Source: a virus (lineage: Duplodnaviria; Heunggongvirae; Uroviricota; Caudoviricetes; Crassvirales). From it: a DNA stretch of 64,000 bases. The notes beneath the pieces are model-generated. The model saw only the letters and a list, made by a program, of their open reading frames with translations. It was not told the DNA's origin and did no database searches. Within the stretch, counting starts at the first letter, position 1; every line of letters starts with the position of its first letter. The position numbers were made by a program, and so were the translations under genes. The DNA is taken from positions 1 to 64,000 of IMG/VR virus record IMGVR_UViG_3300042448_001903. One strand, written 5' to 3'. Shown here piece after piece: positions 1-64,000 of the stretch.

Positions 1-189
1 AAGATCTGATAAAATAACTATTCCTGGTACCCAGCCAAAAACAACTGTTACCATAAGTACTCCTCCAGATGTACAAGCTTCTTTAAAGCTTATATCTAAA
101 TTTGTAAATAAATAATTTAATAAGCCTAAAAATAACCAGGTTAATAAAATACTTGCTATAAAAGCTAGCATCATAATTGTGTTTTTCAT
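1..189 (-). CDS. partial CDS (5-prime part only, runs off window start); hydrophobic N-terminus, probable membrane protein
   Basis: ATG at complement 189-187 opens a 63-codon frame with no stops to position 1 (MKNTIMMLAFIASILLTWLFLGLL...). It is not in the supplied ORF track because it is truncated. It lies downstream of the minus-strand gene 269..505. Confidence 0.3.
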   Translation of the reverse strand, partial: MKNTIMMLAFIASILLTWLFLGLLNYLFTNLDISFKEACTSGGVLMVTVVFGWVPGIVILSDL

Positions 190-268
190 ATAATTGATTT
201 AATTGATGATGTATGAAAAATCCATCATTAACCCCTAAAAAAGAGAATAATGATGGATATAAACGACA

Positions 269-505
269 TTAACAGCATATACTGTTAATGAATTCCTGAG
301 CTTCTTCCCAAGGATCATTCTCATCCTCAGAGTAATAAGGGAAAAACTCTAACTTTTCTTTTACACCAGCTCCATCATTCTCATCAAAAGAATGAAGAAT
401 AGCAATTTCCACTCCCCATCCTGGAGATGTAGAAATACCCTCTGTGTGTAAAATTGCATCTGAATGATAAGAAATCATTTCTTTAGCGAATTCTAAGTTG
501 CTCAT
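269..505 (-). CDS. hypothetical small acidic protein (78 aa)
   Basis: The ORF is in the supplied track. Its composition is coherent (acidic, D/E-rich C-terminal half). It is on the same strand as the neighbouring minus-strand genes. Confidence 0.4.
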   Translation of the reverse strand: MSNLEFAKEMISYHSDAILHTEGISTSPGWGVEIAILHSFDENDGAGVKEKLEFFPYYSEDENDPWEEAQEFINSICC

Positions 506-1032
506 ATAATTGATTTTAATTGGTGACCTCTATAGATATAGCTGTTATCTTACAACCTGATGTCAGCTAGTTTAAAGGTGTATATCTATAGAACGCACAA
601 GGCCTAACACCACCTTGCTAAAAACAAAACATTAATATCCTATACAAAGGAATATAATATATATATAAGAGAGAATAATAAATATATATGTATATTAATG
701 CTATAAATAATCAATACAACCATTAAAATAGGCTTTCAAAAAGAACAAATAAAACCAAAAGAGGGTAACACACCATTCCTCACACTCCAAAAAAACATAT
801 AAATCTTTCATAACTCATTGATTATCAATAGAACATTATAATAAATTTATATATATTAGCCGTAAAACTTTTTCATACATATATATATGTAACAAAAATA
901 TTTTCTTCTATATATATATAGGAAATAAATTTCTTTATATATATAGACAAAAAAGTTTTTATCTAAGCCCACCCTTTAATTCTTTTCCCCCACCCTATAT
1001 ATAAAAGAAGAGAGCCCGAAGGCTCTCATTCT
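506..1032. other. 527-bp AT-rich non-coding region with multiple (TA)n tracts and inverted repeats; candidate origin, DNA-unwinding element or genome terminus
   Basis: No ORF of at least 60 aa is present. (TA)5-6 tracts lie at about 653-668, 683-694, 849-857, 880-890, 908-918 and 938-946. There is a palindrome ACATATATATATGT at about 878-891. A 12-bp inverted repeat TCTATAGATATA/TATATCTATAGA lies at 529-540 and 581-592. Confidence 0.5.
1007..1026 (-). terminator. stem-loop GAGAGCC-CGAA-GGCTCTC immediately 3-prime of the minus-strand gene 1033..1464, followed on the minus strand by a T-rich run
   Basis: There is a perfect 7-bp stem with a 4-nt loop, directly read from the sequence. On the minus strand it is followed by TTCTTTTATATATA. 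Confidence 0.5.
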
Positions 1033-1464
1033 TTAGCTTGCCTTAATAAGGTCTTCCAAGCTCAAACCAGACGGTTTGAAATCCTGCACCTTAATGGTCT
1101 TCACTTCAATCCAGCCAGAAGCAGGTAATGCAGCATAGAAGCCACCATTTTCTGCTTTGATTACTTGGAACCCCATCACTTGTGGGATGGTAAGCTTTCC
1201 AGCTCTAAAAAGCTCATTAACACTTTTGGACATTACAACGTTAGCAACCTTTCCGTCTTTCTTGAACATTAAAGTGGCACGCTTGTCAAGGTTCTTGGTA
1301 ACAGGTAAAAGTTCACAATCGTGAAATAGTTCTTTTACAGTGCCTAAGGTGTTAAGATTTCCATTAGAGGTAAGTTCATCTCTCCAAACAATTTCTTCAA
1401 ATTTTACTGACATGATTTTTGATTTAAGATTAATAATGATGGGGAGGTATGTCGGTTTCCCCAA
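1033..1464 (-). CDS. hypothetical protein (143 aa as given; the ATG at complement 1413 giving MSVKFEEIV... is an equally plausible start)
   Basis: The ORF is in the supplied track. It has non-repetitive, globular-looking composition and is followed by the hairpin at 1007-1026. Confidence 0.5.
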   Translation of the reverse strand: MGKPTYLPIIINLKSKIMSVKFEEIVWRDELTSNGNLNTLGTVKELFHDCELLPVTKNLDKRATLMFKKDGKVANVVMSKSVNELFRAGKLTIPQVMGFQVIKAENGGFYAALPASGWIEVKTIKVQDFKPSGLSLEDLIKAS

Positions 1465-1627
1465 TTATAGGTGGGGTGGCTGATGGGGAGTGGTCTCCTC
1501 AGGGGGGCATATTATAAGTTTTTTGATTTTGAAAAAAATTTTAGCCCCCCCCCTCCACGAAAAAAATTTTTTATCACCCTGTTTAAAGCAAAATTGTGTT
1601 TTTTACACACCCCTGTGTAATATAATA

Positions 1628-1660
1628 TTTGGAATATATATAAATTCTTGTCTATCTTTG
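1628..1660 (+). promoter_or_regulatory. Bacteroidetes sigma-A type promoter TTTG-N21-TATCTTTG upstream of the + strand block
   Basis: TTTG lies at 1628-1631 and TATCTTTG at 1653-1660. This matches the Bacteroides/Flavobacterium -33 TTTG and -7 TAnnTTTG consensus. The identical -7 octamer recurs at three other gene starts in the window. Confidence 0.45.
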
Positions 1661-1732
1661 GGGTGGATTGGGTGGGGAAGGATGTATAAACATTCCTAGA
1701 TAAAGGTTCCTTCATAAACAAAACAAATAAAT

Positions 1733-1978
1733 ATGGAATACATTGGTCTTTTTGTGTTAGTAATAATAATAGGATCTATTATTAGTGGAATACATAATAT
1801 GAGAAGGTTAGAACTAGCTATAGAATTTAATCTTTTCACTTCTCCTTGTTTTAATTTAGGTGTTTCTTTTAATGAGTATTACGTTCCTGAATATATAGAA
1901 CAAGAATTGTTAATAGGGCTATTTTTTATAAATATTTCTCTTATATTTTATAAGGATGGAGAAGAAAGTGGGGTATAA
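1733..1978 (+). CDS. small hydrophobic protein (81 aa), possible membrane protein
   Basis: This is the first + strand ORF downstream of the promoter-like motif at 1628-1660. It has an N-terminal hydrophobic stretch (LFVLVIIIGSIISGI). Confidence 0.3.
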   Translation: MEYIGLFVLVIIIGSIISGIHNMRRLELAIEFNLFTSPCFNLGVSFNEYYVPEYIEQELLIGLFFINISLIFYKDGEESGV

Positions 1979-2014
1979 TATAGCAATACGTATAACAAAT
2001 AATAATAATTATTA

Positions 2015-2045
2015 TTTGATGTTGGATGAACATGTTCTATCTTTG
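2015..2045 (+). promoter_or_regulatory. Bacteroidetes sigma-A type promoter TTTG-N19-TATCTTTG
   Basis: TTTG lies at 2015-2018 and TATCTTTG at 2038-2045, 13 nt upstream of the ATG at 2058. Confidence 0.45.
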
Positions 2046-2057
2046 CATTAATTAAAT

Positions 2058-2411
2058 ATGGAAAACAATAAGTTTATATTACAGAAGTTGAGAAAGTCTT
2101 TTAAGGACGAGTACGAAAAGGCAGAGATGTATTATAATTTTATATCAAGTCTTAATAAGTTAGGATTGACAGAAAGGGAAATACAGCTTGTAGCTTTTAC
2201 AGCTATTAAGGGGAATATTTCTTATGCTAATATACGAGAGGAATTTTGTACAAAGTATAATACAACAGCTCCTACAATAAACAATATTATTTCTAAATTG
2301 AAGAAGGTGGGGGTGTTAGTTAAAGAGGGAACAAAGGTGAAGGTGAATCCAGCTATTGTTCTTAAGTTTGATAATGATATTACATTAGAAATAAAACTAA
2401 TAAATGGATAA
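2058..2411 (+). CDS. putative winged-helix DNA-binding regulator (117 aa)
   Basis: The C-terminal half (TAPTINNIISKLKKVGVLVKEGTKVKVN) resembles an HTH recognition helix plus a beta-hairpin wing of MarR/PadR-like wHTH proteins. It is the first gene after a promoter-like motif. Confidence 0.45.
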   Translation: MENNKFILQKLRKSFKDEYEKAEMYYNFISSLNKLGLTEREIQLVAFTAIKGNISYANIREEFCTKYNTTAPTINNIISKLKKVGVLVKEGTKVKVNPAIVLKFDNDITLEIKLING

Positions 2412-2763
2412 GCCAGTTTCAATGTCTGTCAAAGACTATTTAATTAGAATATTAGCAGTGAAGTCAATGACGTCTGAAAAAGTGATAGAGGCTGTTGTAG
2501 CACATCAATTTCAATCTGCTAATGAGGCTTTGCAAAAAAACAATACAGTGGAGATTTCTGGGTTTGGAAAATTTATATTTAATGTAAATAAAGCAAATAA
2601 AAAGCTAGAGATGTTTGCAAATGTACAACGGATACAAAATGCAGTGTTGGCAGATGAGGCCGCTACAGAAGCAAAGAAACAAAAGGCAATGAGGATTTTA
2701 AATGATGTACAGAATTCTGTACAATTAATAAAAGACAAATTAAAAGAGGGTGATGAAGCTTAA
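2404..2763 (+). CDS. HU/IHF-like DNA-binding protein (divergent, 119 aa)
   Basis: The N-terminal 60 aa align with HU, for example ...NNTVEISGFGKFIF versus HupA ...GDAVQLVGFGTFKV. The GFG(K/T)F motif is characteristic. The DNA-binding arm is divergent. Confidence 0.55.
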   Translation: MDKPVSMSVKDYLIRILAVKSMTSEKVIEAVVAHQFQSANEALQKNNTVEISGFGKFIFNVNKANKKLEMFANVQRIQNAVLADEAATEAKKQKAMRILNDVQNSVQLIKDKLKEGDEA

Positions 2764-3058
2764 TTTTTCCCAGATATTTGAAGGATGGAGAAACGATCTT
2801 TTTCCTCCCGAAGAGCTTAAGAGCATAATTTTGAGTGTTAGTGAGGAGCGAATAAATATATGTGAGCAGTGCCCAGCACATTCTAAGCATCATAAAACAA
2901 TAAGAAAGGATGTTCATTGTACAGCTTGTGGATGTCCTTTAGCTAAAAAAACAAAGTGTCTGTCCTGTGAATGTCCCTTGAAAAAGTGGATGGCCTTGAT
3001 GGATGAAGACAAAGAATCTGAAATATTAAAATCTTTTGATGATGTCCCAGGAGAATAA
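2750..3058 (+). CDS. Cys-rich Zn-ribbon-like small protein (102 aa)
   Basis: There are eight Cys and several His arranged as CEQCP...H..HH...C.ACGC.......C.SCEC, a treble-clef/zinc-ribbon-like spacing. Confidence 0.45.
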   Translation: MMKLNFSQIFEGWRNDLFPPEELKSIILSVSEERINICEQCPAHSKHHKTIRKDVHCTACGCPLAKKTKCLSCECPLKKWMALMDEDKESEILKSFDDVPGE

Positions 3059-3275
3059 CCAATTTGTATTAAGAAAAGTGCCTTTATTAGAATTAGTGAA
3101 TACATTAATTTCTATTTATAATAGAGGAGTGGATTTTGTTGATGTAATAGGGGTGTTAGACGGGAAACAAGATCAGATAGGTATTGCTTATAATGATGAT
3201 TATATTAATACAGAGGAAGAGAAACCAATAACCAATATAAAATTGTCCGATGAGGACTTAAATGAATTAACATGA
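3036..3275 (+). CDS. hypothetical protein (79 aa)
   Basis: The ORF is in the track. It is same-strand and tightly packed with its neighbours. Confidence 0.35.
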   Translation: MMMSQENNQFVLRKVPLLELVNTLISIYNRGVDFVDVIGVLDGKQDQIGIAYNDDYINTEEEKPITNIKLSDEDLNELT

Positions 3276-3454
3276 ACCCAACAGTAGAAGCGTGGATTGT
3301 AATAGAAAAATTAGGAGCATTGTGTGCCACCCCAGGAATATCTGCGGATGTACAGAAAGTTGCAAACGAGCAAATTGAGAAATTATTAAAAGATGTTGTA
3401 TCTCCAGGACTAGCAAAGCTAACAGCTTCAGCTTCTGGTATTATTACAAAATAA
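3272..3454 (+). CDS. hypothetical protein (60 aa)
   Basis: The ORF is in the track. It has an ATGA-type overlap with the upstream gene. Confidence 0.3.
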   Translation: MNPTVEAWIVIEKLGALCATPGISADVQKVANEQIEKLLKDVVSPGLAKLTASASGIITK

Positions 3455-3460
3455 CGTAAT

Positions 3461-3748
3461 ATGAGTGTAAAGAAAAACCATTATTTCCAGGCTATTCATA
3501 TTCTACAGGAATTACATAAAGAGTTTCCCATGTATAATATGGGAAGACATCTTTCAACAGCCTTAGAAGGATATGGTGATATGTGGGGAATAACAGATAA
3601 AGAGCTTGTCTATGCTCTAGAGAAATATAAGGAACAAATAGAGATGGATGTTCCTCATACAGAAGAGTCAGAGATAGATAGGATAATTAAAGAAGGAATG
3701 GATCTTGGCCTCTTGTTTAGAGGAGAAGAGTATGAAGAAGAGACGTAA
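3461..3748 (+). CDS. hypothetical protein (95 aa)
   Basis: The ORF is in the track. Its composition is coherent. Confidence 0.4.
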   Translation: MSVKKNHYFQAIHILQELHKEFPMYNMGRHLSTALEGYGDMWGITDKELVYALEKYKEQIEMDVPHTEESEIDRIIKEGMDLGLLFRGEEYEEET

Positions 3749-3757
3749 ATAAAAAAT

Positions 3758-4090
3758 ATGGCTACACTTAAAAAAACTACATACATAAATGCTGAGTTAG
3801 ATTGGTCTGAACAGCAGCTGCAGTCTTGGAAAGCTTATGTGGATGCAAATCCTTTGCATGAGCTTAAAGATAGGATTGAGTGGAAACCAACATCAAAAGG
3901 AGGAATGCTTCCTATGGTGATAGCCTCTATTGAGGCCCAGGGAAAATTCATCCAAGAAACAATGAAGAATTATTTAGCTTTATTAGAAGTGGTGGAGAAG
4001 CTGAGAGAAAAAGAAGAGGCTAAAGTGGAAGTGAGGGGGAAAGGAGAACTCTCTGGAGCTGCTGCTGAATTCCTAGCAAATAGAAAATAA
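3758..4090 (+). CDS. hypothetical protein (110 aa); position immediately upstream of TerL makes a small terminase subunit role possible
   Basis: Its stop overlaps the TerL start (TAATG at 4088-4092). It is predicted helical with a K/E-rich C-terminus. The call is by position only. Confidence 0.35.
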   Translation: MATLKKTTYINAELDWSEQQLQSWKAYVDANPLHELKDRIEWKPTSKGGMLPMVIASIEAQGKFIQETMKNYLALLEVVEKLREKEEAKVEVRGKGELSGAAAEFLANRK

Positions 4091-6111
4091 TGGAATTACA
4101 AAATATAGATTATAAAGATTGGTTTATAAATCAAAAACGAATTCCAGACAGAGATTCTGTAGAATGTAAACAATTCTTTGATTTCCATAAAGATGTTTGT
4201 TTAAATGGAGCTATGATGGATGGGGTGTATATCAACCCCTTTTTATATTGGCACTTAAACATCTGGCATACAGAAGTGGATGTAATTGATAGCTATGGAA
4301 GAATAGCTCAAAAATATGCCAATCCATTCTTAAGAGATAATGAGTGGTTGGTGTCTAATGAAATTGATAGAGCCCAAGGAGAAAAGAAAGGCCTGGTTAT
4401 TTTAGGAATTAGACGTTTTGCCAAGAGTGTTTTAGAGGCAAGTTATATTGCATGGGGTGCTACATTTGATGAGAATTCTCAAAATATTATTGCTGGATTG
4501 AACGCTCCAGATATAAAACTGATTACAGATAAGATTGATAAGGGGTTAAATTTTATTCCTGAATATTGGAGATGGCAGAGGATTGAGGATAATTGGAAAA
4601 ATCAAGTGACCCTCGGTATCAAAACTAAGAGTGGAGAACGTATTCCTTTTTCTTCTATTCTTATTCGTAACTTAGATGAGGGTAATAATGAAGAAGCAAT
4701 TGCTGGTACAAAACCCCGTAAACTAATTATTGATGAGATAGGAAAAGGATCTTTTCTTAGAGGACTGCAGGCAGCTGTTCCTGGTTTTACAACACCATTT
4801 GGTTGGGGATGTTCTCCAATTCTTACAGGAACAGGGGGAGATATGAAGAAATTTCTTGATGCTAAATCTCTAATGTTTGATGTAGATAATTTTAACTTCC
4901 TTACATATAATAATAGTAAGGATGATAAACGTATTCATGGGTTGTTTATTTCCCATAAATATAGAATGGAAGCAAAAGAGTCTTCTACATTAGGAGCTTT
5001 TTTGGAACAGCCTGCATCAAGTGATCTCCATAATATACAGATGTTAGTGTCTAATGAGGAGAAAGCTACAGAGATTACCAACTCAAACTTAGAAAAGCTT
5101 AAAAAGGCAGGAGACAGAATTGCCTATTTAAAAGAAAAGATGTACTATCCCCAGGAAGTGGATGATATATTCTTAAATGAAGATACAAATATATTTGATA
5201 TAGAGGGGGCTAAAAGACAAAAGGCCAGACTTTTACAGCAAGAAAGAACAGGCACTCCTGTCATATTATTTAATGACGGAGAAAAAATAGCCCATGAATT
5301 TACAGATAAAAGACCTATTTCAAATTTTCCATTAAAGAATAGTGATCTTAAAGACGCTCCTGTAGTGATATATGAGTTTCCTGTAGAAAATCCTCCTTAT
5401 GGATTGTATGTTGCTGGGGTGGACCCATATAGACAAGGTAAATCAGCATACAGTTCTTCTTTAGGATCTGTATATGTTTATAAAAGAATGCACGATCTTA
5501 CAGGGGAAAAATATCAAGATATGTTTGTTGCTTCCTATTGTGCACGTCCTGATAAAAAGGAAATATGGGAAGAGCAGGCCAGGATGTTGATTAAATTCTA
5601 TAATGCTCGTACGTTGTGTGAGAATGATGATATATCATTTATTGAGTATATGAAAGCTAAGGGAGATGCTCATTATTTAGAGAAGCAGCCCGAATGGTTA
5701 AAAGAGATTGTTCCTAATACAACAGTGAAGAGAGACTATGGAATACACCGTTCCAGTGAAAAGATAATTGACTATTTGCACAACTGTTTAAAAAAATACA
5801 CAGAAAGTGTTATATACAAAGAAACCAATGAACAGGGAGATGTTATAAAGGAAGTGCTGGGAATAAGTAAGATATTTGATCCTGTCTTGTTAGAAGAAAT
5901 GATACAATATAATGATTCAGGAAACTTTGACCGAATTATTGCTGCAGAACTAGCCATAGCACAAGCTATGAAAATGGATCCTATAATGGGAAAAATAGGC
6001 GGATCAGGAGATGATAGAGTGCAAGCATTATATTCTAAAAAACCAAAGAATACATTATTTTCACAATCTAATGGATTGTTTAATACTAAAAAACGTAAAT
6101 TGTTTACATAA
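4090..6111 (+). CDS. terL: terminase large subunit (ATPase + nuclease), 673 aa
   Basis: It has a Walker A-like motif GIRRFAKS and a Walker B-like motif KLIIDEIG. A C-terminal RNase-H-like nuclease signature VYVAGVDPYRQG is followed by further acidic residues. The size is typical for TerL and a portal-sized gene follows it. Confidence 0.8.
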   Translation: MELQNIDYKDWFINQKRIPDRDSVECKQFFDFHKDVCLNGAMMDGVYINPFLYWHLNIWHTEVDVIDSYGRIAQKYANPFLRDNEWLVSNEIDRAQGEKKGLVILGIRRFAKSVLEASYIAWGATFDENSQNIIAGLNAPDIKLITDKIDKGLNFIPEYWRWQRIEDNWKNQVTLGIKTKSGERIPFSSILIRNLDEGNNEEAIAGTKPRKLIIDEIGKGSFLRGLQAAVPGFTTPFGWGCSPILTGTGGDMKKFLDAKSLMFDVDNFNFLTYNNSKDDKRIHGLFISHKYRMEAKESSTLGAFLEQPASSDLHNIQMLVSNEEKATEITNSNLEKLKKAGDRIAYLKEKMYYPQEVDDIFLNEDTNIFDIEGAKRQKARLLQQERTGTPVILFNDGEKIAHEFTDKRPISNFPLKNSDLKDAPVVIYEFPVENPPYGLYVAGVDPYRQGKSAYSSSLGSVYVYKRMHDLTGEKYQDMFVASYCARPDKKEIWEEQARMLIKFYNARTLCENDDISFIEYMKAKGDAHYLEKQPEWLKEIVPNTTVKRDYGIHRSSEKIIDYLHNCLKKYTESVIYKETNEQGDVIKEVLGISKIFDPVLLEEMIQYNDSGNFDRIIAAELAIAQAMKMDPIMGKIGGSGDDRVQALYSKKPKNTLFSQSNGLFNTKKRKLFT

Positions 6112-8696
6112 TGGCAATAATAAGATATACAAAAGATGCTACCATAAGGTATGCCTATTTAAACATATTTCCAGATCAGTTTAAAACTGATAAAGAGAAG
6201 GAAGATGAAAGTTGGGTGAAAAACACAATGGACTATTTTGCTAACAAGGCCTATGCTGAATATGTAAAAAACAGAGATACATTTGTTAAAAACTACGATC
6301 TTATTAAGGGTATTTTAAGAATGGAAGATTTTTATCAGGAGCCTCAGGTGAAGAGTTTTACAGAAATGCTAACAACAGATCTTGAACTTCCTGCATATGT
6401 AAAACATTATTCTATTCTCACTACACCAATTAATGAGCTTGTAGGAGAAATTTCTAAAAGACCAGATGCATTTAGAGTGAAAGCTTTTGATGAAGATAGT
6501 CAGTCTGAAGAGTTAGAATTTAAAACTAAGATATTACAAGATTTTGTAATTAGTCAGGCTAAACAAAAGATAATGGAACAAGCCTCCCTCCAAGGACAAG
6601 AACTTGGGGAAGAGGAGCTTCAACAAATGACAATGGATGATGTAAAGGATGAACTTGATAATTACACATCTATAGCTGAAAAATGGGCCAATCATATTCT
6701 TACATGCCAAAAAGCCGAGTTTGTTCTAAAAGAAAAAAGTGAAGATGCTTTTAGAGATATGCTTATATCTGCTAGAGAATTCTATCATATATATGAGGAT
6801 AATTCAAAACTTGGGTTTAATATAGAAGTGGCCAATCCTAAAAATACATGGTTTCTTACCACTCCAGATAGAAAATATATATCAGATCCTACAGGAAGAG
6901 CGCAGGGAGCATATGCTGCTGGTATAGTGCAGGTGATGGAACTCTCCGAAATAATTGAAAGTATTCCAGATCTTACTAAGGAAGAGATAGATCATTTACG
7001 TTCATCTCTCCAAGATTACGGATTAATTAATGTGCGTGAATCCAACCTTGGAAATCCTGATGCTGCTCCAGGTATAGATTCTGTTCAATATGACACTTAT
7101 GATCCTGCTGTTCTTCAGACACGTATGATTATAGAAAGTGAAATGAAAGAAAACAATGATGGATTAAAAGATTTCTTAGGCCTTACATCAAATGTGTCTT
7201 CTTTTGGATACAAATATGTGGTGGTTAGGGCATATTGGATTTCTAAAAAGAAAATAGGTAAGTTGATTTATTTGGATGAGATGGGAAATGAGCAATCTAT
7301 GCTTGTAGACGAAAATTATAAATCAAACACAATTCCTACACAGCAGTCTTTAGAATGGGGATGGATTAATCAATGGTATCAAGGAATAAAGATAGGACCA
7401 GACATCTACCATATAAAACCTTACAAATTATTAAATTATTGTCCTATAATAGGAACTATTCATGAGGTGAAAAATACAGAGGCTAAATCTTTAGTAGACC
7501 TTATGAAACCTTTCCAAGTGCTGTACAATGTTTGTATGAACCAGCTTTATAAACTTCTTGAAAAGGAAGTGGGTAAAGTGTATTTAACATCCATAAGACA
7601 CGTTCCTATTCCAAAAGATGGGGATGCGCAGGATGCTTTAGATGTTTGGGAAATGGAAGCAAGAAACAGGGGTATAGTTTTTATAGATGATAGTCCTGAG
7701 AATTTAAAATCTCCTAGCTCTTTTAACCAGTTTAGAGATATAGATCTTACACGTACACAGGAAATTCAATCTCGTTATCAGCTTGCTATGCAACTTAAAA
7801 CTGAGTGTTGGGAATTAATCGGTATGTCTAGACAAAGAATGGGTTCTATATCTGCAAGTGAATCTGCTACAGGAACTAATGCAGCACTTACTCAATCTTA
7901 TTCCCAGACAGAGCCATTATTTGTAGCCCATGAATATGTATTGGGCCAACTATATCAAGCAATCATTGACGCAGCTTTATATGTAGAAAGTAAAAAACCA
8001 CAATCCACCCTATCATACATCACTTCTGAAGGAGAATCTGCTTTTGTTCAGGTGAATGGATCCGATCTTAAGTTTAGAGATATTAAAGTGTTTTTAACTA
8101 ACAGACCAGAAGATCAGAAGTTGTTTAATGAGATTAGAAGTCTTTCTCAAGCTGCTCTTCAAAATGGTGCCAGTCTTCATGATGTTATTGAGTTGTATTC
8201 TACAAACTCTGTTAGACAGATGAAGAAAGTGTTTAAGACGCTTAAAGAAAGACAGGAACAAATGCAAGACCAACAAATGCAACAGCAGCAGCAGCAAATG
8301 GAACAACAGCAAGAACAAGCTCAAGCTGCCCTTCAACAGGCCCAACAGCAGCATGAAGAAAAACTTGCTCACGATGATTACCAAAAAGAACTTGATAGAC
8401 TATCTAAAGAGAAAATTGCTATCATTTCTGCTACAGGATATGGTAAAGTGGAGAGCGAAGATGTAAATCAAAATGCTGTACCAGATGTTTTAGAGATGAG
8501 TAGACTGGCTGCAGAACAAGTGAGAACCACTAAAGACTACGAAACTAAAATGGCAGATATAAATGCTAAGAACAGATTGGCTAACCAAAAACTTCAAGTG
8601 GAAAGAGAAAAACTTCAAGTGGCCAGGGAAAATCAAGCAAACGATCTTGCTATTGCAAAAGAAAATGCAAAAGGTAGAGCAAAAACTAAAAAATAA
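6111..8696 (+). CDS. putative portal protein (861 aa) with Q-rich coiled-coil C-terminal tail
   Basis: It lies immediately downstream of and overlapping TerL (TAATG). The size fits the large portals of crAss-like phages. The C-terminus is Q/E/K-rich low complexity (QQMQQQQQQMEQQQEQAQAALQQAQQQHEE...). No diagnostic motif was recognised, so the call is by synteny. Confidence 0.55.
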   Translation: MAIIRYTKDATIRYAYLNIFPDQFKTDKEKEDESWVKNTMDYFANKAYAEYVKNRDTFVKNYDLIKGILRMEDFYQEPQVKSFTEMLTTDLELPAYVKHYSILTTPINELVGEISKRPDAFRVKAFDEDSQSEELEFKTKILQDFVISQAKQKIMEQASLQGQELGEEELQQMTMDDVKDELDNYTSIAEKWANHILTCQKAEFVLKEKSEDAFRDMLISAREFYHIYEDNSKLGFNIEVANPKNTWFLTTPDRKYISDPTGRAQGAYAAGIVQVMELSEIIESIPDLTKEEIDHLRSSLQDYGLINVRESNLGNPDAAPGIDSVQYDTYDPAVLQTRMIIESEMKENNDGLKDFLGLTSNVSSFGYKYVVVRAYWISKKKIGKLIYLDEMGNEQSMLVDENYKSNTIPTQQSLEWGWINQWYQGIKIGPDIYHIKPYKLLNYCPIIGTIHEVKNTEAKSLVDLMKPFQVLYNVCMNQLYKLLEKEVGKVYLTSIRHVPIPKDGDAQDALDVWEMEARNRGIVFIDDSPENLKSPSSFNQFRDIDLTRTQEIQSRYQLAMQLKTECWELIGMSRQRMGSISASESATGTNAALTQSYSQTEPLFVAHEYVLGQLYQAIIDAALYVESKKPQSTLSYITSEGESAFVQVNGSDLKFRDIKVFLTNRPEDQKLFNEIRSLSQAALQNGASLHDVIELYSTNSVRQMKKVFKTLKERQEQMQDQQMQQQQQQMEQQQEQAQAALQQAQQQHEEKLAHDDYQKELDRLSKEKIAIISATGYGKVESEDVNQNAVPDVLEMSRLAAEQVRTTKDYETKMADINAKNRLANQKLQVEREKLQVARENQANDLAIAKENAKGRAKTKK

Positions 8697-9226
8697 TGTT
8701 TGATAAATTAATAGACCTTCTTACACAATGGTGGCTGGAAATATCCCCAGCCATCATTATTAGGGACTATGAAGAAGCTGTCCTTTTAAGACTTGGTAAA
8801 TATAGAAAAAATCTATATCCAGGATTTTATTTTAAAATACCTATAGTGGATGAAGTGATTGTACAGCATGTTGTTGTCACCACATTAAGCCTCTCTGCCC
8901 AGTCTTTATATACTAAGGACAAACAAAACATTGTTGTCAAGGGGGTGATTAAATATAAAATAGCAGATGTAAAGACATTTTTATTAGAAGTGTTTGATGC
9001 TCAAGATGCTATAGCAGATATGTCACAAAGTATTATAAAAAATGTTATTATGTCTATGACTCTTGATGAATGCACAGATGTTGAATTAGATAATATTCTC
9101 ACTAAAAAAATGAGAGTGGAAGCAAAGAAGTGGGGAGTGGAAATACAACAAGTGACACTAACAGACCTTGCTCCTATCAGAAGTTTTAGAATATTAAATG
9201 ATACAATAACAAATAAACTTGATTAG
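8696..9226 (+). CDS. SPFH/band-7 (stomatin/prohibitin/HflKC-like) domain protein, minimal 176-aa form without TM anchor
   Basis: It aligns along its whole length with the stomatin/HflC core. EEAVLLRLGKYRKNLYPGFYFKIPIVDEV matches ERAVIFRLGR...GPGL.F.IPF.D.V, and TKDKQNIVVKGVIKYKIADV matches TKDNV.V.V.AVV.YRV.DP. A C-terminal ...KWGVEIQQVTLTDLAP matches ...WGI.V..V.I.D...P. Confidence 0.75.
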   Translation: MFDKLIDLLTQWWLEISPAIIIRDYEEAVLLRLGKYRKNLYPGFYFKIPIVDEVIVQHVVVTTLSLSAQSLYTKDKQNIVVKGVIKYKIADVKTFLLEVFDAQDAIADMSQSIIKNVIMSMTLDECTDVELDNILTKKMRVEAKKWGVEIQQVTLTDLAPIRSFRILNDTITNKLD

Positions 9227-9343
9227 AGTAAAAATGATTAATGCTATATTATCAGCAAAAATGGTCCATATACATCATATAGTCTTTGATATTAAGTTTA
9301 TATAATATACTTTTACATCTGAAAACCAACTAAAAAACTACAT

Positions 9344-10594
9344 ATGGCTGAAAATCTAGATAGTCCATCTTTTAATTTTGGGATTGAGAACACTATGGAA
9401 ATGGGATTGGGTAATGCAGAATTACTTAATGATCTTATGGGTGCAGAAACTTCCACTAGTAATCCTGATGATATTAAAGATATTAAAGAGGAAGATCCAA
9501 AACCTGCTTCCCCCAAAACTACTGTAGATAAACCTAAACAAGAATCTCCTAAAGAAGACACAGAAGAAAAGACTAAAAAGTCTTTACAGGATTTTTTATT
9601 AGGTGGAGATGATGATGAAGAAGAAACAGATAGTGATGAGCCTCCTACTAAGGCTCCTGCAAAACCAGAAGAGGCTGACAACAATGATGGAGAAGAGTCT
9701 GAAGAGGTTAGTCAATTTACAGCATTATCTAATGACTTATTCAAACTTGGTGTATTTACTAAGGAAGATGGAGAAGATGATGATGTAACAATTTCTACCC
9801 CAGAAGAATTCTTAGAAAGGTTTAATGCAGAGAAAAAGAAAGGTGCTATTGAAGTGGTAAATAACTTCATTGGTCAATTTGGTGAAGACTATCAACAAGC
9901 ATTTGATGCCATATTTGTAAAAGGAGTGGATCCTAAAGAATATTTTGGTGTTTATAATAATATACAAAATTTTGCTGAACTAGATCTTTCAGAGGAAGCT
10001 AATCAAGTGGCAGTGATTAAACAAGCATTAGCTGATCAAGGATTTGATCCTGAAGATGTTACAACAGAAGTGGAGCGTTTAAAGAACTATGGTGATCTTG
10101 AGACTGTAGCTGCAAAACACCACAAAGTACTAGTAAAAAAAGAATCAGCAAAGCTTCAACAAATGGAGCAAGAGAACGAAAAAAGATTACAACAACAACA
10201 AGCGGTTAAACAACAATATTATAATAACGTTCAAACTATTTTGCAAGATAAAGTGAAAACAAAAGAGTTTGACGGTATTCCAATTAACCCAAAACTGGCT
10301 GGTGAACTACAAGATTTCCTATTAGTAGATAAGTATAAAACAACTTCTGGCGAAACTTTAACAGATTTTGACAGAACAATTCTAGAATTAAAAAGACCAG
10401 AAAACCACGAAATGAAAGTTAAAGTGGGTCTTTTATTAAAAATTTTAGAAAAAGATCCTATGTTATCTACAATACAAAAAACAGGCCTCACCAAAAAGTC
10501 TAATGAATTGTTTGGTGAAGTGGCTAGACAGGTGACAAAATCTGCTGTTAAAACAGGGAAATCAGCCAGTGCTACAACATCATGGTTTCAATAA
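9344..10594 (+). CDS. acidic, partly disordered and coiled-coil protein (416 aa); candidate scaffolding protein
   Basis: The N-terminal ~130 aa are extremely D/E/K/P-rich. The C-terminal half is helical with a Q-rich coiled-coil. It sits between portal and putative MCP, the canonical scaffold position. Confidence 0.45.
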   Translation: MAENLDSPSFNFGIENTMEMGLGNAELLNDLMGAETSTSNPDDIKDIKEEDPKPASPKTTVDKPKQESPKEDTEEKTKKSLQDFLLGGDDDEEETDSDEPPTKAPAKPEEADNNDGEESEEVSQFTALSNDLFKLGVFTKEDGEDDDVTISTPEEFLERFNAEKKKGAIEVVNNFIGQFGEDYQQAFDAIFVKGVDPKEYFGVYNNIQNFAELDLSEEANQVAVIKQALADQGFDPEDVTTEVERLKNYGDLETVAAKHHKVLVKKESAKLQQMEQENEKRLQQQQAVKQQYYNNVQTILQDKVKTKEFDGIPINPKLAGELQDFLLVDKYKTTSGETLTDFDRTILELKRPENHEMKVKVGLLLKILEKDPMLSTIQKTGLTKKSNELFGEVARQVTKSAVKTGKSASATTSWFQ

Positions 10595-10628
10595 ACAATT
10601 TATACATTTAAATTAAAAAATAACACAA

Positions 10629-12182
10629 ATGGCAATTCAAACTATTCCAGGTTTAACTGGATTTACTTATGCTCGTGTGGCCTCTATGGACAAACGTGCT
10701 GTTGGTAAATTAACAGATTCTAACCACTTGGAAAGCTTTCACTCAACTGAGCCTGCTGATTATGATAAAAAAATCATCAGCTTATACACTCAGAGCTCAT
10801 TGTACAGCAATGACTTTTTGGATATGATTAATAAGAGCACTCCTTATTACATCGACAATAACAGTGATGCTTGGAAGTGGCAAGTACAAGTTCCTTACAA
10901 ATTTCCTAAAATCATTGATGTTCCAGATAGCACAATCAATTTGAGCAAGCCTGGTATTGATGGCCAAGAGTTTTCTCTTGTATTAGACACAAATGAGTTC
11001 TCTAAGAACGCTATTGTTTCTGTAGGATCTCGTCAGTATGGACCTCGTTTCTACGTAATTAAAGATCCTGTTCCTTGGAACATGGGCTACCTTTACACTT
11101 TCACTTTAGTAACTGACAACCCAACAGTTGATTTCGTAAGCTCTACCTTCTTACAGACTGGTATTGAATTGGAATTAGTTGATGCAGCTATTGGTGAATT
11201 TGATCAAGATCTTTTAGGTCTTCCTCGTTTAGGTGAGCAAATCACTATGTTTGAATCTTTAGGTTCTGCATATGGTTATGAGCACAAAATCACTGAGTGG
11301 GCTGATGACAAAATGATGAGAGATGCTTCTGGTAAGCCTCTAGACATTTTAGTATATGCTCCTCAACGTAGAAATCAACTTCCTTTAACTCGTAATGATG
11401 TTAAATGGGAACCATTTATTGAATTCTGGATGCGTAAATCTATGCTTGAGTTGAAAGTTAAGCGTATGATTTGGAGCAAACCAGGTACAGTGAAAACAAA
11501 CGGTTCTAAGCAAGAGTTGAAGCGTACATCTGCAGGTGTTTACCACAGAATGCGTAACAACGGTAACTTAGTACAATACAACCGTGGTGAGTTCTCTGCT
11601 AACTTAATCCGTTCAGTTTTTGGAGATCTTTTCTACAGACGTGTGGATGTTAAAGACCGTAAGGTTAAAATGTACACTAACGAAGCTGGTTTTGATGTAT
11701 TCCAACAAGCTTTAAAGAATGACGCTTTGAATAGTGGTCTTACTTTCATGGCTGATTCTGGAAATCGTTATATGCAAGGAGAAGGTCAACACATCACTTA
11801 CAACTTTGCTTTCGATGCAATGGTTACTCGTGAGACTGGTCGTGTTGAACTAATTCACTTAAAAGAGTTAGATCTTCCTCAATCAAACTTAGAATTTGGT
11901 CAGAACAAAAAGAGCACTCCAGTATTCATGGTGTTTGATGTGTCTCCAATGTCTGATGGTTCTATGATTAATAATATTCGTGAAGTGAGAATGAAGGGTG
12001 CACCTTCTATGACTTGGGGATATATTGATGGTACTCGTCACCACTTAGGTTTTGCTAAGTCTCAAGGTATGAGTTCTGCAAACAAATTCCCTGGTTACGA
12101 AATCTGGATGAAAGATCGTTGTGATGTATTCATCGAAGATTTATCTCGTACCGTTTTAATTGAGGAAATACCACAATTCTAG
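10629..12182 (+). CDS. putative major capsid protein (517 aa)
   Basis: It is in the canonical position after the scaffold. It shows strongly optimised codon choice (CGT for Arg, GGT, CTT, AAC) unlike most other genes here. A strong hairpin terminator follows directly. The size matches crAss-like MCPs. No database confirmation was possible. Confidence 0.6.
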   Translation: MAIQTIPGLTGFTYARVASMDKRAVGKLTDSNHLESFHSTEPADYDKKIISLYTQSSLYSNDFLDMINKSTPYYIDNNSDAWKWQVQVPYKFPKIIDVPDSTINLSKPGIDGQEFSLVLDTNEFSKNAIVSVGSRQYGPRFYVIKDPVPWNMGYLYTFTLVTDNPTVDFVSSTFLQTGIELELVDAAIGEFDQDLLGLPRLGEQITMFESLGSAYGYEHKITEWADDKMMRDASGKPLDILVYAPQRRNQLPLTRNDVKWEPFIEFWMRKSMLELKVKRMIWSKPGTVKTNGSKQELKRTSAGVYHRMRNNGNLVQYNRGEFSANLIRSVFGDLFYRRVDVKDRKVKMYTNEAGFDVFQQALKNDALNSGLTFMADSGNRYMQGEGQHITYNFAFDAMVTRETGRVELIHLKELDLPQSNLEFGQNKKSTPVFMVFDVSPMSDGSMINNIREVRMKGAPSMTWGYIDGTRHHLGFAKSQGMSSANKFPGYEIWMKDRCDVFIEDLSRTVLIEEIPQF

Positions 12183-12190
12183 ATTCCTCC

Positions 12191-12211
12191 TCTAAGAATA
12201 GTATTCTTAGA
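12191..12211. repeat. perfect 10-bp inverted repeat TCTAAGAATA-G-TATTCTTAGA just after MCP stop
   Basis: Read directly from the sequence. Confidence 0.5.
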
Positions 12212-12250
12212 CCGCTTCCAAAAGAAGCTCATAAATTCAAGAAGAGAATG

Positions 12251-12280
12251 CCCCCCACTTCAGGGTGGGGGAGCTCTTCT
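12251..12280 (+). terminator. GC hairpin CCCCCAC-TTCAGG-GTGGGGG followed by a T-rich stretch; probable (partial) terminator downstream of MCP
   Basis: It has a 7-bp G/C stem in an AT-rich genome followed by CTCTTCTT. This is the typical arrangement for keeping MCP mRNA in excess. Confidence 0.5.
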
Positions 12281-12368
12281 TAAAATACAGATGGATGTGT
12301 TGGGGTGTCTCCCAGCAGCATACTCTTCGATGAGAACCATCTGCTAAAAAACCAAATAAAAACTACAT

Positions 12369-13337
12369 ATGGGTAAGATAGGCAAAATTTCAACTATTAA
12401 GAAAGACTACAACAACTCTCAATTGCAAACAATGCAGGGAGGGCTTTCTCAAAAAGGTATGACAAGGATTCCTGGTACAGGTGTATTTAAGTATCCTTAT
12501 AAGGAACTTGATGGACAATATAGAACAGGGCTTGATCCTAATGCTGCTTATATTCGTAGAATTTCTGATCCTTTAGAAAGAGAGATGGAAGTTGAACGTG
12601 TAACAGCTCTTAAGACAAAACTTGAAGCAGCTCTTGGAGATGTTAATCTAGGGTCTAGATCTAGTTTCTGGAACTATGGATTGTCTACATCTACAGATGA
12701 CACTTTACATGTTCAACCTGTAAAATTGTTAGATGGAGATAACTATTTTGATTTAGCACAACCTTTACAAGAATTAGCTTTCTCATGGTTAAGAGTACAT
12801 CCTACAATTGCATCCTCTTATCAAGCATGGGAAAGAGGAGAATTTGCTGCAGAAACACAATTTTATGTAGCAGATGATGAGATTGAAAATGCTGTTATAT
12901 TCAAAAAGAAACAACTTATCAACAAAGCAATTGTTAAGTTTGACTCTATGACACCAGATAAAAAGAAAAAGGTGGCTAGATTGTTAGGACTTCCAGTTAC
13001 AGATGATACCAAAGAAGAAGTGGTATATAATCTTGTAGATAATGTTTTAAAACAAACAGAGTTCAAAACAGGTAAATACCAAGGATTAACACCAGTTGAA
13101 GTTTTTAATAGATTTGCAGATATGAAGGAAAATCTTCTTCACATTAAAGATCTTGTTAAACAGGCCCTTACCCATTCGATTTATAGAGCAAAGGCAAATG
13201 GAAAAATTTACGAAGGTGAATTTGAGGTGGCAAAAGATGAAGACGATTTAGTTAAATTCCTTGCTGATGACGATAATCAAGATGAATTGATTACACTAGA
13301 ACAAAAAGTAAAAACTAAAAAATTAGCTTCTGTATGA
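12369..13337 (+). CDS. hypothetical virion-module protein (322 aa)
   Basis: The ORF is in the track. It is on the same strand within the structural block. Confidence 0.45.
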   Translation: MGKIGKISTIKKDYNNSQLQTMQGGLSQKGMTRIPGTGVFKYPYKELDGQYRTGLDPNAAYIRRISDPLEREMEVERVTALKTKLEAALGDVNLGSRSSFWNYGLSTSTDDTLHVQPVKLLDGDNYFDLAQPLQELAFSWLRVHPTIASSYQAWERGEFAAETQFYVADDEIENAVIFKKKQLINKAIVKFDSMTPDKKKKVARLLGLPVTDDTKEEVVYNLVDNVLKQTEFKTGKYQGLTPVEVFNRFADMKENLLHIKDLVKQALTHSIYRAKANGKIYEGEFEVAKDEDDLVKFLADDDNQDELITLEQKVKTKKLASV

Positions 13338-14065
13338 TACCCGTAGATAGTTTATTATATAAAATTGATCAGAAACTAAATAAACTATCAACAAATGATC
13401 ATCAGGAGATTCCTTTAGAAGATAAAATATTAGCTTTAAATGAAGCTCAAATAAAGCTGATTAAACAAAAGGTTGATGGATTTAGTACTGTTTCTGGACT
13501 TGGATTAGATTCTTTTAAAAAGAGATATGAAGATTTACAGAGTCTTATAGTACCTTATAACAAGGGCAAACTTGATGTAAAAATCAAAAATATTGAACTA
13601 AATCAATGGTCAGCTGATATTCATAAATTAGATCCAAAATACATGTTCTATGTTGATAGTTATGTCATAGCTGACAAGGGAATATGTAAAGATAGAAAAA
13701 TATGGATTAATAGAGATCTTGCTAAACACGGAGACCTTTCTTTAATTTTAAACAATGATCACTATAAACCATCTTTTGAATATCAGGAAACTTTTAATTT
13801 TTTATCCTCTGATGAGATTTCTATATTCACAGACGGAACATTTACACCAAAGGATATATACATTTCTTATATGAGATACCCAGTGTATATTGATAAAGAA
13901 GGATATATAAAATTTGATGGCCAAGAATCAATAAATCAAGATTGCGAACTTGAGACTTATCTGGAGGATGAACTTCTAGATCTTACAGTACAAAATCTTG
14001 CTATGTACACAGAAAATGCTGCAGCAATGCAGAGTGCTCAATATAGAATACAAACAAACGAATAG
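13334..14065 (+). CDS. hypothetical virion-module protein (243 aa)
   Basis: The ORF is in the track. It has an ATGA overlap with the upstream gene. Confidence 0.45.
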   Translation: MIPVDSLLYKIDQKLNKLSTNDHQEIPLEDKILALNEAQIKLIKQKVDGFSTVSGLGLDSFKKRYEDLQSLIVPYNKGKLDVKIKNIELNQWSADIHKLDPKYMFYVDSYVIADKGICKDRKIWINRDLAKHGDLSLILNNDHYKPSFEYQETFNFLSSDEISIFTDGTFTPKDIYISYMRYPVYIDKEGYIKFDGQESINQDCELETYLEDELLDLTVQNLAMYTENAAAMQSAQYRIQTNE

Positions 14066-14088
14066 TCAACAATTTAAATTAAAATAAA

Positions 14089-15240
14089 ATGGCGGATTTT
14101 TCATTAACTACGCTCTTTGTGGTTCCAGTAGGAAATACACTACCTAGCCCTGGTACATCCACACAAGATTTGACCGCAGGTCAATTTGGTATCTTTAGAA
14201 GCGATTACAGTGTTGCAAATGCTGGAAATATTGCTGATAAACCTTATTTTTATCTAGCTCAAGGTAGAGTGAATACTTACCTTCAGGGCAGTAAACGTTC
14301 AGACAAAATTGCTGGTTGCTTAGAAGGTTCTTGTAGAACCAATGTAACAGAATGGTACAAAGTATCAGGATGTCCTACTCCAGCAACTCAGATCACTGAT
14401 GTTACTGATTTTAATGTAAAATGTGGTGATGTTGTAACGCTTACATTGCGTGCACATTCTAGCTACATTGATACATTATATTTCAATGGTTTCACTCGTT
14501 CAGTGACTGTACAAGCTCCTTGTTGTGATTGTGGTGCTGATCCTTGTGATACAGTGGATACATCAGCTTTAATTGATCAGTTTATTGTGAAATTAACTGC
14601 ATCTGCTCCTGGTATCAACCCTGATAACATTAGCTTCAACACTTTCTACACATTTGAGAATGTAGGTGGAACTGTTTTACGCATCTCTGCTAAGCCTCTT
14701 ACTAAGTATGGCCAGCCTTGTGATGTTGCTGCATTTCCTTTTGAATATGACAGAATGTACTTCCGTACTTTCGTTTATTCTGGTCCTGCTACCACTGCTG
14801 ACTTTATTGTTGCAGACAATTGTAACATTGTAGCAAATGCTGTTGTTGTTCAACGTGCTTCTTACGCTACAGGAACTTCTGAAGAGATTAAACAACTTGA
14901 AAAGAATTTCTATAGCTACCAAGCTGGATACTTGAAGCATTTATACAGAATGGTTGGTTACAACGAAAACTTTGAAAGCTGGGTTGTAGATGGTACAAAC
15001 TATAATACCTACTACATTAAGTTTAATGAGTTTGATAAATCAGGATACACTTGGGGTGATTACATCCATGAAGATAACATGGTAATAATTGCTGCTGGTC
15101 CTGGTGAAAGTGCTGGAATCGAAACAATTCTTGAAGCTGCTTTAGGACTTGTTGTAGATAACAACACTTGTATCACAACTACAAGTACTACCACTGTAGC
15201 TCCTTCAACAACTACAACTACTACCACTTTAACTCCTTAG
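14089..15240 (+). CDS. Cys-rich structural protein (383 aa) with C-terminal poly-Thr tail; codon-optimised (abundant virion component, for example a capsid decoration or auxiliary protein)
   Basis: Its codon bias resembles that of the putative MCP. It has 14 Cys. It ends ...TTTSTTTVAPSTTTTTTTLTP. Confidence 0.45.
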   Translation: MADFSLTTLFVVPVGNTLPSPGTSTQDLTAGQFGIFRSDYSVANAGNIADKPYFYLAQGRVNTYLQGSKRSDKIAGCLEGSCRTNVTEWYKVSGCPTPATQITDVTDFNVKCGDVVTLTLRAHSSYIDTLYFNGFTRSVTVQAPCCDCGADPCDTVDTSALIDQFIVKLTASAPGINPDNISFNTFYTFENVGGTVLRISAKPLTKYGQPCDVAAFPFEYDRMYFRTFVYSGPATTADFIVADNCNIVANAVVVQRASYATGTSEEIKQLEKNFYSYQAGYLKHLYRMVGYNENFESWVVDGTNYNTYYIKFNEFDKSGYTWGDYIHEDNMVIIAAGPGESAGIETILEAALGLVVDNNTCITTTSTTTVAPSTTTTTTTLTP

Positions 15241-15278
15241 TAAGTAGAATCATATAACCTGTGCCAGAGGGTGAGAGG

Positions 15279-15884
15279 ATGAATCTCAAATCCTCTGGCA
15301 CTATTTATTTTAAGAATATGCCAGATTTAAAATTAGATATATTAGTTATTCCAACATACAATACACTAACTCTTGGTGTTGCGGATGCTTCAACATATCC
15401 CACCGATCCTCCTAATGTAACTGCACCCACTATTGAAATAACAGTGCCTGGGTTTGGTATAGTTTCTTTACCGTTTAATGTAAATGATTTTAATGTATTT
15501 AATTCAGCTTCTTTAGGACTTAGCGTTGTAGGAGATCCTCTTTTACCTATTCCTGATGGTATTTACACTTTAACATATTCGGTGGCTCCTGCGTATGAAA
15601 ACAATGTCACAAGAACAATTATTCGTGTAGAACAGTTACAGGAGAAATTTGATAGTGCTTTTATGAAGTTGGATATGATGGAATGTGATCTTGCTATTAA
15701 AACACAATCAAAAGTGCAATTAAATAGTATATATTATTTTATACAGGGGGCTATAGCTGCTGCTAACAATTGTGCTGTAGATGTAGCAAATAAATTATAT
15801 CGTCAGGCTGACAAAATGTTAAACAATTTTATTAAATCAAATTGTGGTTGTTCTGGTAATAATTACATAAATAATTTTTATTAA
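15279..15884 (+). CDS. hypothetical virion protein (about 201 aa; the track starts it at GTG 15261)
   Basis: The ATG at 15279 (MNLKSSGTIY...) is preferred over the GTG that the track translated as M. The protein is Cys-containing. Confidence 0.4.
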   Translation: MNLKSSGTIYFKNMPDLKLDILVIPTYNTLTLGVADASTYPTDPPNVTAPTIEITVPGFGIVSLPFNVNDFNVFNSASLGLSVVGDPLLPIPDGIYTLTYSVAPAYENNVTRTIIRVEQLQEKFDSAFMKLDMMECDLAIKTQSKVQLNSIYYFIQGAIAAANNCAVDVANKLYRQADKMLNNFIKSNCGCSGNNYINNFY

Positions 15885-15885
15885 A

Positions 15886-16038
15886 ATGGCTAATTGTCGT
15901 AATTGTGGATTAAAAGTGGGGTGTGGCTGTCAATTAATAAATGGATTGTGTTCAGCCTGTAACAATAAACTTAAAACAGTCACTAAAAGAATAAAAAATG
16001 TTATCTCCAAGATTAACCAATTGTATTGATTGTACAAC
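15886..16038 (+). CDS. unannotated 50-aa Cys-rich ORF (MANCRNCGLKVGCGCQLINGLCSACNN...)
   Basis: It has 8 Cys in the first 27 residues in CxxC...CGC...CxxC spacing. It is below the 60-aa cut-off of the track. It overlaps the start of the track ORF 15998..16264 in another frame. Confidence 0.25.
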
Positions 16039-16264
16039 TATACCAGTACTTTTAACTGATATTGATTGTAAACTAACAGATTTAGCAAAAGATCAATATA
16101 ATAATATTGTTTTTTCTTTAAACAATAGTATCCCAGAAGTTGCTATAGGGGATCTTTTAAATTATAAAAGAATTTTAACATATAAGTTTTGCAATCCTGA
16201 TTATGCAAGCAAATATACAGTGGCTATGATAGCTAGTAAAATAAAAATATTAATTCATAAATAA
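15998..16264 (+). CDS. hypothetical small protein (88 aa)
   Basis: The ORF is in the track. It is Cys-containing. Its true start is uncertain because of the overlap with the 15886 ORF. Confidence 0.3.
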   Translation: MLSPRLTNCIDCTTIPVLLTDIDCKLTDLAKDQYNNIVFSLNNSIPEVAIGDLLNYKRILTYKFCNPDYASKYTVAMIASKIKILIHK

Positions 16265-16272
16265 ATCAAATA

Positions 16273-17412
16273 ATGAGTTGCTCAAATTGTTATAACGGTT
16301 GTGTAGAAACAATTTCCGACAGATGTGTTAGATACACAGGAGAAAATGTTCCTATTTTAGCTATAGAAACAGGAGATACACTTCTTTCTGTAGAACAAAT
16401 TTTAATTGATAAAATAATATCTTTTTTAGATGGAACAGGTATAAATATTACAGTGGATCCAAGTGCTTATTGCATCTTAGTCACTAAGTATTTAGCCCCT
16501 TGTTTCCCAGAATGCGGTACTCCTACTATTGTAGATCTTTTTACAGCTTTAGTAAAAGCAGCATGTGACTTACAATCTCAGGTGGATGTAATTAATACAG
16601 CACTTATTCCCCCTACATATGATGTAGATTGTTTATCTGGAGTGACTTCTAGTTCAACCACTGCTCAAGTGTTACAAGCTGTAATAACAAAACTATGTGA
16701 ATTCGGTGTTGATCTTGAAGCATTAGCTCTTGACGTAGATACAAATTATGTAAAACTTGCAGATCTTAATAGTCTTATAGCTGCTTATCTAGCCAGCCAA
16801 ACTGGAAGTACACAGCAATATGTAAAAATGGTTCCTTATACTATGATGCAGTATTTTGGGCCACTAAGCTATTTCGATTCTACAGGAGCTGGTTTTGAAG
16901 CACAAGGGTGGGATAAAGTGTATTTATGTAATGGATTAAATGGTACACCAGATATGAGAGGAAGAGTTCCTGTTGGAGCAATTGCCTTAGTTCCTGGAGG
17001 TGCTTTAGATCCTGCTGTAAGCCCTGCTTATCCAGATAATCCAAATTATGGTTTAGGAGACGCAACAGGTGATAACACTATTGCACTTTCTACATCACAG
17101 CTTCCTATCCATACTCATTCTACTACTGTTAATACAGTGGTAACAGATCCAGGCCACTTTACAGATATTAAAGTGGGTGTGTCTGATTACACACAATGGG
17201 ATGACAATAGTACAAACGAGGGAAGACCTATTACAAGAGTAGAAAATGTTCAAGGAACTGGTTCTATTTTATCTACAGCTACCACCACTCAAAAAGCTTA
17301 TACAGATATTGAAGTTGAAACAACTGTATCAGTAGGAAATACAGGAAGTGGAAATGGGCATAGAAATATTCAGCCTGTAAGAGCTTGTTATTATATTATG
17401 TACATTCCTTAA
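16273..17412 (+). CDS. Cys-rich hypothetical tail/virion protein (379 aa)
   Basis: The ORF is in the track. The N-terminus MSCSNCYNGCVETISDRCVRY is Cys-rich. Confidence 0.45.
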   Translation: MSCSNCYNGCVETISDRCVRYTGENVPILAIETGDTLLSVEQILIDKIISFLDGTGINITVDPSAYCILVTKYLAPCFPECGTPTIVDLFTALVKAACDLQSQVDVINTALIPPTYDVDCLSGVTSSSTTAQVLQAVITKLCEFGVDLEALALDVDTNYVKLADLNSLIAAYLASQTGSTQQYVKMVPYTMMQYFGPLSYFDSTGAGFEAQGWDKVYLCNGLNGTPDMRGRVPVGAIALVPGGALDPAVSPAYPDNPNYGLGDATGDNTIALSTSQLPIHTHSTTVNTVVTDPGHFTDIKVGVSDYTQWDDNSTNEGRPITRVENVQGTGSILSTATTTQKAYTDIEVETTVSVGNTGSGNGHRNIQPVRACYYIMYIP

Positions 17413-17431
17413 TATTTTAAATTATTAATAT

Positions 17432-17758
17432 ATGTCTTGTTTACCAGGCACACCTTGTTTTGAAAATACAGTGAATGCTTTCTATCCAAAAAAATGTGAT
17501 AATGGATGGTTTAAAGGCTATCCAATAGCTGCCACTGATGTTAAATATAATGGCCCTAATTTACCAAATTCAGGGGTGGATACAGGAGATAGTCTTGTTG
17601 TAGCTTTGGAAAAACTAGATAATACCTTAGATCCTTATACAATAGCACGACAAACTTTATATATGATTTTTCAAAATACAGATCTTATAGAGAGTTTTTG
17701 TACATTAACAGGATTTTGTGTACCTACAACTACCACATCTACAACCCTTCCATTATAA
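17432..17758 (+). CDS. hypothetical protein (108 aa) with C-terminal poly-Thr tail
   Basis: It ends ...PTTTTSTTLPL. It is the last gene before a rho-independent terminator. Confidence 0.4.
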   Translation: MSCLPGTPCFENTVNAFYPKKCDNGWFKGYPIAATDVKYNGPNLPNSGVDTGDSLVVALEKLDNTLDPYTIARQTLYMIFQNTDLIESFCTLTGFCVPTTTTSTTLPL

Positions 17759-17793
17759 ATTGTTAAAAGTCTCGTTTATTGGTTTTCGGGACT

Positions 17794-17828
17794 CCCCTCA
17801 AGATTTTTCTTGGGGGGTTTTATTTTAT
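17794..17828 (+). terminator. rho-independent terminator: CCCCTCAAGA-TTTTT-CTTGGGGGG followed by TTTTATTTT
   Basis: It has a 9-10-bp stem with one mismatch and a 5-nt loop, and a T-run starts at 17818. Confidence 0.6.
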
Positions 17829-17870
17829 AACCATTTTAGTTAAACTATATAACTAGATTAGTTAAATTAA

Positions 17871-17903
17871 TTTGGTAAATATAAAAATAAATCCCTATCT
17901 TTA
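17871..17903 (+). promoter_or_regulatory. candidate promoter TTTG-N21-TATCTTTA (one mismatch to TAnnTTTG) upstream of 17929 gene
   Basis: TTTG lies at 17871-17874 and TATCTTTA at 17896-17903, within a 170-bp intergenic gap after a terminator. Confidence 0.35.
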
Positions 17904-17928
17904 CACTAATTTTAACTAATTATTACTT

Positions 17929-19152
17929 ATGATAGAAAATCAAAATCTGTTATTTCAATTAGAAAAACTTTTAAGTTGGAAAAAATCCAAAGCTTTTTAT
18001 GCGGATAAACTAGGAATTACAGAAGAAGAAGTGGCAGAATTGTTAAAAGAATTAAAAGAAAAAGAGTCTGTTCCTCAAGTTTTGACAGACGCTAATGAAA
18101 AATATGAGGCTTTTAGAAAGGTTAATATAGAAAAAGGGACAGCAGAAAGTACAATAGTTGTAGATTTTGAGCCTAAGAATGATATAGAACTTGCCAAATT
18201 ACATAAAATTAATCTAGACAAATATGTAATAACCAACTATTGGTCTAAAAGACTTCCTAATGGAAAATTTACATCTTCTGTTTTTTCCAAAATAAAAGCA
18301 CCAAAAGATTACACTCCAGAAGATTTTGCAAAGTTTTTAAATAATTATAAACCATCTTACGTTCCTTTAGATAAATCTAATCATGTACATCTTTTTGATA
18401 TTGATGTAGAAATTTCTATTGCAGATTTTCATTTGGCCAAACAAGTGATAGATGGTCCAAATTGTTTAAAAGAGAGAAAAAATCTTTTTTTAAGAATGGT
18501 AAAGAATTTGATAGGGAAAGTGAGAGCAGTTTCAACTATAGATAGAATAGTACTTCCTATTGGTAATGATTTTTTCCACACAGATAATTATCAAAACCAA
18601 ACTACAAACGGTACTCCCCAAGATGTGATAGCAGATTATGCTAGTGAATATGAGGCTGGATTTGATGTTCTTGTAGAAGCAATATCTTTTTTAAATGAAA
18701 ATGCGAAGGAAGTGCATGTTGTTCTTGTTCAAGGGAACCATGATAGAACTAAAGATTTTTATCTTGCCCACGCACTAGAAGTATTTTTTAAAAAAGACTC
18801 TAATATACATTTTCAAAGAAACCACTCAACAACAAAAAGTATTGTTTTAGGAAACACATTTATAGGATACCATCATGGAAATTGTAAGATAGATGATCTT
18901 CCTTTGTTATTTGCTACAGGAAAAGATGCTTACAGTTTTGGAAATGCTAAATATAGAGAGGTTCATACAGGAGATAAACACTTCTATATGGCTAAAGAAA
19001 TTAAAGGAGTGAGAATACAACAAATGCCTTCTTTATCTGGAGCAGATAGATGGCATGCTGACAATAATTATGTAAACAATATCAGATCTGCTATTGCTAC
19101 CATGTATGACACTGAAACAGGTAGAATAGGTGAATTTGAAGAAAGAATATAA
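17929..19152 (+). CDS. calcineurin-like metallophosphoesterase (Mre11/SbcD-like motif set), 407 aa
   Basis: Its motifs are in canonical order: D-x-H (IADFHL), GD-x-F-like (IGNDFFH), GNHD (VLVQGNHDRTK), HHG (GYHHGN) and GD-x-H (HTGDKHF). Confidence 0.55.
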   Translation: MIENQNLLFQLEKLLSWKKSKAFYADKLGITEEEVAELLKELKEKESVPQVLTDANEKYEAFRKVNIEKGTAESTIVVDFEPKNDIELAKLHKINLDKYVITNYWSKRLPNGKFTSSVFSKIKAPKDYTPEDFAKFLNNYKPSYVPLDKSNHVHLFDIDVEISIADFHLAKQVIDGPNCLKERKNLFLRMVKNLIGKVRAVSTIDRIVLPIGNDFFHTDNYQNQTTNGTPQDVIADYASEYEAGFDVLVEAISFLNENAKEVHVVLVQGNHDRTKDFYLAHALEVFFKKDSNIHFQRNHSTTKSIVLGNTFIGYHHGNCKIDDLPLLFATGKDAYSFGNAKYREVHTGDKHFYMAKEIKGVRIQQMPSLSGADRWHADNNYVNNIRSAIATMYDTETGRIGEFEERI

Positions 19153-19154
19153 AA

Positions 19155-19880
19155 ATGGCTACATTAAGAAAATTAGTTTCTGACGTAAGAAGTATGCACA
19201 GATTGTTATCAACGGATAGTTTGATAACAGATCGTGCTATTGCTTCTGAGATAAAAAACAACACTATTCTTCTTGTTAAAAGAGAGACTAATCTTAGAAA
19301 ACTTTGGGCTACAGATACACTATTCACCACTATTCCTTGTTTAGAGTTAGTGGAGGTGCCCATTTCTGAATGTTGTGATTTCCAAGATCCTTGCACCGTA
19401 GCTAGAACAAAATTTAAACTTCCTCGTATTTCTGAAGGAAATTATCAATATTTAATTCAAGGAGTTTGGTCTATAAATGCTTTGGGAGGAAAAGGAAAAA
19501 GATTTAAAGAGATAACTATAAATAGATATTTAAATCTATTAAAACTACGTATTGTTAAAAATGAACAATATTATTGGATAGCTAACGGTTATTTATATAT
19601 AAACAATCCTCTTTTAGAGGCTATAAGAATTGCTGCTTTTTTTGAAGAAGATGTTCCAAATGAAATAATGTTTTCCGAATGTGCTTGTAGAAATAACATT
19701 AACACAGAAGATTTCTGTAAAAATCCATTAGATAAAGAATATGGTTGTCCTGGTTATTTGGAAAAACAAGTACTAGAACTTACGTCTCAAAAATTATTAG
19801 GTACATACTTTAGAATTAAAACAGATCTTACAGATGATAATGTAGATGGCCAAGCAGTTAATGCACCAAATGGAAAATAA
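19155..19880 (+). CDS. hypothetical protein (241 aa)
   Basis: The ORF is in the track. Confidence 0.4.
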   Translation: MATLRKLVSDVRSMHRLLSTDSLITDRAIASEIKNNTILLVKRETNLRKLWATDTLFTTIPCLELVEVPISECCDFQDPCTVARTKFKLPRISEGNYQYLIQGVWSINALGGKGKRFKEITINRYLNLLKLRIVKNEQYYWIANGYLYINNPLLEAIRIAAFFEEDVPNEIMFSECACRNNINTEDFCKNPLDKEYGCPGYLEKQVLELTSQKLLGTYFRIKTDLTDDNVDGQAVNAPNGK

Positions 19881-20359
19881 TGCCAAGAGTAAAAGTAGAA
19901 TGGAGAAGTGCTAGTAAAGAAAATTATGTTGATTTTTGTAAAAAAAACTCTGACATAAAAATATCTTTTGATAAATGGAGGAATATTATTTATTCTTTTA
20001 ACGAGTCTTTTAAAATATATATTTTAGAAACAGGGGATAAAGGGAGACTTCCTTCAGGATTTGGTGAATTCTCAATTAACAAAAAGAAAAGAAAAAAGGT
20101 TAGTATTTATAATGGTAAAGAATATATAAATCTTCCTATTGATTGGCAAAAGACAAAAGAAAAAGGGAAGAAAATTTATAATTTTAATTATCACACAGAA
20201 GGTTATTTTTTTGGATGGGTGTGGTTTAAAGAATCGACAAGACTAAAACATTCATATCTCTGGTATTTCAAACCCACAAGAGTCACCTCAAGATTGTTGT
20301 CTCATTACTTAAAAACTGACGAAAAATATCAACATATTTACAAATCATGGAAAATTTAA
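19880..20359 (+). CDS. hypothetical basic, Trp/Tyr-rich protein (159 aa)
   Basis: The ORF is in the track. It has a K-rich segment KKKRKKV. Confidence 0.4.
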   Translation: MPRVKVEWRSASKENYVDFCKKNSDIKISFDKWRNIIYSFNESFKIYILETGDKGRLPSGFGEFSINKKKRKKVSIYNGKEYINLPIDWQKTKEKGKKIYNFNYHTEGYFFGWVWFKESTRLKHSYLWYFKPTRVTSRLLSHYLKTDEKYQHIYKSWKI

Positions 20360-20364
20360 AATAA

Positions 20365-21294
20365 ATGTCTTATTATTATAAATATAATTTTATATCTCCA
20401 GAATCTGTTTATTCCACTGTAAAAGAGGAATTAAAAAGTTATTTTGATACTGGGGCTGTAGATGATCTTTTATTTCCTACATATTTAGATAAATGTCTAA
20501 GAAAATTAGGAAGAACAACTTATGTAATAACTCCTCAACTATTACATATACATGATTTTGAGACAAGACTACCTGATAATTTTTATGCTGTTAGAGAAGC
20601 TTGGTTATGTACAGAAATTCCTGGCTACCCTTATCAATCAGCTAATTCATTCTATTCTCAAGCTGCTTCTCAAACCACTATTCAAGTGAGTCCTGTTACA
20701 CACGGAGGAGCTGGTTGTACAAATGTTGATTGTAATAATCAAGATTGTACAGGAGAGTGCATGCCTGAATTAATTCAAGCTGTATACAAAACAAATAATC
20801 AGGTGGCTGTTTCCTACCACAAACAATATTTATTAAAACCAGGAAATATCTCTGTTAAAGAACATTGTTCTCTGGATTGTAGAAATATTGGGGCTTCTTC
20901 TGCAGATTCGTTTGATATTAGGGATAACAAATTTGTTACCAATTTTAGAAATGGTGTAGTTTATTTATTGTTTTATGCAACAGAATATGATAATAATGGA
21001 AATCAAATGATTCCAGATAACTATCGTATATTAGAATACGTTGAGGCTTTTATTAAATACAAAGTGTTTGAAATGTTATCTAATCAGTTAACCGATGAAA
21101 CATTCCAACAGATTCAATCTAAACTTGTTTATTACAAACAACTGTCTGATGAAGCATTTATAATGGCAGATATTGAAATAAAAAAGCAAGATGTTTATGC
21201 TAAACAGAGAAGAATAAAACAAGATTTAAATAGATTCAATATGTATGAGTTACCTAATAGGGTGACTAGATATGGTTGGAGAAGAAATGGGTAA
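20365..21294 (+). CDS. hypothetical Cys-rich protein (309 aa)
   Basis: The ORF is in the track. It has a CTNVDCNNQDCTGEC cluster. Confidence 0.4.
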   Translation: MSYYYKYNFISPESVYSTVKEELKSYFDTGAVDDLLFPTYLDKCLRKLGRTTYVITPQLLHIHDFETRLPDNFYAVREAWLCTEIPGYPYQSANSFYSQAASQTTIQVSPVTHGGAGCTNVDCNNQDCTGECMPELIQAVYKTNNQVAVSYHKQYLLKPGNISVKEHCSLDCRNIGASSADSFDIRDNKFVTNFRNGVVYLLFYATEYDNNGNQMIPDNYRILEYVEAFIKYKVFEMLSNQLTDETFQQIQSKLVYYKQLSDEAFIMADIEIKKQDVYAKQRRIKQDLNRFNMYELPNRVTRYGWRRNG

Positions 21295-21319
21295 AAATCT
21301 AAACAGAAAAGTTTAATAA

Positions 21320-24300
21320 ATGGCTGAAAATAATCAATCCGCTGGTAATATAAGAGAAGAGTATAACTTAGCAAGAATTGGTCTTGATATGGATAGCTCT
21401 GCTAATCAAATAGCAAAGGGTAAGCTTTCTTATGCTCTTAATGCTACTATAGAGAATTTTGATAGTGACAGTGTTAACTATCAAAATGAACCAGGAAATG
21501 AACTATGCTTAAACTTTCCCCAAGACTATCATCTTATTGGGACACATTTTATTCCAGAAAAAAATAAACATATATTCTTTCTTACAAATCCATCTTCAGG
21601 AGCTTCTGAGATTGGGTATATGAATAATAATGATTGTACCTACCATACATTAGTATCTGCCACTTGTCTAAATTTTAATATAGACAACCCTATTCATAAA
21701 GTGGTACATAAAATAACTAATTGTACCACTGAAATTTATTGGACGGATGGTTTAAATCCAAGAAGATATTTAGATATTGAAAACATACCATATATTTTAT
21801 CCTACCCAATAGCTTTAGGTGGAAATATTAATTTATGTGGAATAACAGAAACAAAAGAACTAGATTGTAATAAATTAAATGTTCAACCCAACTTTGAAAT
21901 TCCACAACTAGAAGTGGTGGATATTAATACAGGTGGAGAGTTGCAAGCTGGAACATATCAATTTGCAATACAATATTGTGATGCTAATGGGAATTCATAT
22001 ACATCATATTATTCTGTTACTAATCCAACACCTATTTTTGATGCAGCTAAAACTACATTAAATTTTAACTATACGGTGGGAAGATCTATTGTAATTAATG
22101 TCTCTAATTTAGATATATCAGGACTGTTTAAATATTTTAATTTAGCAGTGATAAAAACCGTTAATGCTATTTCTTCCGTAGAATTAGTTGGAACATATTT
22201 TATAAATAATGTTAGTAGAGAGATTACCTACACTGGTCAAAATGTAACACAAATTAGACTTACAATTAATGACATTTTTGAAAAATTTCCTTATTATGAA
22301 ATAGCAGAAGATCTTACAACAGTGCAGGATGTACTAGTGTGGGACGGTCTTACATCTATTGATAGAATTAACTATCAACAAATTGCTAATCAAATAGATC
22401 TTAAATGGCAATCTTATAGAATTCCTAACACTGAAACATACGCTGATGAGTTAAATGCCACTAATTATAGAGGATATTTAAGGGATGAAGTGTATGCATT
22501 TGAAATTGTTTTTTTATTAAAAAATGGAAAACAAACAGATGGGTTTCATATTCCTGGAAGAGCTATTACATTTAATGAAACTTCTGAACCATTAGTGCCT
22601 ACAACAAACCCTGATTTTGTTGGAGACCCTGAATTTGAATCTGGTGGTGTAGGATATAGTGCTTATTGGAAAATTTATAATACAGCATCTGTTACAGGTT
22701 TTAATCCTGAATACTTAGCAGCTTTAAATAAAATTACATATAAAGGTCCATATCAATATGGAGAGTTTGCTTATTGGGAATCTACAGAAAAATATCCTTG
22801 TAATATAGATGTATGGGGTGAATTAGCAGATCAACCAATTAGGCACCATAAGTTTCCTGATGTATTAGTTAGTCCTATATTTGAAAGTCCTGTTTATTCA
22901 TTAGGACCAGGTTTTTCACCAGTGATGCAAAATGATGCTATATTCCCAATAGGAGTGAGGATAGATATTCAACAAGTTTCTCAATTAATATATACATCTA
23001 ATTTAACAAAAGAACAAAAAGAAAGTATTGTTGCTTTTAAAATTGTTAGAGGAGATAGAAGTACAAACAAATCCATTATATCTAAAGGGATATTAAGGAA
23101 TGTAGGGAAATACAATAGAGAGGGGACAGACTATTATTATCCAAACTACCCATATAACGATCTTAGAAAAGATCCTTTTATACTTTCAAAAAGTAATGCC
23201 TACAAAGATGAGTGTAAGGTGTATACAGGCACACCTAGTGTAAGTGGTACATATCAATATACAGATTGTTACACAAATACACCTATTACAGCTAACATGA
23301 CTGCTGGTACTCTTATTACAATTACATCTCTATCCACCCCAATAGCTTTAACAGGCACTGTAACATTTACAGAGTCTACCACTATACCATTATCAGATTA
23401 TTACATTACACCTGAATTAGAGGGATTTTCTTCTGATGATTCTAAATACAGACATGTGTTTAATTCTCCAGAAACTTTATTTGGACAACCTTATTTAGGG
23501 AATGTCCTTAAATTAGAAAATATTATTCTTGGTGGCGGAAAGGCTCATTTTGTACAAGTTAGAGAACATGCTTTATATAAATTATTAACAAAAGAGGCTC
23601 AAAAGGATGCATTAAACTCTAGTACAGAAATAGCTTCTATAACAGGAACATTAGATCCTTTAGTTTTATTCACTGCTTATCAGGCTTATCTACAAATTTA
23701 TATTAACGGTATTACAAGAAGAAATTACGCATATTCTTTTAACTCTATTGCTAGCTATGATTATAGTGCTGATATAATCAATAATGTAGGAGTGAAACAA
23801 AGACCTCTGGCGGTTGCTCAGTATATTTTTGAGGGAGTACAGGCTATAGGAGAAACTAATGGTATAAATATAAATAATTATAATAGAGAGTCTTCTGTAT
23901 TTTTAAAAACTATAGAAACTAGAAATGGTAATGTTGTAACACCTCTTCCATTTCCAGATAAAAGTCCTTCTATTGCTCCTGTAGGGGTGAGTCTTTTTAC
24001 AGATAATTCTAGATTTGTAGCTTCTGATGATGATAAATGTTCCACTCCTAGCGAGGAAAGGCATATTGATGTTATCTCTTATTACGGATCAATGAAAAAT
24101 ATATTTGTTAACCAATGGGGACAAATATATTCATATGACACAATTGATACAGGTTTCCAAAGAAATATAGAAATAGATAATATTCTTAATGGGCAGCCTT
24201 CAATAGATACAGTTTTTGGTGGGGACACTTTTATAGGAAAGTTTGCTTTTAAAACTAAACTTCCTTTATTTATAGATGATAGAGTGAATGCTCCAGATGA

Positions 24301-27300
24301 TTCAGATATATTTTATGATGAGGTGGGAAATATAGCCTACCCTAAATATTGGTTTTCTTCTAGATCTATTCTTAGTGACTACACTCCAACAGGAGGCACT
24401 GTAATGAAGAATATTATATCTATTAAAGCTCACAATTTTGATTGCCCTAATAGTCAACTTCCTGCACCAACACCTGGGCCTCCTGTTGTTGTAAATCCTA
24501 ATAGAACTTATTATGATGGAAAAATGTATTTATATGCTTATGGTATTCCATACTTTTATGTGGAATCTTCTATTAACGTAGACCTTAGACAAGCATTTAA
24601 CAACCAAGAAGGAGATTTTTATCCACATGTAAGTACAGGTATTCCTGATAACTGGCTACAAGAGTCAGTTGTACCTATTGCTCAAGATAATACATATTAT
24701 TACAACGTAACATATTCAAAACAAAACAAGGAAAATCTTTTTTCGCATCTTCCTAATAACTGGGAACCTAAAGTGTGTTTTACAACTTTTCCTTTCAGGG
24801 CAATATATTCTGATCAACAGGAGAGTTTTACAAACTCAGGAGTGAATAACTGGTTGAACTATAGTGCAACTTCTTATTTTGATTTTCCACAAAATTTTGG
24901 TAAACTAACATCATTAGATGGTATTCAAAATAAAGCTGTATTAGCAAGATTTGAAAACAAGTCTTTGCTTTACAATACAATGCTTACTGTACAAACAAGC
25001 AATCCACAAGCAGCTTATTTAGGTAATGATACATTATTTAAATCAGCTCCTCCAATTGATTTTGCTGAAACAGATCTTGGATATGTAGGAAGTCAAAATA
25101 AATTTTTATTAAAAATTCCTCAAGGACAAATTACTGTTGATGCTAAAAGAGGACAAATATTTTTAATTACTGGTAACCAGGCATCAGATCTTTCTGCTTT
25201 TGGGCTTGGAATGAATAAGTTTTTTACGGATCATTTAGCTTTTGAAATACTCAGATACTATCCAACAGTAGACACAGACAATCACTTTAATGGAATTGGG
25301 TTACATGGAGTGTATGATAGTAAGTTTGATAGAGTGATTATATCAAAATTTGATTATATTCCTCAAAGTTCAAATATTAAATATGACGAAGCAACAAAAG
25401 ATTTTTATGTAGAAAGAGTTGTAAATGGTGTTACATTTAAAGATGTAGTGAGTCTGTCTGATACAAATTATTTCTGTAATAAATCTTGGACACTTTCTTT
25501 TAACATGAACACCAAAAGTTGGGTAAGCTTTCACAGTTATATTCCAAACTTTTACATAGCAGAAAATAATTTCTTTTATTCAGGAATAAATGGAGGATGC
25601 GATCTTGAAGCTCTTGCTTTTGAAGAACTTCCTCCTACAACCACTACTACTACAACAGTTCCAATACCAATTGATTTTTCTTTTGTTTACACTTGTATAT
25701 GTGTAGGAAATGGTTGTGGAAGAATCTCAGTGGGCCCTACAGGAGTTTATCCAGAAGGATATATTACTGGCGGTAGTGGAGAATATGATATAAACTCTTT
25801 CCCTTATTCTAGTGAAAGTGGAGCAATAAATGGAGTGTTTAGTCTTAATGTCACTCATTTACAAAACGATGAGGTGGATAATGGAACTTGGTATATTGCT
25901 GTTAGAGACCATAACAATCCTTCTAACATAACGGTAAAATCTATAGAAATTAATTGTAGTAACTATCCTGTAGTATTAGGACCTTCAGGTGGAACAGAGT
26001 TTGAAGCTTGTTCTTTATATCCTGAAGGCCCAACAACAACATATTATACCACTACATCTAGTTTAACAGTAGATCTCACTATTTTTTATACTGATCCAGC
26101 ATGTACAATTCCTTTTAACGGTGGTACATTATATTATAGCGATGGTACAAATTATTATTTAATTGGACCAGAAGGAATGTTGTATAATTTCTTTACATGT
26201 CCTCCTCCTTCTACAATAAATTGGTCTTTATCTGAAGCAGATTTAGCAGGGGAATATTTTGTTGATGGTCGTTTATACATAGATTACACAGATGTTAGTG
26301 GTAACCTTCAAACTTTAGATGTTGATACACCATCAAGTGGTAGTTTAGCAGTGAAAGAGAATACTACATTCACTGCGTGGAATACTTCAAATTTTAGGGG
26401 TTTTAATGTTCCTGTTGATAGTTCAACTATTACAATAACAGTTGATGGTATATCTACAAATGTTAGCGGTGGAACAATTACTGATTTTTCAATAATAACA
26501 GCTACAGCAGCTCCTGTAACCACTGTATTAAGCGGTGTTTATACAGTTGCAGCAACTACTTCAGTGGTTGTAACAGATCTTAGTAACTGTATTTGTGTTG
26601 GTTATGGTGGACAGGACACTTGTTGTGAAGCAATAGCTGGATATAATGAAGGTTGTATTCCAGATCCTGGATGTTATGGTTCATCATTAACTGTTTATAG
26701 TAGTTGTGGAAGTAGTTTTGGAATAGGATGTACAGTTTATTATGATCCAGCATTAGAATTTCCTGTATTGCTATTTAATAATAAATGGATATATGACGGA
26801 ACTACTTGCTGGCATGTTGGCCCAGACACTGTAATAGATGGTGAAGGAAGTTGCACTACAACTACTACCACTACATTACCAGCTGAAATACTCACTAGTT
26901 TTAACAGTGGTACAGGATTAAATAATGACGCATGGACAGTGGATTATGATTCTAATAATAATTATGTTGTTGGTGGAGATTTCACTGCTTACAATGGTGT
27001 TACATATAATAGAATAATTAGATTTAATTCTTCAGGGGTTCCTGACCCAACATTCACTGGATTAACAAGTGGATTTAATGGAAGAGTGTATAAAGTTAAA
27101 ATACAATCAGATAATAAAATTTTAGTTGGAGGAGCTTTTACAAGTTATAATGGTACTGTTGCCAATAGTATAATTAGATTAAATTCTGACGGTACAATAG
27201 ATTCTTCTTTTGTATATGGTACAGGATTTACAGGACAAGTGAGAGATATTGATATTCAAACTGACGGTAAAATAGTAATAGTAGGAGCATTTACTAATTA

Positions 27301-28009
27301 TAATGGTTCTTCTGCCAATCGTATTGTTAGAGTGGATACAAATGGAGGTATAGATACCACTTTAGTAACAGGCACTGGGATTAATAACGAGGCTGGTTCA
27401 GTAGAAGTTTTAAATAATGGAGATATTATAATTACTGGGGCCAATATTAATAACTATAATGGAACAGTAATATCAAAAATATTTAAGATAAGTTCCACAG
27501 GAAGTTTTATAGTGAATTATAATTTAGACCCTAGTACAAGTGCTTACCCAACAGTTACACATCAAACTATTGATAATTCAGTGATAACGGTAGGAGAAAA
27601 TAATACTGGCTCCCCAAATTATTGGATTGTTCCTGTTAAAATTAATACAGATAACACAATTAATAATACATTTAAAACTAATGCTGGATCTGGATTTGGT
27701 TCTTATCTATCCACTTCTAATTTAGGATATGCATTAAGTGGGGAGTCTAATGGTAAAATAGTTATAGGAGGTAAGTTTACAAGTTACAATGGCAACACTT
27801 CTGGAGGAATTGTAAAAATAAATTCAAACGGAACATATGATAACTCTTGGCCTATTTCCACTGGATTTTACACAGATTCTTCAACTTTTGTTAGGAGTAT
27901 AAAAATAAATGAAGCACAGAATTTAGTGTACGTTGTAGGTTCTTTTACACAGTTTAACGGACAAACTAGACAAAGAGTGGCAGTCTTACATTTAAATGTT
28001 GCCCCTTAA
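21320..28009 (+). CDS. giant virion protein (2229 aa) with internal poly-Thr linkers and a C-terminal beta-propeller-like repeat domain (about 7 x ~50-aa repeats); candidate tail/muzzle or receptor-binding protein
   Basis: The C-terminal ~350 aa hold tandem repeats with the motif GG.FT.YNG.....I.R.N..G..D..F, resembling the delta-60 repeat beta-propeller family of Bacteroidota. There are two T7 runs, at nt 25637-25657 and 26855-26875. Confidence 0.55.
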   Translation: MAENNQSAGNIREEYNLARIGLDMDSSANQIAKGKLSYALNATIENFDSDSVNYQNEPGNELCLNFPQDYHLIGTHFIPEKNKHIFFLTNPSSGASEIGYMNNNDCTYHTLVSATCLNFNIDNPIHKVVHKITNCTTEIYWTDGLNPRRYLDIENIPYILSYPIALGGNINLCGITETKELDCNKLNVQPNFEIPQLEVVDINTGGELQAGTYQFAIQYCDANGNSYTSYYSVTNPTPIFDAAKTTLNFNYTVGRSIVINVSNLDISGLFKYFNLAVIKTVNAISSVELVGTYFINNVSREITYTGQNVTQIRLTINDIFEKFPYYEIAEDLTTVQDVLVWDGLTSIDRINYQQIANQIDLKWQSYRIPNTETYADELNATNYRGYLRDEVYAFEIVFLLKNGKQTDGFHIPGRAITFNETSEPLVPTTNPDFVGDPEFESGGVGYSAYWKIYNTASVTGFNPEYLAALNKITYKGPYQYGEFAYWESTEKYPCNIDVWGELADQPIRHHKFPDVLVSPIFESPVYSLGPGFSPVMQNDAIFPIGVRIDIQQVSQLIYTSNLTKEQKESIVAFKIVRGDRSTNKSIISKGILRNVGKYNREGTDYYYPNYPYNDLRKDPFILSKSNAYKDECKVYTGTPSVSGTYQYTDCYTNTPITANMTAGTLITITSLSTPIALTGTVTFTESTTIPLSDYYITPELEGFSSDDSKYRHVFNSPETLFGQPYLGNVLKLENIILGGGKAHFVQVREHALYKLLTKEAQKDALNSSTEIASITGTLDPLVLFTAYQAYLQIYINGITRRNYAYSFNSIASYDYSADIINNVGVKQRPLAVAQYIFEGVQAIGETNGININNYNRESSVFLKTIETRNGNVVTPLPFPDKSPSIAPVGVSLFTDNSRFVASDDDKCSTPSEERHIDVISYYGSMKNIFVNQWGQIYSYDTIDTGFQRNIEIDNILNGQPSIDTVFGGDTFIGKFAFKTKLPLFIDDRVNAPDDSDIFYDEVGNIAYPKYWFSSRSILSDYTPTGGTVMKNIISIKAHNFDCPNSQLPAPTPGPPVVVNPNRTYYDGKMYLYAYGIPYFYVESSINVDLRQAFNNQEGDFYPHVSTGIPDNWLQESVVPIAQDNTYYYNVTYSKQNKENLFSHLPNNWEPKVCFTTFPFRAIYSDQQESFTNSGVNNWLNYSATSYFDFPQNFGKLTSLDGIQNKAVLARFENKSLLYNTMLTVQTSNPQAAYLGNDTLFKSAPPIDFAETDLGYVGSQNKFLLKIPQGQITVDAKRGQIFLITGNQASDLSAFGLGMNKFFTDHLAFEILRYYPTVDTDNHFNGIGLHGVYDSKFDRVIISKFDYIPQSSNIKYDEATKDFYVERVVNGVTFKDVVSLSDTNYFCNKSWTLSFNMNTKSWVSFHSYIPNFYIAENNFFYSGINGGCDLEALAFEELPPTTTTTTTVPIPIDFSFVYTCICVGNGCGRISVGPTGVYPEGYITGGSGEYDINSFPYSSESGAINGVFSLNVTHLQNDEVDNGTWYIAVRDHNNPSNITVKSIEINCSNYPVVLGPSGGTEFEACSLYPEGPTTTYYTTTSSLTVDLTIFYTDPACTIPFNGGTLYYSDGTNYYLIGPEGMLYNFFTCPPPSTINWSLSEADLAGEYFVDGRLYIDYTDVSGNLQTLDVDTPSSGSLAVKENTTFTAWNTSNFRGFNVPVDSSTITITVDGISTNVSGGTITDFSIITATAAPVTTVLSGVYTVAATTSVVVTDLSNCICVGYGGQDTCCEAIAGYNEGCIPDPGCYGSSLTVYSSCGSSFGIGCTVYYDPALEFPVLLFNNKWIYDGTTCWHVGPDTVIDGEGSCTTTTTTTLPAEILTSFNSGTGLNNDAWTVDYDSNNNYVVGGDFTAYNGVTYNRIIRFNSSGVPDPTFTGLTSGFNGRVYKVKIQSDNKILVGGAFTSYNGTVANSIIRLNSDGTIDSSFVYGTGFTGQVRDIDIQTDGKIVIVGAFTNYNGSSANRIVRVDTNGGIDTTLVTGTGINNEAGSVEVLNNGDIIITGANINNYNGTVISKIFKISSTGSFIVNYNLDPSTSAYPTVTHQTIDNSVITVGENNTGSPNYWIVPVKINTDNTINNTFKTNAGSGFGSYLSTSNLGYALSGESNGKIVIGGKFTSYNGNTSGGIVKINSNGTYDNSWPISTGFYTDSSTFVRSIKINEAQNLVYVVGSFTQFNGQTRQRVAVLHLNVAP

Positions 28010-28035
28010 TTTAAATAAAAGTTTAATATATATAA

Positions 28036-28902
28036 ATGTCTAAAACAATACTCATAAAATTAACAAAGGCTGGTACTAGAACAGGTCCTTTTACAATCTC
28101 AGATAACTATGGGAATGTATTGGGAACTGATGTTTCTAAGGACAATCTTATTGCAGGGTTTCCAGCAAGTGTTGATGATGCTGTTACTGTTATTGTAATA
28201 CAATCCACAGGAAAATGTAAAGCAAGAATTAATATTCCTGTTAAACAGCTTTATTTGGATGAGGTGGCTAATATAAAATTTACAAATACAAACACAGCTT
28301 CTTTATGGAGACATTTAACTAATACATTAATTTATAATATTTACTACGGAGATATACAACCGTATGTAATTGAATATCCATTTTCTTATCAATTTCAAGA
28401 TGAGATATTACAGAATGTTAAGGATTATACAAAAGTGTATCAATATCTTCCTATTCCAGATGGGGTGTTTAATAACAATGCTAAAATAGAAATAAACAAT
28501 ATTTATTTTAATAAAGCTGTTTTATACAATGGTCAACAGAGCACAGGACTTTTAGAACTAGTGCCTAAACCAAAAAACAACTTAAAAGAGTATTTAAAAT
28601 ATCCTTTATATAATGCAGAAAGTAAAACTATAACTTTTACTAAGTCTGATAACTTCTACCAATACAATACATTTTGGTCTTTAGTGAAGAATAAATCTAT
28701 ACCTTTGTTCTCAACAGGATGTGAGTCTTTATCAGTGGATAAAATAATTAACCAACCTAATATGGACTATTCTAAGAGAAGCTTTAAAAAGGAACCATTA
28801 AGAGCTAAAGAATTAAAAATAAGACATATATTAGATGATAGAGCTGATGCTCATTTAATCTCTCAATTTATTGTGGCACCTGCTCAAATTAGTTATAAAT
28901 AA
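28036..28902 (+). CDS. hypothetical virion protein (288 aa)
   Basis: The ORF is in the track. Confidence 0.45.
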   Translation: MSKTILIKLTKAGTRTGPFTISDNYGNVLGTDVSKDNLIAGFPASVDDAVTVIVIQSTGKCKARINIPVKQLYLDEVANIKFTNTNTASLWRHLTNTLIYNIYYGDIQPYVIEYPFSYQFQDEILQNVKDYTKVYQYLPIPDGVFNNNAKIEINNIYFNKAVLYNGQQSTGLLELVPKPKNNLKEYLKYPLYNAESKTITFTKSDNFYQYNTFWSLVKNKSIPLFSTGCESLSVDKIINQPNMDYSKRSFKKEPLRAKELKIRHILDDRADAHLISQFIVAPAQISYK

Positions 28903-31900
28903 TGGCAAAGAAACCTATACAAAAGAAAGTAAAAAAGGATAAAGAGTTAAACTATAACGATTATTCTATTAACCTATCTCCAAATTTTGTAGGAGATGGG
29001 TATAACACTATTGGACGTAATTATTCTCCTGCATGGGGGGGACAGTTTCAAATGGGTGGCAATCTTCCTGGTTCTGTAGGAATGATGTATGCACGTACAA
29101 ATAGTCCTGCTCCTAGTAATGGTCCTTATGCTAAGAAAACAAAAGCTAGTGCGCAGAATGGTAAGGAAATGAAATTCTATCAAGAAGGTCTTGATTTCAG
29201 ACCAAAAACTATAAGCAAGAAAGGCTCTAAAATAATAAAAGACCCAAGAGGACAATGGGCTCATCCAGGAAAAATAACAGAAATACCTTCCAATGAAATA
29301 ACCATGCAAGGTGTAAACTATCCTGTTTTAGGTGTAAGCAATACAGGAGATACACAAATGATGTATCCAAACCAAGATTATGTATATGAAGGAGATTCTG
29401 TAATAGAATATCCAATGATGCAAAAAGGAGGTCGCACTCCTATATTTACAGACAATCCTAATGATTCAAGACTTAGAGCTTATACTGATAGTTTAAATCT
29501 ATATAATAGAGGTAAAAAAGCTTTTGTTGAGTATAATAGTGATGAGTATGATGTAAAAGATTATAAACCTGATAAAAATTGGGGAAAGACAAAAGTCTCT
29601 AAAAAAGATATAATAGAAGCTATAAATAGTACTAAGGAGATGTCTGGGTATTCATATGGTTCTCCTAAGAACTTTAAAGAAAGAGTTAATCTTTTAAACA
29701 AATCATTGAATACTGGTATATATCCTACAAATATGATATATCCTCAAAGAGAAGACCCTAACTTAATCTATAAAAAACCATTACAACCTATTATCTATAA
29801 AAAATCTGAACCAAAAAAAGACATTAAAAAGGAAGAAACTAAACAAGAGTCTTTACCAGTTGTTCAATCAACAATTTCTACTCCCCAAACTAATTATAAT
29901 CAAGGAACTCCTGTATATGCCTCAACACCTTATGCTAATGGTCCTGGAGCTTTTGTTGGATATGAAACACCTCAAGGAGACACTGTATTTATTAAACCAG
30001 AAGATTATGGAAGAATGGGTGTTCCTTATTATGGAAAAGAATTTATACAAAAGAATTCTAAAAAGAAAATGGAAGACGGTGGATCTATTCAAGACAGAGG
30101 TCAACTAAAAAAATTAGACCAATTAACAAACTTTACAAATTATAATGATATGGCCAAGGCTAAAACAGGTAAGAAAATAAAAAAAGCCCAAATGGGAATG
30201 AATGCCTTAACAGGTATAGGAAGTTCTTTATTAGGAGCTAAAGGAGGAACTGATAATCAACAAGCAGGTCAAATAGGAAATATTCTAGGTGGACTTGGTA
30301 GTATATTTACAGGAGGGTCTGGAAATTTTGGTGGAATGAGTGGTAATCAATTGGGTAGTCAAGCATTAGATCTTTTTGGAGGATCTGGAACAGCTGGAAA
30401 AATTATGAATGTAGGACCTGCAGGAGCTTTAGGAAAAGGTGGCGCAGGATTTGCAAAAGGGCTTGGTGCAGCAGGGCTTGGCCTTGTTGATTCTGCAGGA
30501 GATATAATGAAAGGTTTTGGTGAAATGAAACAGCAGAAACAAAATATTAAAAAAGCTGATCAATATGCTCAAGTGACAGGTCTTACAGCACAAGCTGCTG
30601 AAATGCGTCCAGAAAAAGTGAGACGTAAATATGTTAGACCTGAAGATACTATTTTACAACCAGAACAAATGGCTCCTAGTTATGGTGGCGGAAGTAATTT
30701 CTTAGCGGCTGAGTTTGGTGCACAAATTGGTGGTAACCAAACAGAGATACAAAACATGTACAATCCTGGTACTCTTTATGATGATCTTGGATATGAGCCT
30801 TTAAATGATACAGATGTAAAACAATTTAGACATGGTGGACATATTCCTACAGCAGAGTTTGGAGATTATTTCCAAAGTTCTGGCCAAGCTTCTATAGGTA
30901 AAGGTGTAGGATCTGCAATAGGAACAGCGTTTTTTGGGCCCGTTGGTGGAATGGTGGGGGGACTTTTAGGAGGTGTTGCTGGAAATGCTTTAGGTGGAGC
31001 ACAAGATGCAGAAAAACTTAGAGGATTTCAAAAACAAGCTGAAGATAATACACTAAGAGCTGCTTACCAACAAACAGGACAAAATATTCAAAACCAATAT
31101 TCTTCTTTCATGGAAGATGGAGGATATGTATCAAATGATTGGCAACCACAAGTCTTAGCTAAATTTGGTGAATATGATGTTAAAGATCTTTTTGCTCCAG
31201 ATAGAACAATGAATACATTACGCTCTGGAGGACATATTACACAAAATTATACATTCCCTCAAGATCAGTTTCAAATGGGAGGTGAGCTTCAAACCCATTG
31301 GGGTGGGTATGCAGAACCCATTTCTCAAAATCCATATCTCCCTGGAACAGGAGAAACTGTGATGTTCAGAGGACAATCACATGAGGAAACAAATGGAAAA
31401 GGACAATCTGGTATAGGGGTGACATATGGCGATAACCCTGTAGAAGTGGAAAGAGGTGAACCAGCTATTAAGATGGAAGATGGTGGTGAACAAAGCATGG
31501 TGGTATATGGAAATATGCAAATCCCTAAATATGGTGTAGAAGCTTTACAAGATCCAAAAGCTAAAGGGAAGAAGTTTAAGAATTACATTAATGATATTTC
31601 CAAAACAGAAGCTAAACAAAATAAAATTATAGATAAGTCTACAGAAAGAGTGAACAATTTAGATGTTTACACTCCTTTTGACGGATTAGAAATGAATGCT
31701 TTACAAGCAAATTTAATTGGTGCAGATATGAAATTAAAAAATATAGCTCAGAAAAAACAAACAGCAGCTCAAGTGCAAAATGCAATTCTTGATACAGCAG
31801 AAGAATTAGGACTGGAGTCTGATGCTCTTGCTAAAGGACAAATTAAAAAAGCTAAGTTTGGAGCTAAACTACAGACAGCTCAAGATGGTACAGAAGAGTT

Positions 31901-33068
31901 TTTAATAAGAGCAAAACAACCAGGATATATTGATTATAATGCAATGCCTGTTTCTGGAAATGAGCTTTGGAATAAAGATAGTTATTCTTCTAAATGGATT
32001 CCTAAAGTAAAAGAAGCTTTTAACAACCCTACTAAAGCTAGAGATCTTATTTCTCGTTTAGAAAACTATGGTGGACAAGATGCAGAGGATGTAAAAAATG
32101 CTTTGAAAAAAGGCAAAACTTTTGAGGAAAAAAAGAATATTGCTATGAGATTGGCTACTGATAAGAAAGTGGGCCCATATCATAAAATAATGAACGATCT
32201 TATTGATATAAAAAGAACTCCTGCAGAAACTATTATTGATAGACAAAGACCAACATTAGGAGGGTTTGAACCAAAAGGAGGACCAATAGATTTTAGAAAA
32301 GCAGTTCCTGAAGAAAAGCAAAAAGGAAAATTTAACTGGAGAGGGTTGGCAGAGTCAGCAATATCTAATTTAAATCCTTTGTTTAGACCAACAGACCAAG
32401 AACCATTAGATCCTTCTCAATTAATGGCAGAGCAATATGCTTTAGCAACAAATCAATTAGAACCTGTTCAGGCCCAGTCTTACAAACCACTACTAGAACA
32501 ACCATTTGATATTTCTCTACAGGATCAATTAAATGCTAATCAAGCAGATTTTAATGCAATTCAAAGGACAGTGAGAAATAATCCAGCTGCTCTATCAGCT
32601 TTAGCTGCTCAAAAATACGGAGCTAATTCTGGTGTATTAGGCAATCAATTTAGAATGAACCAAGCGGAAAGAGCAGGTGTTTATAATAGGAACAGAGGAA
32701 CACTAAATGATGCTCAGTTAAAAAATCTAACTCTTTACGATCAACAATACACTAGACAAGCTCAAGCAAAAACAAATACAAAACAACAAGCTCAAGCAGC
32801 TCTTAGTTCTATTTCTGACAAAATGGCTAAAAACAGATTAGAAAACAAAACATTAGGCATATACGAAAATCTATATAATTATAGATTTGGACCTAAAGGG
32901 CAGGCTATTAATTACAATGATCCTGCACAGTTTAATTTAGAAGGAAACCCTTTTGCTAGACCCACTACTGTGGACACTAAAAAATCTTCAAAAGAGGACA
33001 CTGGGAAATATGGGGCTAAAATAAAATCTAGAAATGGATCTATTGTAAAAGCTATTAAAAACCTATAA
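28902..33068 (+). CDS. giant virion protein (1388 aa) with central Gly-rich low-complexity segment and recurring (M)EDGG / QMGG / GGHI motifs; candidate internal/ejection (cargo) protein
   Basis: There is a Gly/Ala/Ser-rich stretch of about 100 aa encoded around nt 30200-30520. Motifs such as WGGQFQMGG, MQKGGRTP, KMEDGGSIQ, RHGGHIP, FMEDGGYVS, RSGGHIT, FQMGGELQ and KMEDGGEQS are repeated. Confidence 0.5.
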   Translation: MAKKPIQKKVKKDKELNYNDYSINLSPNFVGDGYNTIGRNYSPAWGGQFQMGGNLPGSVGMMYARTNSPAPSNGPYAKKTKASAQNGKEMKFYQEGLDFRPKTISKKGSKIIKDPRGQWAHPGKITEIPSNEITMQGVNYPVLGVSNTGDTQMMYPNQDYVYEGDSVIEYPMMQKGGRTPIFTDNPNDSRLRAYTDSLNLYNRGKKAFVEYNSDEYDVKDYKPDKNWGKTKVSKKDIIEAINSTKEMSGYSYGSPKNFKERVNLLNKSLNTGIYPTNMIYPQREDPNLIYKKPLQPIIYKKSEPKKDIKKEETKQESLPVVQSTISTPQTNYNQGTPVYASTPYANGPGAFVGYETPQGDTVFIKPEDYGRMGVPYYGKEFIQKNSKKKMEDGGSIQDRGQLKKLDQLTNFTNYNDMAKAKTGKKIKKAQMGMNALTGIGSSLLGAKGGTDNQQAGQIGNILGGLGSIFTGGSGNFGGMSGNQLGSQALDLFGGSGTAGKIMNVGPAGALGKGGAGFAKGLGAAGLGLVDSAGDIMKGFGEMKQQKQNIKKADQYAQVTGLTAQAAEMRPEKVRRKYVRPEDTILQPEQMAPSYGGGSNFLAAEFGAQIGGNQTEIQNMYNPGTLYDDLGYEPLNDTDVKQFRHGGHIPTAEFGDYFQSSGQASIGKGVGSAIGTAFFGPVGGMVGGLLGGVAGNALGGAQDAEKLRGFQKQAEDNTLRAAYQQTGQNIQNQYSSFMEDGGYVSNDWQPQVLAKFGEYDVKDLFAPDRTMNTLRSGGHITQNYTFPQDQFQMGGELQTHWGGYAEPISQNPYLPGTGETVMFRGQSHEETNGKGQSGIGVTYGDNPVEVERGEPAIKMEDGGEQSMVVYGNMQIPKYGVEALQDPKAKGKKFKNYINDISKTEAKQNKIIDKSTERVNNLDVYTPFDGLEMNALQANLIGADMKLKNIAQKKQTAAQVQNAILDTAEELGLESDALAKGQIKKAKFGAKLQTAQDGTEEFLIRAKQPGYIDYNAMPVSGNELWNKDSYSSKWIPKVKEAFNNPTKARDLISRLENYGGQDAEDVKNALKKGKTFEEKKNIAMRLATDKKVGPYHKIMNDLIDIKRTPAETIIDRQRPTLGGFEPKGGPIDFRKAVPEEKQKGKFNWRGLAESAISNLNPLFRPTDQEPLDPSQLMAEQYALATNQLEPVQAQSYKPLLEQPFDISLQDQLNANQADFNAIQRTVRNNPAALSALAAQKYGANSGVLGNQFRMNQAERAGVYNRNRGTLNDAQLKNLTLYDQQYTRQAQAKTNTKQQAQAALSSISDKMAKNRLENKTLGIYENLYNYRFGPKGQAINYNDPAQFNLEGNPFARPTTVDTKKSSKEDTGKYGAKIKSRNGSIVKAIKNL

Positions 33069-33154
33069 TTAATTCGATTATACCAGATTAATAAAAACTG
33101 TTATATCTTTTGGTATATAAAATATTTTAAATTACTTTTGTTAATTCTTATAAT

Positions 33155-35914
33155 ATGGCCTCATTTACCGATACACAGATACAACCATTTAACCCCTATG
33201 TGCAACAACTTCCTGTTGATGCTATGGTTAAAGTGGGCATGGCTAAACAGCAACAATATGACCAAGGAGTACAAAAAATCCAGGGATATATTGATAATAT
33301 TGCTGGTATGGACGTTTCTAGGGATGTAGATAAAGAACATTTAAAGTCTAAGTTAAATGAACTTGGTGGAAAATTAAGAACCGTAGCTTCGGGGGATTTT
33401 TCTAACCAACAATTGGTTAATTCTGTAGGGGGAATGGCTACACAAATTGTTAAAGATCCATTTGTTCAAGCAGCTGTATATTCAACAGCTAATGACAGAG
33501 AACAGAACAAACAAATGGAAGCTGATGAAAAAGCTGGTAAACTAACCCCACAAGCAAGATATTATTATGACCTTAAAAGGAATGCTTATTTATCAAACCC
33601 CAATTTAAAAGATCAGTCTGGAAAACCAATAAAATTTTCAGGGCAATATACACCTTCTTGGGATATTGAAAAAAATCTTATAGAGGCTGTAAAGGCTGTA
33701 GGGGATAGTAAATATGAAGCACAGCAGGTATTTAAAACAGATCCTGCTGGTAAAATATTATACGATAAAGCAGGAGCTCCTATACTTTCTGAATATGCTG
33801 TAGAAGAAATAAAACAAGGGAAGTTCAGTGAAAAAATTGCTGCAGCTATTGACACTGTTTTGAGTAGACCAGAAGCTAAGCAAGAAATGGCTATGCGTGG
33901 TGTTTATAATTATAGAGGATATAATAAATTAGATGATTTTGTTCGCCAATATGAGGAAGAAAAGAACAAAGGAGTTTCTATTTTAGAATCTAAGAGATTA
34001 GATCTTCTATCTAAAGGAGCTTCTGAAACAGATCCTGAAAAGAAAAAATTAATACAAAGTCTTATAGACAAAACAGATAATGATATTTCCACTTTAAAAC
34101 AATATGGCGATGAAAAAATACAGAGAGCCAGACAAGTGGGTGATCTTGATACATGGAAATCATTAGTGTACGAACAAGGATTAAAAAATAAATTCACAGA
34201 AGCTTATACAACAGAAACAATAAGTAGAAAATATGTTGAAAGTGCTCCTTGGAAAGCTGAAAGACAACGTATTAAAGATGAAAGAGATTGGTGGGCAGAC
34301 CAACAAAATATTAAACAGGGATGGTCTAGAATAGATATTTCTAAACAACAACTTGCTTTAGATAAAGAAAAATGGAAAAACGATCCTAATAATCCAGATA
34401 AACCTTTAACCCCTGGTTCAGACTATTTAACAAAATCATTAAATGATGTAGAAGTTTTTTCTAATTGGATAGAAAAAGGACAAAAAATAGAAGAAAGTGC
34501 TAAGAAAACAAAAGATCAATTTGTCTTTAATTATGTTAAAGCAATAAATTTTGCAAATGGTAAATCTGTTTCTGATGAAGATATAAGAAAAAATATTACT
34601 GAGTGGGAAAAAAATGCTCCTGGATATATAGATAGGACTTATGATAGGGCTAAAGATGATATTCAAAAAAATCCCAAAAATCCATATTATACACCTCTTC
34701 TTACACAATTACCTGTAGCAGAAGCTAATCAAAGAGCTTTAAGTGATTATTCAAATGAAGTGAAAGACTTGAATAAACATCCCGATGTTTTAAGTGCAGG
34801 TTCTGGAGAAAATTTAGATTTTACTAAATTAGGGAAAGGCCTACCTTCTTTTAATATATCATTAAGTGAAGATGATGTTTTATTAGGAGGAACTAGGATG
34901 CCTTTTCAAGAGAAAAAACATTTTAATTTTCAAATAACACCTAAAGATATTCTTAATGCTAGTTTGGTTTATAATAATGATTTTTTAAAAAATCAGGAAT
35001 ATTCTGCATTTGCTAAACAGGCTAAAGAAGAATTAGAAAAAAAATTTGGTAGCCAAGCGTATAGAATACCTGGTTTAATTGGTTCTCCTGTTGTTAGACT
35101 TTATGCAAAAGATGCGGGGGTTAGTGAAGAAGGGATAGAAAGGATTTTTAATACTAGTAAATTAATTACATCTAGTGTAGGTCAAAATGTTTTATCTGCT
35201 AAAGCAAAAGTGTTAAAACAAAAAATGTTAGGCAATGAGCCTCTAGTTGTTTCGTTATATCCTGAGGATGCTAAGGAGCCCCAAATTAAATCTGTCAATC
35301 AACGACTTAATGAAGTGATTGATAATTATAAAGGAACAATAGATGTTGACAAATTTACTAACTTTTTAGCAGGAAAAGATAGAGACAAGTATAATGTTTC
35401 TATTGGTGTTGATAGAGGAACTCCTGGAAGTTATGGAGAAACTTTTACATTAGACCTTTATGATGGAAACACTTTAGTACAACAATTACCTATTGATAAA
35501 AGATCAGCAAATTATATAAAAGGAGCAGTTATTAATCTTCCTGCCCCTGTTTCAGATGTTAATAGAAAAATTGCATGGAGTGAAAACAACAGAACAACAA
35601 ATTCTATAACAGGAGATCCAAACAACCCTGTTGCATATACAGGTGCTTATTATCCACCATCATTCTTTCATCAAAGACAAGAAACAGATATTTTAGGAGC
35701 AGATATAAAAGTTAATGATCTTGGTCAACATAATATTTACTTTTATATAAAAGATGGAGAAGGTAATGTAAGAGGTATTGCTGATAAAAATCCAGGAGAT
35801 ATATACCCTGTTGCATATCCATCTGCTGATGCAGCACAGTCTTTTATAAATAGCTTAACTCCAGGTAGACTTCAAACAATTAAAACACTTAGTGGATTAA
35901 ACTTTAAAAAATGA
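33155..35914 (+). CDS. large virion protein (919 aa), function unknown
   Basis: The ORF is in the track. Its stop overlaps the start of the 4157-aa gene. Confidence 0.5.
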   Translation: MASFTDTQIQPFNPYVQQLPVDAMVKVGMAKQQQYDQGVQKIQGYIDNIAGMDVSRDVDKEHLKSKLNELGGKLRTVASGDFSNQQLVNSVGGMATQIVKDPFVQAAVYSTANDREQNKQMEADEKAGKLTPQARYYYDLKRNAYLSNPNLKDQSGKPIKFSGQYTPSWDIEKNLIEAVKAVGDSKYEAQQVFKTDPAGKILYDKAGAPILSEYAVEEIKQGKFSEKIAAAIDTVLSRPEAKQEMAMRGVYNYRGYNKLDDFVRQYEEEKNKGVSILESKRLDLLSKGASETDPEKKKLIQSLIDKTDNDISTLKQYGDEKIQRARQVGDLDTWKSLVYEQGLKNKFTEAYTTETISRKYVESAPWKAERQRIKDERDWWADQQNIKQGWSRIDISKQQLALDKEKWKNDPNNPDKPLTPGSDYLTKSLNDVEVFSNWIEKGQKIEESAKKTKDQFVFNYVKAINFANGKSVSDEDIRKNITEWEKNAPGYIDRTYDRAKDDIQKNPKNPYYTPLLTQLPVAEANQRALSDYSNEVKDLNKHPDVLSAGSGENLDFTKLGKGLPSFNISLSEDDVLLGGTRMPFQEKKHFNFQITPKDILNASLVYNNDFLKNQEYSAFAKQAKEELEKKFGSQAYRIPGLIGSPVVRLYAKDAGVSEEGIERIFNTSKLITSSVGQNVLSAKAKVLKQKMLGNEPLVVSLYPEDAKEPQIKSVNQRLNEVIDNYKGTIDVDKFTNFLAGKDRDKYNVSIGVDRGTPGSYGETFTLDLYDGNTLVQQLPIDKRSANYIKGAVINLPAPVSDVNRKIAWSENNRTTNSITGDPNNPVAYTGAYYPPSFFHQRQETDILGADIKVNDLGQHNIYFYIKDGEGNVRGIADKNPGDIYPVAYPSADAAQSFINSLTPGRLQTIKTLSGLNFKK

Positions 35915-38900
35915 GTGATCAAAACTTCTTAGATTGGGCAAATAATATTAAAAATGAAGGTCTAGCTAGATTGGATGAGGGTATTCCTCAAGGAGTGGGA
36001 CCTAGTGGGTCTGGTGGAGAGAATAGAAACAATCCTTTAGAAGATCTTCAGAGAGCTAGAATGGAAGCTTTCGGTATGGAAGATACAAGCAAATATGCTT
36101 ATTCCACCCAAGAAACTTCCAAGAGATACCCTAAAACATTTAGGAATGTTGATAATGAAGAGTTATATGCCCAAGGACAAGCTTGGACAAACAAAATGAT
36201 TAATGGTGTAGGCAAAGGACTTGCTTTAACAGGAACCACATTTTTACAGTCTACAGCTGGATTGGTTAATGGTGTGGCTAATTGGGCCCAAACAGGAAAG
36301 TTTTCATCATTTTATGATAATGATTTTAATAGAAGTCTAGATGAATTTAATCAAGATCTTGAAGATAAATGGGCTAACTATTATACAAAAGAAGAAAAAG
36401 ACGCAGATTGGTACTCTCCTAAGAAATGGTTTACAGCTAATTTCTTCTGGGATGGCATTATTAAAAATATGGGATTTTCAGCAGGAGCTGCTTTATCTGG
36501 AGGTGTGTATGCTTCTGTTTTAAAAGCTCTTCCTCTTACATCAAAACTATTTGCAGCAGGTAAATCTGCAGAAGCTTTAGTGGCTACAGAAGAGGCTCTT
36601 CTTGCTGCTGATAAAGGAGCTAGCATGTTTGGTAAGATAAAAAGTATTTCTGATAAATACCTATCTACATATAATAGTCTTAATGCTGGTGGTAGAGCTG
36701 TTGTTGCAGGACTTGCTACAACAGGAGAGGCAGGATTTGAAGCTTATAATAATTCTAATGAATTTAGAAAAAAGAAAATAGAGGAATATAAAGCACAAAA
36801 CTTTGGACTTGCTCCAACAGGTGAAGATCTTGAAAAAATTAATAATGAGGCAGAAAATGTAGGTACATCTTCTTTCCTTCTTAACACTGCTCTATTAACA
36901 GCTACTAACTATATTCAGTTTCCTAAAATACTAGGAGCTTCGTATAAGGCTGAAAAAGGGATTGTTAATGGTCTTACAAAAGAAGTGGCAGATGTTACTA
37001 AAGATGCTGCTGGTAATTTAGTAAAGGCCCCTTCATTCTTTAAAAACAGAGTTTTATCTACATTAAATAATATAAGGCCTTACACATTTTCTATATCTGA
37101 AGCTTTTGAAGAAGGCGCACAATTTGCTATTCAATCAGGCACACAAGATTATTATAATAAAAAATACAGAGGAGCTTCAGCTGATTTTATTGATAGTCTT
37201 AAAGAAGGAGTTAAACAAACCCTCACTACTAACGAGGGAATGGAAAATGTCCTTATTGGTGGTTTATCTGGGGCCTTAATGATGGCTAAAGGGAAAATAC
37301 AAGAGAGTAGAGAAAAAGCAAAAGATACAGCAGAATTTATTAAAAAAGCCAATGAATGGAAATTCTCTGATTTTACAAAGGAAACAATATCTGCTGTTAA
37401 TAGAGGCACTGCTATTCAAGAGGATAGAGAAAAAGCTTTAAGACAAGGAGATGTTTTAGAGAGTAAAGATCTTGAACAAGATTATATTATCAACTACCTA
37501 ACACCTAGAATTAAATATGGCAGAATGGATCTTGTTCGTTCTGACATAGAAGATTATAGAAAATTAGCAATGACTGAAGAAGGATTTGCACAATTAAAGG
37601 CGGAGGGTAAAGCATTAGAGGGAGACACTAGAGAGCAATATTTACAGAGAATAGAAAATCTTGAACAAACTGCTGATAGCATAAAATCTTTATACCAATC
37701 TATTAATTTAAGATATGGTAATCTTATCACCAAAGATGGTAAACCTGTATACTCTCCAGAGACAATAAATAAAATGATTTATGCTGCTACTAAAGTGGCA
37801 GATTATGATAAAAGAATACCACAACTATCTGGTTCTTTGGAGGCTATAAATATAGATGTTGATACAGTTATTAATGATGTTGTAGCTGGAAGTAGTGATT
37901 CTTTTAATGCTGCTATGGCAGAAATTGATGCTCTTGGTAAAAATTTATTACCAGAAAAAGTGGCAGATCTTAAAATAGCTTTAGAAGATGTGGCTGAATT
38001 ATCTGCACGTAGAGCTAAGTTTTTAGATGAATATAATGATATTAAAAACAATCCAGAGAAATATACAGAAGAGGAAGAAGAAGAATTTGCTCCTGATACA
38101 AAAATTAAAGAAAAGCAGATTGTTAAAATTAAGACAAAAGATGGGGAAGAAGATATTGAAGTGGGTACAGAGTATTATTTAGGTAGTGTTGTCTCTTATA
38201 GTAAAGATGGTAAAGAAGTTCATAACTTTCCTAAGTTAACAATTCTTGGTGAAAATGAGGATGGCACAATAAGAATAAAAGGGTCTACAGGAATTATTAA
38301 AAATATATCTAAGGAAGAACTGGCTAGTTATAAGTTGGGGAAGGTGAGTGATACAGAAAAAAATAAAAAAGCTAAGTTTTACATGGATAATATTAATACC
38401 GTATATGAACATTACGGTATTAAAGTGAATGGACAGCCTGCAAAAGGAAGACTTCAATATTCTCCTAAAGAAGGAATTTTATTATTTGTATACAAAGATG
38501 CAAAAGGAAAAATAAGAACAAAAGAAATTGTAGGACAAGACTTTAAAGCTAAAGAAGGCTACCAACATGGAATGATAAAAGCTTTTGGTACTCTTACAGC
38601 TGTTCAACAAAAATCAGAAGAAGAGTTTGCTGCTGAAAGAGACGCAAGAATAGAAGCAAGAAGAGCTAGTAGACTTGAAATACTTACTAATTTATTTGAC
38701 AATCTTTCTGCTAAGCTAGACAAAACTAATACACTTATTGCTCAGAAAAAAGAGCAAGTGGATAGGATTGTTGAGGAGATGAAAGTATTAGAAGAAAAAA
38801 TTAGTAGTGGTGCTATCACTAAGAAAAACAATTTTAAATCTTCTACAAATAAAGCAATTAAAGCTGCTAATAGACTTTCTAGAATGAAGGAAGACCTTCG

Positions 38901-41900
38901 TTTAGAAATAGAAGCATTAGAAGCTGAAAGAGATGAGATAGAGTTTAATCAGTCTTATGTAGCTGATATGGCTCAAAATATTGATGAGTTTCCTGAGGAA
39001 GGAAAAGATTTATTAGAAGATCTTAATGAGCAAGCTTTAAATTTAAACCTATTACAAGAAAGTGTAGGAAAACAAATTAATGCTTTGTCTAAATTAATGG
39101 ATCAAGTGGACGGTGCATTAAAAACAGCTGTTGATTTTGCATTAGATCTTATTAAAAAGTTTGAAGCAAAATATCCAAATCTTCCATATACACCATTAGG
39201 ACTTGTAGAGTTTTTAAATAAAGATCTTTCTGCTAAAGGTGTCTATCCAGATTATCAATCTTACTTACAGGCAAACCCAAATCTATTATCAGATCTTTCT
39301 GAATTTGAAAGAGATATTGCTGATATAGATGAACTTGACGTCATTCCTAATGAAAGATCTTTAGAAGAACTTAGGAAAGAAATGGAGGGGTTACAAAATC
39401 AGCTTAAAGAGGTAGAAAAAGAAATTAAAGCAAAAGAATTAATTTTAAATACATTTGAGGAAGTAGCTAAAAAACATAAACAACAAAAAGAACAGGAAGC
39501 TAGACTGGCTAAAAATGAAGAGTTTAAACAAGCTATTTTAGGAACAATGGTAGCTGATCAACAAACTCTTCAGTATGATGAAACTTATGAGCCTGATGCT
39601 AAAAAGGATGACATTTCTATTGTCACTAGTACAAAGGTGCCTTCAAAGTCAGACAAGCCTCATCATATAAGAGCTAATAAGTTTGGTAACAATTTCCCCA
39701 CTCTTCCTAATAAAGCAAATATCCGTGGTGTATTAGTTACAATTAACAACCAAGCTAGTCTTATACCTGGATTAATAGATAGACTTTTTGGAGAAGGCAC
39801 ACCAGAGCAAAAAGCAGGAGTGATAGCTCTTGTTATGGTTAATACAGATGGAGAACTTGTTGATGTTAATGGAGAAGTTATTCCTGAAGGAGTAGATAAA
39901 TTAGATAATGCAATATATCAGGTGATGCCTGATGAGGGATTAGAATGGAGTGCTGAATATAGTAAGAGTGGTAAGCCATCTTCTATGTTTAGAAGTACCA
40001 CTCCAGATAATGTTAAAAAGGCATTAATAGAGCAGTATAAAACATGGAGAGATGGTATATTATCAACTGTTGACCTTGTACAATATAGAATAGACGCTTC
40101 ATTTGGTATTTTACAAAATGAAAAATATACAGATGATAAAGGAGTTGAACAGACTAACTACCGAGCTAAAAACTCTGTAGAAGAGGCTGGACTTGTTCCA
40201 AAAGGATTAGAAAACAATAATGTAATTGTTCTTCGTACTACAGAAGGTGCGGAAGAAAATGGTAGCGTTACATTTACTAATGCTAAAGGTAGACCATTAT
40301 TAAAGACAGCAAATGGTCTTGTTAAACTAAACAATAGAAAGTTTAATGAGAAAGAAGCTTCTTTAATATATAATATGATTTTAAGACTTTCTAGAAATGT
40401 AGAAAAAGATGGTAATGCTAAATCAGCAGATTCTTTAGTTATATTAGATTGGCTCAAATCTGTTGTATATTGGGGAGTTCCTAAAGTGGTTGATGGTAAC
40501 AGAAAGAATCCAGGATATAACAGTATATGGTTTGAAAAAGATGCAGATGGAATATTAAAATTATTCTTATCTGGAAAAGGAGGAAACATTCCTTTTGGTC
40601 CATTATCCATTCAAGAAAACCAAGATAATTTAATGTCTCTTATACAGGACATGTATAATAATGTTAATGCCACTATTATAAATAAATCTTGGAATGAACC
40701 TTATTCTGAAATTATTGGTGTTAAAAAAGATGGATCTTTAGAAATAAAAACATGGCCTAACTACCAATCTTATCTACTATCTAATAAAGATGCGGATGGT
40801 AATAAAAGAAATGCAGAGAATATTCCTCTTACAACAATAGCTCGTCCTTTAAAAAATGAGGAAGATGTTAATAGAGAAGGGGTTTATTTTACAATCACTG
40901 ATAATGCGGATAAGTTTGTTATTCCAAAAACAGTGGTAACAACACCGAAGGTGCTAACCCCAACAGCCCCAGCAGCTCCTGTAGCTCCTACACCAGCAGC
41001 TAAAATAGTTGTTGATGGCTATACATTTGATGGAGAGGCAAAAAATAACATTACCCTTTTAGGTAAATATAATATTAATTTTTCATATGATGCTATAAAA
41101 GGAGTGTTTCAAGGAGAACTGTCTGGAGATGGTATCGAAAAAGCAATAGCTGATCTTAACGCACCAGAAGAACAAATTAAAGATGCTTTTGCAGGATCAA
41201 TTGTAAAAACTTTAGCTCCACAGATAGAAGAATATAAAAAGAAAGTGGCTGAACAAACAGCTCCTGTAGCAGCAGAAATTATAAGTGAGGAAGCTAAAAC
41301 AGAAATTGCATCTGAAGGAATGACAGAGTCAGATCTTGACAAAATAAGAAGACAAATGATGGAATCTTCTGATGAAGATGGTCCTGTGTTTAGAGAGAAA
41401 ATTGCTAAAGAAATAGAAAAATTTGAGGGAGAGAATTGGCAGAAGGTGGAAAAGTGGTTAAAAGAAAACTTTCCAAATGTTCCTGTATATAGAGTGAAGA
41501 ATGTAATACAAGCTACTAATGGTAGACAAGCTTGGGGTATGTTTCAAGACGGTGCTATATACATATATGAGAATGCGGAAGTGGGCACTGTTTACCATGA
41601 GGTTTTTGAAGCTGTATGGAAAATGTTTTCTGATGCTGAAGAACAAGCTAATGTATTAGCTGAGTTTAAAGCTAGAAAAGGTTCTTTTATAGACAGACCT
41701 ACAGGAAAAGAAGTTAAATATTCTGAGGCCACTAATCAAGAAGCTAAAGAACAACTAGCAGAAGAGTTTAGAGATTATGTAATGTATAAAAAAATTCCAG
41801 GTAAACCAACTTCTGGAAGACCATTTATATTAAAATTATTTGCAGACCTCGTTAGTTTTATTAAGGAATTTTTTACAGGAAATAAGGCTGGAAGTAATAC

Positions 41901-44900
41901 AGAAAAACTATTCTCTAAAATAGGAAATGGATATTACAAACAATATTCTCCATATCACTCAGCACTTTCTTTCGCTAAAGAAGGAGTGATTGATATAGAA
42001 GAAGCTATTGCAAATGCTGGGGCAGAGTTTAGTATAATTGGAATGAATGGTCAGGAAAGACATGATGTTATACAAAACATGACCTACCTCACTTTAAAGA
42101 ATATTTTCAGAGATAATAAAAGCTTTTTTACTATTCCAAATATTAACAAAACGGAATTATATATAAAATTAAAAGACCAAGTTCAAAAAGACATTCTTAA
42201 AACTGTAAGTTCTACAAAAGCTTTAATTGAGAAAGGTACATTTACAGAAAAACAAGGGGCTCCTCACATAGAAAAATCTCTTGCTTTATGGAAGGCTGTA
42301 GAAGATAATTGGGATGAGTTTAAATTTAAACACGAGGAATATTTAAGAGGATATTCAATAGAATTTGATGAGAATGATAATGCAACATTAACAGATGAGA
42401 ACAATTCTGGAAAATCAGATTATCAAGATGCTAGAAAAATTGACAATTTTAAAAAGGCTAATGCAGCTATAAAAATGTTATTATCCACTGTTGCTAGAGT
42501 GGATAGAGATGGTAATATGGACCGTTCTACAGTGAATGGTGCTAAGTTAATTCCTACTAGTGAGGTTTTTATGAAAGTAATGAACCAAGTTCATAGTGCC
42601 AAGACTATAGAAGAAATGTTACAAGGACTTAAAGAATTAGGTTTAAAAGATAATAATTATAAAACATTATATGAAAGACTTACTAAATCTGCTATAACTG
42701 TTAAAGGAATTGATTATTCTAATTTAACAGAACCACATGAGGCCCAATTACTTGCTTCATTCTGGAAAACATTTAAGAAAATGAATGCTGATGTAAAAGC
42801 AGTGTTTATTCTTTCTAATGATGATGTTGTAATAGGAGATTCAAATCTTTCTTCTGCAGCAAGACAATTAAGATCAGATTTTATTTCTCAAATAGTTGAT
42901 GCAATAAAAACTAAGAAAAGTTCTTATTTTGTATATGATGATAAGACTAGAAGATTTAAAGGAGAGCCTAAATCTGTTCCTAAAACTCTTTTAAGTGCAT
43001 CAGCAAGAATAGCGTTTTTAGAAAAATTAGGAATATCTTTTACAGAGGAAGAATTAAAATCTCTTAACAGTGATAAATTAAAAGTATTTAACACAGCTGT
43101 AGATGGTATTAGAACAAGTATTGAGCAAGCTAAAGAAATAGCCACTATATCTGGTAAGGTGTTAGATATTGAGGGCCAGCTATTAAAACTAGCTACAATA
43201 AAAGCAATAATTACCACTCCAGAATTTGACAGTACATATTTCAATCTTAATGGAGAAAGAGTGCAGTCTTTTATAGGAACCAATCCTGGTAGTGATCTTT
43301 ACGATGTACTTTCTCAGGTTAACAATTTAAATGATGTTCCCGCTCAATATCAGTATTTATTAACAGATTCTTTTGTTAAGAATTCTGTTATATTAAACAA
43401 AATGTTTAATTTAGAGACAGGGGAAAAAAGAGAAGATATTGAAAACTATTTATCTATAGGATATGTAGATGGTACAATTAATGAACAGAGTGGTAAGAAA
43501 AAAGAATCTTCTAAGTTAACCTATAGAGAAAGATTAATACAAGAAATTAATTTAAATCTTAATGGATATTATATGAATCTTGTCCCTGGAGATGCTTCTA
43601 TGGAATGGATGGCATATATGGGTAATCATGTTTCTGTAAAAAGATTAAGAGCTACAGGAATGGAAGATGTTAATAAAATATTTAAAGGATATTTTATTTC
43701 AGAATTACTATTATCTAGAGATGTAAATAGAAACACAAAAGAGACAAAAACTAGAAAAAGTACAGATCTTAGATTCTTTAAACCTATTCTTGGAGAGAAG
43801 TTGCATAATGATATTGTGAAAGAAACTGGAACTCCAGAAGAAGTTTATAAAAAATATGAGTCAAAAATTAATGCTGCTCTAAAGAGTTTTATTGAGGAAG
43901 ATGTAAATAAATTTAGAAATAATTTACTTTCTTATGGTATTATAAATAAAACAGATTTAGGCTGGGAAGTGGAAAACATAGCACTTTCAGAGTCTGTGTT
44001 TGAAAATATTGATGATTTAAACAGAGAGTTGACAGCTTTGAATATCAACTTTATGATTAACAATATAGAACTTCATAAGTTATTATATTCAGATCCTTAT
44101 CAATACAGCGATGAATTAAAACGTATTAAAAACTTTCTCTCTCCTAGACAACGTTTATTAGGATCAGACAATATAAATTCACTATTAAATAATGTTTGGA
44201 ATAAAGGCTTTAAAAAAGGAGATTTAGGGTATACAGATTTTAATAAAAATTACTTTAAGACCACAACACTAGCTGATATTGTAGGAGTGATTGATCTTCC
44301 TGGATATAAAGAATATGAAGAAACGGATGGTAGTGGTATAATTTCTTTTAAAGCGTATAGAAATTTTAGAATTCGTTCTGGAGAATGGAATGAAAACGAA
44401 GAGCTTCAATATAAGTTTGATATTAAATTTGAAGAAGCTGCTAAATCAGGAGCCTCTAAGGAAGAGTTACAAAAGCTTCTTAATAAGAATCCTGCTGCAA
44501 AGAGTGCTTATACACCAGTTAAACCTATTGTAGCTGGAAATAAAGATAATGGTAAAAATTACAATGATGTAATGCTAGACAAGTTTGCATTATATCCATT
44601 ATCATATAGAGTGATGTATGAGATAAATGCTTCTTCCAACGCATTAAAGCTTTATGATAAAATGCAGGAAGAAAACATTGATTATGTAGTGTTTAAGAGT
44701 GCTAGAAAAGTGGGAGCTGAAAAAACTAATTCTGTATATAACGAGGATGGTAGTTTTAACACTAATGAGTTTGAAGGAGTGTTCAATGTTCCTTTTGACA
44801 TAATGAGTGTTCAATCTGAAGTGCCTTCTAAAGACACTCCTTTGGTAACTAGAGGATCCCAGGTGACAAAACTCATCACTATGGATTATATGGAAGCAGG

Positions 44901-47900
44901 AGTTCCTGTAGACTTTGAAGAAACAAAAACATTTCCAGAAAGGTATAAAGCTTGGTATGCATTAGACGAAGAAGGTAGAATAAAAGAATCTACTCTTTAT
45001 AAAGAAATAAAAAACAATCAAAATCTTTTAGAAGCTATTGCTACAGAAGGATATAACTCTTTATTGAATAAATTGCATATAACAGAAACTACTGATGGAT
45101 ATGTTATTGAACCAGATAATGTTGAAAAAGTTGCAGAGTTTTTAAGACAAGAGTTATTAAAAAGAGAGGTTAATGATAATATAAGTGAGGCTGTAAGAAA
45201 TTATGCACAAGGTTCTGTAATATTAGAGGCCACACCTGCCTACCAACAAATAAGAAATATTTTATATTCCATAGCAGATAAGGAAGTAATTTCTCCTAAA
45301 ATTTCTGGTGGATTAAAAGTACAAATTCCTGCTGCTTTATTAGAATCTACAAAAACAGAATTAAGAGAAATTAACGGAAAACTAGGATATACATCTGACA
45401 CTCTTGAGTTTTATAAGGATGAGGATGGTAAACGTGTGTGTGAAATAATGGTGGGTAGATGGTTTAAGAGTGATTTGTCTGACGAAGAGCTTTTAAAATA
45501 TTTAAATGAAACTCCAGAAGGACAAAAAATTCTATCTGGACTTGCATACCGTATTCCTACACAAAAGCAAAACTCTATTGATGTTTTTAAAATTAAAAGA
45601 TTTCTTCCTAAGGAATTTGGAGACTCTGTTGTAATTCCCTCAGCATTGGTTCAGAAAGTGGGATCTGACTTTGATATAGATAAACTTTCTATATACTTTA
45701 AAAACGTATTTAAAAATGCTAAAGGAAATATAGAGATTGTACCATTTTTTGGTATAGATCCTAATAACAAAAATAAATATGAAGATATTTTCTTTGATAT
45801 TTTACAAAGCAAAATAGATAAAGCAGAAGCTAAAAAAATATCTACAGCTGATTTACAGTCTTTATTCAGTGATATTTCTTTGGGAATATCTAGTGACAAA
45901 ACAGCTAATAAATGGATTCCTATTTTTAAACAAATGTTTGAAAAAGAAACTGAAGACGGTAAATTATTAGTTGCTGATATTGAGGAAATTTTTATAAAAA
46001 GATTAGAAAAACTTGGTAAAAAACTTTCTGAATTAACTAATTGGGATGTACAGCAGATTTTATTAGAAGAGTTTAAAGACAAAATGTACAAAGAGTCTTT
46101 AGAAAATGAATATATAGAGTCTTGTGAAAAACTTGTTTCTCATCCTAAAAATTTCAAAAGACTTACTTCTCCAAACTCCGCAGATCAACTTAAAGATTTA
46201 TCTAAAAAAATCTCTGATAAATTAGGAGTGGGGGCTTTTAACTATGATTCTACAGGAAACATGCTAAACAGGGTGTTTATGTCAAGACTTAGACAAGCAT
46301 TTGTTAGTGGTAAATATGCTATTGGTATTGCTGCTGTAAGTCAAACTAATCACTCATTAAATCAGAGATCTCCTATTTACATAGATAAAAATAAATTAGC
46401 AATACAGGATGCTGCTGACAGAGAGTGGTTGGGTGATGCAGAAATTAACTTTGAACAGTATAACAGTATAGAAGTGGATGGAGAAAAAGTTCCTACACTT
46501 TCTATGATAGAAAATGCAGAAGGCCAAGATATATCAGATATAAATGGACAGTTTATTGATGGATATGTGGATATATCTAAAGGACCCTGGATTATGGAAT
46601 TAGGAGCCACTCCTAATGTAGCTAGTACATGGTTGTTTTTAGCTAAGATAGGTGTACCAATCGACACTATTGCTTATTTCATGAACCAACCCATTGTGAG
46701 AGATTATTTAAAATCCATAGAAAGGTCTGGGTATTCTTGGTTATTTATTGGGGACATATTTGAAGATGTTATTTCTAAATATGATTCATCTATTACAAAG
46801 CCCACTAAAATACCTAGCAAGAGTAAATTATGGGATATGATTGGAGAAGGAGAAAATTTATCTCCAGAGCAGAAAGCAGATCAAAGATTTATCCTATCTG
46901 AGTTTGTTAAGTATGCTAAGATGGCTAATCAGCTATACTTAGTTACACAGGGTTCTAATTTTGATACAGCTTCTTTTAATGATCCATTTTTAGTATTTAA
47001 GAAAATGGAACAACTTAAAAAAGCAAAAACATCTATTATATCTTCTGTAGATGATATATTAGAAAATTCTTTCATAGGAAATTTAAGTGATTTATTGCTT
47101 AAATTAAGAAATGCTCTTTCTACAATACTTGTTTCTGACCAAACTAATGTTAGAGGAGTTATGGAAAAAGTGTTACTTCCGTATATAAATGAATCGGATA
47201 GGGATTTTGTTAAAATTTCTCAAAAGGCAGTGAATGATCTTTTTGATTGGGCAGTGCAGAATGATAGAGATCTTAATACAATGGTACAAAGAATTCTTTT
47301 AGAAAATAACAATGTGGCTAAACAAATGTCAGATTTTATTGTAGATGTTAAAAAATCTAGCAAACATCCTTTAAAAGATAATATTTTAATAAATAGTCTT
47401 GTTCCTGTATTTTCTCAAAAACTAGAAAACGGAACAAACAATTTAAAGATTGTTGGTAGAGATAATAAAGTGTATGATCAAAATCAAATTATCTATGCTT
47501 TTGAAGAACTAAAACAATACTTTAAAGGTATAAAAAGTCCTTTATATGGAAACTTAGTTAGGCTCGCTGTTTTGCAATCTGGATTAAATAGGTCTCCAAT
47601 ATCATTTACATCTCTTATTCCTTATGAAGATTTTAAAGAAATCTACAATAAGACCCTATCAAAGCTTGAGACAATTCCAAATCTTAATGATTTTTATAAA
47701 TTAGGAGTTTTTCAAAGAAATAATTGGAATGATGGAGATGTTGTTCCTAGTAGAAGACTAGTTAAAAAACAAGATCAATTTGGTAATTGGAGATATAAAA
47801 ATTTTGATTTTTTTAGAAATTTATCTGGGTTTAATAAACCTATGGAAACTGGAGATATTCCTCAATTGATTAAGTTTAATACAAAATCCAGGGAAGCAGA

Positions 47901-48384
47901 CTCTGACTATGTTGTGTTTACATGGGAAGTGGGAAATAAATATGAGAAAGAAGCTATGAGAAAGAAGGGTGATTATTCTTATATTAAAAAAGGACTTTTC
48001 AAAAAAATATATAGCGGAGATATACCATTTACTAATGAATATACAATGAATAAAGATGGACAAAATATTGTTATTACTGAATATATTTATAAAATGGTTA
48101 ATGCTTGGGGAGACTCTTTCAGGGCTGTAGAAATGTATGATGTAGCTAAAAAATCTAAGATAGATAATGGATTTTTAAAAGTGGAACAAGAAAAAGAAGA
48201 TGATGAAATTTTATCATATTTAGATGAAAATTTAGTATCTTTGGAGTCTACAACTACTGAAAAAACAGTGTCTCTTAAAGATGGAAAAACATATTCATCT
48301 GAGCAATTAAACACAAAAATGCTTGTAGACATGGGCTACACATTGGCTGAAGCAGGAACAATAATTAAAAATAATAAATGTTAA
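35911..48384 (+). CDS. giant protein (4157 aa) carrying a candidate RNA-polymerase catalytic motif DFDID (aa 3253-3257); putative virion-packaged crAss-like RNA polymerase fused to an N-terminal ~1900-aa extension
   Basis: GSDFDIDKLSIYF is encoded at nt 45661-45699. DFDID is, to my recollection, the variant of the universal DxDGD metal-binding motif in gp66, the 2180-aa virion RNAP of crAss-like Cellulophaga phage phi14:2. The context (a block of giant ORFs next to tail genes in a Bacteroidota phage) matches crAss-like cargo and RNAP genes. Confidence 0.55.
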   Translation: MSDQNFLDWANNIKNEGLARLDEGIPQGVGPSGSGGENRNNPLEDLQRARMEAFGMEDTSKYAYSTQETSKRYPKTFRNVDNEELYAQGQAWTNKMINGVGKGLALTGTTFLQSTAGLVNGVANWAQTGKFSSFYDNDFNRSLDEFNQDLEDKWANYYTKEEKDADWYSPKKWFTANFFWDGIIKNMGFSAGAALSGGVYASVLKALPLTSKLFAAGKSAEALVATEEALLAADKGASMFGKIKSISDKYLSTYNSLNAGGRAVVAGLATTGEAGFEAYNNSNEFRKKKIEEYKAQNFGLAPTGEDLEKINNEAENVGTSSFLLNTALLTATNYIQFPKILGASYKAEKGIVNGLTKEVADVTKDAAGNLVKAPSFFKNRVLSTLNNIRPYTFSISEAFEEGAQFAIQSGTQDYYNKKYRGASADFIDSLKEGVKQTLTTNEGMENVLIGGLSGALMMAKGKIQESREKAKDTAEFIKKANEWKFSDFTKETISAVNRGTAIQEDREKALRQGDVLESKDLEQDYIINYLTPRIKYGRMDLVRSDIEDYRKLAMTEEGFAQLKAEGKALEGDTREQYLQRIENLEQTADSIKSLYQSINLRYGNLITKDGKPVYSPETINKMIYAATKVADYDKRIPQLSGSLEAINIDVDTVINDVVAGSSDSFNAAMAEIDALGKNLLPEKVADLKIALEDVAELSARRAKFLDEYNDIKNNPEKYTEEEEEEFAPDTKIKEKQIVKIKTKDGEEDIEVGTEYYLGSVVSYSKDGKEVHNFPKLTILGENEDGTIRIKGSTGIIKNISKEELASYKLGKVSDTEKNKKAKFYMDNINTVYEHYGIKVNGQPAKGRLQYSPKEGILLFVYKDAKGKIRTKEIVGQDFKAKEGYQHGMIKAFGTLTAVQQKSEEEFAAERDARIEARRASRLEILTNLFDNLSAKLDKTNTLIAQKKEQVDRIVEEMKVLEEKISSGAITKKNNFKSSTNKAIKAANRLSRMKEDLRLEIEALEAERDEIEFNQSYVADMAQNIDEFPEEGKDLLEDLNEQALNLNLLQESVGKQINALSKLMDQVDGALKTAVDFALDLIKKFEAKYPNLPYTPLGLVEFLNKDLSAKGVYPDYQSYLQANPNLLSDLSEFERDIADIDELDVIPNERSLEELRKEMEGLQNQLKEVEKEIKAKELILNTFEEVAKKHKQQKEQEARLAKNEEFKQAILGTMVADQQTLQYDETYEPDAKKDDISIVTSTKVPSKSDKPHHIRANKFGNNFPTLPNKANIRGVLVTINNQASLIPGLIDRLFGEGTPEQKAGVIALVMVNTDGELVDVNGEVIPEGVDKLDNAIYQVMPDEGLEWSAEYSKSGKPSSMFRSTTPDNVKKALIEQYKTWRDGILSTVDLVQYRIDASFGILQNEKYTDDKGVEQTNYRAKNSVEEAGLVPKGLENNNVIVLRTTEGAEENGSVTFTNAKGRPLLKTANGLVKLNNRKFNEKEASLIYNMILRLSRNVEKDGNAKSADSLVILDWLKSVVYWGVPKVVDGNRKNPGYNSIWFEKDADGILKLFLSGKGGNIPFGPLSIQENQDNLMSLIQDMYNNVNATIINKSWNEPYSEIIGVKKDGSLEIKTWPNYQSYLLSNKDADGNKRNAENIPLTTIARPLKNEEDVNREGVYFTITDNADKFVIPKTVVTTPKVLTPTAPAAPVAPTPAAKIVVDGYTFDGEAKNNITLLGKYNINFSYDAIKGVFQGELSGDGIEKAIADLNAPEEQIKDAFAGSIVKTLAPQIEEYKKKVAEQTAPVAAEIISEEAKTEIASEGMTESDLDKIRRQMMESSDEDGPVFREKIAKEIEKFEGENWQKVEKWLKENFPNVPVYRVKNVIQATNGRQAWGMFQDGAIYIYENAEVGTVYHEVFEAVWKMFSDAEEQANVLAEFKARKGSFIDRPTGKEVKYSEATNQEAKEQLAEEFRDYVMYKKIPGKPTSGRPFILKLFADLVSFIKEFFTGNKAGSNTEKLFSKIGNGYYKQYSPYHSALSFAKEGVIDIEEAIANAGAEFSIIGMNGQERHDVIQNMTYLTLKNIFRDNKSFFTIPNINKTELYIKLKDQVQKDILKTVSSTKALIEKGTFTEKQGAPHIEKSLALWKAVEDNWDEFKFKHEEYLRGYSIEFDENDNATLTDENNSGKSDYQDARKIDNFKKANAAIKMLLSTVARVDRDGNMDRSTVNGAKLIPTSEVFMKVMNQVHSAKTIEEMLQGLKELGLKDNNYKTLYERLTKSAITVKGIDYSNLTEPHEAQLLASFWKTFKKMNADVKAVFILSNDDVVIGDSNLSSAARQLRSDFISQIVDAIKTKKSSYFVYDDKTRRFKGEPKSVPKTLLSASARIAFLEKLGISFTEEELKSLNSDKLKVFNTAVDGIRTSIEQAKEIATISGKVLDIEGQLLKLATIKAIITTPEFDSTYFNLNGERVQSFIGTNPGSDLYDVLSQVNNLNDVPAQYQYLLTDSFVKNSVILNKMFNLETGEKREDIENYLSIGYVDGTINEQSGKKKESSKLTYRERLIQEINLNLNGYYMNLVPGDASMEWMAYMGNHVSVKRLRATGMEDVNKIFKGYFISELLLSRDVNRNTKETKTRKSTDLRFFKPILGEKLHNDIVKETGTPEEVYKKYESKINAALKSFIEEDVNKFRNNLLSYGIINKTDLGWEVENIALSESVFENIDDLNRELTALNINFMINNIELHKLLYSDPYQYSDELKRIKNFLSPRQRLLGSDNINSLLNNVWNKGFKKGDLGYTDFNKNYFKTTTLADIVGVIDLPGYKEYEETDGSGIISFKAYRNFRIRSGEWNENEELQYKFDIKFEEAAKSGASKEELQKLLNKNPAAKSAYTPVKPIVAGNKDNGKNYNDVMLDKFALYPLSYRVMYEINASSNALKLYDKMQEENIDYVVFKSARKVGAEKTNSVYNEDGSFNTNEFEGVFNVPFDIMSVQSEVPSKDTPLVTRGSQVTKLITMDYMEAGVPVDFEETKTFPERYKAWYALDEEGRIKESTLYKEIKNNQNLLEAIATEGYNSLLNKLHITETTDGYVIEPDNVEKVAEFLRQELLKREVNDNISEAVRNYAQGSVILEATPAYQQIRNILYSIADKEVISPKISGGLKVQIPAALLESTKTELREINGKLGYTSDTLEFYKDEDGKRVCEIMVGRWFKSDLSDEELLKYLNETPEGQKILSGLAYRIPTQKQNSIDVFKIKRFLPKEFGDSVVIPSALVQKVGSDFDIDKLSIYFKNVFKNAKGNIEIVPFFGIDPNNKNKYEDIFFDILQSKIDKAEAKKISTADLQSLFSDISLGISSDKTANKWIPIFKQMFEKETEDGKLLVADIEEIFIKRLEKLGKKLSELTNWDVQQILLEEFKDKMYKESLENEYIESCEKLVSHPKNFKRLTSPNSADQLKDLSKKISDKLGVGAFNYDSTGNMLNRVFMSRLRQAFVSGKYAIGIAAVSQTNHSLNQRSPIYIDKNKLAIQDAADREWLGDAEINFEQYNSIEVDGEKVPTLSMIENAEGQDISDINGQFIDGYVDISKGPWIMELGATPNVASTWLFLAKIGVPIDTIAYFMNQPIVRDYLKSIERSGYSWLFIGDIFEDVISKYDSSITKPTKIPSKSKLWDMIGEGENLSPEQKADQRFILSEFVKYAKMANQLYLVTQGSNFDTASFNDPFLVFKKMEQLKKAKTSIISSVDDILENSFIGNLSDLLLKLRNALSTILVSDQTNVRGVMEKVLLPYINESDRDFVKISQKAVNDLFDWAVQNDRDLNTMVQRILLENNNVAKQMSDFIVDVKKSSKHPLKDNILINSLVPVFSQKLENGTNNLKIVGRDNKVYDQNQIIYAFEELKQYFKGIKSPLYGNLVRLAVLQSGLNRSPISFTSLIPYEDFKEIYNKTLSKLETIPNLNDFYKLGVFQRNNWNDGDVVPSRRLVKKQDQFGNWRYKNFDFFRNLSGFNKPMETGDIPQLIKFNTKSREADSDYVVFTWEVGNKYEKEAMRKKGDYSYIKKGLFKKIYSGDIPFTNEYTMNKDGQNIVITEYIYKMVNAWGDSFRAVEMYDVAKKSKIDNGFLKVEQEKEDDEILSYLDENLVSLESTTTEKTVSLKDGKTYSSEQLNTKMLVDMGYTLAEAGTIIKNNKC

Positions 48385-48387
48385 AAT

Positions 48388-51300
48388 ATGGCATGTCCTA
48401 ATATAAATCTTGATTCTTGGAAATTGTTAGTAGCAGCTAGAGGAGAGAATGTTGCTTATGCTTTATGGGATCTTTATGAAGGAAATGTTCCTGAAAGTGA
48501 GAGTAAAAGTTCTATTGTTAAAGCTGGATTAAAATCTGTAGATGCTTTACAATCTGAGAAGGCTATTAAACTTTTTTCTTCCTTAGAAAAGAATAGAGTG
48601 AAAGGAGATGCTTTTTGGAACAAGGTACAATCTGATCTTAGTATTCCTAAAGACCAAATAGAACTTCTCAAATCATTTAATACAACAGATCGTAATGAGT
48701 TGATTACCAACATGTTAGCTAATTATAGTTATGCTATTGAGATTAATGTTGCTAAAAATAAAATAGGTTCTGATATTTATGGTAAAAGTTCTGAACCTAA
48801 ACAAATAACCGATGAAAATTCTGCTATGGCTTTAGGAGCTGAAGTTGGGGATTATTTTATTGAATATATTACAGAAGATGGGGATCCTGATATAGCAATT
48901 TTTAAAACATTAGAAGAGGCTAACAGAGCTTTTAATACTCAAAGAGCTGCTAATAATAGTTCTGTATATTCTAACCTAACAGTTCCAGGAGGAACCAATT
49001 ATACAGAAAATGAAATAGCTACACCAGCTATTACTCCTTCTATTAAAGGACATGCTCAGTTTGCTACAGATCAAGGTATTGGTTGGTTTAGAAGTGATGA
49101 TTCTATAGTTGGTATTCAAAATAGAAAAGCACTACCTCAAGAAATAGAAGAAGTTAGAGATACTGAAGGTGCTCAAGCAGCTAAAGAATTAGAAAAAAAT
49201 GGCATTCCTGGTGTTGGAGGTACACCTACTACAACTCGTAGAATACTAGAAGTACAATCTGATCTTTTTCAGAAGGGTAGAGATAGTAAAGTTCTTTCTA
49301 AAAAGCTTGATATTAAAAAAGTAGGAGATACATTTATATCTAATGGTGAAAAGTTTACAGTTACAAATATTGACACAGATTCTAATCTTTATGAATTAAT
49401 TACAATTTCAAATCAAGAAGGTAAAACAGCTACTTTAAGAAGAAGTGCGTTAGAAAAAAGATTTGATGAAAGAGGAGATAATAGTTCAGATAATCAATTC
49501 CTCCAACTTCTAAACAAAAACTCTAACTGGGTTACATTCTTTATTAAATCTATTCTACAAGATAGTGCTAAAAAAGGATATGAGAAAGTGTTATTCCCTT
49601 CTGGTAATACAGCTAGTAAAGTAGAAGGACATACAACATTAGAAGAGTTTAAGAAACAAAAAGAAAATAGAATTAAAGAACTTGAAGAATCTAGTATTTT
49701 AAAAAATAAAAATGTTGATGGATTTTATTATATTCAAAGATATTTAGAAGATGAAAATGGTAATGAGGTTTTAACTTGGAGAAAAGTAAGCAATGAAACA
49801 GGTAGAGAAAAAACAGCTACTAAAGAAGAAATTGAATCTTTAAAAAGTAAGTTTTCAGAAGAAACTAAAAATGAAATAAATCAACTTAAAAAAGAGCTTG
49901 AAGATGTTGAAAAAAATGGTTTTGGTGCTTTAAAACCTATATACAACTTCTATGAGAACACTGTAAAGAATATTTTAAATAAACAATACGGAAAGGATAA
50001 TGTAAAACAAATTACAGATGAATATGGTAATACATGGAATGAAGTAGAAATTGTTCCTGAAAGAGAACAGAAACAAATTCTTTTACAAAAAGAAGGAATG
50101 CCTGCTTCTAAGGCTTCTGCTGAAACACTTTCTAAGGTGAAGGAAGCTGCTAAAAAAATGGGTATTAGTATTCAGCAGCTTTCTGATTATTTAAAAGGTA
50201 ATAAAGACGTAACAACAAAAGGAATAAATGGACTGGCAGATCTTGTTAGAGGGATAATTGCTGTAGCAGAGGGGAAAGAAGATGTTGCTCTCACAGAAGA
50301 AATGGTACACGTAGCAACAGCTATTTTAGAACAAATGGACCCAAGACTTGTTACAGAAATGATTTCTAAAATAGATAGATTTAAGATATATAAACAAGTC
50401 TATGATCAATATAAAGATGTATATAAACTTCCTAATGGAAAACCAGATATACGTAAAATAAAGAAAGAAGCTGTAGATAAACTTTTAGTGGAAGTAATTA
50501 TTAATAAAGCAGGAGCTACAGAAGCCTATCCTGAATTAATGGAGGAAGCCACTCAATCATTATTTAGAAACTTTTGGAATAAAATATTAGATCTTATAAG
50601 AGGTGTATATAGAAAATCCAACATATCTATATTTGAAGAAGTGGGAGCTAGAGTGATTGAAGGTGAGGTGGGAGGAACCATTTCTGATATTTCTGAAGGA
50701 GGAATATTTTACCAACTATCTGATGCACAAAAGAAAGTGCAAGAAAAAATACAGGAAACAAGAAATTCTATTAACAAAGTGGTTAGTGATGAAAAGTCTG
50801 ATGAAGTGTTAGCAGATTCAGATGAGTCTACCAACTGGTATGAAATATCTCTTCCTGATGGTACAAAACAAAAAATAACCAAAAGGGTGACAGATCTTGT
50901 TAAAGAGTGGTATAAGAAAAGATTTAAAGATAAAAAATTCACTCCAGAAGAAAAGGCTTTTAACGAGATGAAAAGAAAATATGGGGTGGAGGGGCATGCT
51001 GATTTTGAAGAAATACATAATAGATATTATAATAAAGATGGTACAAAAAAGACCACTCCTGATCCAAGACCTGTAAAATTCAATCTTCCTTCTGAAGAAA
51101 TGTATAATATGTTGGAAAACTATTATGTAAGTCTTTTACAAACATTAGATAAAGATGCATTAGTTTTCTCGGAAGTTATAGTTTACAATCCTAAAGATAA
51201 AAGAGCTGGTACAATAGACTTCTTAGCTGTAGATCCTTCGGGGAAAGGACATATTCTTGATTGGAAGTTTATGCAAATAAACGGTGAAGATGTTGCATGG

Positions 51301-54300
51301 TTTAAACAAGGAGCCTTTGATATTCAGCTTGGTACATATAAAAATATTCTTAAAGACTTTTATGGAATAAAAGAATTTGGAATGAATAGAGCTATTCCAA
51401 TAGCTATGGATTTTGGGTATAAAGAAAAAGGCAATAAGAGTTCTGGCCTTGAATTAAAAGGAATAGCTATAGGTTCTATAGATAAAACTAAAATACAAGA
51501 TCTTAGACTTGTGCCTGTTTCTGAACAAACAGAATCTACAGGATATGAAGATCTTGATAATATTATTAAAAAACTAAATTCCATGCTTAAACAAATAGGC
51601 AAGGAAGAAGTAACAGATGATGATGAGCGTTTATTTAAAATAGAGCGTTTAAACACTATTAGAAAAGCTGTTCGTCTTTTACAGGGACAAAATAATATTG
51701 CTTCTTTAATTGATGTTGTAGGTATTATGAGAGAAGAGGGTGACCAGCTATTAAATGATTATAACACTATTTATAAAAATAGACCAGCTTCTTCTAACGA
51801 TTCAAATAATAAAGAACTTTCAGATTTTGCAGAGAAGATGAGAGTGCACTTAAGAATTATTGATGTTTTTGAAAATATAGGAAGAGACATAGGCCACCTT
51901 GTGTATACAAAGGATATGTTGGAAAATGCTAAGACAGAAGAAGAAAGAGAAGATGTAGCAAGAAGAAAAGATATACATGATCAGTTGATGGCCCAATCTA
52001 ATGCTATTTACAGATCAAAAGAACAATTAACGAAAGCTGCTCAGGATTTTGCAGATAAACATGTAGGGCAAAGAAACCTTGTATTTGGACTTCTATCCCC
52101 CGAAGCTGTTATTAAAGGACTTTCTTCTAATTTTAGAGGTATATCAGAACTTCCTTCTAAAGCATTACAATTGTTATACAAAGTGGTGAGAGGTGCCCAA
52201 GGAGAAGCTTCTAAAGCATCGTTAGAAAGAGTACAAAAACTAATGGATATTAGGAAGAAATTAGCAGAACAGGGGGGAGATCTTAGAACAATAGTGCAAC
52301 AGATATATCAAAAGGATGATAAAGGAGGTATTGTTAATAAACTTATTCATAGATATAGCAGAAAATTCCATGAAGAAGTGGATGCAAAAGCTAAAGAAGG
52401 TGGAGATAAACAATGGCTTTTAGACAATATTGATGTAGAGGAGTATAAAAAAGAAGCTAATAAACGTCTTGAAGATCAAATTAAAAAAATAGAAAGACAG
52501 ATATATACAAGTGATAAAAATGAGAATGAGGCTATAAGAGTTAAAAATATTAAAGAAGCTCAAGAGATGTGGGATATTGATAATAAAAACTTTAATGGTT
52601 GGAATAACTATATCATTAAAAGACATCCTCTCCCAAAATGGTATTCAGAAGAATACAAAAACATTCTTAAAAATCCAATTCTTTTAGAACTTTATAATTT
52701 CATAGGTAGTATAAATGAAGAAGCTAAAGAGGCTGGATATATCACTAATAAAGTGATGAAAACATTCCTACCGTTTGTTAGGAAAGGAGCTGCTGAAGAA
52801 CTAGCTTGGGATCATAGTATTTCTCCTTTAAAGAATTTTTCAGAGAGTCTTAAAATGCAAACAGATGATGTAGGATTTGGAAGTTTTAATGAGCTTACAG
52901 GTGAACTAGAAAATTCTGTTCCTAAGTATTACACATATGATTTTACTAGAAAAGATGGTGTAAATGATTATTCTGACGTAAGCGAAGATCTTTTTAAGAA
53001 TATGATTTTATACATCCAACAAATGGAAAAGTATAAATATCTTTCTGCTGTAGAAGGACAATTACAATTAGTAAAAACTGTAGAGCAATTTAAAGGGCAT
53101 TTAGCTACAGATAGATCAGCAAATGTTGTTAAACAAGGTGGTAAAATAATAGAAATACCAGGAAATGAAGAAAACACTAAAATGTATGATGACTTTTTAA
53201 GAGTGTTGTTATACGGACAAAAGTATGTTCTTTCTGATACAGACACTCCTTTAAATGTAGGTAAAGTGTTAAACTTTGTAAAAAATGGTGTAAACACTAT
53301 TACAGGCAGAGAAGTATTTAAAATAGATGAGGAGCCTTCTGCTACATCTTTAGTAAAAACTATGGACGCAGCAAATAGAGCATTCCAATTAAAAGCTTTA
53401 GGGTTTGAATTTATATCTGGAGCTGTAAATATGTTTGGAGGTAATATACAGGTGGCTACACAAGCTGGTGATTATTTTAAAGCAAGAGACTTTCTTAAAA
53501 ATCAAGCTAAATTAGCTGTACAAAGATTTGATAATGAAGAAGATAGAGAAATATTTGTACAATTAGTTAATACATTCATGCCTCTAAAAGATGATCCATC
53601 TACAGATATATATAAATATGAAGCAGGGATGACTGCTCTCACTAGAAAAAATTTAGGGGATATGCTAATGGTTTTTATGAGAAAACCAGAACAACTTATT
53701 GAAAAGTCTATTTTTGTCACACTTTTGGAAAACATGATGGTGGATAATGGTAGAATTGTTAATATTAATGATTTTGTAAAAAACAAATACAAAAATAGAT
53801 ATAAATCCTCTTCAGAATATAAACAGTCTAAAGAAGCTATAAAAGCAGAGGTGGAAGAACTTAAGAAAACAAAGTCTATAGCTGTAACTAAAAAACTTGT
53901 AAACGGTAAATTAGAAATTCCTGGATTAGATCTTTCAAATCAAAGGGAGTTACAAAGATTGACAGAACTAACTAGAAGAATTTCTAGAAATGCAACAGGA
54001 GGTATGTCTGACGGAGATATTAACAGAATGTCAATGTCTGTTTGGACAAATAGTATGATGCTATTTAAAAGCTGGATACCAAAACTTGCTGATACACGTT
54101 TCTCAGAATTTAGAAAAGTGAGCGATGATTTTTCTGTAACAGTGGATGAAGATGGTGTTAAAGGGGAGAAATATGATATAGGAAGAATTAGACTTTTGGC
54201 TTATGTTTTAGGAACATCTATTCGTGATAAATCAGCAAATATTACGAATTTAATTCAAATGAATGACAAGGGAATTGCTTTGATAGATAAAATGTATGAG

Positions 54301-54840
54301 GATTTTGCTGAAAAATACGAAAAAAGAACAGGTGAAACTCTTAACATGACTAAAGAAGATTTTGCTGATATGATTAGAACCAATCTAAGAAACGAGATTA
54401 AAGAATTAGCTATTCTTGGGGCTTTATTAGGTGTGATGATTTCTCTAGGATTTATGGCTCCTGATGATGAAGAAGATAAAGCAACCAAAAATTTCTTTAG
54501 GTATTCACAAAGAGTGGTAGATAAATTTGTTGGAGAGCTTTCTTTCTTCTATAATCCTGTCAATTTTGAAAGTCTTTTGAGTGGAAGTATGTTCCCAGCT
54601 ATAGGACTTATAACAGATTATACTAGGTTTACTAGTCACTTTGTTAGAGAAGTGACAGGATTTGATATTACAGATCCTACATTATCTGCTGAAGAGGTGA
54701 GGAAAAAAGCTATGCCTATTAAATATGCTGCAAAAGCTTTACCTGTAGCAAAGTCTGCTTTAACATATGGAGCAATTTTAAATAATGAGTTTGCCAAAGA
54801 ATTTGATATAACTATACAAAAAGAAAGTAGTATGAAATAA
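48388..54840 (+). CDS. giant virion protein (2150 aa), function unknown; candidate cargo/ejection protein
   Basis: The ORF is in the track, 3 nt after the stop of the 4157-aa gene. A possible PD-(D/E)xK-like element (FLAVD...ILDWK) lies around nt 51216-51270. This is weak evidence. Confidence 0.5.
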   Translation: MACPNINLDSWKLLVAARGENVAYALWDLYEGNVPESESKSSIVKAGLKSVDALQSEKAIKLFSSLEKNRVKGDAFWNKVQSDLSIPKDQIELLKSFNTTDRNELITNMLANYSYAIEINVAKNKIGSDIYGKSSEPKQITDENSAMALGAEVGDYFIEYITEDGDPDIAIFKTLEEANRAFNTQRAANNSSVYSNLTVPGGTNYTENEIATPAITPSIKGHAQFATDQGIGWFRSDDSIVGIQNRKALPQEIEEVRDTEGAQAAKELEKNGIPGVGGTPTTTRRILEVQSDLFQKGRDSKVLSKKLDIKKVGDTFISNGEKFTVTNIDTDSNLYELITISNQEGKTATLRRSALEKRFDERGDNSSDNQFLQLLNKNSNWVTFFIKSILQDSAKKGYEKVLFPSGNTASKVEGHTTLEEFKKQKENRIKELEESSILKNKNVDGFYYIQRYLEDENGNEVLTWRKVSNETGREKTATKEEIESLKSKFSEETKNEINQLKKELEDVEKNGFGALKPIYNFYENTVKNILNKQYGKDNVKQITDEYGNTWNEVEIVPEREQKQILLQKEGMPASKASAETLSKVKEAAKKMGISIQQLSDYLKGNKDVTTKGINGLADLVRGIIAVAEGKEDVALTEEMVHVATAILEQMDPRLVTEMISKIDRFKIYKQVYDQYKDVYKLPNGKPDIRKIKKEAVDKLLVEVIINKAGATEAYPELMEEATQSLFRNFWNKILDLIRGVYRKSNISIFEEVGARVIEGEVGGTISDISEGGIFYQLSDAQKKVQEKIQETRNSINKVVSDEKSDEVLADSDESTNWYEISLPDGTKQKITKRVTDLVKEWYKKRFKDKKFTPEEKAFNEMKRKYGVEGHADFEEIHNRYYNKDGTKKTTPDPRPVKFNLPSEEMYNMLENYYVSLLQTLDKDALVFSEVIVYNPKDKRAGTIDFLAVDPSGKGHILDWKFMQINGEDVAWFKQGAFDIQLGTYKNILKDFYGIKEFGMNRAIPIAMDFGYKEKGNKSSGLELKGIAIGSIDKTKIQDLRLVPVSEQTESTGYEDLDNIIKKLNSMLKQIGKEEVTDDDERLFKIERLNTIRKAVRLLQGQNNIASLIDVVGIMREEGDQLLNDYNTIYKNRPASSNDSNNKELSDFAEKMRVHLRIIDVFENIGRDIGHLVYTKDMLENAKTEEEREDVARRKDIHDQLMAQSNAIYRSKEQLTKAAQDFADKHVGQRNLVFGLLSPEAVIKGLSSNFRGISELPSKALQLLYKVVRGAQGEASKASLERVQKLMDIRKKLAEQGGDLRTIVQQIYQKDDKGGIVNKLIHRYSRKFHEEVDAKAKEGGDKQWLLDNIDVEEYKKEANKRLEDQIKKIERQIYTSDKNENEAIRVKNIKEAQEMWDIDNKNFNGWNNYIIKRHPLPKWYSEEYKNILKNPILLELYNFIGSINEEAKEAGYITNKVMKTFLPFVRKGAAEELAWDHSISPLKNFSESLKMQTDDVGFGSFNELTGELENSVPKYYTYDFTRKDGVNDYSDVSEDLFKNMILYIQQMEKYKYLSAVEGQLQLVKTVEQFKGHLATDRSANVVKQGGKIIEIPGNEENTKMYDDFLRVLLYGQKYVLSDTDTPLNVGKVLNFVKNGVNTITGREVFKIDEEPSATSLVKTMDAANRAFQLKALGFEFISGAVNMFGGNIQVATQAGDYFKARDFLKNQAKLAVQRFDNEEDREIFVQLVNTFMPLKDDPSTDIYKYEAGMTALTRKNLGDMLMVFMRKPEQLIEKSIFVTLLENMMVDNGRIVNINDFVKNKYKNRYKSSSEYKQSKEAIKAEVEELKKTKSIAVTKKLVNGKLEIPGLDLSNQRELQRLTELTRRISRNATGGMSDGDINRMSMSVWTNSMMLFKSWIPKLADTRFSEFRKVSDDFSVTVDEDGVKGEKYDIGRIRLLAYVLGTSIRDKSANITNLIQMNDKGIALIDKMYEDFAEKYEKRTGETLNMTKEDFADMIRTNLRNEIKELAILGALLGVMISLGFMAPDDEEDKATKNFFRYSQRVVDKFVGELSFFYNPVNFESLLSGSMFPAIGLITDYTRFTSHFVREVTGFDITDPTLSAEEVRKKAMPIKYAAKALPVAKSALTYGAILNNEFAKEFDITIQKESSMK

Positions 54841-54884
54841 GGAGTTGTATTGCTATATTATATCTGAATATTTTATGTAATGTA

Positions 54885-54913
54885 TTGATAATAAAGAGAA
54901 AAAGGTATCTTTG
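54885..54913 (+). promoter_or_regulatory. Bacteroidetes sigma-A type promoter TTG-N18-TATCTTTG upstream of tail-fibre gene
   Basis: TATCTTTG lies at 54906-54913 and overlaps the ATG at 54911 that the track used. This argues that the real start is the ATG at 54944. Confidence 0.45.
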
Positions 54914-54943
54914 CATCTTAATCTCGCCTTAATATATTTAATT

Positions 54944-57900
54944 ATGAACGTTACTTGTTCTGCTGAAGTGTGTCCAGTGATACTATCTAGCACCTGCGTT
55001 TTTTACGAAGGTGCTAATTTAATATACACTTCTATAAATACAAATGACACGTTAGAGGATGCTCTACAAAAAATAGATGCTAAGTTTGGTGATATTACAG
55101 CAGGCTATGCTTTTAATAACGGTATTTATCAACTTTCCCCAGGAAATATAGTACAATTAGGCGGATCTTTATTACAAGACACCACTATTGGTGGTAATTA
55201 TACATTATCTTTTACAGGATTTTTAGAAGCATCTAAATTTATTACAACTGGGGGAACATCTTCTGATTTTGTAAAAGGAGATGGATCTTTAGATAGCACC
55301 ACTTACCAACCAGCTGGAGACTATATTACTGATCTTTATGGTGATGGAGTGGCTTCTGGCCCAGGTAATAGTCAATTTACGCTATCTACCGTGAACACCA
55401 ATCCTGGTATTTATGGGTCTGATATATCAGTACCTGTAATCACCGTAAATGCAAAAGGACTTGTAACTAATATCACTCCTCAATTAATAGCACTTCCATC
55501 AGCCTCATTAAGCTTTGTGGGAGATGTAACAGGATCTGGATCTACAGGATCCCCTGTAACACTTACATTAAAAACTGTAAACACTAATGTTTATGGGAGC
55601 AATACTTTCTTAAAATTCGCTGTAAATGGTAAAGGATTAGTCACATCAGCCACTCCAGTGGTTTATGGGGACATCACTTCTGCATTAGGATTTGTTCCTG
55701 TTCCAGAAAGTAGAACACTCACTATTAATGGTGTTACATACGATCTTTCAGCCAATAGAAGCTGGTCTATTGTAGCAGGTGTTTCTAGTGTAGTGGGAAC
55801 AGCACCTATATCTGCATCTAATTTATTAGGCACTGTTACAGTGTCTATTTCAAAGGCTGATATTGCTACAGATGGATATTTATCTTTTTCAGATTGGAAC
55901 ACTTTTAATAATAAACTTTCCACAATTTCAGGAATTGCAGCAGGTGGTGAGCTTAGTGGAACATATCCAAATCCATCTTTAGTTAATTCTGCTGTTATAG
56001 GTAAAGTGTTAACAGGCCTTAATTTAACAGGTGGAGGAACAATAGTCTCCACTGATACTATTTTACAAGCTTTTGGTAAAGTGCAGAATCAAATAAGTGC
56101 TTTATTAGGTAGTGTTAGTTACCAAGGAATTTGGAACGCAAATACTAATACCCCTACATTAACTTCAGGTGTAGGAACAAAAGGATATTATTATGTTGTA
56201 AATGCAGCAGGTAGTACAAATCTTGATGGTATTACAGACTGGAAGGTGGGGGATTGGGCTATATTCAACGGTACTGCGTGGGATAAAGTGGATAATACAG
56301 ATGCAGTGAGTTCTGTAAATGGATATACAGGACCAGTTAGTCTTGTAACAGGAGATGTATTTGAGGGAGCTGGTAGTCTTCCAGGTAGACCTTCTCAATT
56401 ATATTTTACAAATTCAAGAGCAAGAACTGCTATTAGTCTTACTACTACTGGTACAAGTGGTGCTTCCACTTATGATCCATTAACAGGTATATTTAACATA
56501 CCAAATTATACACCAGATTTAAGTGGGTATGTTACTTTGGCAAATACTCAAACAATAACAGGAGTAAAGAATTTTGATTTAGGTATAAATATTAAGAATG
56601 GAACTTTCCCCATAGCTAATGGATATACAGGAATAGGTTCTCAAACAAATGGTTTAATTATTAATGTAACAGGTGGGGGATTTGGAGTAGCACATAATCT
56701 ACTATTTAATACTGCATTACCATATTCATATACATTCCCTTCAGCAACAGGAACTTTGGCATTAACAAGTGATCTATCTACTTATGTTCCTACATCAAGA
56801 ACATTGACAATTAATGGAACTACTTATGACTTATCAGCAGATAGAAGCTGGAGTGTAGGTACAGTTACATCAGTTGGGCTTACAATGCCTTCAGCATTTA
56901 CAGTGTCTTTATCTCCAATAACTTCCTCAGGAAGTATTGTTGTAACAGGCGCAGGATTATCAAGTCAATATGTACGTGGTGATGGGACACTAGGTGTATT
57001 CCCAACAGTGGGTGGTGGTGGTGGAGGTAGTGTATATTATTTAAATGGAAACACATCCCAAGGTAGTATAGCAGGTACAACAATGTATCAGTTAAGTAAA
57101 TTATCTGCCAGTGGAACATCTGCTAATTTTACAAGCAGTACAATAGGAACAATTGCTTCGTTTATTACTGACATAGGAGACCCTAATCAATTAAGTGTTC
57201 CTGGAGGTATTTGGGTATTTGAATGTTATTTCTCTGTAGCTGGTATTGGTGCAAGTCCCGCAACCATTCAAGCTGTTGTTAAGAAATGGGATGGAGCCTC
57301 ACTCACTCTAATTAGTAGTGGTACCATTGAAGAATTAACTAATGGTGCTACTAAAGACCTATATACATTAGGAGTTAGTATACCAAGCGGAGTTACATTA
57401 GCTCTTACAGATAGAATTGTAATTGAGATTCAAATAGTTAATCCTAATGGTAAAACAGTAACTTTATACACGGAGAATGGAAATATATCAAGCGTAACAA
57501 CAACATTTGCAAACGGTATTTCCTCAATAAATGGATTGACGACAGCAGCACAAACTTTAGGTGTAGGTACAAGTGGAGCTGATTTTGGTATAAGCTCCGT
57601 TGGTTCTTCTCACACTTTTAACCTACCGACAGCAAGTGCAATAAACAGAGGTGCCTTATCTTCAGCTGACTGGACAACTTTTAATAGTAAGCAAAACACC
57701 ATTACTCTCACTACAACAGGAACAAGTGGAGCTGCTACATTAATTGGAAGTACATTAAATATTCCTCAATATCAAGCTGTTCTTACAAATCCTATCACAG
57801 GTACAGGTACAACTAATTTTGTACCAAAATTTACAGGTTCAACAACTTTAGGTGATAGTCTTATATATGATAATGGCTCAACAGTAGGTATAAATACAAC

Positions 57901-58858
57901 CATTCCATCAGTTTCTTATAAATTAGATGTAAATGGTGCTGTTAGAGTGTCTAGTACATTAAATTTAGGATCATTTGTTAATTTAACCACAGCCAATGCT
58001 TTTGGCTTAAATTACTTTCAAGTGGGTGCAGCGACATCAGGTAATGGTATTGCAGCAAGTTTTTCTCCTAACGGCAACCCATCTGGATATGGATATAATT
58101 TCCAATTTAGTACATCACAAACAAGTTCTAACAATAGTAATTTATTAATTATTGGCGGTAATAATTTAGCAGGAACGGGGGCTACTAATAAACATGTAAT
58201 AGCTGTAGACAATAGTGCTGTAACAAGTAGACCTTTAATTTTTAAAGTTGCGCCTACTAATACTGGGTGGGGAAGCACTAACGAACACATGACATTGTTT
58301 GGAACAGGTAACTTAGTTTTACAAAATAGTACTGCTACTGCAACAGATGCTGGATATAGATTAGATGTTAATGGTACTTCTAATTTCTACACTTCAACAG
58401 TTGGAGCAACAGTTTTAACAGTTCAAGGGTCTACAGGTCAATTATTTACTGTTTCAGATATAACCACTGGTAATTTATTACAAGTGAATGATGTTTCAGG
58501 ACTTCCTTTAATGGCTGTAAATGCTAATGGAGCAATGTATATGTATTCAGCTACATTAACAGGTATAACAGCTTCACCTACAACAGCTTATTCAATAGAT
58601 GAATCAACTGGAACAGCCGCATATTTTGATTACAGAGTTACAAATACAGTTAATAATGGATGGAGAGCAGGAACAGTGATGGCAGTTTGGAATCCAACAG
58701 CTAATGTGGTTGAATTTACAGACACTTCCACTGCAGACCTTACAGCAACAACAGCAGGCCTTTCATGGTCTGTAAGTATAAGTGGAACAAGTGTTCAATT
58801 AATAGCAACAATTACTTCTGGTACATGGAATATTAAAATAGGAGCAAGAGTGATATGA
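54944..58858 (+). CDS. tail fibre protein with internal repeated modules (track ORF 54911..58858; start at 54944 favoured)
   Basis: It is Ser/Thr/Gly/Asn-rich. Repeated modules include SRTLTINGVTYDLSANRSWS / SRTLTINGTTYDLSADRSWS, LSFSDWNTFNNK / LSSADWTTFNSK and TVNTNPGIYGS / TVNTNVYGS. It has a Gly7 run. Its stop overlaps the next gene (ATGA). Confidence 0.6.
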   Translation: MNVTCSAEVCPVILSSTCVFYEGANLIYTSINTNDTLEDALQKIDAKFGDITAGYAFNNGIYQLSPGNIVQLGGSLLQDTTIGGNYTLSFTGFLEASKFITTGGTSSDFVKGDGSLDSTTYQPAGDYITDLYGDGVASGPGNSQFTLSTVNTNPGIYGSDISVPVITVNAKGLVTNITPQLIALPSASLSFVGDVTGSGSTGSPVTLTLKTVNTNVYGSNTFLKFAVNGKGLVTSATPVVYGDITSALGFVPVPESRTLTINGVTYDLSANRSWSIVAGVSSVVGTAPISASNLLGTVTVSISKADIATDGYLSFSDWNTFNNKLSTISGIAAGGELSGTYPNPSLVNSAVIGKVLTGLNLTGGGTIVSTDTILQAFGKVQNQISALLGSVSYQGIWNANTNTPTLTSGVGTKGYYYVVNAAGSTNLDGITDWKVGDWAIFNGTAWDKVDNTDAVSSVNGYTGPVSLVTGDVFEGAGSLPGRPSQLYFTNSRARTAISLTTTGTSGASTYDPLTGIFNIPNYTPDLSGYVTLANTQTITGVKNFDLGINIKNGTFPIANGYTGIGSQTNGLIINVTGGGFGVAHNLLFNTALPYSYTFPSATGTLALTSDLSTYVPTSRTLTINGTTYDLSADRSWSVGTVTSVGLTMPSAFTVSLSPITSSGSIVVTGAGLSSQYVRGDGTLGVFPTVGGGGGGSVYYLNGNTSQGSIAGTTMYQLSKLSASGTSANFTSSTIGTIASFITDIGDPNQLSVPGGIWVFECYFSVAGIGASPATIQAVVKKWDGASLTLISSGTIEELTNGATKDLYTLGVSIPSGVTLALTDRIVIEIQIVNPNGKTVTLYTENGNISSVTTTFANGISSINGLTTAAQTLGVGTSGADFGISSVGSSHTFNLPTASAINRGALSSADWTTFNSKQNTITLTTTGTSGAATLIGSTLNIPQYQAVLTNPITGTGTTNFVPKFTGSTTLGDSLIYDNGSTVGINTTIPSVSYKLDVNGAVRVSSTLNLGSFVNLTTANAFGLNYFQVGAATSGNGIAASFSPNGNPSGYGYNFQFSTSQTSSNNSNLLIIGGNNLAGTGATNKHVIAVDNSAVTSRPLIFKVAPTNTGWGSTNEHMTLFGTGNLVLQNSTATATDAGYRLDVNGTSNFYTSTVGATVLTVQGSTGQLFTVSDITTGNLLQVNDVSGLPLMAVNANGAMYMYSATLTGITASPTTAYSIDESTGTAAYFDYRVTNTVNNGWRAGTVMAVWNPTANVVEFTDTSTADLTATTAGLSWSVSISGTSVQLIATITSGTWNIKIGARVI

Positions 58859-59559
58859 GTAGGATAACAATTAAAGGACAAACAGTTTATGGAGTTAAAC
58901 CTATTGTAACAGATGGGCTTGTTTTATATTTAGATGCAGCTAATACTAAAAGTTATCCTGGTACAGGTACAACATGGACTGATTTAAGTGGTTACAATAG
59001 TAACGGCACATTAACAAATGGACCAACATTTAATCCTTCTAATGGGGGCAGTATTGTGTTTGATGGAACAAACGATTTTGTGTTATTAAAAAGTGGAGCG
59101 GCTTTATTAACACAAACTTCCAATATAACTATGGAAATTTGGTTTTATAAAACAGGTACAGGATTAAACTATAGATTATTTTATAATGGAAATAGTGGTG
59201 CAAATGGATATGGATTTTATACAGGAGTGTGTAGTACACCTACAACATTATTAGGAATACTTTTTGGTGGTGTGGCTTGTAATGTCGTATCAACAACAGT
59301 AGCTATAAATACATGGTATCACGCTGTTTTCACTAATGCACCAGGTAATATTAACACTTTATACTTAAATGGAGTGGCTGTTAGTACAGCAAATCAATCT
59401 TTTGTAGCACCAACAACTGAGACAACAATAGGTGCTGCTACAAATGCTTCTAATGCTTATGCTGGTAGAATAGCAATAGCAAAATTATACAATCGTGCTT
59501 TATCAGCATCAGAAGTACTACAAAATTATAATGCTTTAAAAAGTAGGTTTGGATTATGA
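58855..59559 (+). CDS. LamG/concanavalin-like lectin-fold tail fibre accessory protein (234 aa), paralog 1
   Basis: The motif LYLDAAN...G.GT.W.DLSG...NGTLTNGP......GG.IVFDGTND is typical of Laminin_G_3-type phage fibre domains. The C-terminus NYNALKSRFGL is shared with paralog 2. Confidence 0.55.
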   Translation: MSRITIKGQTVYGVKPIVTDGLVLYLDAANTKSYPGTGTTWTDLSGYNSNGTLTNGPTFNPSNGGSIVFDGTNDFVLLKSGAALLTQTSNITMEIWFYKTGTGLNYRLFYNGNSGANGYGFYTGVCSTPTTLLGILFGGVACNVVSTTVAINTWYHAVFTNAPGNINTLYLNGVAVSTANQSFVAPTTETTIGAATNASNAYAGRIAIAKLYNRALSASEVLQNYNALKSRFGL

Positions 59560-60269
59560 GCAGTTTAATAGGAGCAAATAATATTATAACAGATGGATTA
59601 GTTATGTATTTGGATGCAGCTAATATTAATTCTTATTCAGGAACAGGAACAGTATGGAATGATTTAAGTCCTTATAAAACAAATGCTACACTAGTTAATG
59701 GTCCTGCGTACACTTCAGCTAATGCTGGTGGTATTGTATTTGATGGTACTAATGATGGAGTCACTTTGCAAGCTTCAACACTTTGGAATGTTGGTGCTGC
59801 TGATTTTACTATTGAATTCTGGTTTAGAAGGACTGGCACTAGTCAAGCTTATGGTAGATATTTTCAATTAAGTAATGGTGATACTTTTAGTGCATTTAGT
59901 TTAGCTGTAAAAGGGACAAACCAAGATCAATTATCATTTTCTATGGCTTCTGCAAATGGTAGTTGGGGTGTTTTAAATGATGCTACAATAGGTACTTTAA
60001 CAGCAGGACGATTCAATCATGTTGTTATTTCAAGAATAGGGACAAATTTTTATCTATATTTAAACACAGTTCAAAGTCTGATTACTACTAGTGCAGCATC
60101 ATTGTATTATGCAGCAGGAGGAGTACCTATAATTGGAGGTCAAACAATTGGTACAACTAGATCTTTATCTGGTATAATTTCTTTGTTTAAATTTTATAAA
60201 GGAAAAGGGCTTACATTAGCCGAAGTAACACAAAATTATAATGCATTAAAAGGAAGATTTGGACTGTAA
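59556..60269 (+). CDS. LamG/concanavalin-like lectin-fold tail fibre accessory protein (237 aa), paralog 2
   Basis: It is collinear with paralog 1 (ITDGLVMYLDAAN...GTGTVWNDLS...NATLVNGP...GGIVFDGTNDGV...NYNALKGRFGL). It has an ATGA overlap with paralog 1. Confidence 0.55.
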   Translation: MSSLIGANNIITDGLVMYLDAANINSYSGTGTVWNDLSPYKTNATLVNGPAYTSANAGGIVFDGTNDGVTLQASTLWNVGAADFTIEFWFRRTGTSQAYGRYFQLSNGDTFSAFSLAVKGTNQDQLSFSMASANGSWGVLNDATIGTLTAGRFNHVVISRIGTNFYLYLNTVQSLITTSAASLYYAAGGVPIIGGQTIGTTRSLSGIISLFKFYKGKGLTLAEVTQNYNALKGRFGL

Positions 60270-60391
60270 ATAATATGAGAGTAGACAGTTTATGATATTT
60301 GATGTTACAGAATTAGATACACCAGAGTGGCAAAACATTCATATAACAATTTAAAAACTTTACCTATTGGATAGTGAAAATAGGATAAAAA

Positions 60392-62809
60392 ATGGCACAA
60401 GAGTTTGTAGCAAGGAAAGGTCTTTTAGTTCCAAGTGGTAATGTAGGTATAGGAGTTACTCCGAGTGCGTGGGATGGAACATTAGTCAAAGCTATTCAAT
60501 TAGCAGATAATGGGGCTTCATTATCAAGTTTTTCAACAGGAAATACAAGTGGTAAATTTGCGATATTATCAAACAATGCTTATTATGATAGTGGTGGCTG
60601 GAAATATTTACAAAGTTCTGCATCTGCTCAATACAGAATAGCTAATCAGGAACATCAATGGTTCACCGCCCCTTCAGGCACAGCAGGTAACGCTATCAGC
60701 TTTACACAAGTAATGACCTTAGATGCAAGTGGAAGGTTATTAATTGGAACTACAAGTAGTACTGGTGTTGATAAGGTTAGAATAAATAATGACGGCACAA
60801 CATCTTATTCAACTGTAAATATTACAAATGCTAACTCAACAGCTAATATGTATGTTGGTGTTGGAGGTAATAGTGTTGCAAATGTCAATTTAAGAGATAA
60901 TGCTTATATATGGAATGCAGCAGCATCCGCATTAGCTTTTGGAACTAGTGATACCGAACGTATGCGCATCACCTCATCAGGTAACGTAGGTATAGGTACT
61001 ACTTCACCTTCGACTAAACTAGATGTAACAGGTACAGTAACAGCTACATCATTTAGTGGTGCTGGAACAGGTTTAACAGGAACAGCATCAAGTTTAAGTA
61101 TTGGTGGTACAGCAGCATCAGTTTCTACTTCTACAACAACAGGTATTGTTTCAAGTTTTTCTACAACAATTAATACTACCACACCTGGTACTGGAACCTA
61201 TGGTATAAGCTTTGCTGGAAGTAGTATCTCAGACAACGCTTCTGGAATTACTTGGGCTTGGTCTGGAAATACAGCACAAGCAGGTATTTATGTACAATCA
61301 AGTGGAAATTATGGTACAAAGATGTATATTGCAACAACAGATTCTTTTGCTACAGGAGCAAAAACTGCTATTAGTATTGGTGAAACTGGTATTGTAAATT
61401 TTGTTAGGAGTAGACCTACATCTTTAGGTAATATTATTTTAGATGCAGGTAACTATAGTTCCTATGCTTTACCATTAACTGGTGGAACATTATCTGGTAA
61501 TATCTCTGCAGCAAATATTACTACAGGTGTTAATGTAAATCATATTGTACAACGTGATGCTAGTGGATATATTTATGCTAATTATATTAACTTTAATATA
61601 TCTGAAAGTGAGAATCCTACTATTAATAGTTTTTTTGTTTCTAATGGTGATGGATGGTCACGTAAAGCCTCGGTAGCTCATGTTAAAAATACTATTCGAG
61701 GAGTTGCTGATGGAACCTGGGGAATAAATGTTACTGGAACTGCAGGCGGTGTAGCTTGGGGTAACGTGTCAAGCAAACCTTCTCACATAATGTATTATCA
61801 AGGTTTTACTCTTGACGCTAATACAATGGATGTTAATGCTACAGGTTTTACATATTCAGCTAATGCACCATTTACAGGTCCTATTGTTAGATTTAGTGCT
61901 GGTGGAAGTTATGATATGTGGTTAAATGCTACTTATAGTGGAGGAGGAAATTCTATTGCATTTAGAACTAGAAATGGTGATGCTGGAACTTTTAATCCTT
62001 GGAGAGCTATTTTACATGACGGAAACTACACATTATACTCACCAACATTAACAGGTGGAGGAGCTAGTGGAACTTGGAGTATTAACGTTACAGGTAACGC
62101 TGGTACTGCAACAACCGCAACTAACTTATCAGGATTTGATAAAACTAATCCTACATTCGGTGCTGTATATTCAACTAACTGGTTTAGGTCTTATGGAGAT
62201 ACTGGGTTATATAATCAAGATTATGCTTGTCATTTTAGACGTAGTACATCAGCTAGTTTTGGTACATGGGAAATGTTTGGCTATAATAAAGGCGGATATG
62301 GTGGATTAAATATTATAGATCCTAGTGGATATTGGAATAATTTTATGTTTGAAAATGGTAATGGGGGTTTATATCAACAAAACGGTAGTGGTTGGGTTTG
62401 GCTTCATAATAGAACCTATGGATCTTTTGCTATAGGCCCAAGTGGTACTGTATCAGCTTCTTATAGATTATATGTTGAAGGAAATATATATGCAACGGGT
62501 GTAGTGGATTGGGCGTCAGATGTTAGAAAAAAAGAAAATATAGTTACAATAGATAGTTCATTGGAAAAAGTAACTAAATTAAGAGGAGTTTATTTTAACA
62601 GAATTGATGATCCGAAGAAAAAAACACAAACAGGTGTAATTGCTCAAGAAGTTAAAGAGATAATGCCAGAGCTAGTAAACTATGACGATATGAATGATAG
62701 TTATAGTGTAACCTATGGTAATTTTGCTGGGCTATTTATAGAAGCGATAAAAGAGCAACAAAAAGAAATAAATGAGCTTAAATTAATTATTAATAATCTT
62801 AACAAATAA
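60392..62809 (+). CDS. tail fibre/tail spike (805 aa) with C-terminal intramolecular chaperone (peptidase S74-like) auto-cleaving domain
   Basis: The C-terminus ...DWASDVRKKENIVTIDSSLEKVTKLRGVYFNRIDDPKKKTQTGVIAQEVKEIMPELV... matches the conserved S-D-x-R-x-K-x-N-I ... L..V..L..V.Y block of endosialidase/T5 L-shaped tail fibre chaperone domains. The N-terminal NVGIGTTSPSTKLDV motif is typical of phage fibres. Confidence 0.7.
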   Translation: MAQEFVARKGLLVPSGNVGIGVTPSAWDGTLVKAIQLADNGASLSSFSTGNTSGKFAILSNNAYYDSGGWKYLQSSASAQYRIANQEHQWFTAPSGTAGNAISFTQVMTLDASGRLLIGTTSSTGVDKVRINNDGTTSYSTVNITNANSTANMYVGVGGNSVANVNLRDNAYIWNAAASALAFGTSDTERMRITSSGNVGIGTTSPSTKLDVTGTVTATSFSGAGTGLTGTASSLSIGGTAASVSTSTTTGIVSSFSTTINTTTPGTGTYGISFAGSSISDNASGITWAWSGNTAQAGIYVQSSGNYGTKMYIATTDSFATGAKTAISIGETGIVNFVRSRPTSLGNIILDAGNYSSYALPLTGGTLSGNISAANITTGVNVNHIVQRDASGYIYANYINFNISESENPTINSFFVSNGDGWSRKASVAHVKNTIRGVADGTWGINVTGTAGGVAWGNVSSKPSHIMYYQGFTLDANTMDVNATGFTYSANAPFTGPIVRFSAGGSYDMWLNATYSGGGNSIAFRTRNGDAGTFNPWRAILHDGNYTLYSPTLTGGGASGTWSINVTGNAGTATTATNLSGFDKTNPTFGAVYSTNWFRSYGDTGLYNQDYACHFRRSTSASFGTWEMFGYNKGGYGGLNIIDPSGYWNNFMFENGNGGLYQQNGSGWVWLHNRTYGSFAIGPSGTVSASYRLYVEGNIYATGVVDWASDVRKKENIVTIDSSLEKVTKLRGVYFNRIDDPKKKTQTGVIAQEVKEIMPELVNYDDMNDSYSVTYGNFAGLFIEAIKEQQKEINELKLIINNLNK

Positions 62810-62820
62810 AAGAATAAAAT

Positions 62821-63216
62821 ATGGAAACAACTTATACATGGATCATAGAACAGATGCAATGTAAACAACAAGAGGGTGAGTTAACAGATGTTGTAATCAA
62901 AGTAAACTGGATAAGAAAGGCTAGTGCTACAAAAGATGGCATAGAATATAGCGTAACAATACCTGGAATTCAAGATTTTACTCAGCCAGATCCTGAAAAC
63001 TTTATACCGTATGATGAATTAACATATGAACAAATATGTGGTTGGTTAGAAGAGTCTATGAATATGACTATGATTGATACACCTCTATATAACCAATTAA
63101 ACCTTATAGTTAATCCACCGTTGATAGTGTTACCGTTGCCTTGGGAAACAACTACTACCACTACTACAGAGTCTCCCACCACTACTACCACCACAACAAC
63201 AGAAATTCCTGTATAA
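62821..63216 (+). CDS. hypothetical protein (131 aa) with C-terminal poly-Thr tail
   Basis: It ends WETTTTTTTESPTTTTTTTTEIPV. Confidence 0.4.
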   Translation: METTYTWIIEQMQCKQQEGELTDVVIKVNWIRKASATKDGIEYSVTIPGIQDFTQPDPENFIPYDELTYEQICGWLEESMNMTMIDTPLYNQLNLIVNPPLIVLPLPWETTTTTTTESPTTTTTTTTEIPV

Positions 63217-63263
63217 TTAGAAAATTATACTTATTTTTGTAAAATAACTAAAATTTTAAACCA

Positions 63264-63677
63264 ATGAAATTAAAAATGGAAGAGATACTTCAACTTAATT
63301 ATGAGTTGAATGGTATGGTCATAACTAAAGATGGTGTACAAGAAGAGCTTTCTAAAGGACTTTTAAAGCAAAAAACTTCGATGAAGAATAAGCTTTACTT
63401 CCAAAGACTAAATAAATTAGTACAAGGAGAAGTGAAGATTTTTGAAGATGCTCAAAAGGAACTATTTAAAAGTTTTGGAGAGGAAAAAGATGGGGAAGTT
63501 GTAATTCCTACAGAAAAGATAGAAGAATTTAACAAAGAATATAAAGAGGTTTTGGCTTCTGAGATAGAAATAAATCCTTCCACTTTGTGGAGTTCTAATT
63601 TAACTATAGAAGATCTTAGTTCCATTGAAACAGAGGAAATATACCCTGTTTTTATGAAGCTTGTAGATCAAGAATAA
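63264..63677 (+). CDS. hypothetical acidic protein (137 aa)
   Basis: The ORF is in the track and is followed by a terminator hairpin. Confidence 0.4.
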   Translation: MKLKMEEILQLNYELNGMVITKDGVQEELSKGLLKQKTSMKNKLYFQRLNKLVQGEVKIFEDAQKELFKSFGEEKDGEVVIPTEKIEEFNKEYKEVLASEIEINPSTLWSSNLTIEDLSSIETEEIYPVFMKLVDQE

Positions 63678-63705
63678 TTAAATAGCTTTTTAAGCGTAAA
63701 TGGTT

Positions 63706-63741
63706 AGGAGCTTGTATAAATGAGCTCCTGGCCATTTTTTG
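63706..63741 (+). terminator. rho-independent terminator AGGAGCT-(10 nt loop)-AGCTCCT followed by GGCCATTTTTT
   Basis: It has a 7-bp perfect stem, and a T-run lies at 63735-63740. Confidence 0.5.
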
Positions 63742-63757
63742 CTTGTACAAAAATAAA

Positions 63758-63789
63758 TTTGGCTATTATATATTTATTACATATCTTTG
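63758..63789 (+). promoter_or_regulatory. Bacteroidetes sigma-A type promoter TTTG-N20-TATCTTTG
   Basis: TTTG lies at 63758-63761 and TATCTTTG at 63782-63789, upstream of the ATG at 63848. Confidence 0.45.
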
Positions 63790-63847
63790 GCCTCCCTCTT
63801 TGTTCCTTCCCCAGGAACTTTTATTAACTTATATTAATTTAAACTCT

Positions 63848-64000
63848 AATGGATTCTGAACAAATTAAGTTAGAATTTACAAACATGGACCAAAGATTAA
63901 CAGAAATGGAAGAAAAAATTGATTCAATTGATAAAAAATTGAATCAAGTGGTTGATGCAATATTAGGGAACCCCTTAACAAAGGAAGGTGGGTTTATAAA
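63848..64000 (+). CDS. partial CDS (51 codons, runs off window end), small coiled-coil-like protein
   Basis: It reads MDSEQIKLEFTNMDQRLTEMEEKIDSIDKKLNQVV... It is not in the track because it is truncated at the window edge. Confidence 0.3.

Follow-up and report, generated by a model that had tools for sequence, protein, structure and literature searches.

What do the G- and C-tracts do that crowd the divergent junction of a distant crAss-like phage from freshwater? The stretch of DNA that was analysed (the window, 64 kb in length) contains a single divergent junction, at which a leftward early arm meets a rightward virion/packaging arm. The original prediction had named this place a divergent control region, and this was borne out, with a minus-strand gene running from 1413 and a plus-strand gene from 1733. 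It had also set a 143-aa gene beside the tracts. A gene does lie there, but in the ORF list it starts at ATG 1413 and encodes 126 aa; the longer reading, from TTG 1464, extends into a conserved non-coding element. This first early gene found no family match in PHROG or Pfam and was hypervariable among relatives, only one viral contig having it.

A near-identity search of window positions 1-6200 against 50,697 phage records gave no match, so relatives were sought via TerL, and more than 100 related metagenomic contigs were compared. At the level of sequence, this comparison resolves three conserved elements in the control region. The features of the junction and of the genes around it are listed below.

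968-995, minus strand: element 3, GGGTGGGGG-AAAAGAATTAAA-GGGTGGG, a four-tract G block that mirrors the G-box
996-1003, minus strand: TATATATA box, lying after the terminator T-run and before the first GGGTGGG of element 3
1010-1027, minus strand: intrinsic-terminator-like hairpin GAGAGCC-TTCG-GGCTCTC with a T-run (terminator scan)
1033-1413, minus strand: early gene 1, the first of the leftward arm, 126 aa (ORF list)
1440-1541, plus strand: element 2, conserved non-coding element of about 100 nt (profile HMM match, E = 7e-10)
1502-1572, no strand: imperfect inverted repeat of G6, AT-rich core (T6 GATTTTG A7T4) and C9, followed by A7T6 at 1560-1572
1603-1620, no strand: inverted repeat TTACACA-CCCC-TGTGTAA, just upstream of the -33 element
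1628-1660, plus strand: Bacteroidota-type promoter of the rightward arm, with -33 TTTGG at 1628-1632, a spacer of 20-21 nt and -7 TATCTTTG at 1653-1660
1660-1681, plus (non-template) strand: G-box, GGGG-T-GG-ATT-GGG-T-GGGG-AA-GG, G4Hunter 2.0, the window maximum
1694-1706, plus strand: conserved downstream box TCCTAGATAAAGG
1733-1978, plus strand: first gene of the rightward arm, 81 aa, hydrophobic
2058-2411, plus strand: gene of a weak winged-helix protein, 117 aa, weak HTH match
2404-2763, plus strand: gene of an HU/IHF-family protein (Pfam PF00216, 33.4 bits)
4090-6111, plus strand: TerL gene (phrog_6681 match, 4e-85)

Clustered tracts and the proposed cis-elements

All of the predicted tracts were present, but some of their coordinates were off by a little. 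GGTGGGGTGGCTGATGGGGAGTGG was located at 1470-1493 (1471-1494 had been given), and the C-tracts CCCACCC and CCCCCACCC at 968-974 and 987-995 (given as 971-994); G6 lies at 1502-1507 and C9 at 1545-1553, and GGGGTGGATTGGGTGGGGAAGG was found exactly where it had been placed, at 1660-1681. Between 960 and 1690, 11 distinct G/C runs of at least 4 nt were counted, versus 1.56 expected (Poisson P = 8e-7). The control region is the richest 750-nt stretch of the 64 kb for such runs, with 11 versus 7 in the runner-up. The G4Hunter scan suggested with the original prediction was run, and the control-region tracts scored 1.56-2.0 (2.0 at 1652-1687, 1.8 at 1464-1497 and 1.56 at 967-996); seven regions of the window scored at least 1.5, five of them within 965-1690. 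The clustering of the G/C tracts is not due to chance. The classical (G3+N1-7)x4 motif was found nowhere in the 64-kb window, and with loops allowed up to 12 nt only 968-995 gave a four-tract motif in it.

We give an even chance to the proposal that the tracts are the cores of three cis-elements, of which the two outward G blocks would fold as quadruplexes. The plus-strand block, the G-box, is joined directly to the -7 box of the virion arm's host-type promoter, and the mirrored minus-strand block follows a terminator and the TATATATA box. Both are four-tract motifs, each built from two GGGTGG(G) units, and both stand on the non-template strand, at or near the expected starts of the outward transcription units. 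As the most likely mechanism, the G-rich strand would fold into a G-quadruplex once single-stranded: in DNA during melting or transcription, possibly with an R-loop, or in RNA at the 5' end; a long central loop, as some relatives have, would make it a quadruplex-duplex hybrid. How strongly, or when, the outward units are transcribed would depend on this fold. Element 2 would be a separate conserved module by the first early gene and not G4-like.

The G-box on the virion-arm promoter

A -7 box followed directly by the 1660-1681 tract had been predicted, and the call was right: TATCTTTG at 1653-1660 was the sole perfect TAnnTTTG of the intergenic region in a pattern scan. The gap from the -33 TTTGG to the TA of the -7 box is 21 nt in the window. 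In a promoter matrix of 64 non-redundant relatives, the GG of the -33 element scored 1.74 bits per base and TAnCTTTG was near-invariant; since TTTG had been built into the search pattern, its score carries no independent weight, and the independent observations are limited to the A at -6 (0.84) and the C at -4 (0.84). Besides the -33 and -7 elements, a conserved UP-like A-tract was observed upstream of the G-box. Other promoter-like sites of the 64-kb window carried no G-box in a pattern scan. The G-box occurs in one copy per genome, always 2.0-2.9 kb upstream of TerL, and TerL was likewise found 2.0-2.9 kb downstream of every IMG/VR match of the promoter type that had a long enough locus. Matches of the G-box promoter in bacterial genomes were discarded, all 22 being due to chance.

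Relatives conserve the tracts, contrary to the loss that would have refuted the original prediction. The G-box was present in all 68 relatives spanning the site (49 type A, 19 type B), and the mirrored block was recovered from 52 related loci, as a four-tract G3+ motif that kept its position and its strand. The G-box is expected to span the discriminator and the transcription start and to cover about +1 to +18. Its sequence comes in the versions GGGGTGG-N-GGGTGGG and G7-ATTTA-G7 (type B), the latter being a canonical G3-N1-G3-N5-G3-N1-G3 motif, and the same downstream proteins, at similar identity, accompany both types. In the G-box matrix the G-positions score high and the inter-tract positions +4, +7 and +8 are free to vary. 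Block-to-block spacing varies from about 7 to 14 nt among relatives, and this range counts against a rigid sequence-specific dimer. Conservation is strong for the T inside GGGTGGG; this is also compatible with sequence-specific recognition and speaks against the quadruplex proposal.

The promoter itself has known counterparts. Phage phi14:2 has the middle promoters P110, P108, P075 and P070 (Drobysheva et al., 10.1101/2020.03.07.982082), of which P110 was mapped by primer extension and is used by host RNA polymerase, while the early genes of this phage are transcribed by a virion polymerase (10.1101/2020.03.07.982082). The window promoter has its skeleton in common with P110 and with Bacteroidota primary-sigma promoters (-33 TTTG / -7 TAnnTTTG); between phi14:2 and the window it comprises an A-rich upstream tract, TTTGG, a spacer of about 20 nt and TAnCTTTG. 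The P110 sequence GATATTTGGATATCTCAGAATTAAGTATTATCTTTG is visibly similar to the window promoter, and P110, too, is the first promoter of the TerL/virion arm at a divergent junction. However, the promoters of phi14:2, Lbo-JY46 and phi17:2 are without a G-box, whereas in the window's clade a G-rich block of 17-22 nt is invariably fused to the promoter. The G-box is thus an addition of this clade to a promoter that is already known.

Sigma and RNA polymerase contact the -7 element and the discriminator, and the first G-run overlaps both; the polymerase itself could therefore sense the richness in G, which weighs against a quadruplex. The run might then work through RNA polymerase alone, either as an open-complex-stabilising discriminator contact or as a reiterative (pyrG-like) start, in which the poly-G leader would pair with a conserved downstream YCCT box. 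Its first base is the G of the -7 box, the expected start site falls within it, and type B has G7 at the start. The conserved downstream box lies about 35-45 nt past the G-box and has a family consensus of roughly YCCTWYAKATAKA in an alignment of 22 relatives; the only consensus pairs returned by RNAalifold join the first GGGG with the downstream (T/C)CCT, in 22/22 sequences. However, this predicted pairing is very weak (-0.33 kcal/mol) and without compensatory changes, and a polymerase-only account leaves the second GGGTGGG block, the mirrored four-tract element and the long-loop hairpin unexplained. We consider it quite improbable. The G-box leader as an RNA structure was rejected as well (window fold z = 0.17; consensus of the 22 relatives -0.33 kcal/mol).

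The mirrored block and candidate quadruplexes

The C-tracts had been described as a mirror image of the G-box, and the block at 968-995, on the opposite strand, confirmed this. Its loops are 1, 12 and 1 nt long in the window. In relatives, element 3 takes the form GGGTGGG-loop-GGGTGGG or GGGTGTAGGGGTTAGGGGTTGAGGGG, with four G3+ tracts in each; some relatives carry the GGGTGTAGGGGTTAGGGG type, which is a canonical quadruplex motif, and others a long loop, as in GGGTGGGCATTAACAATGCTTTGGGTGGGG. Central loops of at least 13 nt contain a covarying hairpin anchored at the tract boundary. The summed stem length in these long loops was 145, compared with 83 +/- 5.6 after shuffling (z = 11), and stems of at least 4 bp were present in 25 of the 38 (3.2 expected), with about ten unrelated stem sequences. 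Loops of 10-12 nt showed no hairpin. The TATATATA box was found in 24 relatives matching a strict TATA-anchored pattern, and variant forms in others. The terminator-like hairpin at 1010-1027 closes early gene 1, and relatives have hairpins of other sequence at its position. In a search for structured non-coding RNA across the region only the hairpin in the element 3 loop covaried; a tRNA scan found nothing, and an Rfam scan of 1-4000 with E up to 1 gave no match.

A census of four-tract motifs was carried out on both strands of 67 loci (1.27 Mb) with the pattern G3+N1-7 G3+N1-20 G3+N1-7 G3+. It returned 79 motifs, 77 of them in the control region and 2 elsewhere, to be read with the pattern having been chosen after the element had been seen and the related sequences not being independent. 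The minus strand carried 53, at 300-1200 nt to the left of element 2, and the plus strand 24, at 0-1300 nt to its right, so that the motifs of the control region were always on the sense strand of outward transcription.

G4-aware RNA folding chose a quadruplex for element 3 of the window (-7.4 vs -1.8 kcal/mol), and 968-995 also falls under the extended motif or quadruplex-duplex hybrid definition. A quadruplex was likewise picked for the G-boxes of two relatives (L001 and L008). For the window G-box, which has only three G3+ tracts, the same folding preferred ordinary hairpins with downstream C/U-rich sequence over the quadruplex. Among related G-boxes, 14/64 are canonical (type B) and 55/64 fit a relaxed G2+ pattern; 66% have a G4Hunter score of at least 1.5, and their mean of 1.57 is a modest excess over the 1.40 of same-composition shuffles. 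The quadruplex proposal gains support because varied sequences keep four tracts, free loops, covarying loop hairpins and the sense strand. Among the G-quadruplex candidates first put forward, 1660-1681 and 968-995 therefore have comparative backing, but 1470-1507 proved not to be G4-like. Judged by the alignments, selection on G-tract structure at the presumed transcription starts appears well supported; from it we infer G4 folding, in DNA or RNA, the start position and a regulatory effect.

Promoter-proximal non-template G-quadruplexes have a precedent in Pu27 of the c-MYC NHE III1, and quadruplex-duplex hybrids with a hairpin in the long loop are also known. The window's GGGTGGGGAAGG equals the 3' end of Pu27. 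The likeness to Pu27 lies in the GGGTGGG units and the one-nucleotide T loops, and that to the hybrids in the hairpin-bearing central loops of the relatives' element 3. Different from c-MYC, the setting here is a Bacteroidota phage and a bacterial polymerase, one tract is GG in many G-boxes where the precedent has four GGG tracts, and folding is predicted.

The G blocks may instead be operators, at which a phage- or host-encoded sequence-specific protein would delay the virion-arm promoter and the next early unit. Overlap with the start site is the classical position of a repressor, GGGTGGG stands in direct repeat with a conserved internal T, and a near-consensus host promoter on late genes needs some delay; weak winged-helix and HU/IHF-family proteins are encoded directly downstream, and lineage-specific palindromes elsewhere in the region may be taken as a sign of protein binding. 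Such a protein would, however, have to accept unit spacings from about 1 to 21 nt and two differing versions in close relatives whose downstream proteins are the same, and only in single-stranded nucleic acid could the covarying hairpin between the units form. Operators therefore seem to us rather unlikely.

Element 2, neighbouring repeats and comparable systems

Element 2 was detected by profile HMM as a single-copy, plus-strand element in 67 loci, one per locus of 13-22 kb. It is composed of a hairpin at 1441-1462 (GGGGAGG...TTTCCCC), TTATAG plus GTGGGGTGG at 1465-1480, a hairpin GGGGAG-TGGT-CTCCTC at 1485-1500 and the G6 at 1502-1507, and it is nearly identical in L001 while the adjoining coding sequence is about 85% identical. 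The tracts at 1470-1507 had been proposed as a quadruplex former. This did not hold: they belong to the separate element 2, are interleaved with complementary C-runs and almost never make up a four-tract motif. A structured RNA was also rejected (RNAalifold -3.3 kcal/mol, no real covariation), and the early-strand leader RNA folded no better than shuffles (z = -0.18). The small hairpin of element 2 has stems of 4-6 bp and loops of 3-12 nt; its two strands are nearly equally stable, and neither strand asymmetry nor covariation was seen. A host-type promoter for early gene 1 was discarded as well, the two one-mismatch -7-like boxes both being without a -33 TTG.

Hairpin promoters are used by the virion RNA polymerase of phage N4, in several copies with a 5-7 bp stem and a 3-nt loop on the template strand. 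The window resembles N4 in having a G/C hairpin about 30 nt upstream of early gene 1 and no host-type promoter there, but its clade has one hairpin copy per locus instead of several. At the equivalent place phi14:2 has a hairpin, TTGGGGA-TAC-TCCCCAA, which matches weakly (E = 0.59). We know of no recognition sequence for the virion RNA polymerase of the early genes of crAss-like phages; candidate homologues of this polymerase in the window are the giant ORFs at 21-55 kb.

To the right of element 2, DNA folding paired G6C with GC6 and T6 with A6 (z = -2.55). Relatives keep an AnTn tract at this place but not G6 or C9. The inverted repeat at 1603-1620 looks like a putative operator; it is kept in L001, and other relatives have different palindromes at the same position. 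G6 and C9 had also been suspected of slipped-strand variation, and as contingency tracts they would phase-vary the expression of flanking genes. C9 exceeds every other G/C homopolymer of the 64 kb in length, and one G7 to G8 difference occurred among 8 variants of the type-B G-boxes. However, C9 has the same length in L001, the sole relative having it, G6 is substituted to G5A there, and both are lineage-specific. Both lie outside ORFs and outside the promoter spacer, C9 being 75 nt upstream of the -33 element and G6 within element 2. Slippage as their function is hardly credible.

A further account makes the region a DNA landmark of replication or packaging: a transcription-primed origin (R-loop/G4 primer), or a terminase entry site of the pac/cos type, where the phage HU/IHF-like protein would bend the DNA. 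The cumulative GC skew of the window reaches its minimum in the control region, at about 1000-1500, but this switch is confounded because gene orientation changes at the same place. AnTn tracts and tandem AT-rich repeats flank the G blocks, the site is 2.4-3.1 kb upstream of TerL, and the HU/IHF gene and a weak, Phage_rep_O-like winged helix are found just downstream of the control region. Hairpin-AAAATTTT-TATA-G-rich blocks also occur in unrelated phage contigs, at divergent junctions beside terminase genes, and in prototypic crAssphage the predicted origins and termini were placed at the strand switch (preprint PMC10983915). There is an enrichment of about 4-fold for contig ends in the control region, but they fall at differing G/C runs and not at one nucleotide, as for assembly breaks; a physical terminus derived from these scattered ends was rejected accordingly. 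Moreover, the G-box is welded to the -7 box and element 3 to the terminator, hence transcription is indicated. A landmark of this kind is distinctly unlikely in our judgement. Chi-like protection of DNA ends was dismissed by reasoning only, since the orientation would shield only about 700 nt between the blocks.

Lambda cos combines a G-rich cosN with an IHF-bent cosB, and herpesvirus pac1 is a packaging signal of G-run, T-rich stretch and G-run. The window is like them in that an A/T tract lies between G/C runs upstream of the terminase module and that the phage has its own HU/IHF-family protein; it differs in that its site is 2.4-3 kb away from TerL, that no unique terminus can be inferred from contig ends and that the G blocks are tied to promoter and terminator. 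Phage T4 oriF is an origin of the promoter-plus-R-loop type. The mitochondrial LSP-CSB II (G6AG8) is an R-loop / hybrid G-quadruplex primer site (PMC3488243, PMC4176368), and the window resembles it in a promoter followed at once by two non-template G-runs, in the similar G7-ATTTA-G7 of type B and in the GC-skew switch. In the present case an R-loop or origin of this kind is predicted from sequence, and the skew is confounded with gene direction. It is doubtful that the outward G4 motifs, the middle element, the AnTn tracts and the AT-rich repeats form a bidirectional transcription-primed origin or packaging start. If they did, CSB II-like R-loops or hybrid quadruplexes would give a primer or entry point to the replication or terminase machinery, and the early-to-late switch would be coupled to DNA metabolism.

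Functional G-quadruplex claims in bacteria and phages are usually based on motif counts alone. The case for quadruplexes here is comparative, with motifs in every relative, near-exclusive in 1.27 Mb and on the sense strand, and with a compensatory loop hairpin. Crass-like phages are very abundant and mostly uncultured, and the timing of their gene expression is poorly understood. The G blocks would offer a candidate nucleic-acid structure at their early/late control point, and a conserved element of about 100 nt is now defined beside the first early gene, which is without a host-type promoter.

The divergent junction and its G/C tracts

In the window (G+C about 32%), genes left of 1413 lie on the minus strand and those from 1733 to the window end essentially all on the plus strand, so the region rich in G/C tracts is the sole divergent junction, between a leftward arm and the virion/packaging arm. 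The features concerned are listed here.

1003-968, minus strand: mirrored G block (element 3), seen in the sequence with the same arrangement in relatives
1027-1003, minus strand: terminator-like hairpin and T-run after gene 1, from a terminator scan
1440-1541, plus strand: element 2, profile match (E = 7e-10 in the window)
1628-1681, plus strand: G-box promoter (element 1), a G4Hunter peak directly after a Bacteroidota-type promoter
4090-6111, plus strand: terminase large subunit, TerL (phrog_6681, E = 4e-85)
6111-8696, plus strand: 861-aa ORF at the portal position by phi14:2 synteny
Rightward arm, plus strand: further large ORFs, and giant ORFs of 2229, 4157 and 2150 aa, from the ORF list

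The 861-aa ORF lies where the portal gene would be expected from phi14:2 gene order, and the giant ORFs are of a kind that we take to be typical of crAss-like virion polymerase modules. The closest deposited TerL was that of Leptolyngbya phage Lbo-JY46 (41% aa), followed by Cellulophaga phages phi17:2 and phi4:1 (33% aa) and many Crassvirales (26-30%). phi14:2 is laid out like the window: its block from g110 to g066, with TerL g094, diverges from g111. There, according to preprint 10.1101/2020.03.07.982082, the virion polymerase transcribes the opposite arm, which is the early one, and the host polymerase the structural arm, starting at "middle" promoters that include one ahead of g110.

All tracts of the original prediction were present, with slightly shifted coordinates (1470-1493 for 1471-1494; 968-974 and 987-995 for 971-994). 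Eleven distinct G/C runs of at least 4 nt were counted in 960-1690 against 1.56 expected (P = 8e-7), more than in any other 750-nt segment of the 64 kb, where C9 also exceeds every other G/C homopolymer in length. Five of the seven window regions with G4Hunter scores of at least 1.5 fall in this control region, the highest (2.0) at 1652-1687. The first leftward gene, described as 143 aa, more probably starts at ATG 1413 (126 aa), 1414-1464 being a conserved non-coding leader and hairpin. G6 and C9 were confined to the lineage of the window and its closest relative, L001; other relatives kept the AnTn tract and G-runs at this position and not the homopolymers, which does not support the proposed slipped-strand role. 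A further GGGTGGG, after the 517-aa gene (10629-12182), was rejected as a free G block since it pairs with its own complement in a long terminator-like stem-loop at 12240-12282 (AAGAAGAG..CCCCCCAC-TTCA-GGGTGGGGG..CTCTTCTT).

A TerL-based IMG/VR scan gave 395 relatives, of which the best 80 were retrieved (84-95% aa identity; genome-size contigs of about 102-118 kb). L001 shares 85% nt identity with the window, and intergenic DNA did not align with any relative other than L001. Nearly all loci had a plus-strand G4Hunter peak 2.0-2.9 kb upstream of TerL, with very few peaks elsewhere. In the control region, separate metagenomic contigs (L019, L021, L026, L036, L045, L051, L074, L079), among them ones of 104 kb and 114 kb, break off within or at a G/C run; L045, for instance, begins directly behind the first G7 in its G-box. 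Of 44 contig ends nearby, about 7-8 lie in the control region, where about 2 would be expected; as their positions differ, G-rich DNA probably broke the assembly or the coverage there.

The G-box promoter

In all relatives, AAAATAAATTTGG, a spacer of about 20 nt and TAnCTTTG were followed by the G-rich sequence that forms the G4Hunter peak. A position matrix of 64 non-redundant sequences, picked for G-richness, showed an A-tract at -41 to -33, TTTGG at -32 to -28, T-A-n-C-T-T-T-G at -7 to 0 (TTTG of the -7 box being part of the search pattern) and, in this G-rich selection, high G at 0-3, 5-6 and 9-16, with +4, +7 and +8 free and no conservation beyond about +17. Since both G-richness and TTTG bias this set, an unbiased count was required, and it bore out conservation in relatives: the G-box was kept in 68 of 68 loci reaching the site, as type A (GGGGTGG-N1-3-GGGTGGG) in 49 and type B (G7-ATTTA-G7) in 19.

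The other six promoter-like sites of the window were without a G block. A pattern scan of all IMG/VR returned no locus with a second promoter-type copy, and TerL lay 2.0-2.9 kb downstream in every matching locus that extends far enough; the matches of a stricter pattern in bacterial genomes (596 Gb) were all due to chance. The equivalent promoter of phi14:2 (GATATTTGGATATCTCAGAATTAAGTATTATCTTTG/TAGTATGG) has the same skeleton as the window clade without a G-box, as do those of Lbo-JY46 and phi17:2. By this comparison, the G-box is a clade-specific addition to a promoter type shown in a relative to be used by the host polymerase. On the non-template strand it would extend from the discriminator across the expected start site to about the 18th transcribed base, the start being placed by what we take to be the general distance from a -7 box. 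In a rival reading, a G-run at the start would act through purely polymerase-intrinsic effects, including pyrG-like reiterative transcription in which the leader would pair with the conserved downstream YCCT box.

Several further sequences were observed around this promoter. Most relatives (alignment A3) share a conserved box 35-45 nt past the G-box, with a sequence of about YCCTWYAKATAKA (1694-1706 in the window, where it reads TCCTAGATAAAGG); it frequently forms the 3' arm of a hairpin of the type AGGA...TCCT. One subfamily has a downstream segment, CTCC(T/A)C(CCTC), whose sequence complements the first half of the G-box, so that a hairpin and a quadruplex may be alternative folds there. Between element 2 and the promoter, palindromes differ by lineage: the window (1603-1620) and L001 have TTACACA-CCCC-TGTGTAA, and other relatives (L007-L035, L008, L018-L023, L056, L061, L064) have TTCCACGTGGAA, ATGTCCCTTATAAGGGACAT or several copies of GTAAAGCTATAGCTTTAC. 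They resemble operators of different regulators. Lbo-JY46 (L083, ~840-905) has a textbook Bacteroidota-type promoter heading its TerL arm (TTTTGG-N-TTATCTTTG, preceded by An/Tn tracts), yet was deposited as a cyanophage; because of this promoter type and the closeness of its TerL to that of the window, its real host may be a Bacteroidota member in a non-axenic culture.

The early arm

Element 2 is made up of a G/C hairpin, CCCCAAC, TTATAGGAGGGGTTG, TGGAGTAGCCTCCTCTCCCAT, ATACAAT, a G-run and an AnTn tract. The tracts at 1470-1507 belong to it and are distinct from the two outward G blocks. Its profile (47 sequences) found one copy per locus in 67 loci including the window, always on the plus strand and with the first leftward gene always beginning right beside it; the L001 copy is nearly the same as that of the window, against about 85% identity in the adjoining gene. 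Element 2 showed neither a consensus RNA structure nor covariation. Against three reference phages (95 kb) the best profile match, in phi14:2, was weak (E = 0.59), yet it lay in the corresponding position and orientation, beside g111 (TTGGGGATACTCCCCAA...GTGGGGG). From this place, and because the first early gene is without a host-type promoter, we infer only that element 2 is a candidate early promoter or entry site.

The AT-rich leader (1414-1440) shares a 12-mer, TTTAAGATTAAT (plus strand), with the phi14:2 g111 leader (L082, 48085-48110), despite very distant kinship. The first early gene (1033-1413) is hypervariable: the window version occurred in one IMG/VR contig only, and other relatives have at least 2-3 different N-termini. 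Flanked by conserved elements, element 2 on one side and the terminator and element 3 on the other, it recalls the exchangeable early-gene cassettes of T4-type phages.

On the early strand, the end of gene 1 is followed by the hairpin and T-run, TATATATA and then GGGTGGGGG-AAAAGAATTAAA-GGGTGGG. Relatives keep this order of gene, terminator and G block with differing terminator hairpin sequences, and the block takes two forms, GGGTGGG-loop-GGGTGGG or GGGTGTAGGGGTTAGGGGTTGAGGGG. A census of G3+N1-7 G3+N1-20 G3+N1-7 G3+ on both strands of 67 loci (1.27 Mb) gave 79 motifs. Of these, 53 minus-strand motifs (52 loci) lie 300-1200 nt to the left of element 2 and 24 plus-strand motifs 0-1300 nt to the right of its start, which leaves 2 for all other places. 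Although the pattern was picked after the element had been seen, this near-exclusive placement is striking. Element 2 itself had four-tract motifs in only 3 of the 67 loci, because its G-runs alternate with complementary C-runs. A second IMG/VR scan, for TATA-GGGTGGG-loop-GGGTGGG, matched at least 118 loci. Element 2 was present in 73 of them, each time on the strand opposite to the pattern and at a median distance of 504 nt.

Central loops of 10-12 nt (window, L001, L046, L068) were A-rich and without structure, and those of 13-21 nt carried a hairpin starting at the tract boundary, then a 3-4-nt T/A tail. Summed anchored stem length was 145 against 83 +/- 5.6 in 1000 shuffles (z = 11), none of which reached 100, and stems of at least 4 bp occurred in 25 of 38 loops against 3.2 expected. 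The stems are unrelated (GCAT/ATGC, GTGTT/AACAC, GAATTA/TAATTC, AAAGAA/TTCTTT, GAATAT/ATATTC, GTTG/CAAC, GAGC/GCTC and others), indicating compensatory change, which needs a single-stranded state. The central loop thus appears to act as expected of a quadruplex loop.

Beyond element 3 in the early direction lies an AT-rich stretch of about 450 nt without ORF (506-1003), with 3-4 tandem units of about 28 nt, each containing an AnTn-like tract and TATATATA (e.g., 880-904, 909-933, 936-960). In phi14:2, abundant early long non-coding RNAs come from intergenic regions of the early arm (preprint 10.1101/2020.03.07.982082); the 506-1003 stretch may give rise to an RNA of this kind or, being AT-rich, serve for unwinding.

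Possible roles of the outward G blocks

The G blocks persist through different sequence solutions, with freely varying loops and varying two-unit spacing; relative to outward transcription their strand is always the sense one, they stand exactly at a promoter or right behind a terminator, and one has a covarying hairpin. On these comparative grounds, selection on G-tract structure is favoured over a base-specific protein site, as in the rival view of the blocks as a sequence-specific operator. The likeliest reading, held with roughly even confidence, is that the non-template G-rich DNA and/or the transcript 5' end would fold into a G-quadruplex, as a quadruplex-duplex hybrid in long-loop relatives, and that the fold would tune initiation or early elongation. 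A G4-aware RNA fold chose a quadruplex for element 3 and for the G-boxes of L001 and L008, and not for the window's own G-box, which has only three G3+ tracts. Further weak points of this reading are that canonical G-boxes numbered only 14 of 64 and that G clustering into runs was only modestly above the composition-based prediction.

Alternatively, the region may be a replication or packaging landmark. The GC-skew minimum at the region, the AnTn tracts, an HU/IHF gene, a weak Phage_rep_O-like winged helix and similar G-rich blocks adjoining terminase genes in unrelated phages speak for this, as does prototypic crAssphage, for which origins and termini have been predicted at the strand switch (PMC10983915). 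The G-rich blocks of unrelated phages were seen in viral contigs of 47-55% G+C (L297 10760-10985, L314, L301, L256, L237 3364-3419, L236, L241), which repeat the theme of the window: hairpin and T-run, AAAATTTT, TATA and a long G-rich block (GGGGGTGGGGGG...). In L297 and L237, the two most closely examined, the block is essentially the sole strong G4Hunter region of the locus and lies at a divergent junction beside terminase/portal genes, its G-rich strand directed away from the terminase genes.

The quadruplex reading is thus retained for the two outward blocks, with their conservation, four-tract census and hairpins, but not for 1470-1507, part of element 2, where four-tract motifs are rare. 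Judged from sequence comparison, the region is a conserved tripartite control region, and its two outward G blocks would be the strongest comparative case put forward here for functional G-quadruplex-type elements in phage.

Follow-up and report, generated by a model that had tools for sequence, protein, structure and literature searches.

A stripped-down SPFH/band-7 protein encoded behind the portal gene of a freshwater crAss-like phage belongs to a large, mobile family with a possible membrane- or lysis-related role

Why does a crAss-like phage carry a gene for an SPFH/band-7 protein directly behind its portal gene? We analyzed this locus in a window of 64,000 nucleotides (positions 1 to 64,000 of the Crassvirales record IMGVR_UViG_3300042448_001903), in which the gene is the only SPFH-family copy (Table 1). 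A sequence-only reading had described a minimal SPFH protein between portal and scaffold genes that could assist head assembly, regulate a protease or, packaged with the virion, target the host membrane. We prefer a modified form of the last proposal, in which this is a functional, late-expressed accessory gene of a mobile family whose soluble SPFH core would have a membrane- or lysis-related action in the infected cell. We hold this reading tentatively, at a probability of roughly 0.45.

Table 1. Coordinates of the mini-SPFH gene, its parts and neighboring features in the window.
Feature	Position	Strand	Description
Large terminase TerL	4090..6111	+	phrog_6681, 4.1e-85; first large gene of co-directional block
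Portal	6111..8696	+	861 aa; Pfam P22_portal, 2.8e-14; phrog_6547 portal, 6.5e-101; directly 5' of mini-SPFH gene, coupled
TAATG junction	8694..8698	+	Portal stop TAA (8694-8696) overlaps mini-SPFH ATG (8696-8698)
Mini-SPFH gene	8696..9226	+	ORF listing; ATG start, 176 aa, 20.3 kDa, pI 5.5
N-terminal amphipathic helix	8699..8743	+	Residues 2-16, FDKLIDLLTQWWLEI; AF2 helix; family signature MFDxLxDxL..W...P
SPFH1 + SPFH2 core	8750..9175	+	Residues 19-160; Pfam, Foldseek
Short C-terminal tail	9176..9223	+	Residues 161-176, R162-S163-x-R165-I166; replaces canonical coiled-coil start
Promoter-like motif	9285..9315	+	In 117-nt spacer 3' of mini-SPFH gene; TTTG-N19-TAnnTTTA
p416, putative scaffold-like protein	9344..10594	+	416 aa, acidic, helical; phrog_16294, function unknown; between portal and MCP
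crAss-type major capsid protein (MCP)	10629..12182	+	Pfam Crass_capsid, 1.5e-28

The protein passed the gathering threshold of the Pfam Band_7 profile (PF01145; E = 8.9e-25, 88.2 bits compared to a cut-off of 23.6), with residues 21-160 of 176 aligned to profile positions 2-147, and a phmmer search of PDB sequences returned human stomatin (4.7e-12 over residues 21-162), QmcA (1.9e-11) and HflK (1.7e-6). The AF2 model (mean pLDDT 93.4, pTM 0.82) consists of a helix at residues 2-16, a beta-rich SPFH1 part and an alpha/beta SPFH2 part that ends at residue 159. Foldseek placed this model closest to stomatin (9oh9; E = 9.6e-15, TMq 0.76), followed by HflK, QmcA, prohibitin, erlin and flotillin, and the top 49 PDB matches were all SPFH proteins. 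Profile, model and structure search thus agree on the SPFH/band-7 core that had been proposed, and a match spanning 140 residues together with a confident fold model rules out an artefact of short, low-complexity similarity. Conserved core positions in the family alignment are R32, G34, G43, P49, Q69, T73, D75, D108 and G147. The ORF is a real gene for a stripped-down SPFH/band-7 protein. The end-to-end core match claimed by the sequence-only reading holds for residues 21-160; the first ~18 residues, which form a family-specific helix, and the last 16 lie outside it.

Stomatin (human STOM, 9OH9/9WMJ; Pyrococcus horikoshii PH1511) was the best match in both sequence and fold, sharing SPFH1, SPFH2 and the RxG, PG and TKD motifs. 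Stomatin, however, starts with a membrane hairpin, continues C-terminally into a long coiled coil and forms 16-mer membrane cages, whereas the mini-SPFH protein lacks hairpin and coiled coil, is ~100 residues shorter and begins with an acidic amphipathic helix instead. The ring size of 12 to 24 subunits that had been quoted for SPFH proteins is too narrow, because the matched QmcA entry has 26 chains (the stomatin entry lists 16).

Hydropathy and the AF2 model bear out the proposed absence of a membrane anchor and a C-terminal coiled coil. Kyte-Doolittle means over 19 residues reached 1.06 in the best N-terminal window and 1.52 in the best window anywhere, compared to a threshold of ~1.6, and thus predicted no transmembrane segment; the sequence contains no lipobox, and its sole cysteine lies within the SPFH2 part. 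These results rule out a transmembrane anchor or a lipoprotein, and the canonical N-terminal anchor of SPFH proteins, be it a TM helix, hairpin or lipid anchor, is missing. No coiled coil appears in the AF2 model, in which the chain stops where the canonical SPFH coiled coil starts and 16 residues remain after the last SPFH2 strand; the PDB homologues, which align through their SPFH part, have 250-300 residues compared to 176. The protein is probably soluble.

Both termini carry family-specific features. The signature of the N-terminal helix was conserved in 63 diverse family members that we aligned, with a median hydrophobic moment of 0.56 compared to 0.23 for shuffled sequences. Its net charge was negative in 80% of members and its polar face is acidic, which argues against direct binding to anionic lipids and suggests that any membrane link is indirect at best. 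The tail (residues 161-176) was modeled at low pLDDT; 75 of 132 family representatives have the motif R-S-x-R-[LI] there, and R165 is nearly invariant.

One of the roles first suggested was protease regulation, which we take here as control of an enzyme of phage or host after the pattern of HflK/C with FtsH or stomatin with NfeD. HflK and HflC (E. coli FtsH modulators; 7VHP/7WI3), which share the SPFH fold, scored highest among NCBIfam models for all family members tested. The window protein scored 67.4 bits for HflK (TIGR01933) and 51 for HflC (TIGR01932); both values fall far below the equivalog cut-offs of 159.4 and 134.4, and the protein is thus no HflK/HflC equivalog. In E. coli, HflK/C work from the periplasm by means of a TM anchor and a cage of coiled coils; the mini-SPFH protein has neither anchor nor coiled coil. 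One group of related phages (L119, L123 and L148) encodes a Trypsin_2 peptidase three genes 5' of the SPFH gene, but Pfam searches of the 17 other window proteins scanned found no protease or NfeD family, and the neighborhood yielded no FtsH or NfeD partner. Of all the explanations considered here, we give protease regulation the least credence.

The genetic context of the gene is that of a head operon, as proposed: Pfam and PHROG searches identified TerL, a P22-like portal protein and a crAss-type MCP. Scaffold protein is a plausible label for p416, whose N-terminal part is acidic and disordered; its single-sequence AF2 model is all-helical at low confidence (pLDDT 49), which supports 'helical, partly disordered' at most, and a family search matched only phrog_16294, a PHROG of unknown function. 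The window contained no recognizable lysis genes near the mini-SPFH gene. The sequence also confirmed translational coupling to the portal gene, the last A of the portal TAA being the A of the mini-SPFH ATG (junction AAAAAATAATGTTTGAT); across the lineage described below, the two genes either overlap at TAATG or are separated by a spacer of a few nucleotides (e.g. TAATTATG and TAAATATG).

Beyond the mini-SPFH gene, the blocks CTCTTTG and TATACTTTTACA were near-invariant among 55 distinct spacers compared. The promoter-like motif that lies there recurs 13-29 nt 5' of further gene starts and resembles the Bacteroidota promoter type. Its position suggests that p416 and MCP open a new transcription unit and that the mini-SPFH gene closes the TerL-portal unit. 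Near the mini-SPFH gene itself, a sigma-70 promoter scan found promoter-like sites no more often than in shuffled sequence, and a search for terminator-like hairpins found none.

Within one genus-level, freshwater crAss-like lineage, the order TerL-portal-SPFH-p416-MCP was fixed in 108 of 108 IMG/VR loci. The ratio dN/dS was 0.076 for the SPFH gene, 0.092 for portal and 0.060 for MCP, and nearly all SPFH copies are 176 aa long; the low ratio and the near-constant length rule out a decaying or hitchhiking ORF. By this comparison of sequences, the mini-SPFH gene is under strong purifying selection in the lineage. Outside it, the position is not kept. In Leptolyngbya phage Lbo-JY46, the nearest annotated relative, homologues of TerL (7.6e-150), portal (3e-83), MCP, p322 and p243 stand in the same order, but only 75 nt separate its portal gene from the next gene and no SPFH-family match was found at its head-module locus. 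No INPHARED phage, crAss-like genomes included, encodes a close mini-SPFH homologue. Two further crAss-like lineages carry the gene elsewhere, one in the order Ring2-Ring1-SPFH-muzzle-like giant protein (L128/L147) and the other at yet another position (L155). The many late-operon positions across the family suggest that the site beside the portal gene is a lineage-specific insertion rather than the mark of a core role in crAss-like head morphogenesis.

These crAss-like loci also bear on delivery of the protein as virion cargo, ejected with the DNA to act on the next host's membrane. In two crAss-like lineages, operons of virion structural genes enclose the gene (portal-SPFH here; Ring1-SPFH-muzzle-like in L128), and crAss001 is known to package cargo proteins beside the portal. 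However, we saw no homology to crAss001 cargo or structural proteins, the gene is missing in relatives, and a virion role is difficult to square with members that lie in lysis or replication modules or on bacterial chromosomes. We consider cargo highly improbable; the protein is probably not a part of the capsid.

The gene is not singular, contrary to what had been supposed. A family search gave 4702 matches at E <= 1e-3, and of the 150 top-ranking representatives after clustering at 50%, 133 were 165-190 aa long. We define the mini-SPFH family by a length of ~165-190 aa, the N-terminal helix signature, the SPFH core and a short R-S-x-R-L tail; the window protein has all of these, and its end-to-end alignments (residues 1-170 of 176) include representatives with as little as 30% identity. 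By sequence clustering, the family comprises at least ~130 clusters at 50% identity and hundreds at 90%, and is abundant in environmental phages. It is large, uncharacterized, mostly phage-borne and horizontally mobile, with many sites in late operons.

Annotation of the family is limited to automatic 'HflK/HflC' labels. One example, the 173-aa 'HflK protein' A0A6J7WFI0 of an uncultured Caudovirales phage in BFVD (TM 0.85/0.87, 29% identity), evidently belongs to the same family, which is thus already in public databases under an automatic name. Longer phage SPFH proteins are a different matter. These, likewise of no known function, include the PHROG_200 'lipoprotein', ORFs of the T4-like phages 44RR, Aeh1 and RB43, gp200 of Vi01-like phages, a protein of N4-like GIB1 and prohibitin-like proteins of Rhizobium and Agrobacterium phages; they are typically 260-400 aa long, are anchored as lipoproteins or by a TM segment and have helices at the C terminus, whereas the mini-SPFH protein has its own length, helix and tail. 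Its match to phrog_200 was weak and partial (E = 3.5e-8, profile positions 106-258 of 379), and it has no signal-like or lipobox N-terminus. The literature on phage SPFH genes yielded annotations, listings or statements of 'function unclear', and no functional study was found. Single-protein scans of IMG/VR with P0165, P0203 and P0129 gave no matches.

To see which genes accompany the family, we compared neighborhoods in a biased sample, which depends on IMG/VR and a single motif (Q[ST]LTTKDG), with heuristic gene calls. Lysis genes recur. Lysozyme lies at position -1 in L119 and L123, lysozyme and a 2-TM protein precede an SPFH gene that ends the block in L145, and L169 has lysozyme, a TM-rich protein, a TM protein and then SPFH; GTA_holin_3TM stands at -2 in L120 and an endolysin at -3 in L117. 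The closest homologue outside the lineage (L110, 55% identity) follows a 3-TM protein, lysozyme and several further genes. Pfam identified 10 lysis-type proteins among the +-3 neighbors of 34 non-redundant viral loci, an enrichment of P ~0.004-0.08 depending on how loci are counted and on roughly estimated null probabilities. The gene frequently closes a co-directional block, and some members lie in replication contexts. An all-against-all BLAST of the +-3 neighbors in viral loci found no universal partner gene; shared neighbors were specific to sub-lineages. The functional tie to a dodecameric portal that had been suggested is not supported by these comparisons, the gene being missing in Lbo-JY46, placed elsewhere in L128 and L155, and flanked by lysozyme or holin genes in other phages.

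Members that adjoin TerL, portal, scaffold or Mu-F genes are nevertheless about as numerous as those that adjoin lysis genes, which could instead indicate a morphogenetic role. As a portal or procapsid assembly factor, an SPFH oligomer would chaperone or template the portal ring or procapsid nucleation and be made in portal-like amounts through coupling; a possible functional analogue is T4 gp40, a membrane-associated factor on which portal-initiated prohead assembly depends. The tight coupling to portal is kept in the lineage, selective constraint equals that of the structural genes, and the gene appears to have entered unrelated head/packaging modules independently: portal-scaffold-SPFH-MCP in a T7-like phage (L132), TerL(gpA)-SPFH-89 aa-portal in a lambda-like phage (L153), portal(DUF4055)-SPFH-Mu F in L163, L164 and L161, TerL-SPFH in L129 and MW202733, and SPFH two genes from TerL in L151 and L154. 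For direct adjacency to TerL or portal, P was ~0.05 under a roughly estimated null. Head genes were, however, only weakly enriched within +-3 genes (P ~0.06, under a similarly rough null), and the accessible part of the crAss001 virion atlas lists no SPFH protein or scaffold. The protein also lacks the coiled coil that closes canonical SPFH rings, the syntenic Lbo-JY46 module and all INPHARED crAss-like genomes lack the gene, which lies away from portal in the two other crAss-like lineages, and many members occupy lysis, replication or cellular contexts. Hence we regard an assembly factor as unlikely, if worth keeping in mind.

Cellular copies introduce a further explanation, a moron-type gene for superinfection exclusion, defense or counter-defense that blocks rival phages or neutralizes a host system in which SPFH scaffolds are used or sensed. 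Some members on proteobacterial chromosomes are paired with a secreted beta-rich protein, and the regions around cellular copies resemble islands, with toxin-antitoxin pairs, HsdM, an antirestriction gene and a transposase. Sampling of cellular members is poor, a genome-contig search with the motif QSLTTKDGK having given only 2 loci. In L110, the SPFH gene has the lysis region on one side and an integrase on the other, a setting typical of moron/defense hotspots. Classical morons (e.g. lambda bor and lom) are accessory genes between conserved late genes with their own promoter and terminator. Like morons, the mini-SPFH gene is lineage-specific, as the comparison with Lbo-JY46 indicates, and the family spreads patchily over unrelated phages, in a manner suggestive of horizontal transfer, at variable sites that are often module ends. 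Unlike them, it brings neither promoter nor terminator, the downstream promoter-like motif facing p416, and it is translationally coupled into a structural operon. Searches of PADLOC-DB v2 (E <= 0.01) with the protein, with two relatives and with five neighbor proteins of cellular loci returned no match, which argues against a known anti-phage defense protein. Late expression would suit exclusion but not early counter-defense, and the TM segment or lipoprotein signal usual in exclusion proteins is missing. An exclusion or defense role is thus quite doubtful.

A membrane- or lysis-related role is, in our view, the most plausible one, and the host-membrane-targeting proposal persists in that form; we infer a cytoplasmic location, late timing and membrane- or lysis-directed action. 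Family members would have inserted at varied points of phage late operons, here directly 3' of the portal gene, so that the protein would be translated by coupling as the final product of the TerL-portal unit while a separate promoter-like element just 3' would serve the scaffold-like gene and MCP. Having lost the anchor and the cage-forming coiled coil, the protein might bind a partner through its SPFH surfaces, N-terminal helix and R-S-x-R-L tail, on or close to the cytoplasmic side of the membrane. It could then influence the timing of holin-triggered lysis, a membrane event at the end of infection, or, as a non-polymerizing subunit, interfere with host SPFH or membrane-protease assemblies. 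A bolder version, which we think improbable, is a phage-wide 'poison subunit' or adaptor, whose soluble SPFH core would dock on the portal/procapsid nucleus as a template, or on host SPFH/FtsH-type cages to disable them late. If that were true, the crAss-like, T7-like, lambda-like, Mu-F and lysis-cassette acquisitions would reflect one unrecognized late-infection mechanism.

For annotation, members of this family should not be named HflK or HflC, nor assumed to be head proteins from their position. SPFH proteins are understood as membrane-anchored cages closed by coiled coils, and the family, a natural and widespread form with neither anchor nor coiled coil, provides a test of what the bare SPFH core can do. 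Its members turn up repeatedly in the head/packaging and lysis modules, which are the two best conserved of the late modules. If its members aid portal or procapsid assembly, they would represent a new kind of morphogenetic chaperone; if they modulate lysis timing or host membrane-protease scaffolds, they would represent a new class of late host-takeover factor.

The ORF encodes a 176-aa protein (mini-SPFH, a name that we also use for its family of ~165-190-aa anchorless relatives), and the final base of the portal TAA is the first base of its ATG, a TAATG junction that bears out the coupling to the portal described in a sequence-only reading of the window. That reading was also right to call an SPFH/band-7 domain: mini-SPFH matched Pfam Band_7 (PF01145) with E = 8.9e-25, scoring 88.2 bits where the cut-off is 23.6, over 140 residues (21-160, profile positions 2-147), and matched solved stomatin, QmcA, and HflK/HflC chains in a search of PDB sequences (E = 5e-12 to 4e-6). 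The AlphaFold2 model, computed from 63 diverse homologues, was very confident (pLDDT 93.4, pTM 0.82) and contained an N-terminal helix (residues 2-16), a beta-rich SPFH1, an alpha/beta SPFH2 extending to residue 159, and a floppy 16-residue tail. The top 49 Foldseek matches to this model in the PDB were all SPFH proteins, with stomatin first (9.6e-15), then HflK, QmcA, prohibitin, erlin, and flotillin. By profile and by fold, mini-SPFH is a member of the SPFH superfamily. The alignment proposed to run end to end covers the core and excludes the first ~18 and last 16 residues, which are family-specific elements, and the matched PDB entries contain 16 stomatin chains and 26 QmcA chains, so that solved rings are not confined to the 12-24 subunits previously quoted.

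Mini-SPFH is an SPFH core with neither anchor nor coiled coil, as first claimed. None of its 19-residue windows reached transmembrane hydrophobicity (best N-terminal value 1.06, best overall 1.52), and the chain stops at the point where canonical SPFH proteins continue into a coiled coil. It therefore falls outside the canonical SPFH scaffolds, and it also lies outside SPFH-NfeD operons and the PHROG_200 lipoprotein type. HflK and HflC were its best NCBIfam matches, yet far below the cut-offs, and are not equivalogs; protease regulation, which the sequence-only reading had suggested, seems highly improbable in its classical form. Nor did mini-SPFH match known defence families, and we think it rather unlikely that the gene is a moron for exclusion, defence, or counter-defence. 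In the papers found, which deal with one Crassvirales genus and with jumbo, T4-like, Vi01-like, N4-like, and T5-like phages, SPFH/band-7 genes are either simply listed or described as having an unclear role. Their products are mostly long and anchored, whereas mini-SPFH is short and anchorless; the long pattern recurs in the phrog_200 'lipoprotein' (profile length 379) and in BFVD, where viral SPFH proteins are mostly 260-500 aa apart from one of 173 aa, labelled 'HflK protein' and encoded by an uncultured phage, that shares the mini-SPFH fold (TM 0.85). The protein is best described as an anchorless mini-SPFH, an uncharacterised variant new to the known SPFH types.

When 1.84 billion cluster representatives were searched exhaustively with HMMER, 4702 matched at E <= 1e-3, 844 of them with E <= 1e-10; 133 of the best 150 were 165-190 aa long, and representatives among these 150 aligned with the query end to end at identities down to 30%. 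A 63-member alignment showed canonical SPFH motifs (R32-x-G34, P-G43, P49, and T73-K-D75), a family-specific N-terminal helix (MFDxLxDxL..W...P), and, at the C-terminus, an R-S-x-R-[LI] motif whose R165 is nearly invariant. The N-terminal helix is strongly amphipathic (median hydrophobic moment 0.56 vs 0.23 for shuffled sequences); its net charge is negative in 80% of members, and its polar face is acidic, which argues against direct binding of anionic lipids. Because scanning 185,579 species genomes with a narrow motif yielded just two loci, the family, though weakly sampled, appears mainly viral; it is large, patchy in distribution, and mostly phage-borne.

In the window, the gene lies inside a co-directional block that continues beyond the major capsid protein (MCP) gene with more conserved virion genes, among them CrAss_Ring_2 and CrAss_Ring_1. 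The operon context had been read correctly, and the label 'scaffold' for the 416-aa neighbour p416 is conjectural; a low-confidence single-sequence model of p416 is all-helical. Carriage of mini-SPFH in the virion as packaged cargo, also raised by that reading, is improbable in our estimation. An identical mini-SPFH occurs on ~112-kb metagenome contigs, and the G+C content of the window is 33%. The long, Q/E/K-rich C-terminus of the portal continues beyond residue 748, where the P22_portal match ends, and may be the counterpart of the P22-like C-terminal barrel.

Positions of features in the window and in other loci
Sequence	Feature	Position	Strand	Remarks
Window	IHF-like genes	2404-2763, 2750-3058		L155 counterparts 44-48% identical
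Window	TerL	4090-6111	+	phrog_6681, 4e-85
Window	P22-like portal	6111-8696	+	ORF ending in TAA, overlaps SPFH ATG
Window	Portal C-terminus	8100-8696		Residues ~665-861, QQMQQQQQQMEQQQEQAQ...
Window	Mini-SPFH	8696..9226	+	ATG start, 176 aa (ORF listing)
Window	Spacer	9227-9343		117 nt
Window	Block TTAATGCTATATTAT	~9236-9250		Second near-invariant block of lineage spacers
Window	Promoter-like motif	9285-9315	+	Near-invariant CTCTTTG-N19-TATACTTTTACA in post-SPFH spacer
Window	p416	9344-10594	+	Acidic, 416 aa; PHROG of unknown function
Window	crAss-type MCP	10629-12182	+	Crass_capsid 1.5e-28
Window	Hairpin CCCCCACTTCAGGGTGGGGG	12252-12271		Directly 3' of MCP gene; terminator-like on both strands
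Window	Giant ORFs in series	21320-58858	+	2229, 1388, 919, 4157, 2150, 1315 aa
Window	2229-aa ORF	21320-28009	+	1534-aa homologue in L128/L147
Window	4157-aa ORF	35911-48384	+	Exceptionally large
Window	Tandem Laminin_G_3 paralogues + fibre protein	58855-62809		ConA-like lectin, 234 + 237 aa; followed by 805-aa fibre protein, Peptidase_S74 intramolecular chaperone domain at C-terminus
PP438436.1	Lbo-JY46 module	100114-119748		
L128/L147	Mini-SPFH	6001-6531		
L155	Mini-SPFH	5935-6537		200 aa
L119	Peptidase-to-SPFH cassette	6423-8534		
L111	Mini-SPFH + beta-rich partner	10001-11376		Partner downstream
L112	Mini-SPFH + beta-rich partner	10001-11370		Partner downstream
L170	Mini-SPFH + beta-rich partner	7001-8388		Partner downstream
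L113	Mini-SPFH + beta-rich partner	8931-10537		Partner upstream
L121	Mini-SPFH + beta-rich partner	7034-8528		Partner upstream, frameshifted

The spacer that follows the gene is the only sizeable gap near it and measures 117-123 nt across the lineage. Its promoter-like motif resembles the Bacteroidota -33/-7 promoter (TTTG ... TAnnTTTG) and recurs 13-29 nt upstream of gene starts 2058, 17929, and 33155, which gives a hint of how the operons are organized and that the host may be a member of the Bacteroidota. A hairpin scan of 3500-13500 found the longest and most GC-rich hairpin after the MCP gene and no GC-rich hairpin after any other gene of that interval. On the simplest reading, mini-SPFH would be the last cistron of a TerL-portal unit, made in portal-like amounts, and p416 and MCP would be driven by a strong promoter of their own. 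Given the coupling to the portal and the promoter-like motif downstream, mini-SPFH is probably expressed late and at a modest level.

Querying IMG/VR with the window protein or a 43% relative retrieved 108 loci, and 108/108 had the order TerL-portal-SPFH-p416-MCP-p322-p243 (p322 and p243 are conserved genes after MCP). With identities of ~95% for MCP and 65-100% for SPFH, these loci are a single freshwater lineage at the genus level. The gene is real and under constraint; pairwise dN/dS, with dS near saturation, was 0.076 for SPFH, 0.092 for portal, 0.085 for TerL, and 0.060 for MCP. No close mini-SPFH homologue was found among INPHARED phages. The nearest annotated relative by MCP, Leptolyngbya phage Lbo-JY46, has collinear homologues of TerL (7.6e-150), portal (3e-83), MCP (2e-42), p322, and p243; its portal and the gene that follows lie only 75 nt apart, and its 19.6-kb locus contains no SPFH-family match. 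Lbo-JY46 is a cultured cyanophage, and the genes of this module are all annotated as hypothetical. In a distant second crAss-like lineage (L128/L147, IMG/VR contigs of 122 kb and 72 kb, 30% G+C), a 47%-identical mini-SPFH lies between ring protein 1 and a homologue of the window 2229-aa protein, overlapping both genes. A third crAss-like relative (L155, a 122-kb IMG/VR contig) encodes a 26%-identical mini-SPFH in yet another genome region. The position beside the portal, sought in other crAss-like phages, is therefore occupied in one genus-level lineage and not in Lbo-JY46, L128/L147, or L155; absence from the first and other positions in the rest indicate that it is a lineage-specific insertion, as judged from these comparisons. 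Mini-SPFH genes are inserted at differing late-operon sites among phages, and the comparative data give no support to a portal-specific function, the gene being absent or elsewhere in relatives.

We collected 34 non-redundant viral loci from one motif-based IMG/VR scan, exact-protein look-ups, and an earlier scan, called their genes heuristically, and scanned the ±3 neighbours against Pfam. No partner gene was universal among these neighbours. Lysis-type families were Phage_lysozyme (three times), GTA_holin_3TM and Hydrolase_2 (twice each), GH108, Glucosaminidase, and Amidase_2; packaging and head families were terminases, four portal-type families, Mu F (three times), T7 scaffold, and MCP; the remainder included DNA polymerase A, RtcB, a methylase, and more families. 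Lysis neighbours were enriched at P of about 0.004-0.08 depending on the count used, and head and packaging neighbours at about 0.05-0.06, values from rough nulls that are indicative only. A lysozyme gene directly precedes mini-SPFH in L119 and L123, a holin lies at -2 in L120, and an endolysin at -3 in L117; the block of L145 ends with lysozyme, a 2-TM protein, and SPFH, and L169 has lysozyme, a TM-rich protein, a TM protein, and SPFH. Outside the lineage, the mini-SPFH of L110 is the closest homologue (55% identity); the order there is 3-TM protein, lysozyme, several genes, SPFH, and integrase. L119, L123, and L148 share a cassette of Trypsin_2 peptidase (191-207 aa), 155-aa TM protein, lysozyme, and mini-SPFH; L119 also carries DNA polymerase A and primase-polymerase genes elsewhere. 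Head-module arrangements were portal-scaffold-SPFH-MCP (L132, T7-like), TerL-SPFH-89 aa-portal (L153, lambda-like), portal-SPFH-Mu F (L163/L164/L161), and TerL-SPFH (L129, MW202733). A proteobacterial sub-family is chromosomal, and every locus pairs mini-SPFH with a secreted beta-rich (OMP-like) protein, an uncharacterised two-gene cassette; downstream partners have 251-277 aa and are 38-44% identical to each other, and upstream partners have 308 aa and a weak OMP_b-brl match.

The main rival explanation, a portal or procapsid assembly factor, which we find doubtful, draws on the conserved portal coupling and on independent insertions that place the gene next to portal or TerL in head modules of four unrelated types. 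Being dispensable in syntenic relatives and moving between modules, mini-SPFH is unlikely to be a capsid building block. We infer a cytoplasmic location from the lack of an export signal, and action through protein-protein contacts, not as a membrane scaffold, from the loss of both cage-building SPFH elements. SPFH proteins generally organize membrane microdomains and control membrane proteases and channels. Combined with this biology, the recurrent terminal place in lysis cassettes points most plausibly to membrane events at the end of infection, a tentative reading with a probability of roughly 0.45 and much lower confidence in any specific target. Mini-SPFH might time lysis or, alternatively, might be a non-polymerising subunit that interferes with host SPFH or membrane-protease assemblies. 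The original observation is confirmed and its interpretation partly supported. Mini-SPFH proteins form a large, constrained family found in both key late modules.

Follow-up and report, generated by a model that had tools for sequence, protein, structure and literature searches.

In the crAss-like phage crAss001, gp44 to gp50 comprise the muzzle, the cargo proteins C1 and C2 and the RNA polymerase (RNAP)-associated proteins gp47, gp49 and gp50 (Bayfield et al., 2023; PMC10172136). gp45 (C1), gp47, gp49 and gp50 were found in virions by mass spectrometry (PMC10172136), and gp65 and gp66 of Cellulophaga phage phi14:2 were seen in virions by the same method (bioRxiv 10.1101/2020.03.07.982082). 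phi14:2 gp66 is a crystallised and biochemically validated virion RNAP (PDB 6VR4; Drobysheva et al.), and fusion of such giant crAss-like proteins has already been mentioned in the literature (bioRxiv 10.1101/2020.03.07.982082). A working analogy is found in the Schitoviridae (N4-like phages), whose giant virion RNAP of about 3,500 aa is ejected with partner proteins. N4-like virion RNAPs are fused to extra domains, including zincin-like peptidases (Iyer et al., 2017; PMC5512222).

In this paper we looked at a window of 64,000 nucleotides (IMG/VR record IMGVR_UViG_3300042448_001903; GC ~32%), in which a series of giant ORFs follows the tail barrel ring protein genes (Table 1). With a probability of about 0.85, this region encodes the distal tail (muzzle) and the injected-protein module (cargo and RNAP) of a crAss-like podophage, which is a variant arrangement of a known type of system. 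Downstream of the ring proteins, its functions and their relative order are those of crAss001 gp44-gp50 (PMC10172136), and homology to crAss001 proteins was found for ORF A (gp44), the C-module of ORF B (gp45), ORF D (gp47 and gp50) and ORF E (gp49), at identities of only 22-24%. An earlier note on this DNA had described an ejection/cargo block of a crAss-like phage. This description largely holds, since B, D and E are all homologous to virion proteins, with the exception of A, which belongs to the muzzle. Packaging into the virion of the present lineage is expected by homology with crAss001 and phi14:2.

Table 1. Features of the giant-gene region and its flanks (nucleotide positions in the window).
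Feature	Residues	Position	Strand	Basis
Tail barrel ring protein 2 homologue		19155-19880	+	Pfam PF25702 CrAss_Ring_2 E 1.2e-18; phrog_9863 virion structural
Tail barrel ring protein 1 homologue		20365-21294	+	Pfam PF24228 CrAss_Ring_1 E 9.6e-10
ORF A, 2229 aa		21320-28009	+	ORF listing
A, muzzle core (crAss001 gp44 homologue)	1 to ~1423	21320-25588	+	Pfam PF25731 crAss_MUZ
A, hypervariable distal extension (~800 aa)	~1424-2229	25589-28009	+	DUF5122, sequence reading
288-aa ORF, detached muzzle C-terminal domain		28036-28902	+	ORF listing; Lbo-JY46 and phrog_15100 alignments
ORF B, 1388 aa		28902-33068	+	ORF listing
B, N-module	1 to ~450	28902-30251	+	separate gene in most relatives
B, C-module, distant crAss cargo protein 1 (gp45) homologue	451-1388	30252-33068	+	hhalign
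B, Gly-zipper membrane segment	671-715	30912-31046	+	hhalign to gp45
B, portal-binding-like domain	790-893	31269-31580	+	hhalign to gp45
ORF C, 919 aa, clade-specific protein at cargo protein 2 position		33155-35914	+	ORF listing; Lbo-JY46 homology and position
ORF D, 4157 aa		35911-48384	+	ORF listing
D, full-length crAss001 gp47/phi14:2 gp67 homologue (RNAP-associated virion protein)	1 to ~2100	35911-42210	+	BLASTP
D, GT.YHE.F[E/H] motif (HEVFE)	1896-1900	41596-41610	+	clade alignment
D, two-barrel virion RNA polymerase (gp66/gp50 homologue)	~2100-4157	42211-48384	+	BLASTP and profile
D, catalytic DFDID	3253-3257	45667-45681	+	alignment to gp66
ORF E, 2150 aa, gp49/gp65-family RNAP-associated protein		48388-54840	+	ORF listing; BLASTP and hhalign
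E, ~500-aa insertion, rare	~70-555	48595-50052	+	clade alignment
E, variant zincin-like motif EEMVH	637-641	50296-50310	+	alignment
E, C-terminal hydrophobic helix and acidic patch	2007-2025	54406-54462	+	conserved in clade
ORF F, 1315 aa, TTG start		54911-58858	+	Thr/Gly/Ser-rich tail-fibre-like protein

The sizes and coordinates given before for five consecutive giant ORFs were reproduced exactly in the ORF listing; their strict succession was not, since the 288-aa ORF, which had been overlooked and is part of the system, separates A and B. No internal stops were found in the five ORFs. At ~32% GC about 7-8% of random codons are stops (an arithmetic estimate), and an ORF D arising by chance is therefore vanishingly unlikely (~e^-330, by estimate, for an open frame of 4157 codons). 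The giant ORFs are kept open in dozens of independent metagenomic contigs. One may still ask whether neighbouring genes were joined artificially into these ORFs, above all into D and the fused B, by misassembly or frameshift errors, as one relative (L005) carries its D equivalent in three overlapping frames and a long-read contig (L004) is heavily fragmented. However, the frame changes of L005 fall within blocks that are conserved, consistent with sequencing errors in this contig, and B, a single frame in several relatives, is encoded by two cleanly delimited ORFs in others. D-type ORFs with the DFDxD motif were found in 60 independent IMG/VR contigs (46-76% identity) and, wherever complete, form one frame of 3,734-4,828 aa; for this reason the D fusion is considered genuine, and an artefact is extremely improbable.

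TerL, portal and major capsid protein (MCP) of the window match crAss-type PHROGs and, together with the CrAss_Ring_2 and CrAss_Ring_1 proteins upstream, bear out a crAss-like structural module. The ring protein 1 gene lies immediately 5' of the muzzle gene, the same arrangement as in crAss001. Downstream the cargo block is bounded by ORF F, which is directly 3' of ORF E and outside the block itself; its residues 383-484 contain a minor tail/tail protein domain (phrog_13892, phrog_31460), and it is followed by tail-fibre genes. The nearest cultured relative is Leptolyngbya phage Lbo-JY46 (PP438436, unclassified Caudoviricetes), whose host is a cyanobacterium and which gave the best match for TerL (41%), MCP (26.5%) and muzzle (31%), as well as for the B modules and the N-termini of C and D. 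TerL is only 26-28% identical to Crassvirales and the similarity of the MCP to Crassvirales is beyond the reach of BLAST, in agreement with the distinct lineage that had been proposed. The MCP has at least 596 matches in IMG/VR, and the window, judged by its sequence, represents an abundant, undescribed environmental crAss-like lineage. It had also been suggested that the cargo set is rearranged or expanded. It is expanded, with 11,131 aa in the giant-gene block vs 8,849 aa in crAss001 (26% larger), but the canonical order of muzzle, C1, C2 position, gp47, RNAP and gp49 is kept, as in phi14:2. The departures from known members are fusion, split and insertion of genes, and not order.

ORF A was previously counted as ejected cargo, but its matches to Pfam PF25731 crAss_MUZ (E 1.8e-37), phrog_37948 (2.7e-111), phrog_15100 and Lbo-JY46 XAI97387 (31% identity, ~1500 columns) identify it as the tail muzzle, a structural gatekeeper; crAss001 gp44 is matched at 2e-4. 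The muzzle is one protein of 1371 aa in crAss001 and is unsplit in Lbo-JY46 (1654 aa), whereas here it has 2229 aa with a beta-propeller extension and a separate 288-aa C-terminal piece. The Lbo-JY46 protein is colinear with ORF A residues 38-1423 and then with the 288-aa ORF, whose residues 73-288 match its C-terminus (residues 1444-1654, E 3e-25). In phrog_15100, which the N-terminus of ORF A matches, the small ORF corresponds to positions 1587-1781 of 1783. Of the 30 relatives surveyed, 27 have a homologue of ~290 aa after the muzzle ORF, and these alignments indicate a muzzle split into two polypeptides, with the split kept across the clade. The extension of ORF A matches DUF5122 (E 3e-46 in 5 stretches), has five or more beta-propeller repeats and also contains, by sequence reading, poly-Thr linkers and Cys-rich segments. 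Among 30 relatives it is present only in L007, and A-type ORFs range from 1513 to 2570 aa. By analogy, it is probably a surface-exposed host-binding module.

ORF B fuses two genes of the clade. Its residues ~14-210 are matched by separate ORFs of 313-800 aa in most clade loci and its N-module by Lbo-JY46 XAI97386 (hhalign probability 97.9%, E 4e-13), a phage in which the equivalents of B are three separate genes. The C-module is a distant relative of C1, with three colinear hhalign matches to gp45, including residues 671-715 to gp45 130-177 (E 7.8e-6) and residues 790-893 to gp45 424-505 (37% identity, 82 columns). The latter, portal-domain match scores 36.3, against 11.7±2.4 (maximum 24.2) in 300 shuffles and 18.1 or less for other crAss001 proteins. 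ORF B did not match the Pfam PF25725 model, and hmmsearch gave nothing beyond a compositionally biased Gly-zipper match. The family comprises 1,069 clusters at 50% identity. ORF C matches Lbo-JY46 XAI97383 (BLASTP 6e-20; hhalign 99.7%), and its conservation in the clade is confined to the N-terminal ~200-400 aa. No match of C to gp46/PF25712 and no relative in Crassvirales was detected, its matches being from the clade and this cyanophage only; phi14:2 g068-g070 showed no similarity to B or C by BLASTP or hhalign, and no homologue of crAss001 gp46 was detectable at this locus. From its gene position, ORF C probably has a cargo role.

The RNAP that the block had been expected to carry is present, inside ORF D, and its fusion to a gp47 homologue had been overlooked. 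In the N-terminal half, D 46-716 is matched by gp47 53-819 (8.6e-34) and D 1813-1995 by gp47 2069-2236 (1e-10), and phi14:2 g067 matches at 1e-10. The C-terminal half matches phi14:2 gp66 (3e-25) and crAss001 gp50 (4e-22) over ~1100 aa by BLASTP, and 6VR4 was the sole match of the clade profile in the PDB (E 1.9e-25). The sequence GSDFDIDK is that of gp66, and GSDFDIDKL is invariant across the clade. Both gp47 ends align upstream of the RNAP part, and conservation and occupancy do not dip at residues 2000-2200 of the clade alignment. D is a gp47-type protein and a two-barrel RNAP in one polypeptide. In crAss001, gp47 and gp50 are encoded apart, on opposite strands; in phi14:2, g067, g066 and g065 are colinear on the same strand and correspond to the N-half of D, the C-half of D and E, yet g067 and g066 are separate. 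The gp47-like protein of Lbo-JY46 is also separate (1552 aa), and the next protein (2748 aa) has a gp49-like C-terminus but neither a DFDxD motif nor detectable similarity to D. With no recognisable DFDxD protein in Lbo-JY46, the composition of the module varies even between relatives. The N4 virion RNAP is T7-like and single-subunit, in contrast to the two-barrel DFDID type of D; the likeness to the N4-like system is convergence and not membership.

ORF E is matched at residues 582-802 by gp49 175-391 (1.4e-5), and the profile of residues 1100-2150 by the gp49 family (hhalign 98.6%, E 5e-16, 672 columns). The block was said to be mostly motif-poor, which is true for Pfam and PHROGs, but BLASTP and profile comparison with reference crAss proteins was informative. 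The insertion of E is absent from crAss001 gp49, has an occupancy of 0.1-0.3 in 42 clade sequences, is common to L151 and is encoded as a separate ORF in L117. The conserved C-terminal helix aligns to phi14:2 gp65 residues 1278-1345.

Another hypothesis is that D is a polyprotein from which a gp47-like protein and a separate RNAP, products as in crAss001, are released by cleavage, either before packaging or once D has been ejected. The cut would be made by a conserved HExx[E/H] site just upstream of the junction or by the zincin-like domain of E. In 46 sequences of the clade the GT.YHE.F[E/H] motif is kept, ~200 aa before the junction. Among the domains of polyvalent proteins delivered with the virion, zincin-like peptidases are the most frequent, and autoprocessing was proposed for them (PMC5512222). 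The proposed sites depart from the canonical form, with HExxE in D and EExxH in E (phi14:2 gp65 has the canonical HEIMH where E has EEMVH), and an AF2 model of the D region gave no metallopeptidase match. Such processing is possible, though rather unlikely.

A third option is that the block is not virion cargo, but a non-packaged intracellular transcription/replication apparatus, or is host-encoded. D does hold a true polymerase, an exonuclease-like gene (17929-19152) lies within the structural module, and D residues 1848-2116 gave one tblastn match to a cr50_1 gene labelled 'DNA helicase'. We rejected this label for D, as the region is the homologue of the gp47 C-terminus and Pfam gives no support. 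Against this option, the block sits between the ring/muzzle and tail-fibre genes, on a single strand with the surrounding structural genes, mass spectrometry has placed its homologues in the virions of two cultured phages, and B has a portal-binding-type domain of C1. The contigs, moreover, are phage genomes of ~95-125 kb. This option is very unlikely.

In the mechanism that we propose for an injected-protein module, the muzzle, made of A and the 288-aa protein, would act as gatekeeper at the tail tip, with B, C, D and E packed inside the capsid and tail barrel. Upon infection the muzzle would open and B, probably with C, would leave first, partly unfolded, and build a conduit across the envelope. 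They would be followed by the D chain (~470 kDa) and E, ahead of or with the DNA, and D would refold and transcribe the early genes without the host RNAP. In this lineage the system has been consolidated, with gp47 and RNAP joined and two genes merged into B, while the muzzle was divided and accessory modules (the A extension and the E insertion) were added.

The five giant ORFs, A to E, are present in the window as the earlier note listed them, with matching coordinates and without an internal stop (see table), and they are kept as ORFs across many independent contigs; at the ~32% GC of the window a chance origin of such long open frames is impossible. The list had missed a 288-aa gene between A and B. 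Upstream of A, crAss-type PHROG families are matched by the terminase large subunit (4e-85), the portal (6.5e-101) and the major head protein (1e-32), and both ORF F and the genes downstream of it are tail-fibre-like. From these flanking head, ring and tail-fibre-like genes it can be seen that the giants occupy the place of gp44-gp50 in Bacteroides phage crAss001 and of g071-g065 in Cellulophaga phage phi14:2. The gene order is canonical relative to both phages, and the rearrangement proposed in the earlier note is thus not borne out. Its idea of an ejection/cargo block of a crAss-like phage is largely right, except that A is a muzzle rather than a cargo protein, and the RNA polymerase (RNAP) that it expected to be carried is there as ORF D itself, fused to a gp47-type protein. 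That the region could be host-encoded was rejected, given the crAss-type PHROGs and the Pfam ring proteins upstream. The block is an architectural variant, in an undescribed lineage, of an already known kind of system.

Coordinates of the giant-ORF block and of other features in the window
Feature	Position	Strand	Remarks
MCP gene	10629-12182		rate compared with D (35911-48384) at loci L044/L174, L045/L119, L063/L155, L074/L156
Inverted repeat region	12183-12368		after capsid gene; CCCCCCACTTCAGGGTGGGGG
Gap with Cys-rich frame	15885-16272		388 nt; opens with ATGGCTAATTGTCGTAATTGTGGA
407-aa ORF	17929-19152		phrog_704 'DNA repair exonuclease', 1e-49; inside structural module
CrAss_Ring_2 (Pfam)	19155-19880		1.2e-18; upstream of A
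CrAss_Ring_1 (Pfam)	20365-21294		9.6e-10; immediately before A
ORF A	21320-28009	+	2229 aa; internal stops: none
288-aa ORF	28036-28902	+	between A and B
ORF B	28902-33068	+	1388 aa; internal stops: none
ORF C	33155-35914	+	919 aa; internal stops: none
ORF D	35911-48384	+	4157 aa; internal stops: none
150-aa ORF	40158-40610	minus	antisense within D; probably spurious
ORF E	48388-54840	+	2150 aa; internal stops: none
ORF F	54911-58858	+	1315 aa; directly after E; tail-fibre-like
~235-aa ORF	58855-59559		phrog_24074 and phrog_8510, virion structural
~235-aa ORF	59556-60269		phrog_24074 and phrog_8510, virion structural

Several smaller features were seen around the block. The inverted repeat after the capsid gene stands out as G+C-rich from a genome that is elsewhere AT-rich; it resembles a strong terminator, or else an RNA element, behind the gene with the highest expression. 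The small Cys-rich frame (CxxC...CxC...CxxC), which is shorter than the ORF size cut-off, possibly encodes a small zinc-ribbon protein. The 407-aa exonuclease-like ORF has a tail-fibre-like gene on one side and ring protein 2 on the other, and a flanking stretch of 516 nt is without an ORF of at least 150 aa; it could represent an insertion of a mobile or moron-like kind. The neighbouring ~235-aa ORFs, which overlap, are either paralogues in tandem or pieces of one larger tail protein. A tRNA scan found none.

The N-terminal part of ORF D is a full-length colinear homologue of crAss001 gp47 and phi14:2 gp67: in BLASTP, gp47 residues 53-819 align with D 46-716 (8.6e-34) and residues 2069-2236 with D 1813-1995 (1e-10), phi14:2 g067 also matches (1e-10), colinear with the g066 match that follows, and XAI97382 of the Leptolyngbya (cyanobacterium) phage Lbo-JY46 (PP438436), the nearest cultured relative, matches at 2e-24. 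Further along the same chain, phi14:2 gp66 residues 817-1788 align with D 2658-3760 (BLASTP, E 3e-25) and crAss001 gp50 residues 881-1826 with D 2575-3624 (E 4e-22). A profile of D 2600-3800, built from 24 clade sequences, has a sole match in the whole PDB, 6VR4, the phi14:2 gp66 DNA-dependent RNA polymerase (E 1.9e-25). The motif DFDID at D residues 3253-3257 is aligned to gp66 1361-1365, the surrounding GSDFDIDK is identical in both proteins, and all of 46 clade sequences carry GSDFDIDKL unchanged. The HMM alignment reaches gp66 residues 809-1762 in several stretches, the strongest being 1189-1762, and takes in most of the connector (1095-1238) and the catalytic motif, bridge-helix and trigger-loop positions, as located in gp66 (bioRxiv 10.1101/2020.03.07.982082). 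Taken together, the gp47, gp50, g067 and g066 alignments, the 6VR4 match and the catalytic motif indicate a gp47-type protein and a virion RNAP in one chain. By analogy with phi14:2 and crAss001, D would be present in the virion and would serve early transcription. PDB profile searches with D 60-800 and D 1800-2130 returned nothing, and an AF2 model of D 2100-2700 (pTM 0.30, no Foldseek match) did not locate the fusion boundary by structure.

One question that is raised by such a long frame is whether two genes were joined by an assembly artefact. We surveyed 60 IMG/VR loci anchored on the RNAP catalytic region (46-76% identity), and wherever the DFDxD ORF is complete it is one frame of 3,734-4,828 aa, which led us to reject this explanation; an E-type ORF of roughly 1,400-2,400 aa comes next in nearly all of the loci with sufficient downstream sequence. 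Residues 2000-2200 of D show no drop in conservation or occupancy in the clade alignment. In one relative (L005) the D equivalent lies in three frames, with frame changes inside conserved blocks that are consistent with sequencing errors. The single frame, the unbroken conservation and the error-like character of these changes together indicate that the fusion is genuine and clade-wide. Fusion of such giants is not without precedent; the boundaries of crAss giant proteins vary (Yutin et al.).

ORF E matches crAss001 gp49 in BLASTP (1.4e-5), and when a small gp49/gp65 family profile was the hhalign target for its C-terminal core, E 1234-2076 aligned with gp49 551-1281 at a probability of 98.6% (E 5e-16, 672 colinear columns); E 585-780 aligns with gp49 179-375 at 86.6%. 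The core of E can be regarded, from these alignments, as colinear with the gp49/gp65 family. Residues ~70-555 are an insertion found in few relatives, common to the locus L151 and a separate ORF in L117, and at residues 2007-2025 a conserved hydrophobic helix, with an acidic patch after it, aligns with phi14:2 gp65. PDB profile searches with E 585-1100 and E 1100-2150 gave nothing. In Lbo-JY46, positions 10354-18600 on the minus strand encode a 2748-aa protein with a gp49/gp65-like C-terminus (1e-32 to crAss001 gp49), two HExxH motifs, no DFDxD motif and no detectable similarity to D; this phage may lack a crAss-type virion RNAP or carry an unrecognisable one.

An HExxH zincin-like metallopeptidase motif was reported for gp65 orthologues, and peptidases of the zincin-like kind occur commonly among polyvalent proteins delivered with the virion (PMC5512222). 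A canonical HExxH is found nowhere in E, where the site reads EEMVH (TEExVH being its conserved form across the clade), compared with HEIMH in phi14:2 gp65 and EEFAH in crAss001 gp49. In D, GT.YHE.F[E/H] is conserved ~200 residues ahead of the gp47/RNAP junction and is aligned with HEAFH of crAss001 gp47. Such sites raise the possibility that the D chain is cleaved.

ORF A lies right after ring proteins R2 and R1 and ahead of the cargo genes, as expected for a muzzle protein. It is matched over residues 18-315 by the Pfam family PF25731 'Crassvirus muzzle protein' (129.5 bits for a cut-off of 27, E 1.8e-37) and over residues 789-1358 by phrog_37948 (2.7e-111). The Lbo-JY46 muzzle homologue (1654 aa) aligns with A residues 38-1423 at 31% identity, and its last ~210 residues align to the 288-aa ORF (3e-25) and not to A; similarly, the N-terminal end of phrog_15100 is matched by A and its C-terminal end by the 288-aa ORF. 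Because these ends fall on two ORFs, the muzzle is split in the window: it is not a single polypeptide including the C-terminal domain, and the C-terminal ~210 aa sit in a separate ORF. Relatives in the clade keep this split, which is a variant and does not speak against homology to the muzzle family. A has also acquired a tail of ~800 aa with poly-Thr linkers, Cys-rich segments and, at its C-terminus, a beta-propeller of DUF5122 repeats. In a set of 30 relatives from IMG/VR, the length of the muzzle ORF varies between 1513 and 2570 aa, a ~290-aa homologue almost always comes after it, and only one of the 30 has the particular extension of A. Variable length and a rarely shared extension would fit an exposed, exchangeable host-binding tip.

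ORF B corresponds to two genes in most relatives, its ends match two different Lbo-JY46 genes, and the family of its C-module forms 1,069 clusters at 50% identity. The cargo protein 1 family PF25725 does not match B at E up to 0.1, nor any of the 16 B-type proteins among the 29 clade B/C proteins scanned, and the cargo protein 2 family PF25712 does not match C or 13 clade C proteins. In crAss001, gp45 (C1) has a portal-binding domain at 425-552 and a predicted Gly-rich transmembrane segment at 136-158 (PMC10172136). By hhalign, B 671-715, a Gly-zipper membrane segment plus a charged helix, aligns with gp45 130-177, including its predicted transmembrane helix (E 7.8e-6), and B 790-893 aligns with gp45 424-505, where the portal-binding domain begins (37% identity, domain-only E 1.4e-5). 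The latter match scores 36.3 against 11.7±2.4 for 300 shuffles (maximum 24.2), and the portal-domain profile scores 18.1 or less with seven other crAss001 proteins; a third colinear match is weak. An hmmsearch of gp45 with the B-domain HMM did not rise above shuffles and recovers only the Gly-rich segment. The C-module of B is probably a distant homologue of C1. A Kyte-Doolittle scan at a threshold of 1.7 passed over the Gly-rich membrane segments of B. C is matched only within the clade and by Lbo-JY46 XAI97383, and its position suggests a cargo role. The C-family profile reaches an hhalign probability of 0.1% with gp46, and B and C profiles gave nothing with gp46 and phi14:2 g068-g070; database searches with gp45 and gp46 returned only matches at least 86% identical, which makes for poor profiles.

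Single-sequence phmmer searches of the PDB with all five giants found nothing relevant, and these negatives were discarded because phmmer misses the gp66-D pair even though BLASTP scores it at 3e-25. The silence of Pfam on D and E is uninformative, as no models exist for crAss001 gp47, gp49 and gp50 or phi14:2 gp65.

The distinct lineage suggested in the earlier note is upheld. Megablast of the window against 50,697 phage records gave no nucleotide match, and the TerL identity is 41% to Lbo-JY46 (unclassified), 33% to Cellulophaga phages phi17:2/phi4:1 and 26-28% to Crassvirales. In tblastn with the MCP at E 1e-5 or better no Crassvirales were found; the matches in phage records are Lbo-JY46 (26.5%) and a single human-faecal fragment that carries no annotation (19%). 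In IMG/VR the MCP has at least 596 matches (96-100% identity), and the contigs that bear them reach ~125 kb. On contigs with 97% MCP identity, such as 3300032229_000040, 3300044614_000224, 3300032213_000610 and 3300008114_000037, identity in the RNAP catalytic region falls to 52-64%, an extreme difference in rate inside single genomes. Compared with the closest relative, IMGVR_UViG_3300017917_001220 (L003/L117), positions 32583-52945 are a mosaic of 92-96% blocks and barely alignable ones, the latter inside C and at the N-termini of D and E, with a ~590-nt insertion in D, a pattern suggestive of frequent recombination inside the giant genes. With regard to the host, an SD-like motif precedes only 2 of the 24 genes of the window, leaders are A-rich and TAnnTTTG occurs 50 times (~37 expected), the sparse SD motifs and TAnnTTTG being in keeping with expression signals of the Bacteroidota type. 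Of 11 binned MAG matches, seven are Bacteroidota-type, including Sediminibacterium and Cytophagales, and these host hints are weak but consistent.

A possible mechanism can be drawn by analogy with crAss001 and phi14:2 for packaging, exit order and activity. The muzzle, made of A and the 288-aa protein, would gate the tail, by homology with crAss001 (PMC10172136) and phi14:2. B (and C) would exit first and build an envelope-spanning conduit, D and E would be threaded out partly unfolded, and D would then transcribe the early genes. A more far-reaching reading, to which we give a probability of only about 0.3, is that of a sister lineage of Crassvirales, undescribed and highly abundant in the environment, at family level or higher and probably infecting freshwater Bacteroidota, in which the ejectosome is consolidated into fewer, larger chains, a ~470-kDa gp47-RNAP fusion is packaged and injected uncleaved, and the muzzle, split and tipped with a swappable beta-propeller, is the host-range determinant.

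In environmental viromes the clade is met very often, yet none of the 50,697 annotated phage records searched represents it, and therefore a major branch is missing from the crAss reference framework, which is built on gut Bacteroidales and marine Cellulophaga. The basic picture of crAss-like infection is unchanged by these findings. With ~97% MCP and 52-64% RNAP identity on the same contigs, the clade is a good system for asking why injected proteins outpace the shell. A linker-less fusion, conserved and stable across a large clade, is an argument for gp47 and the RNAP working together physically, and it offers a natural single-chain construct for structural work. If the fusion is packaged and injected uncleaved, a Rosetta-stone argument would make gp47 and the virion RNAP one physical unit in all crAss-like phages.
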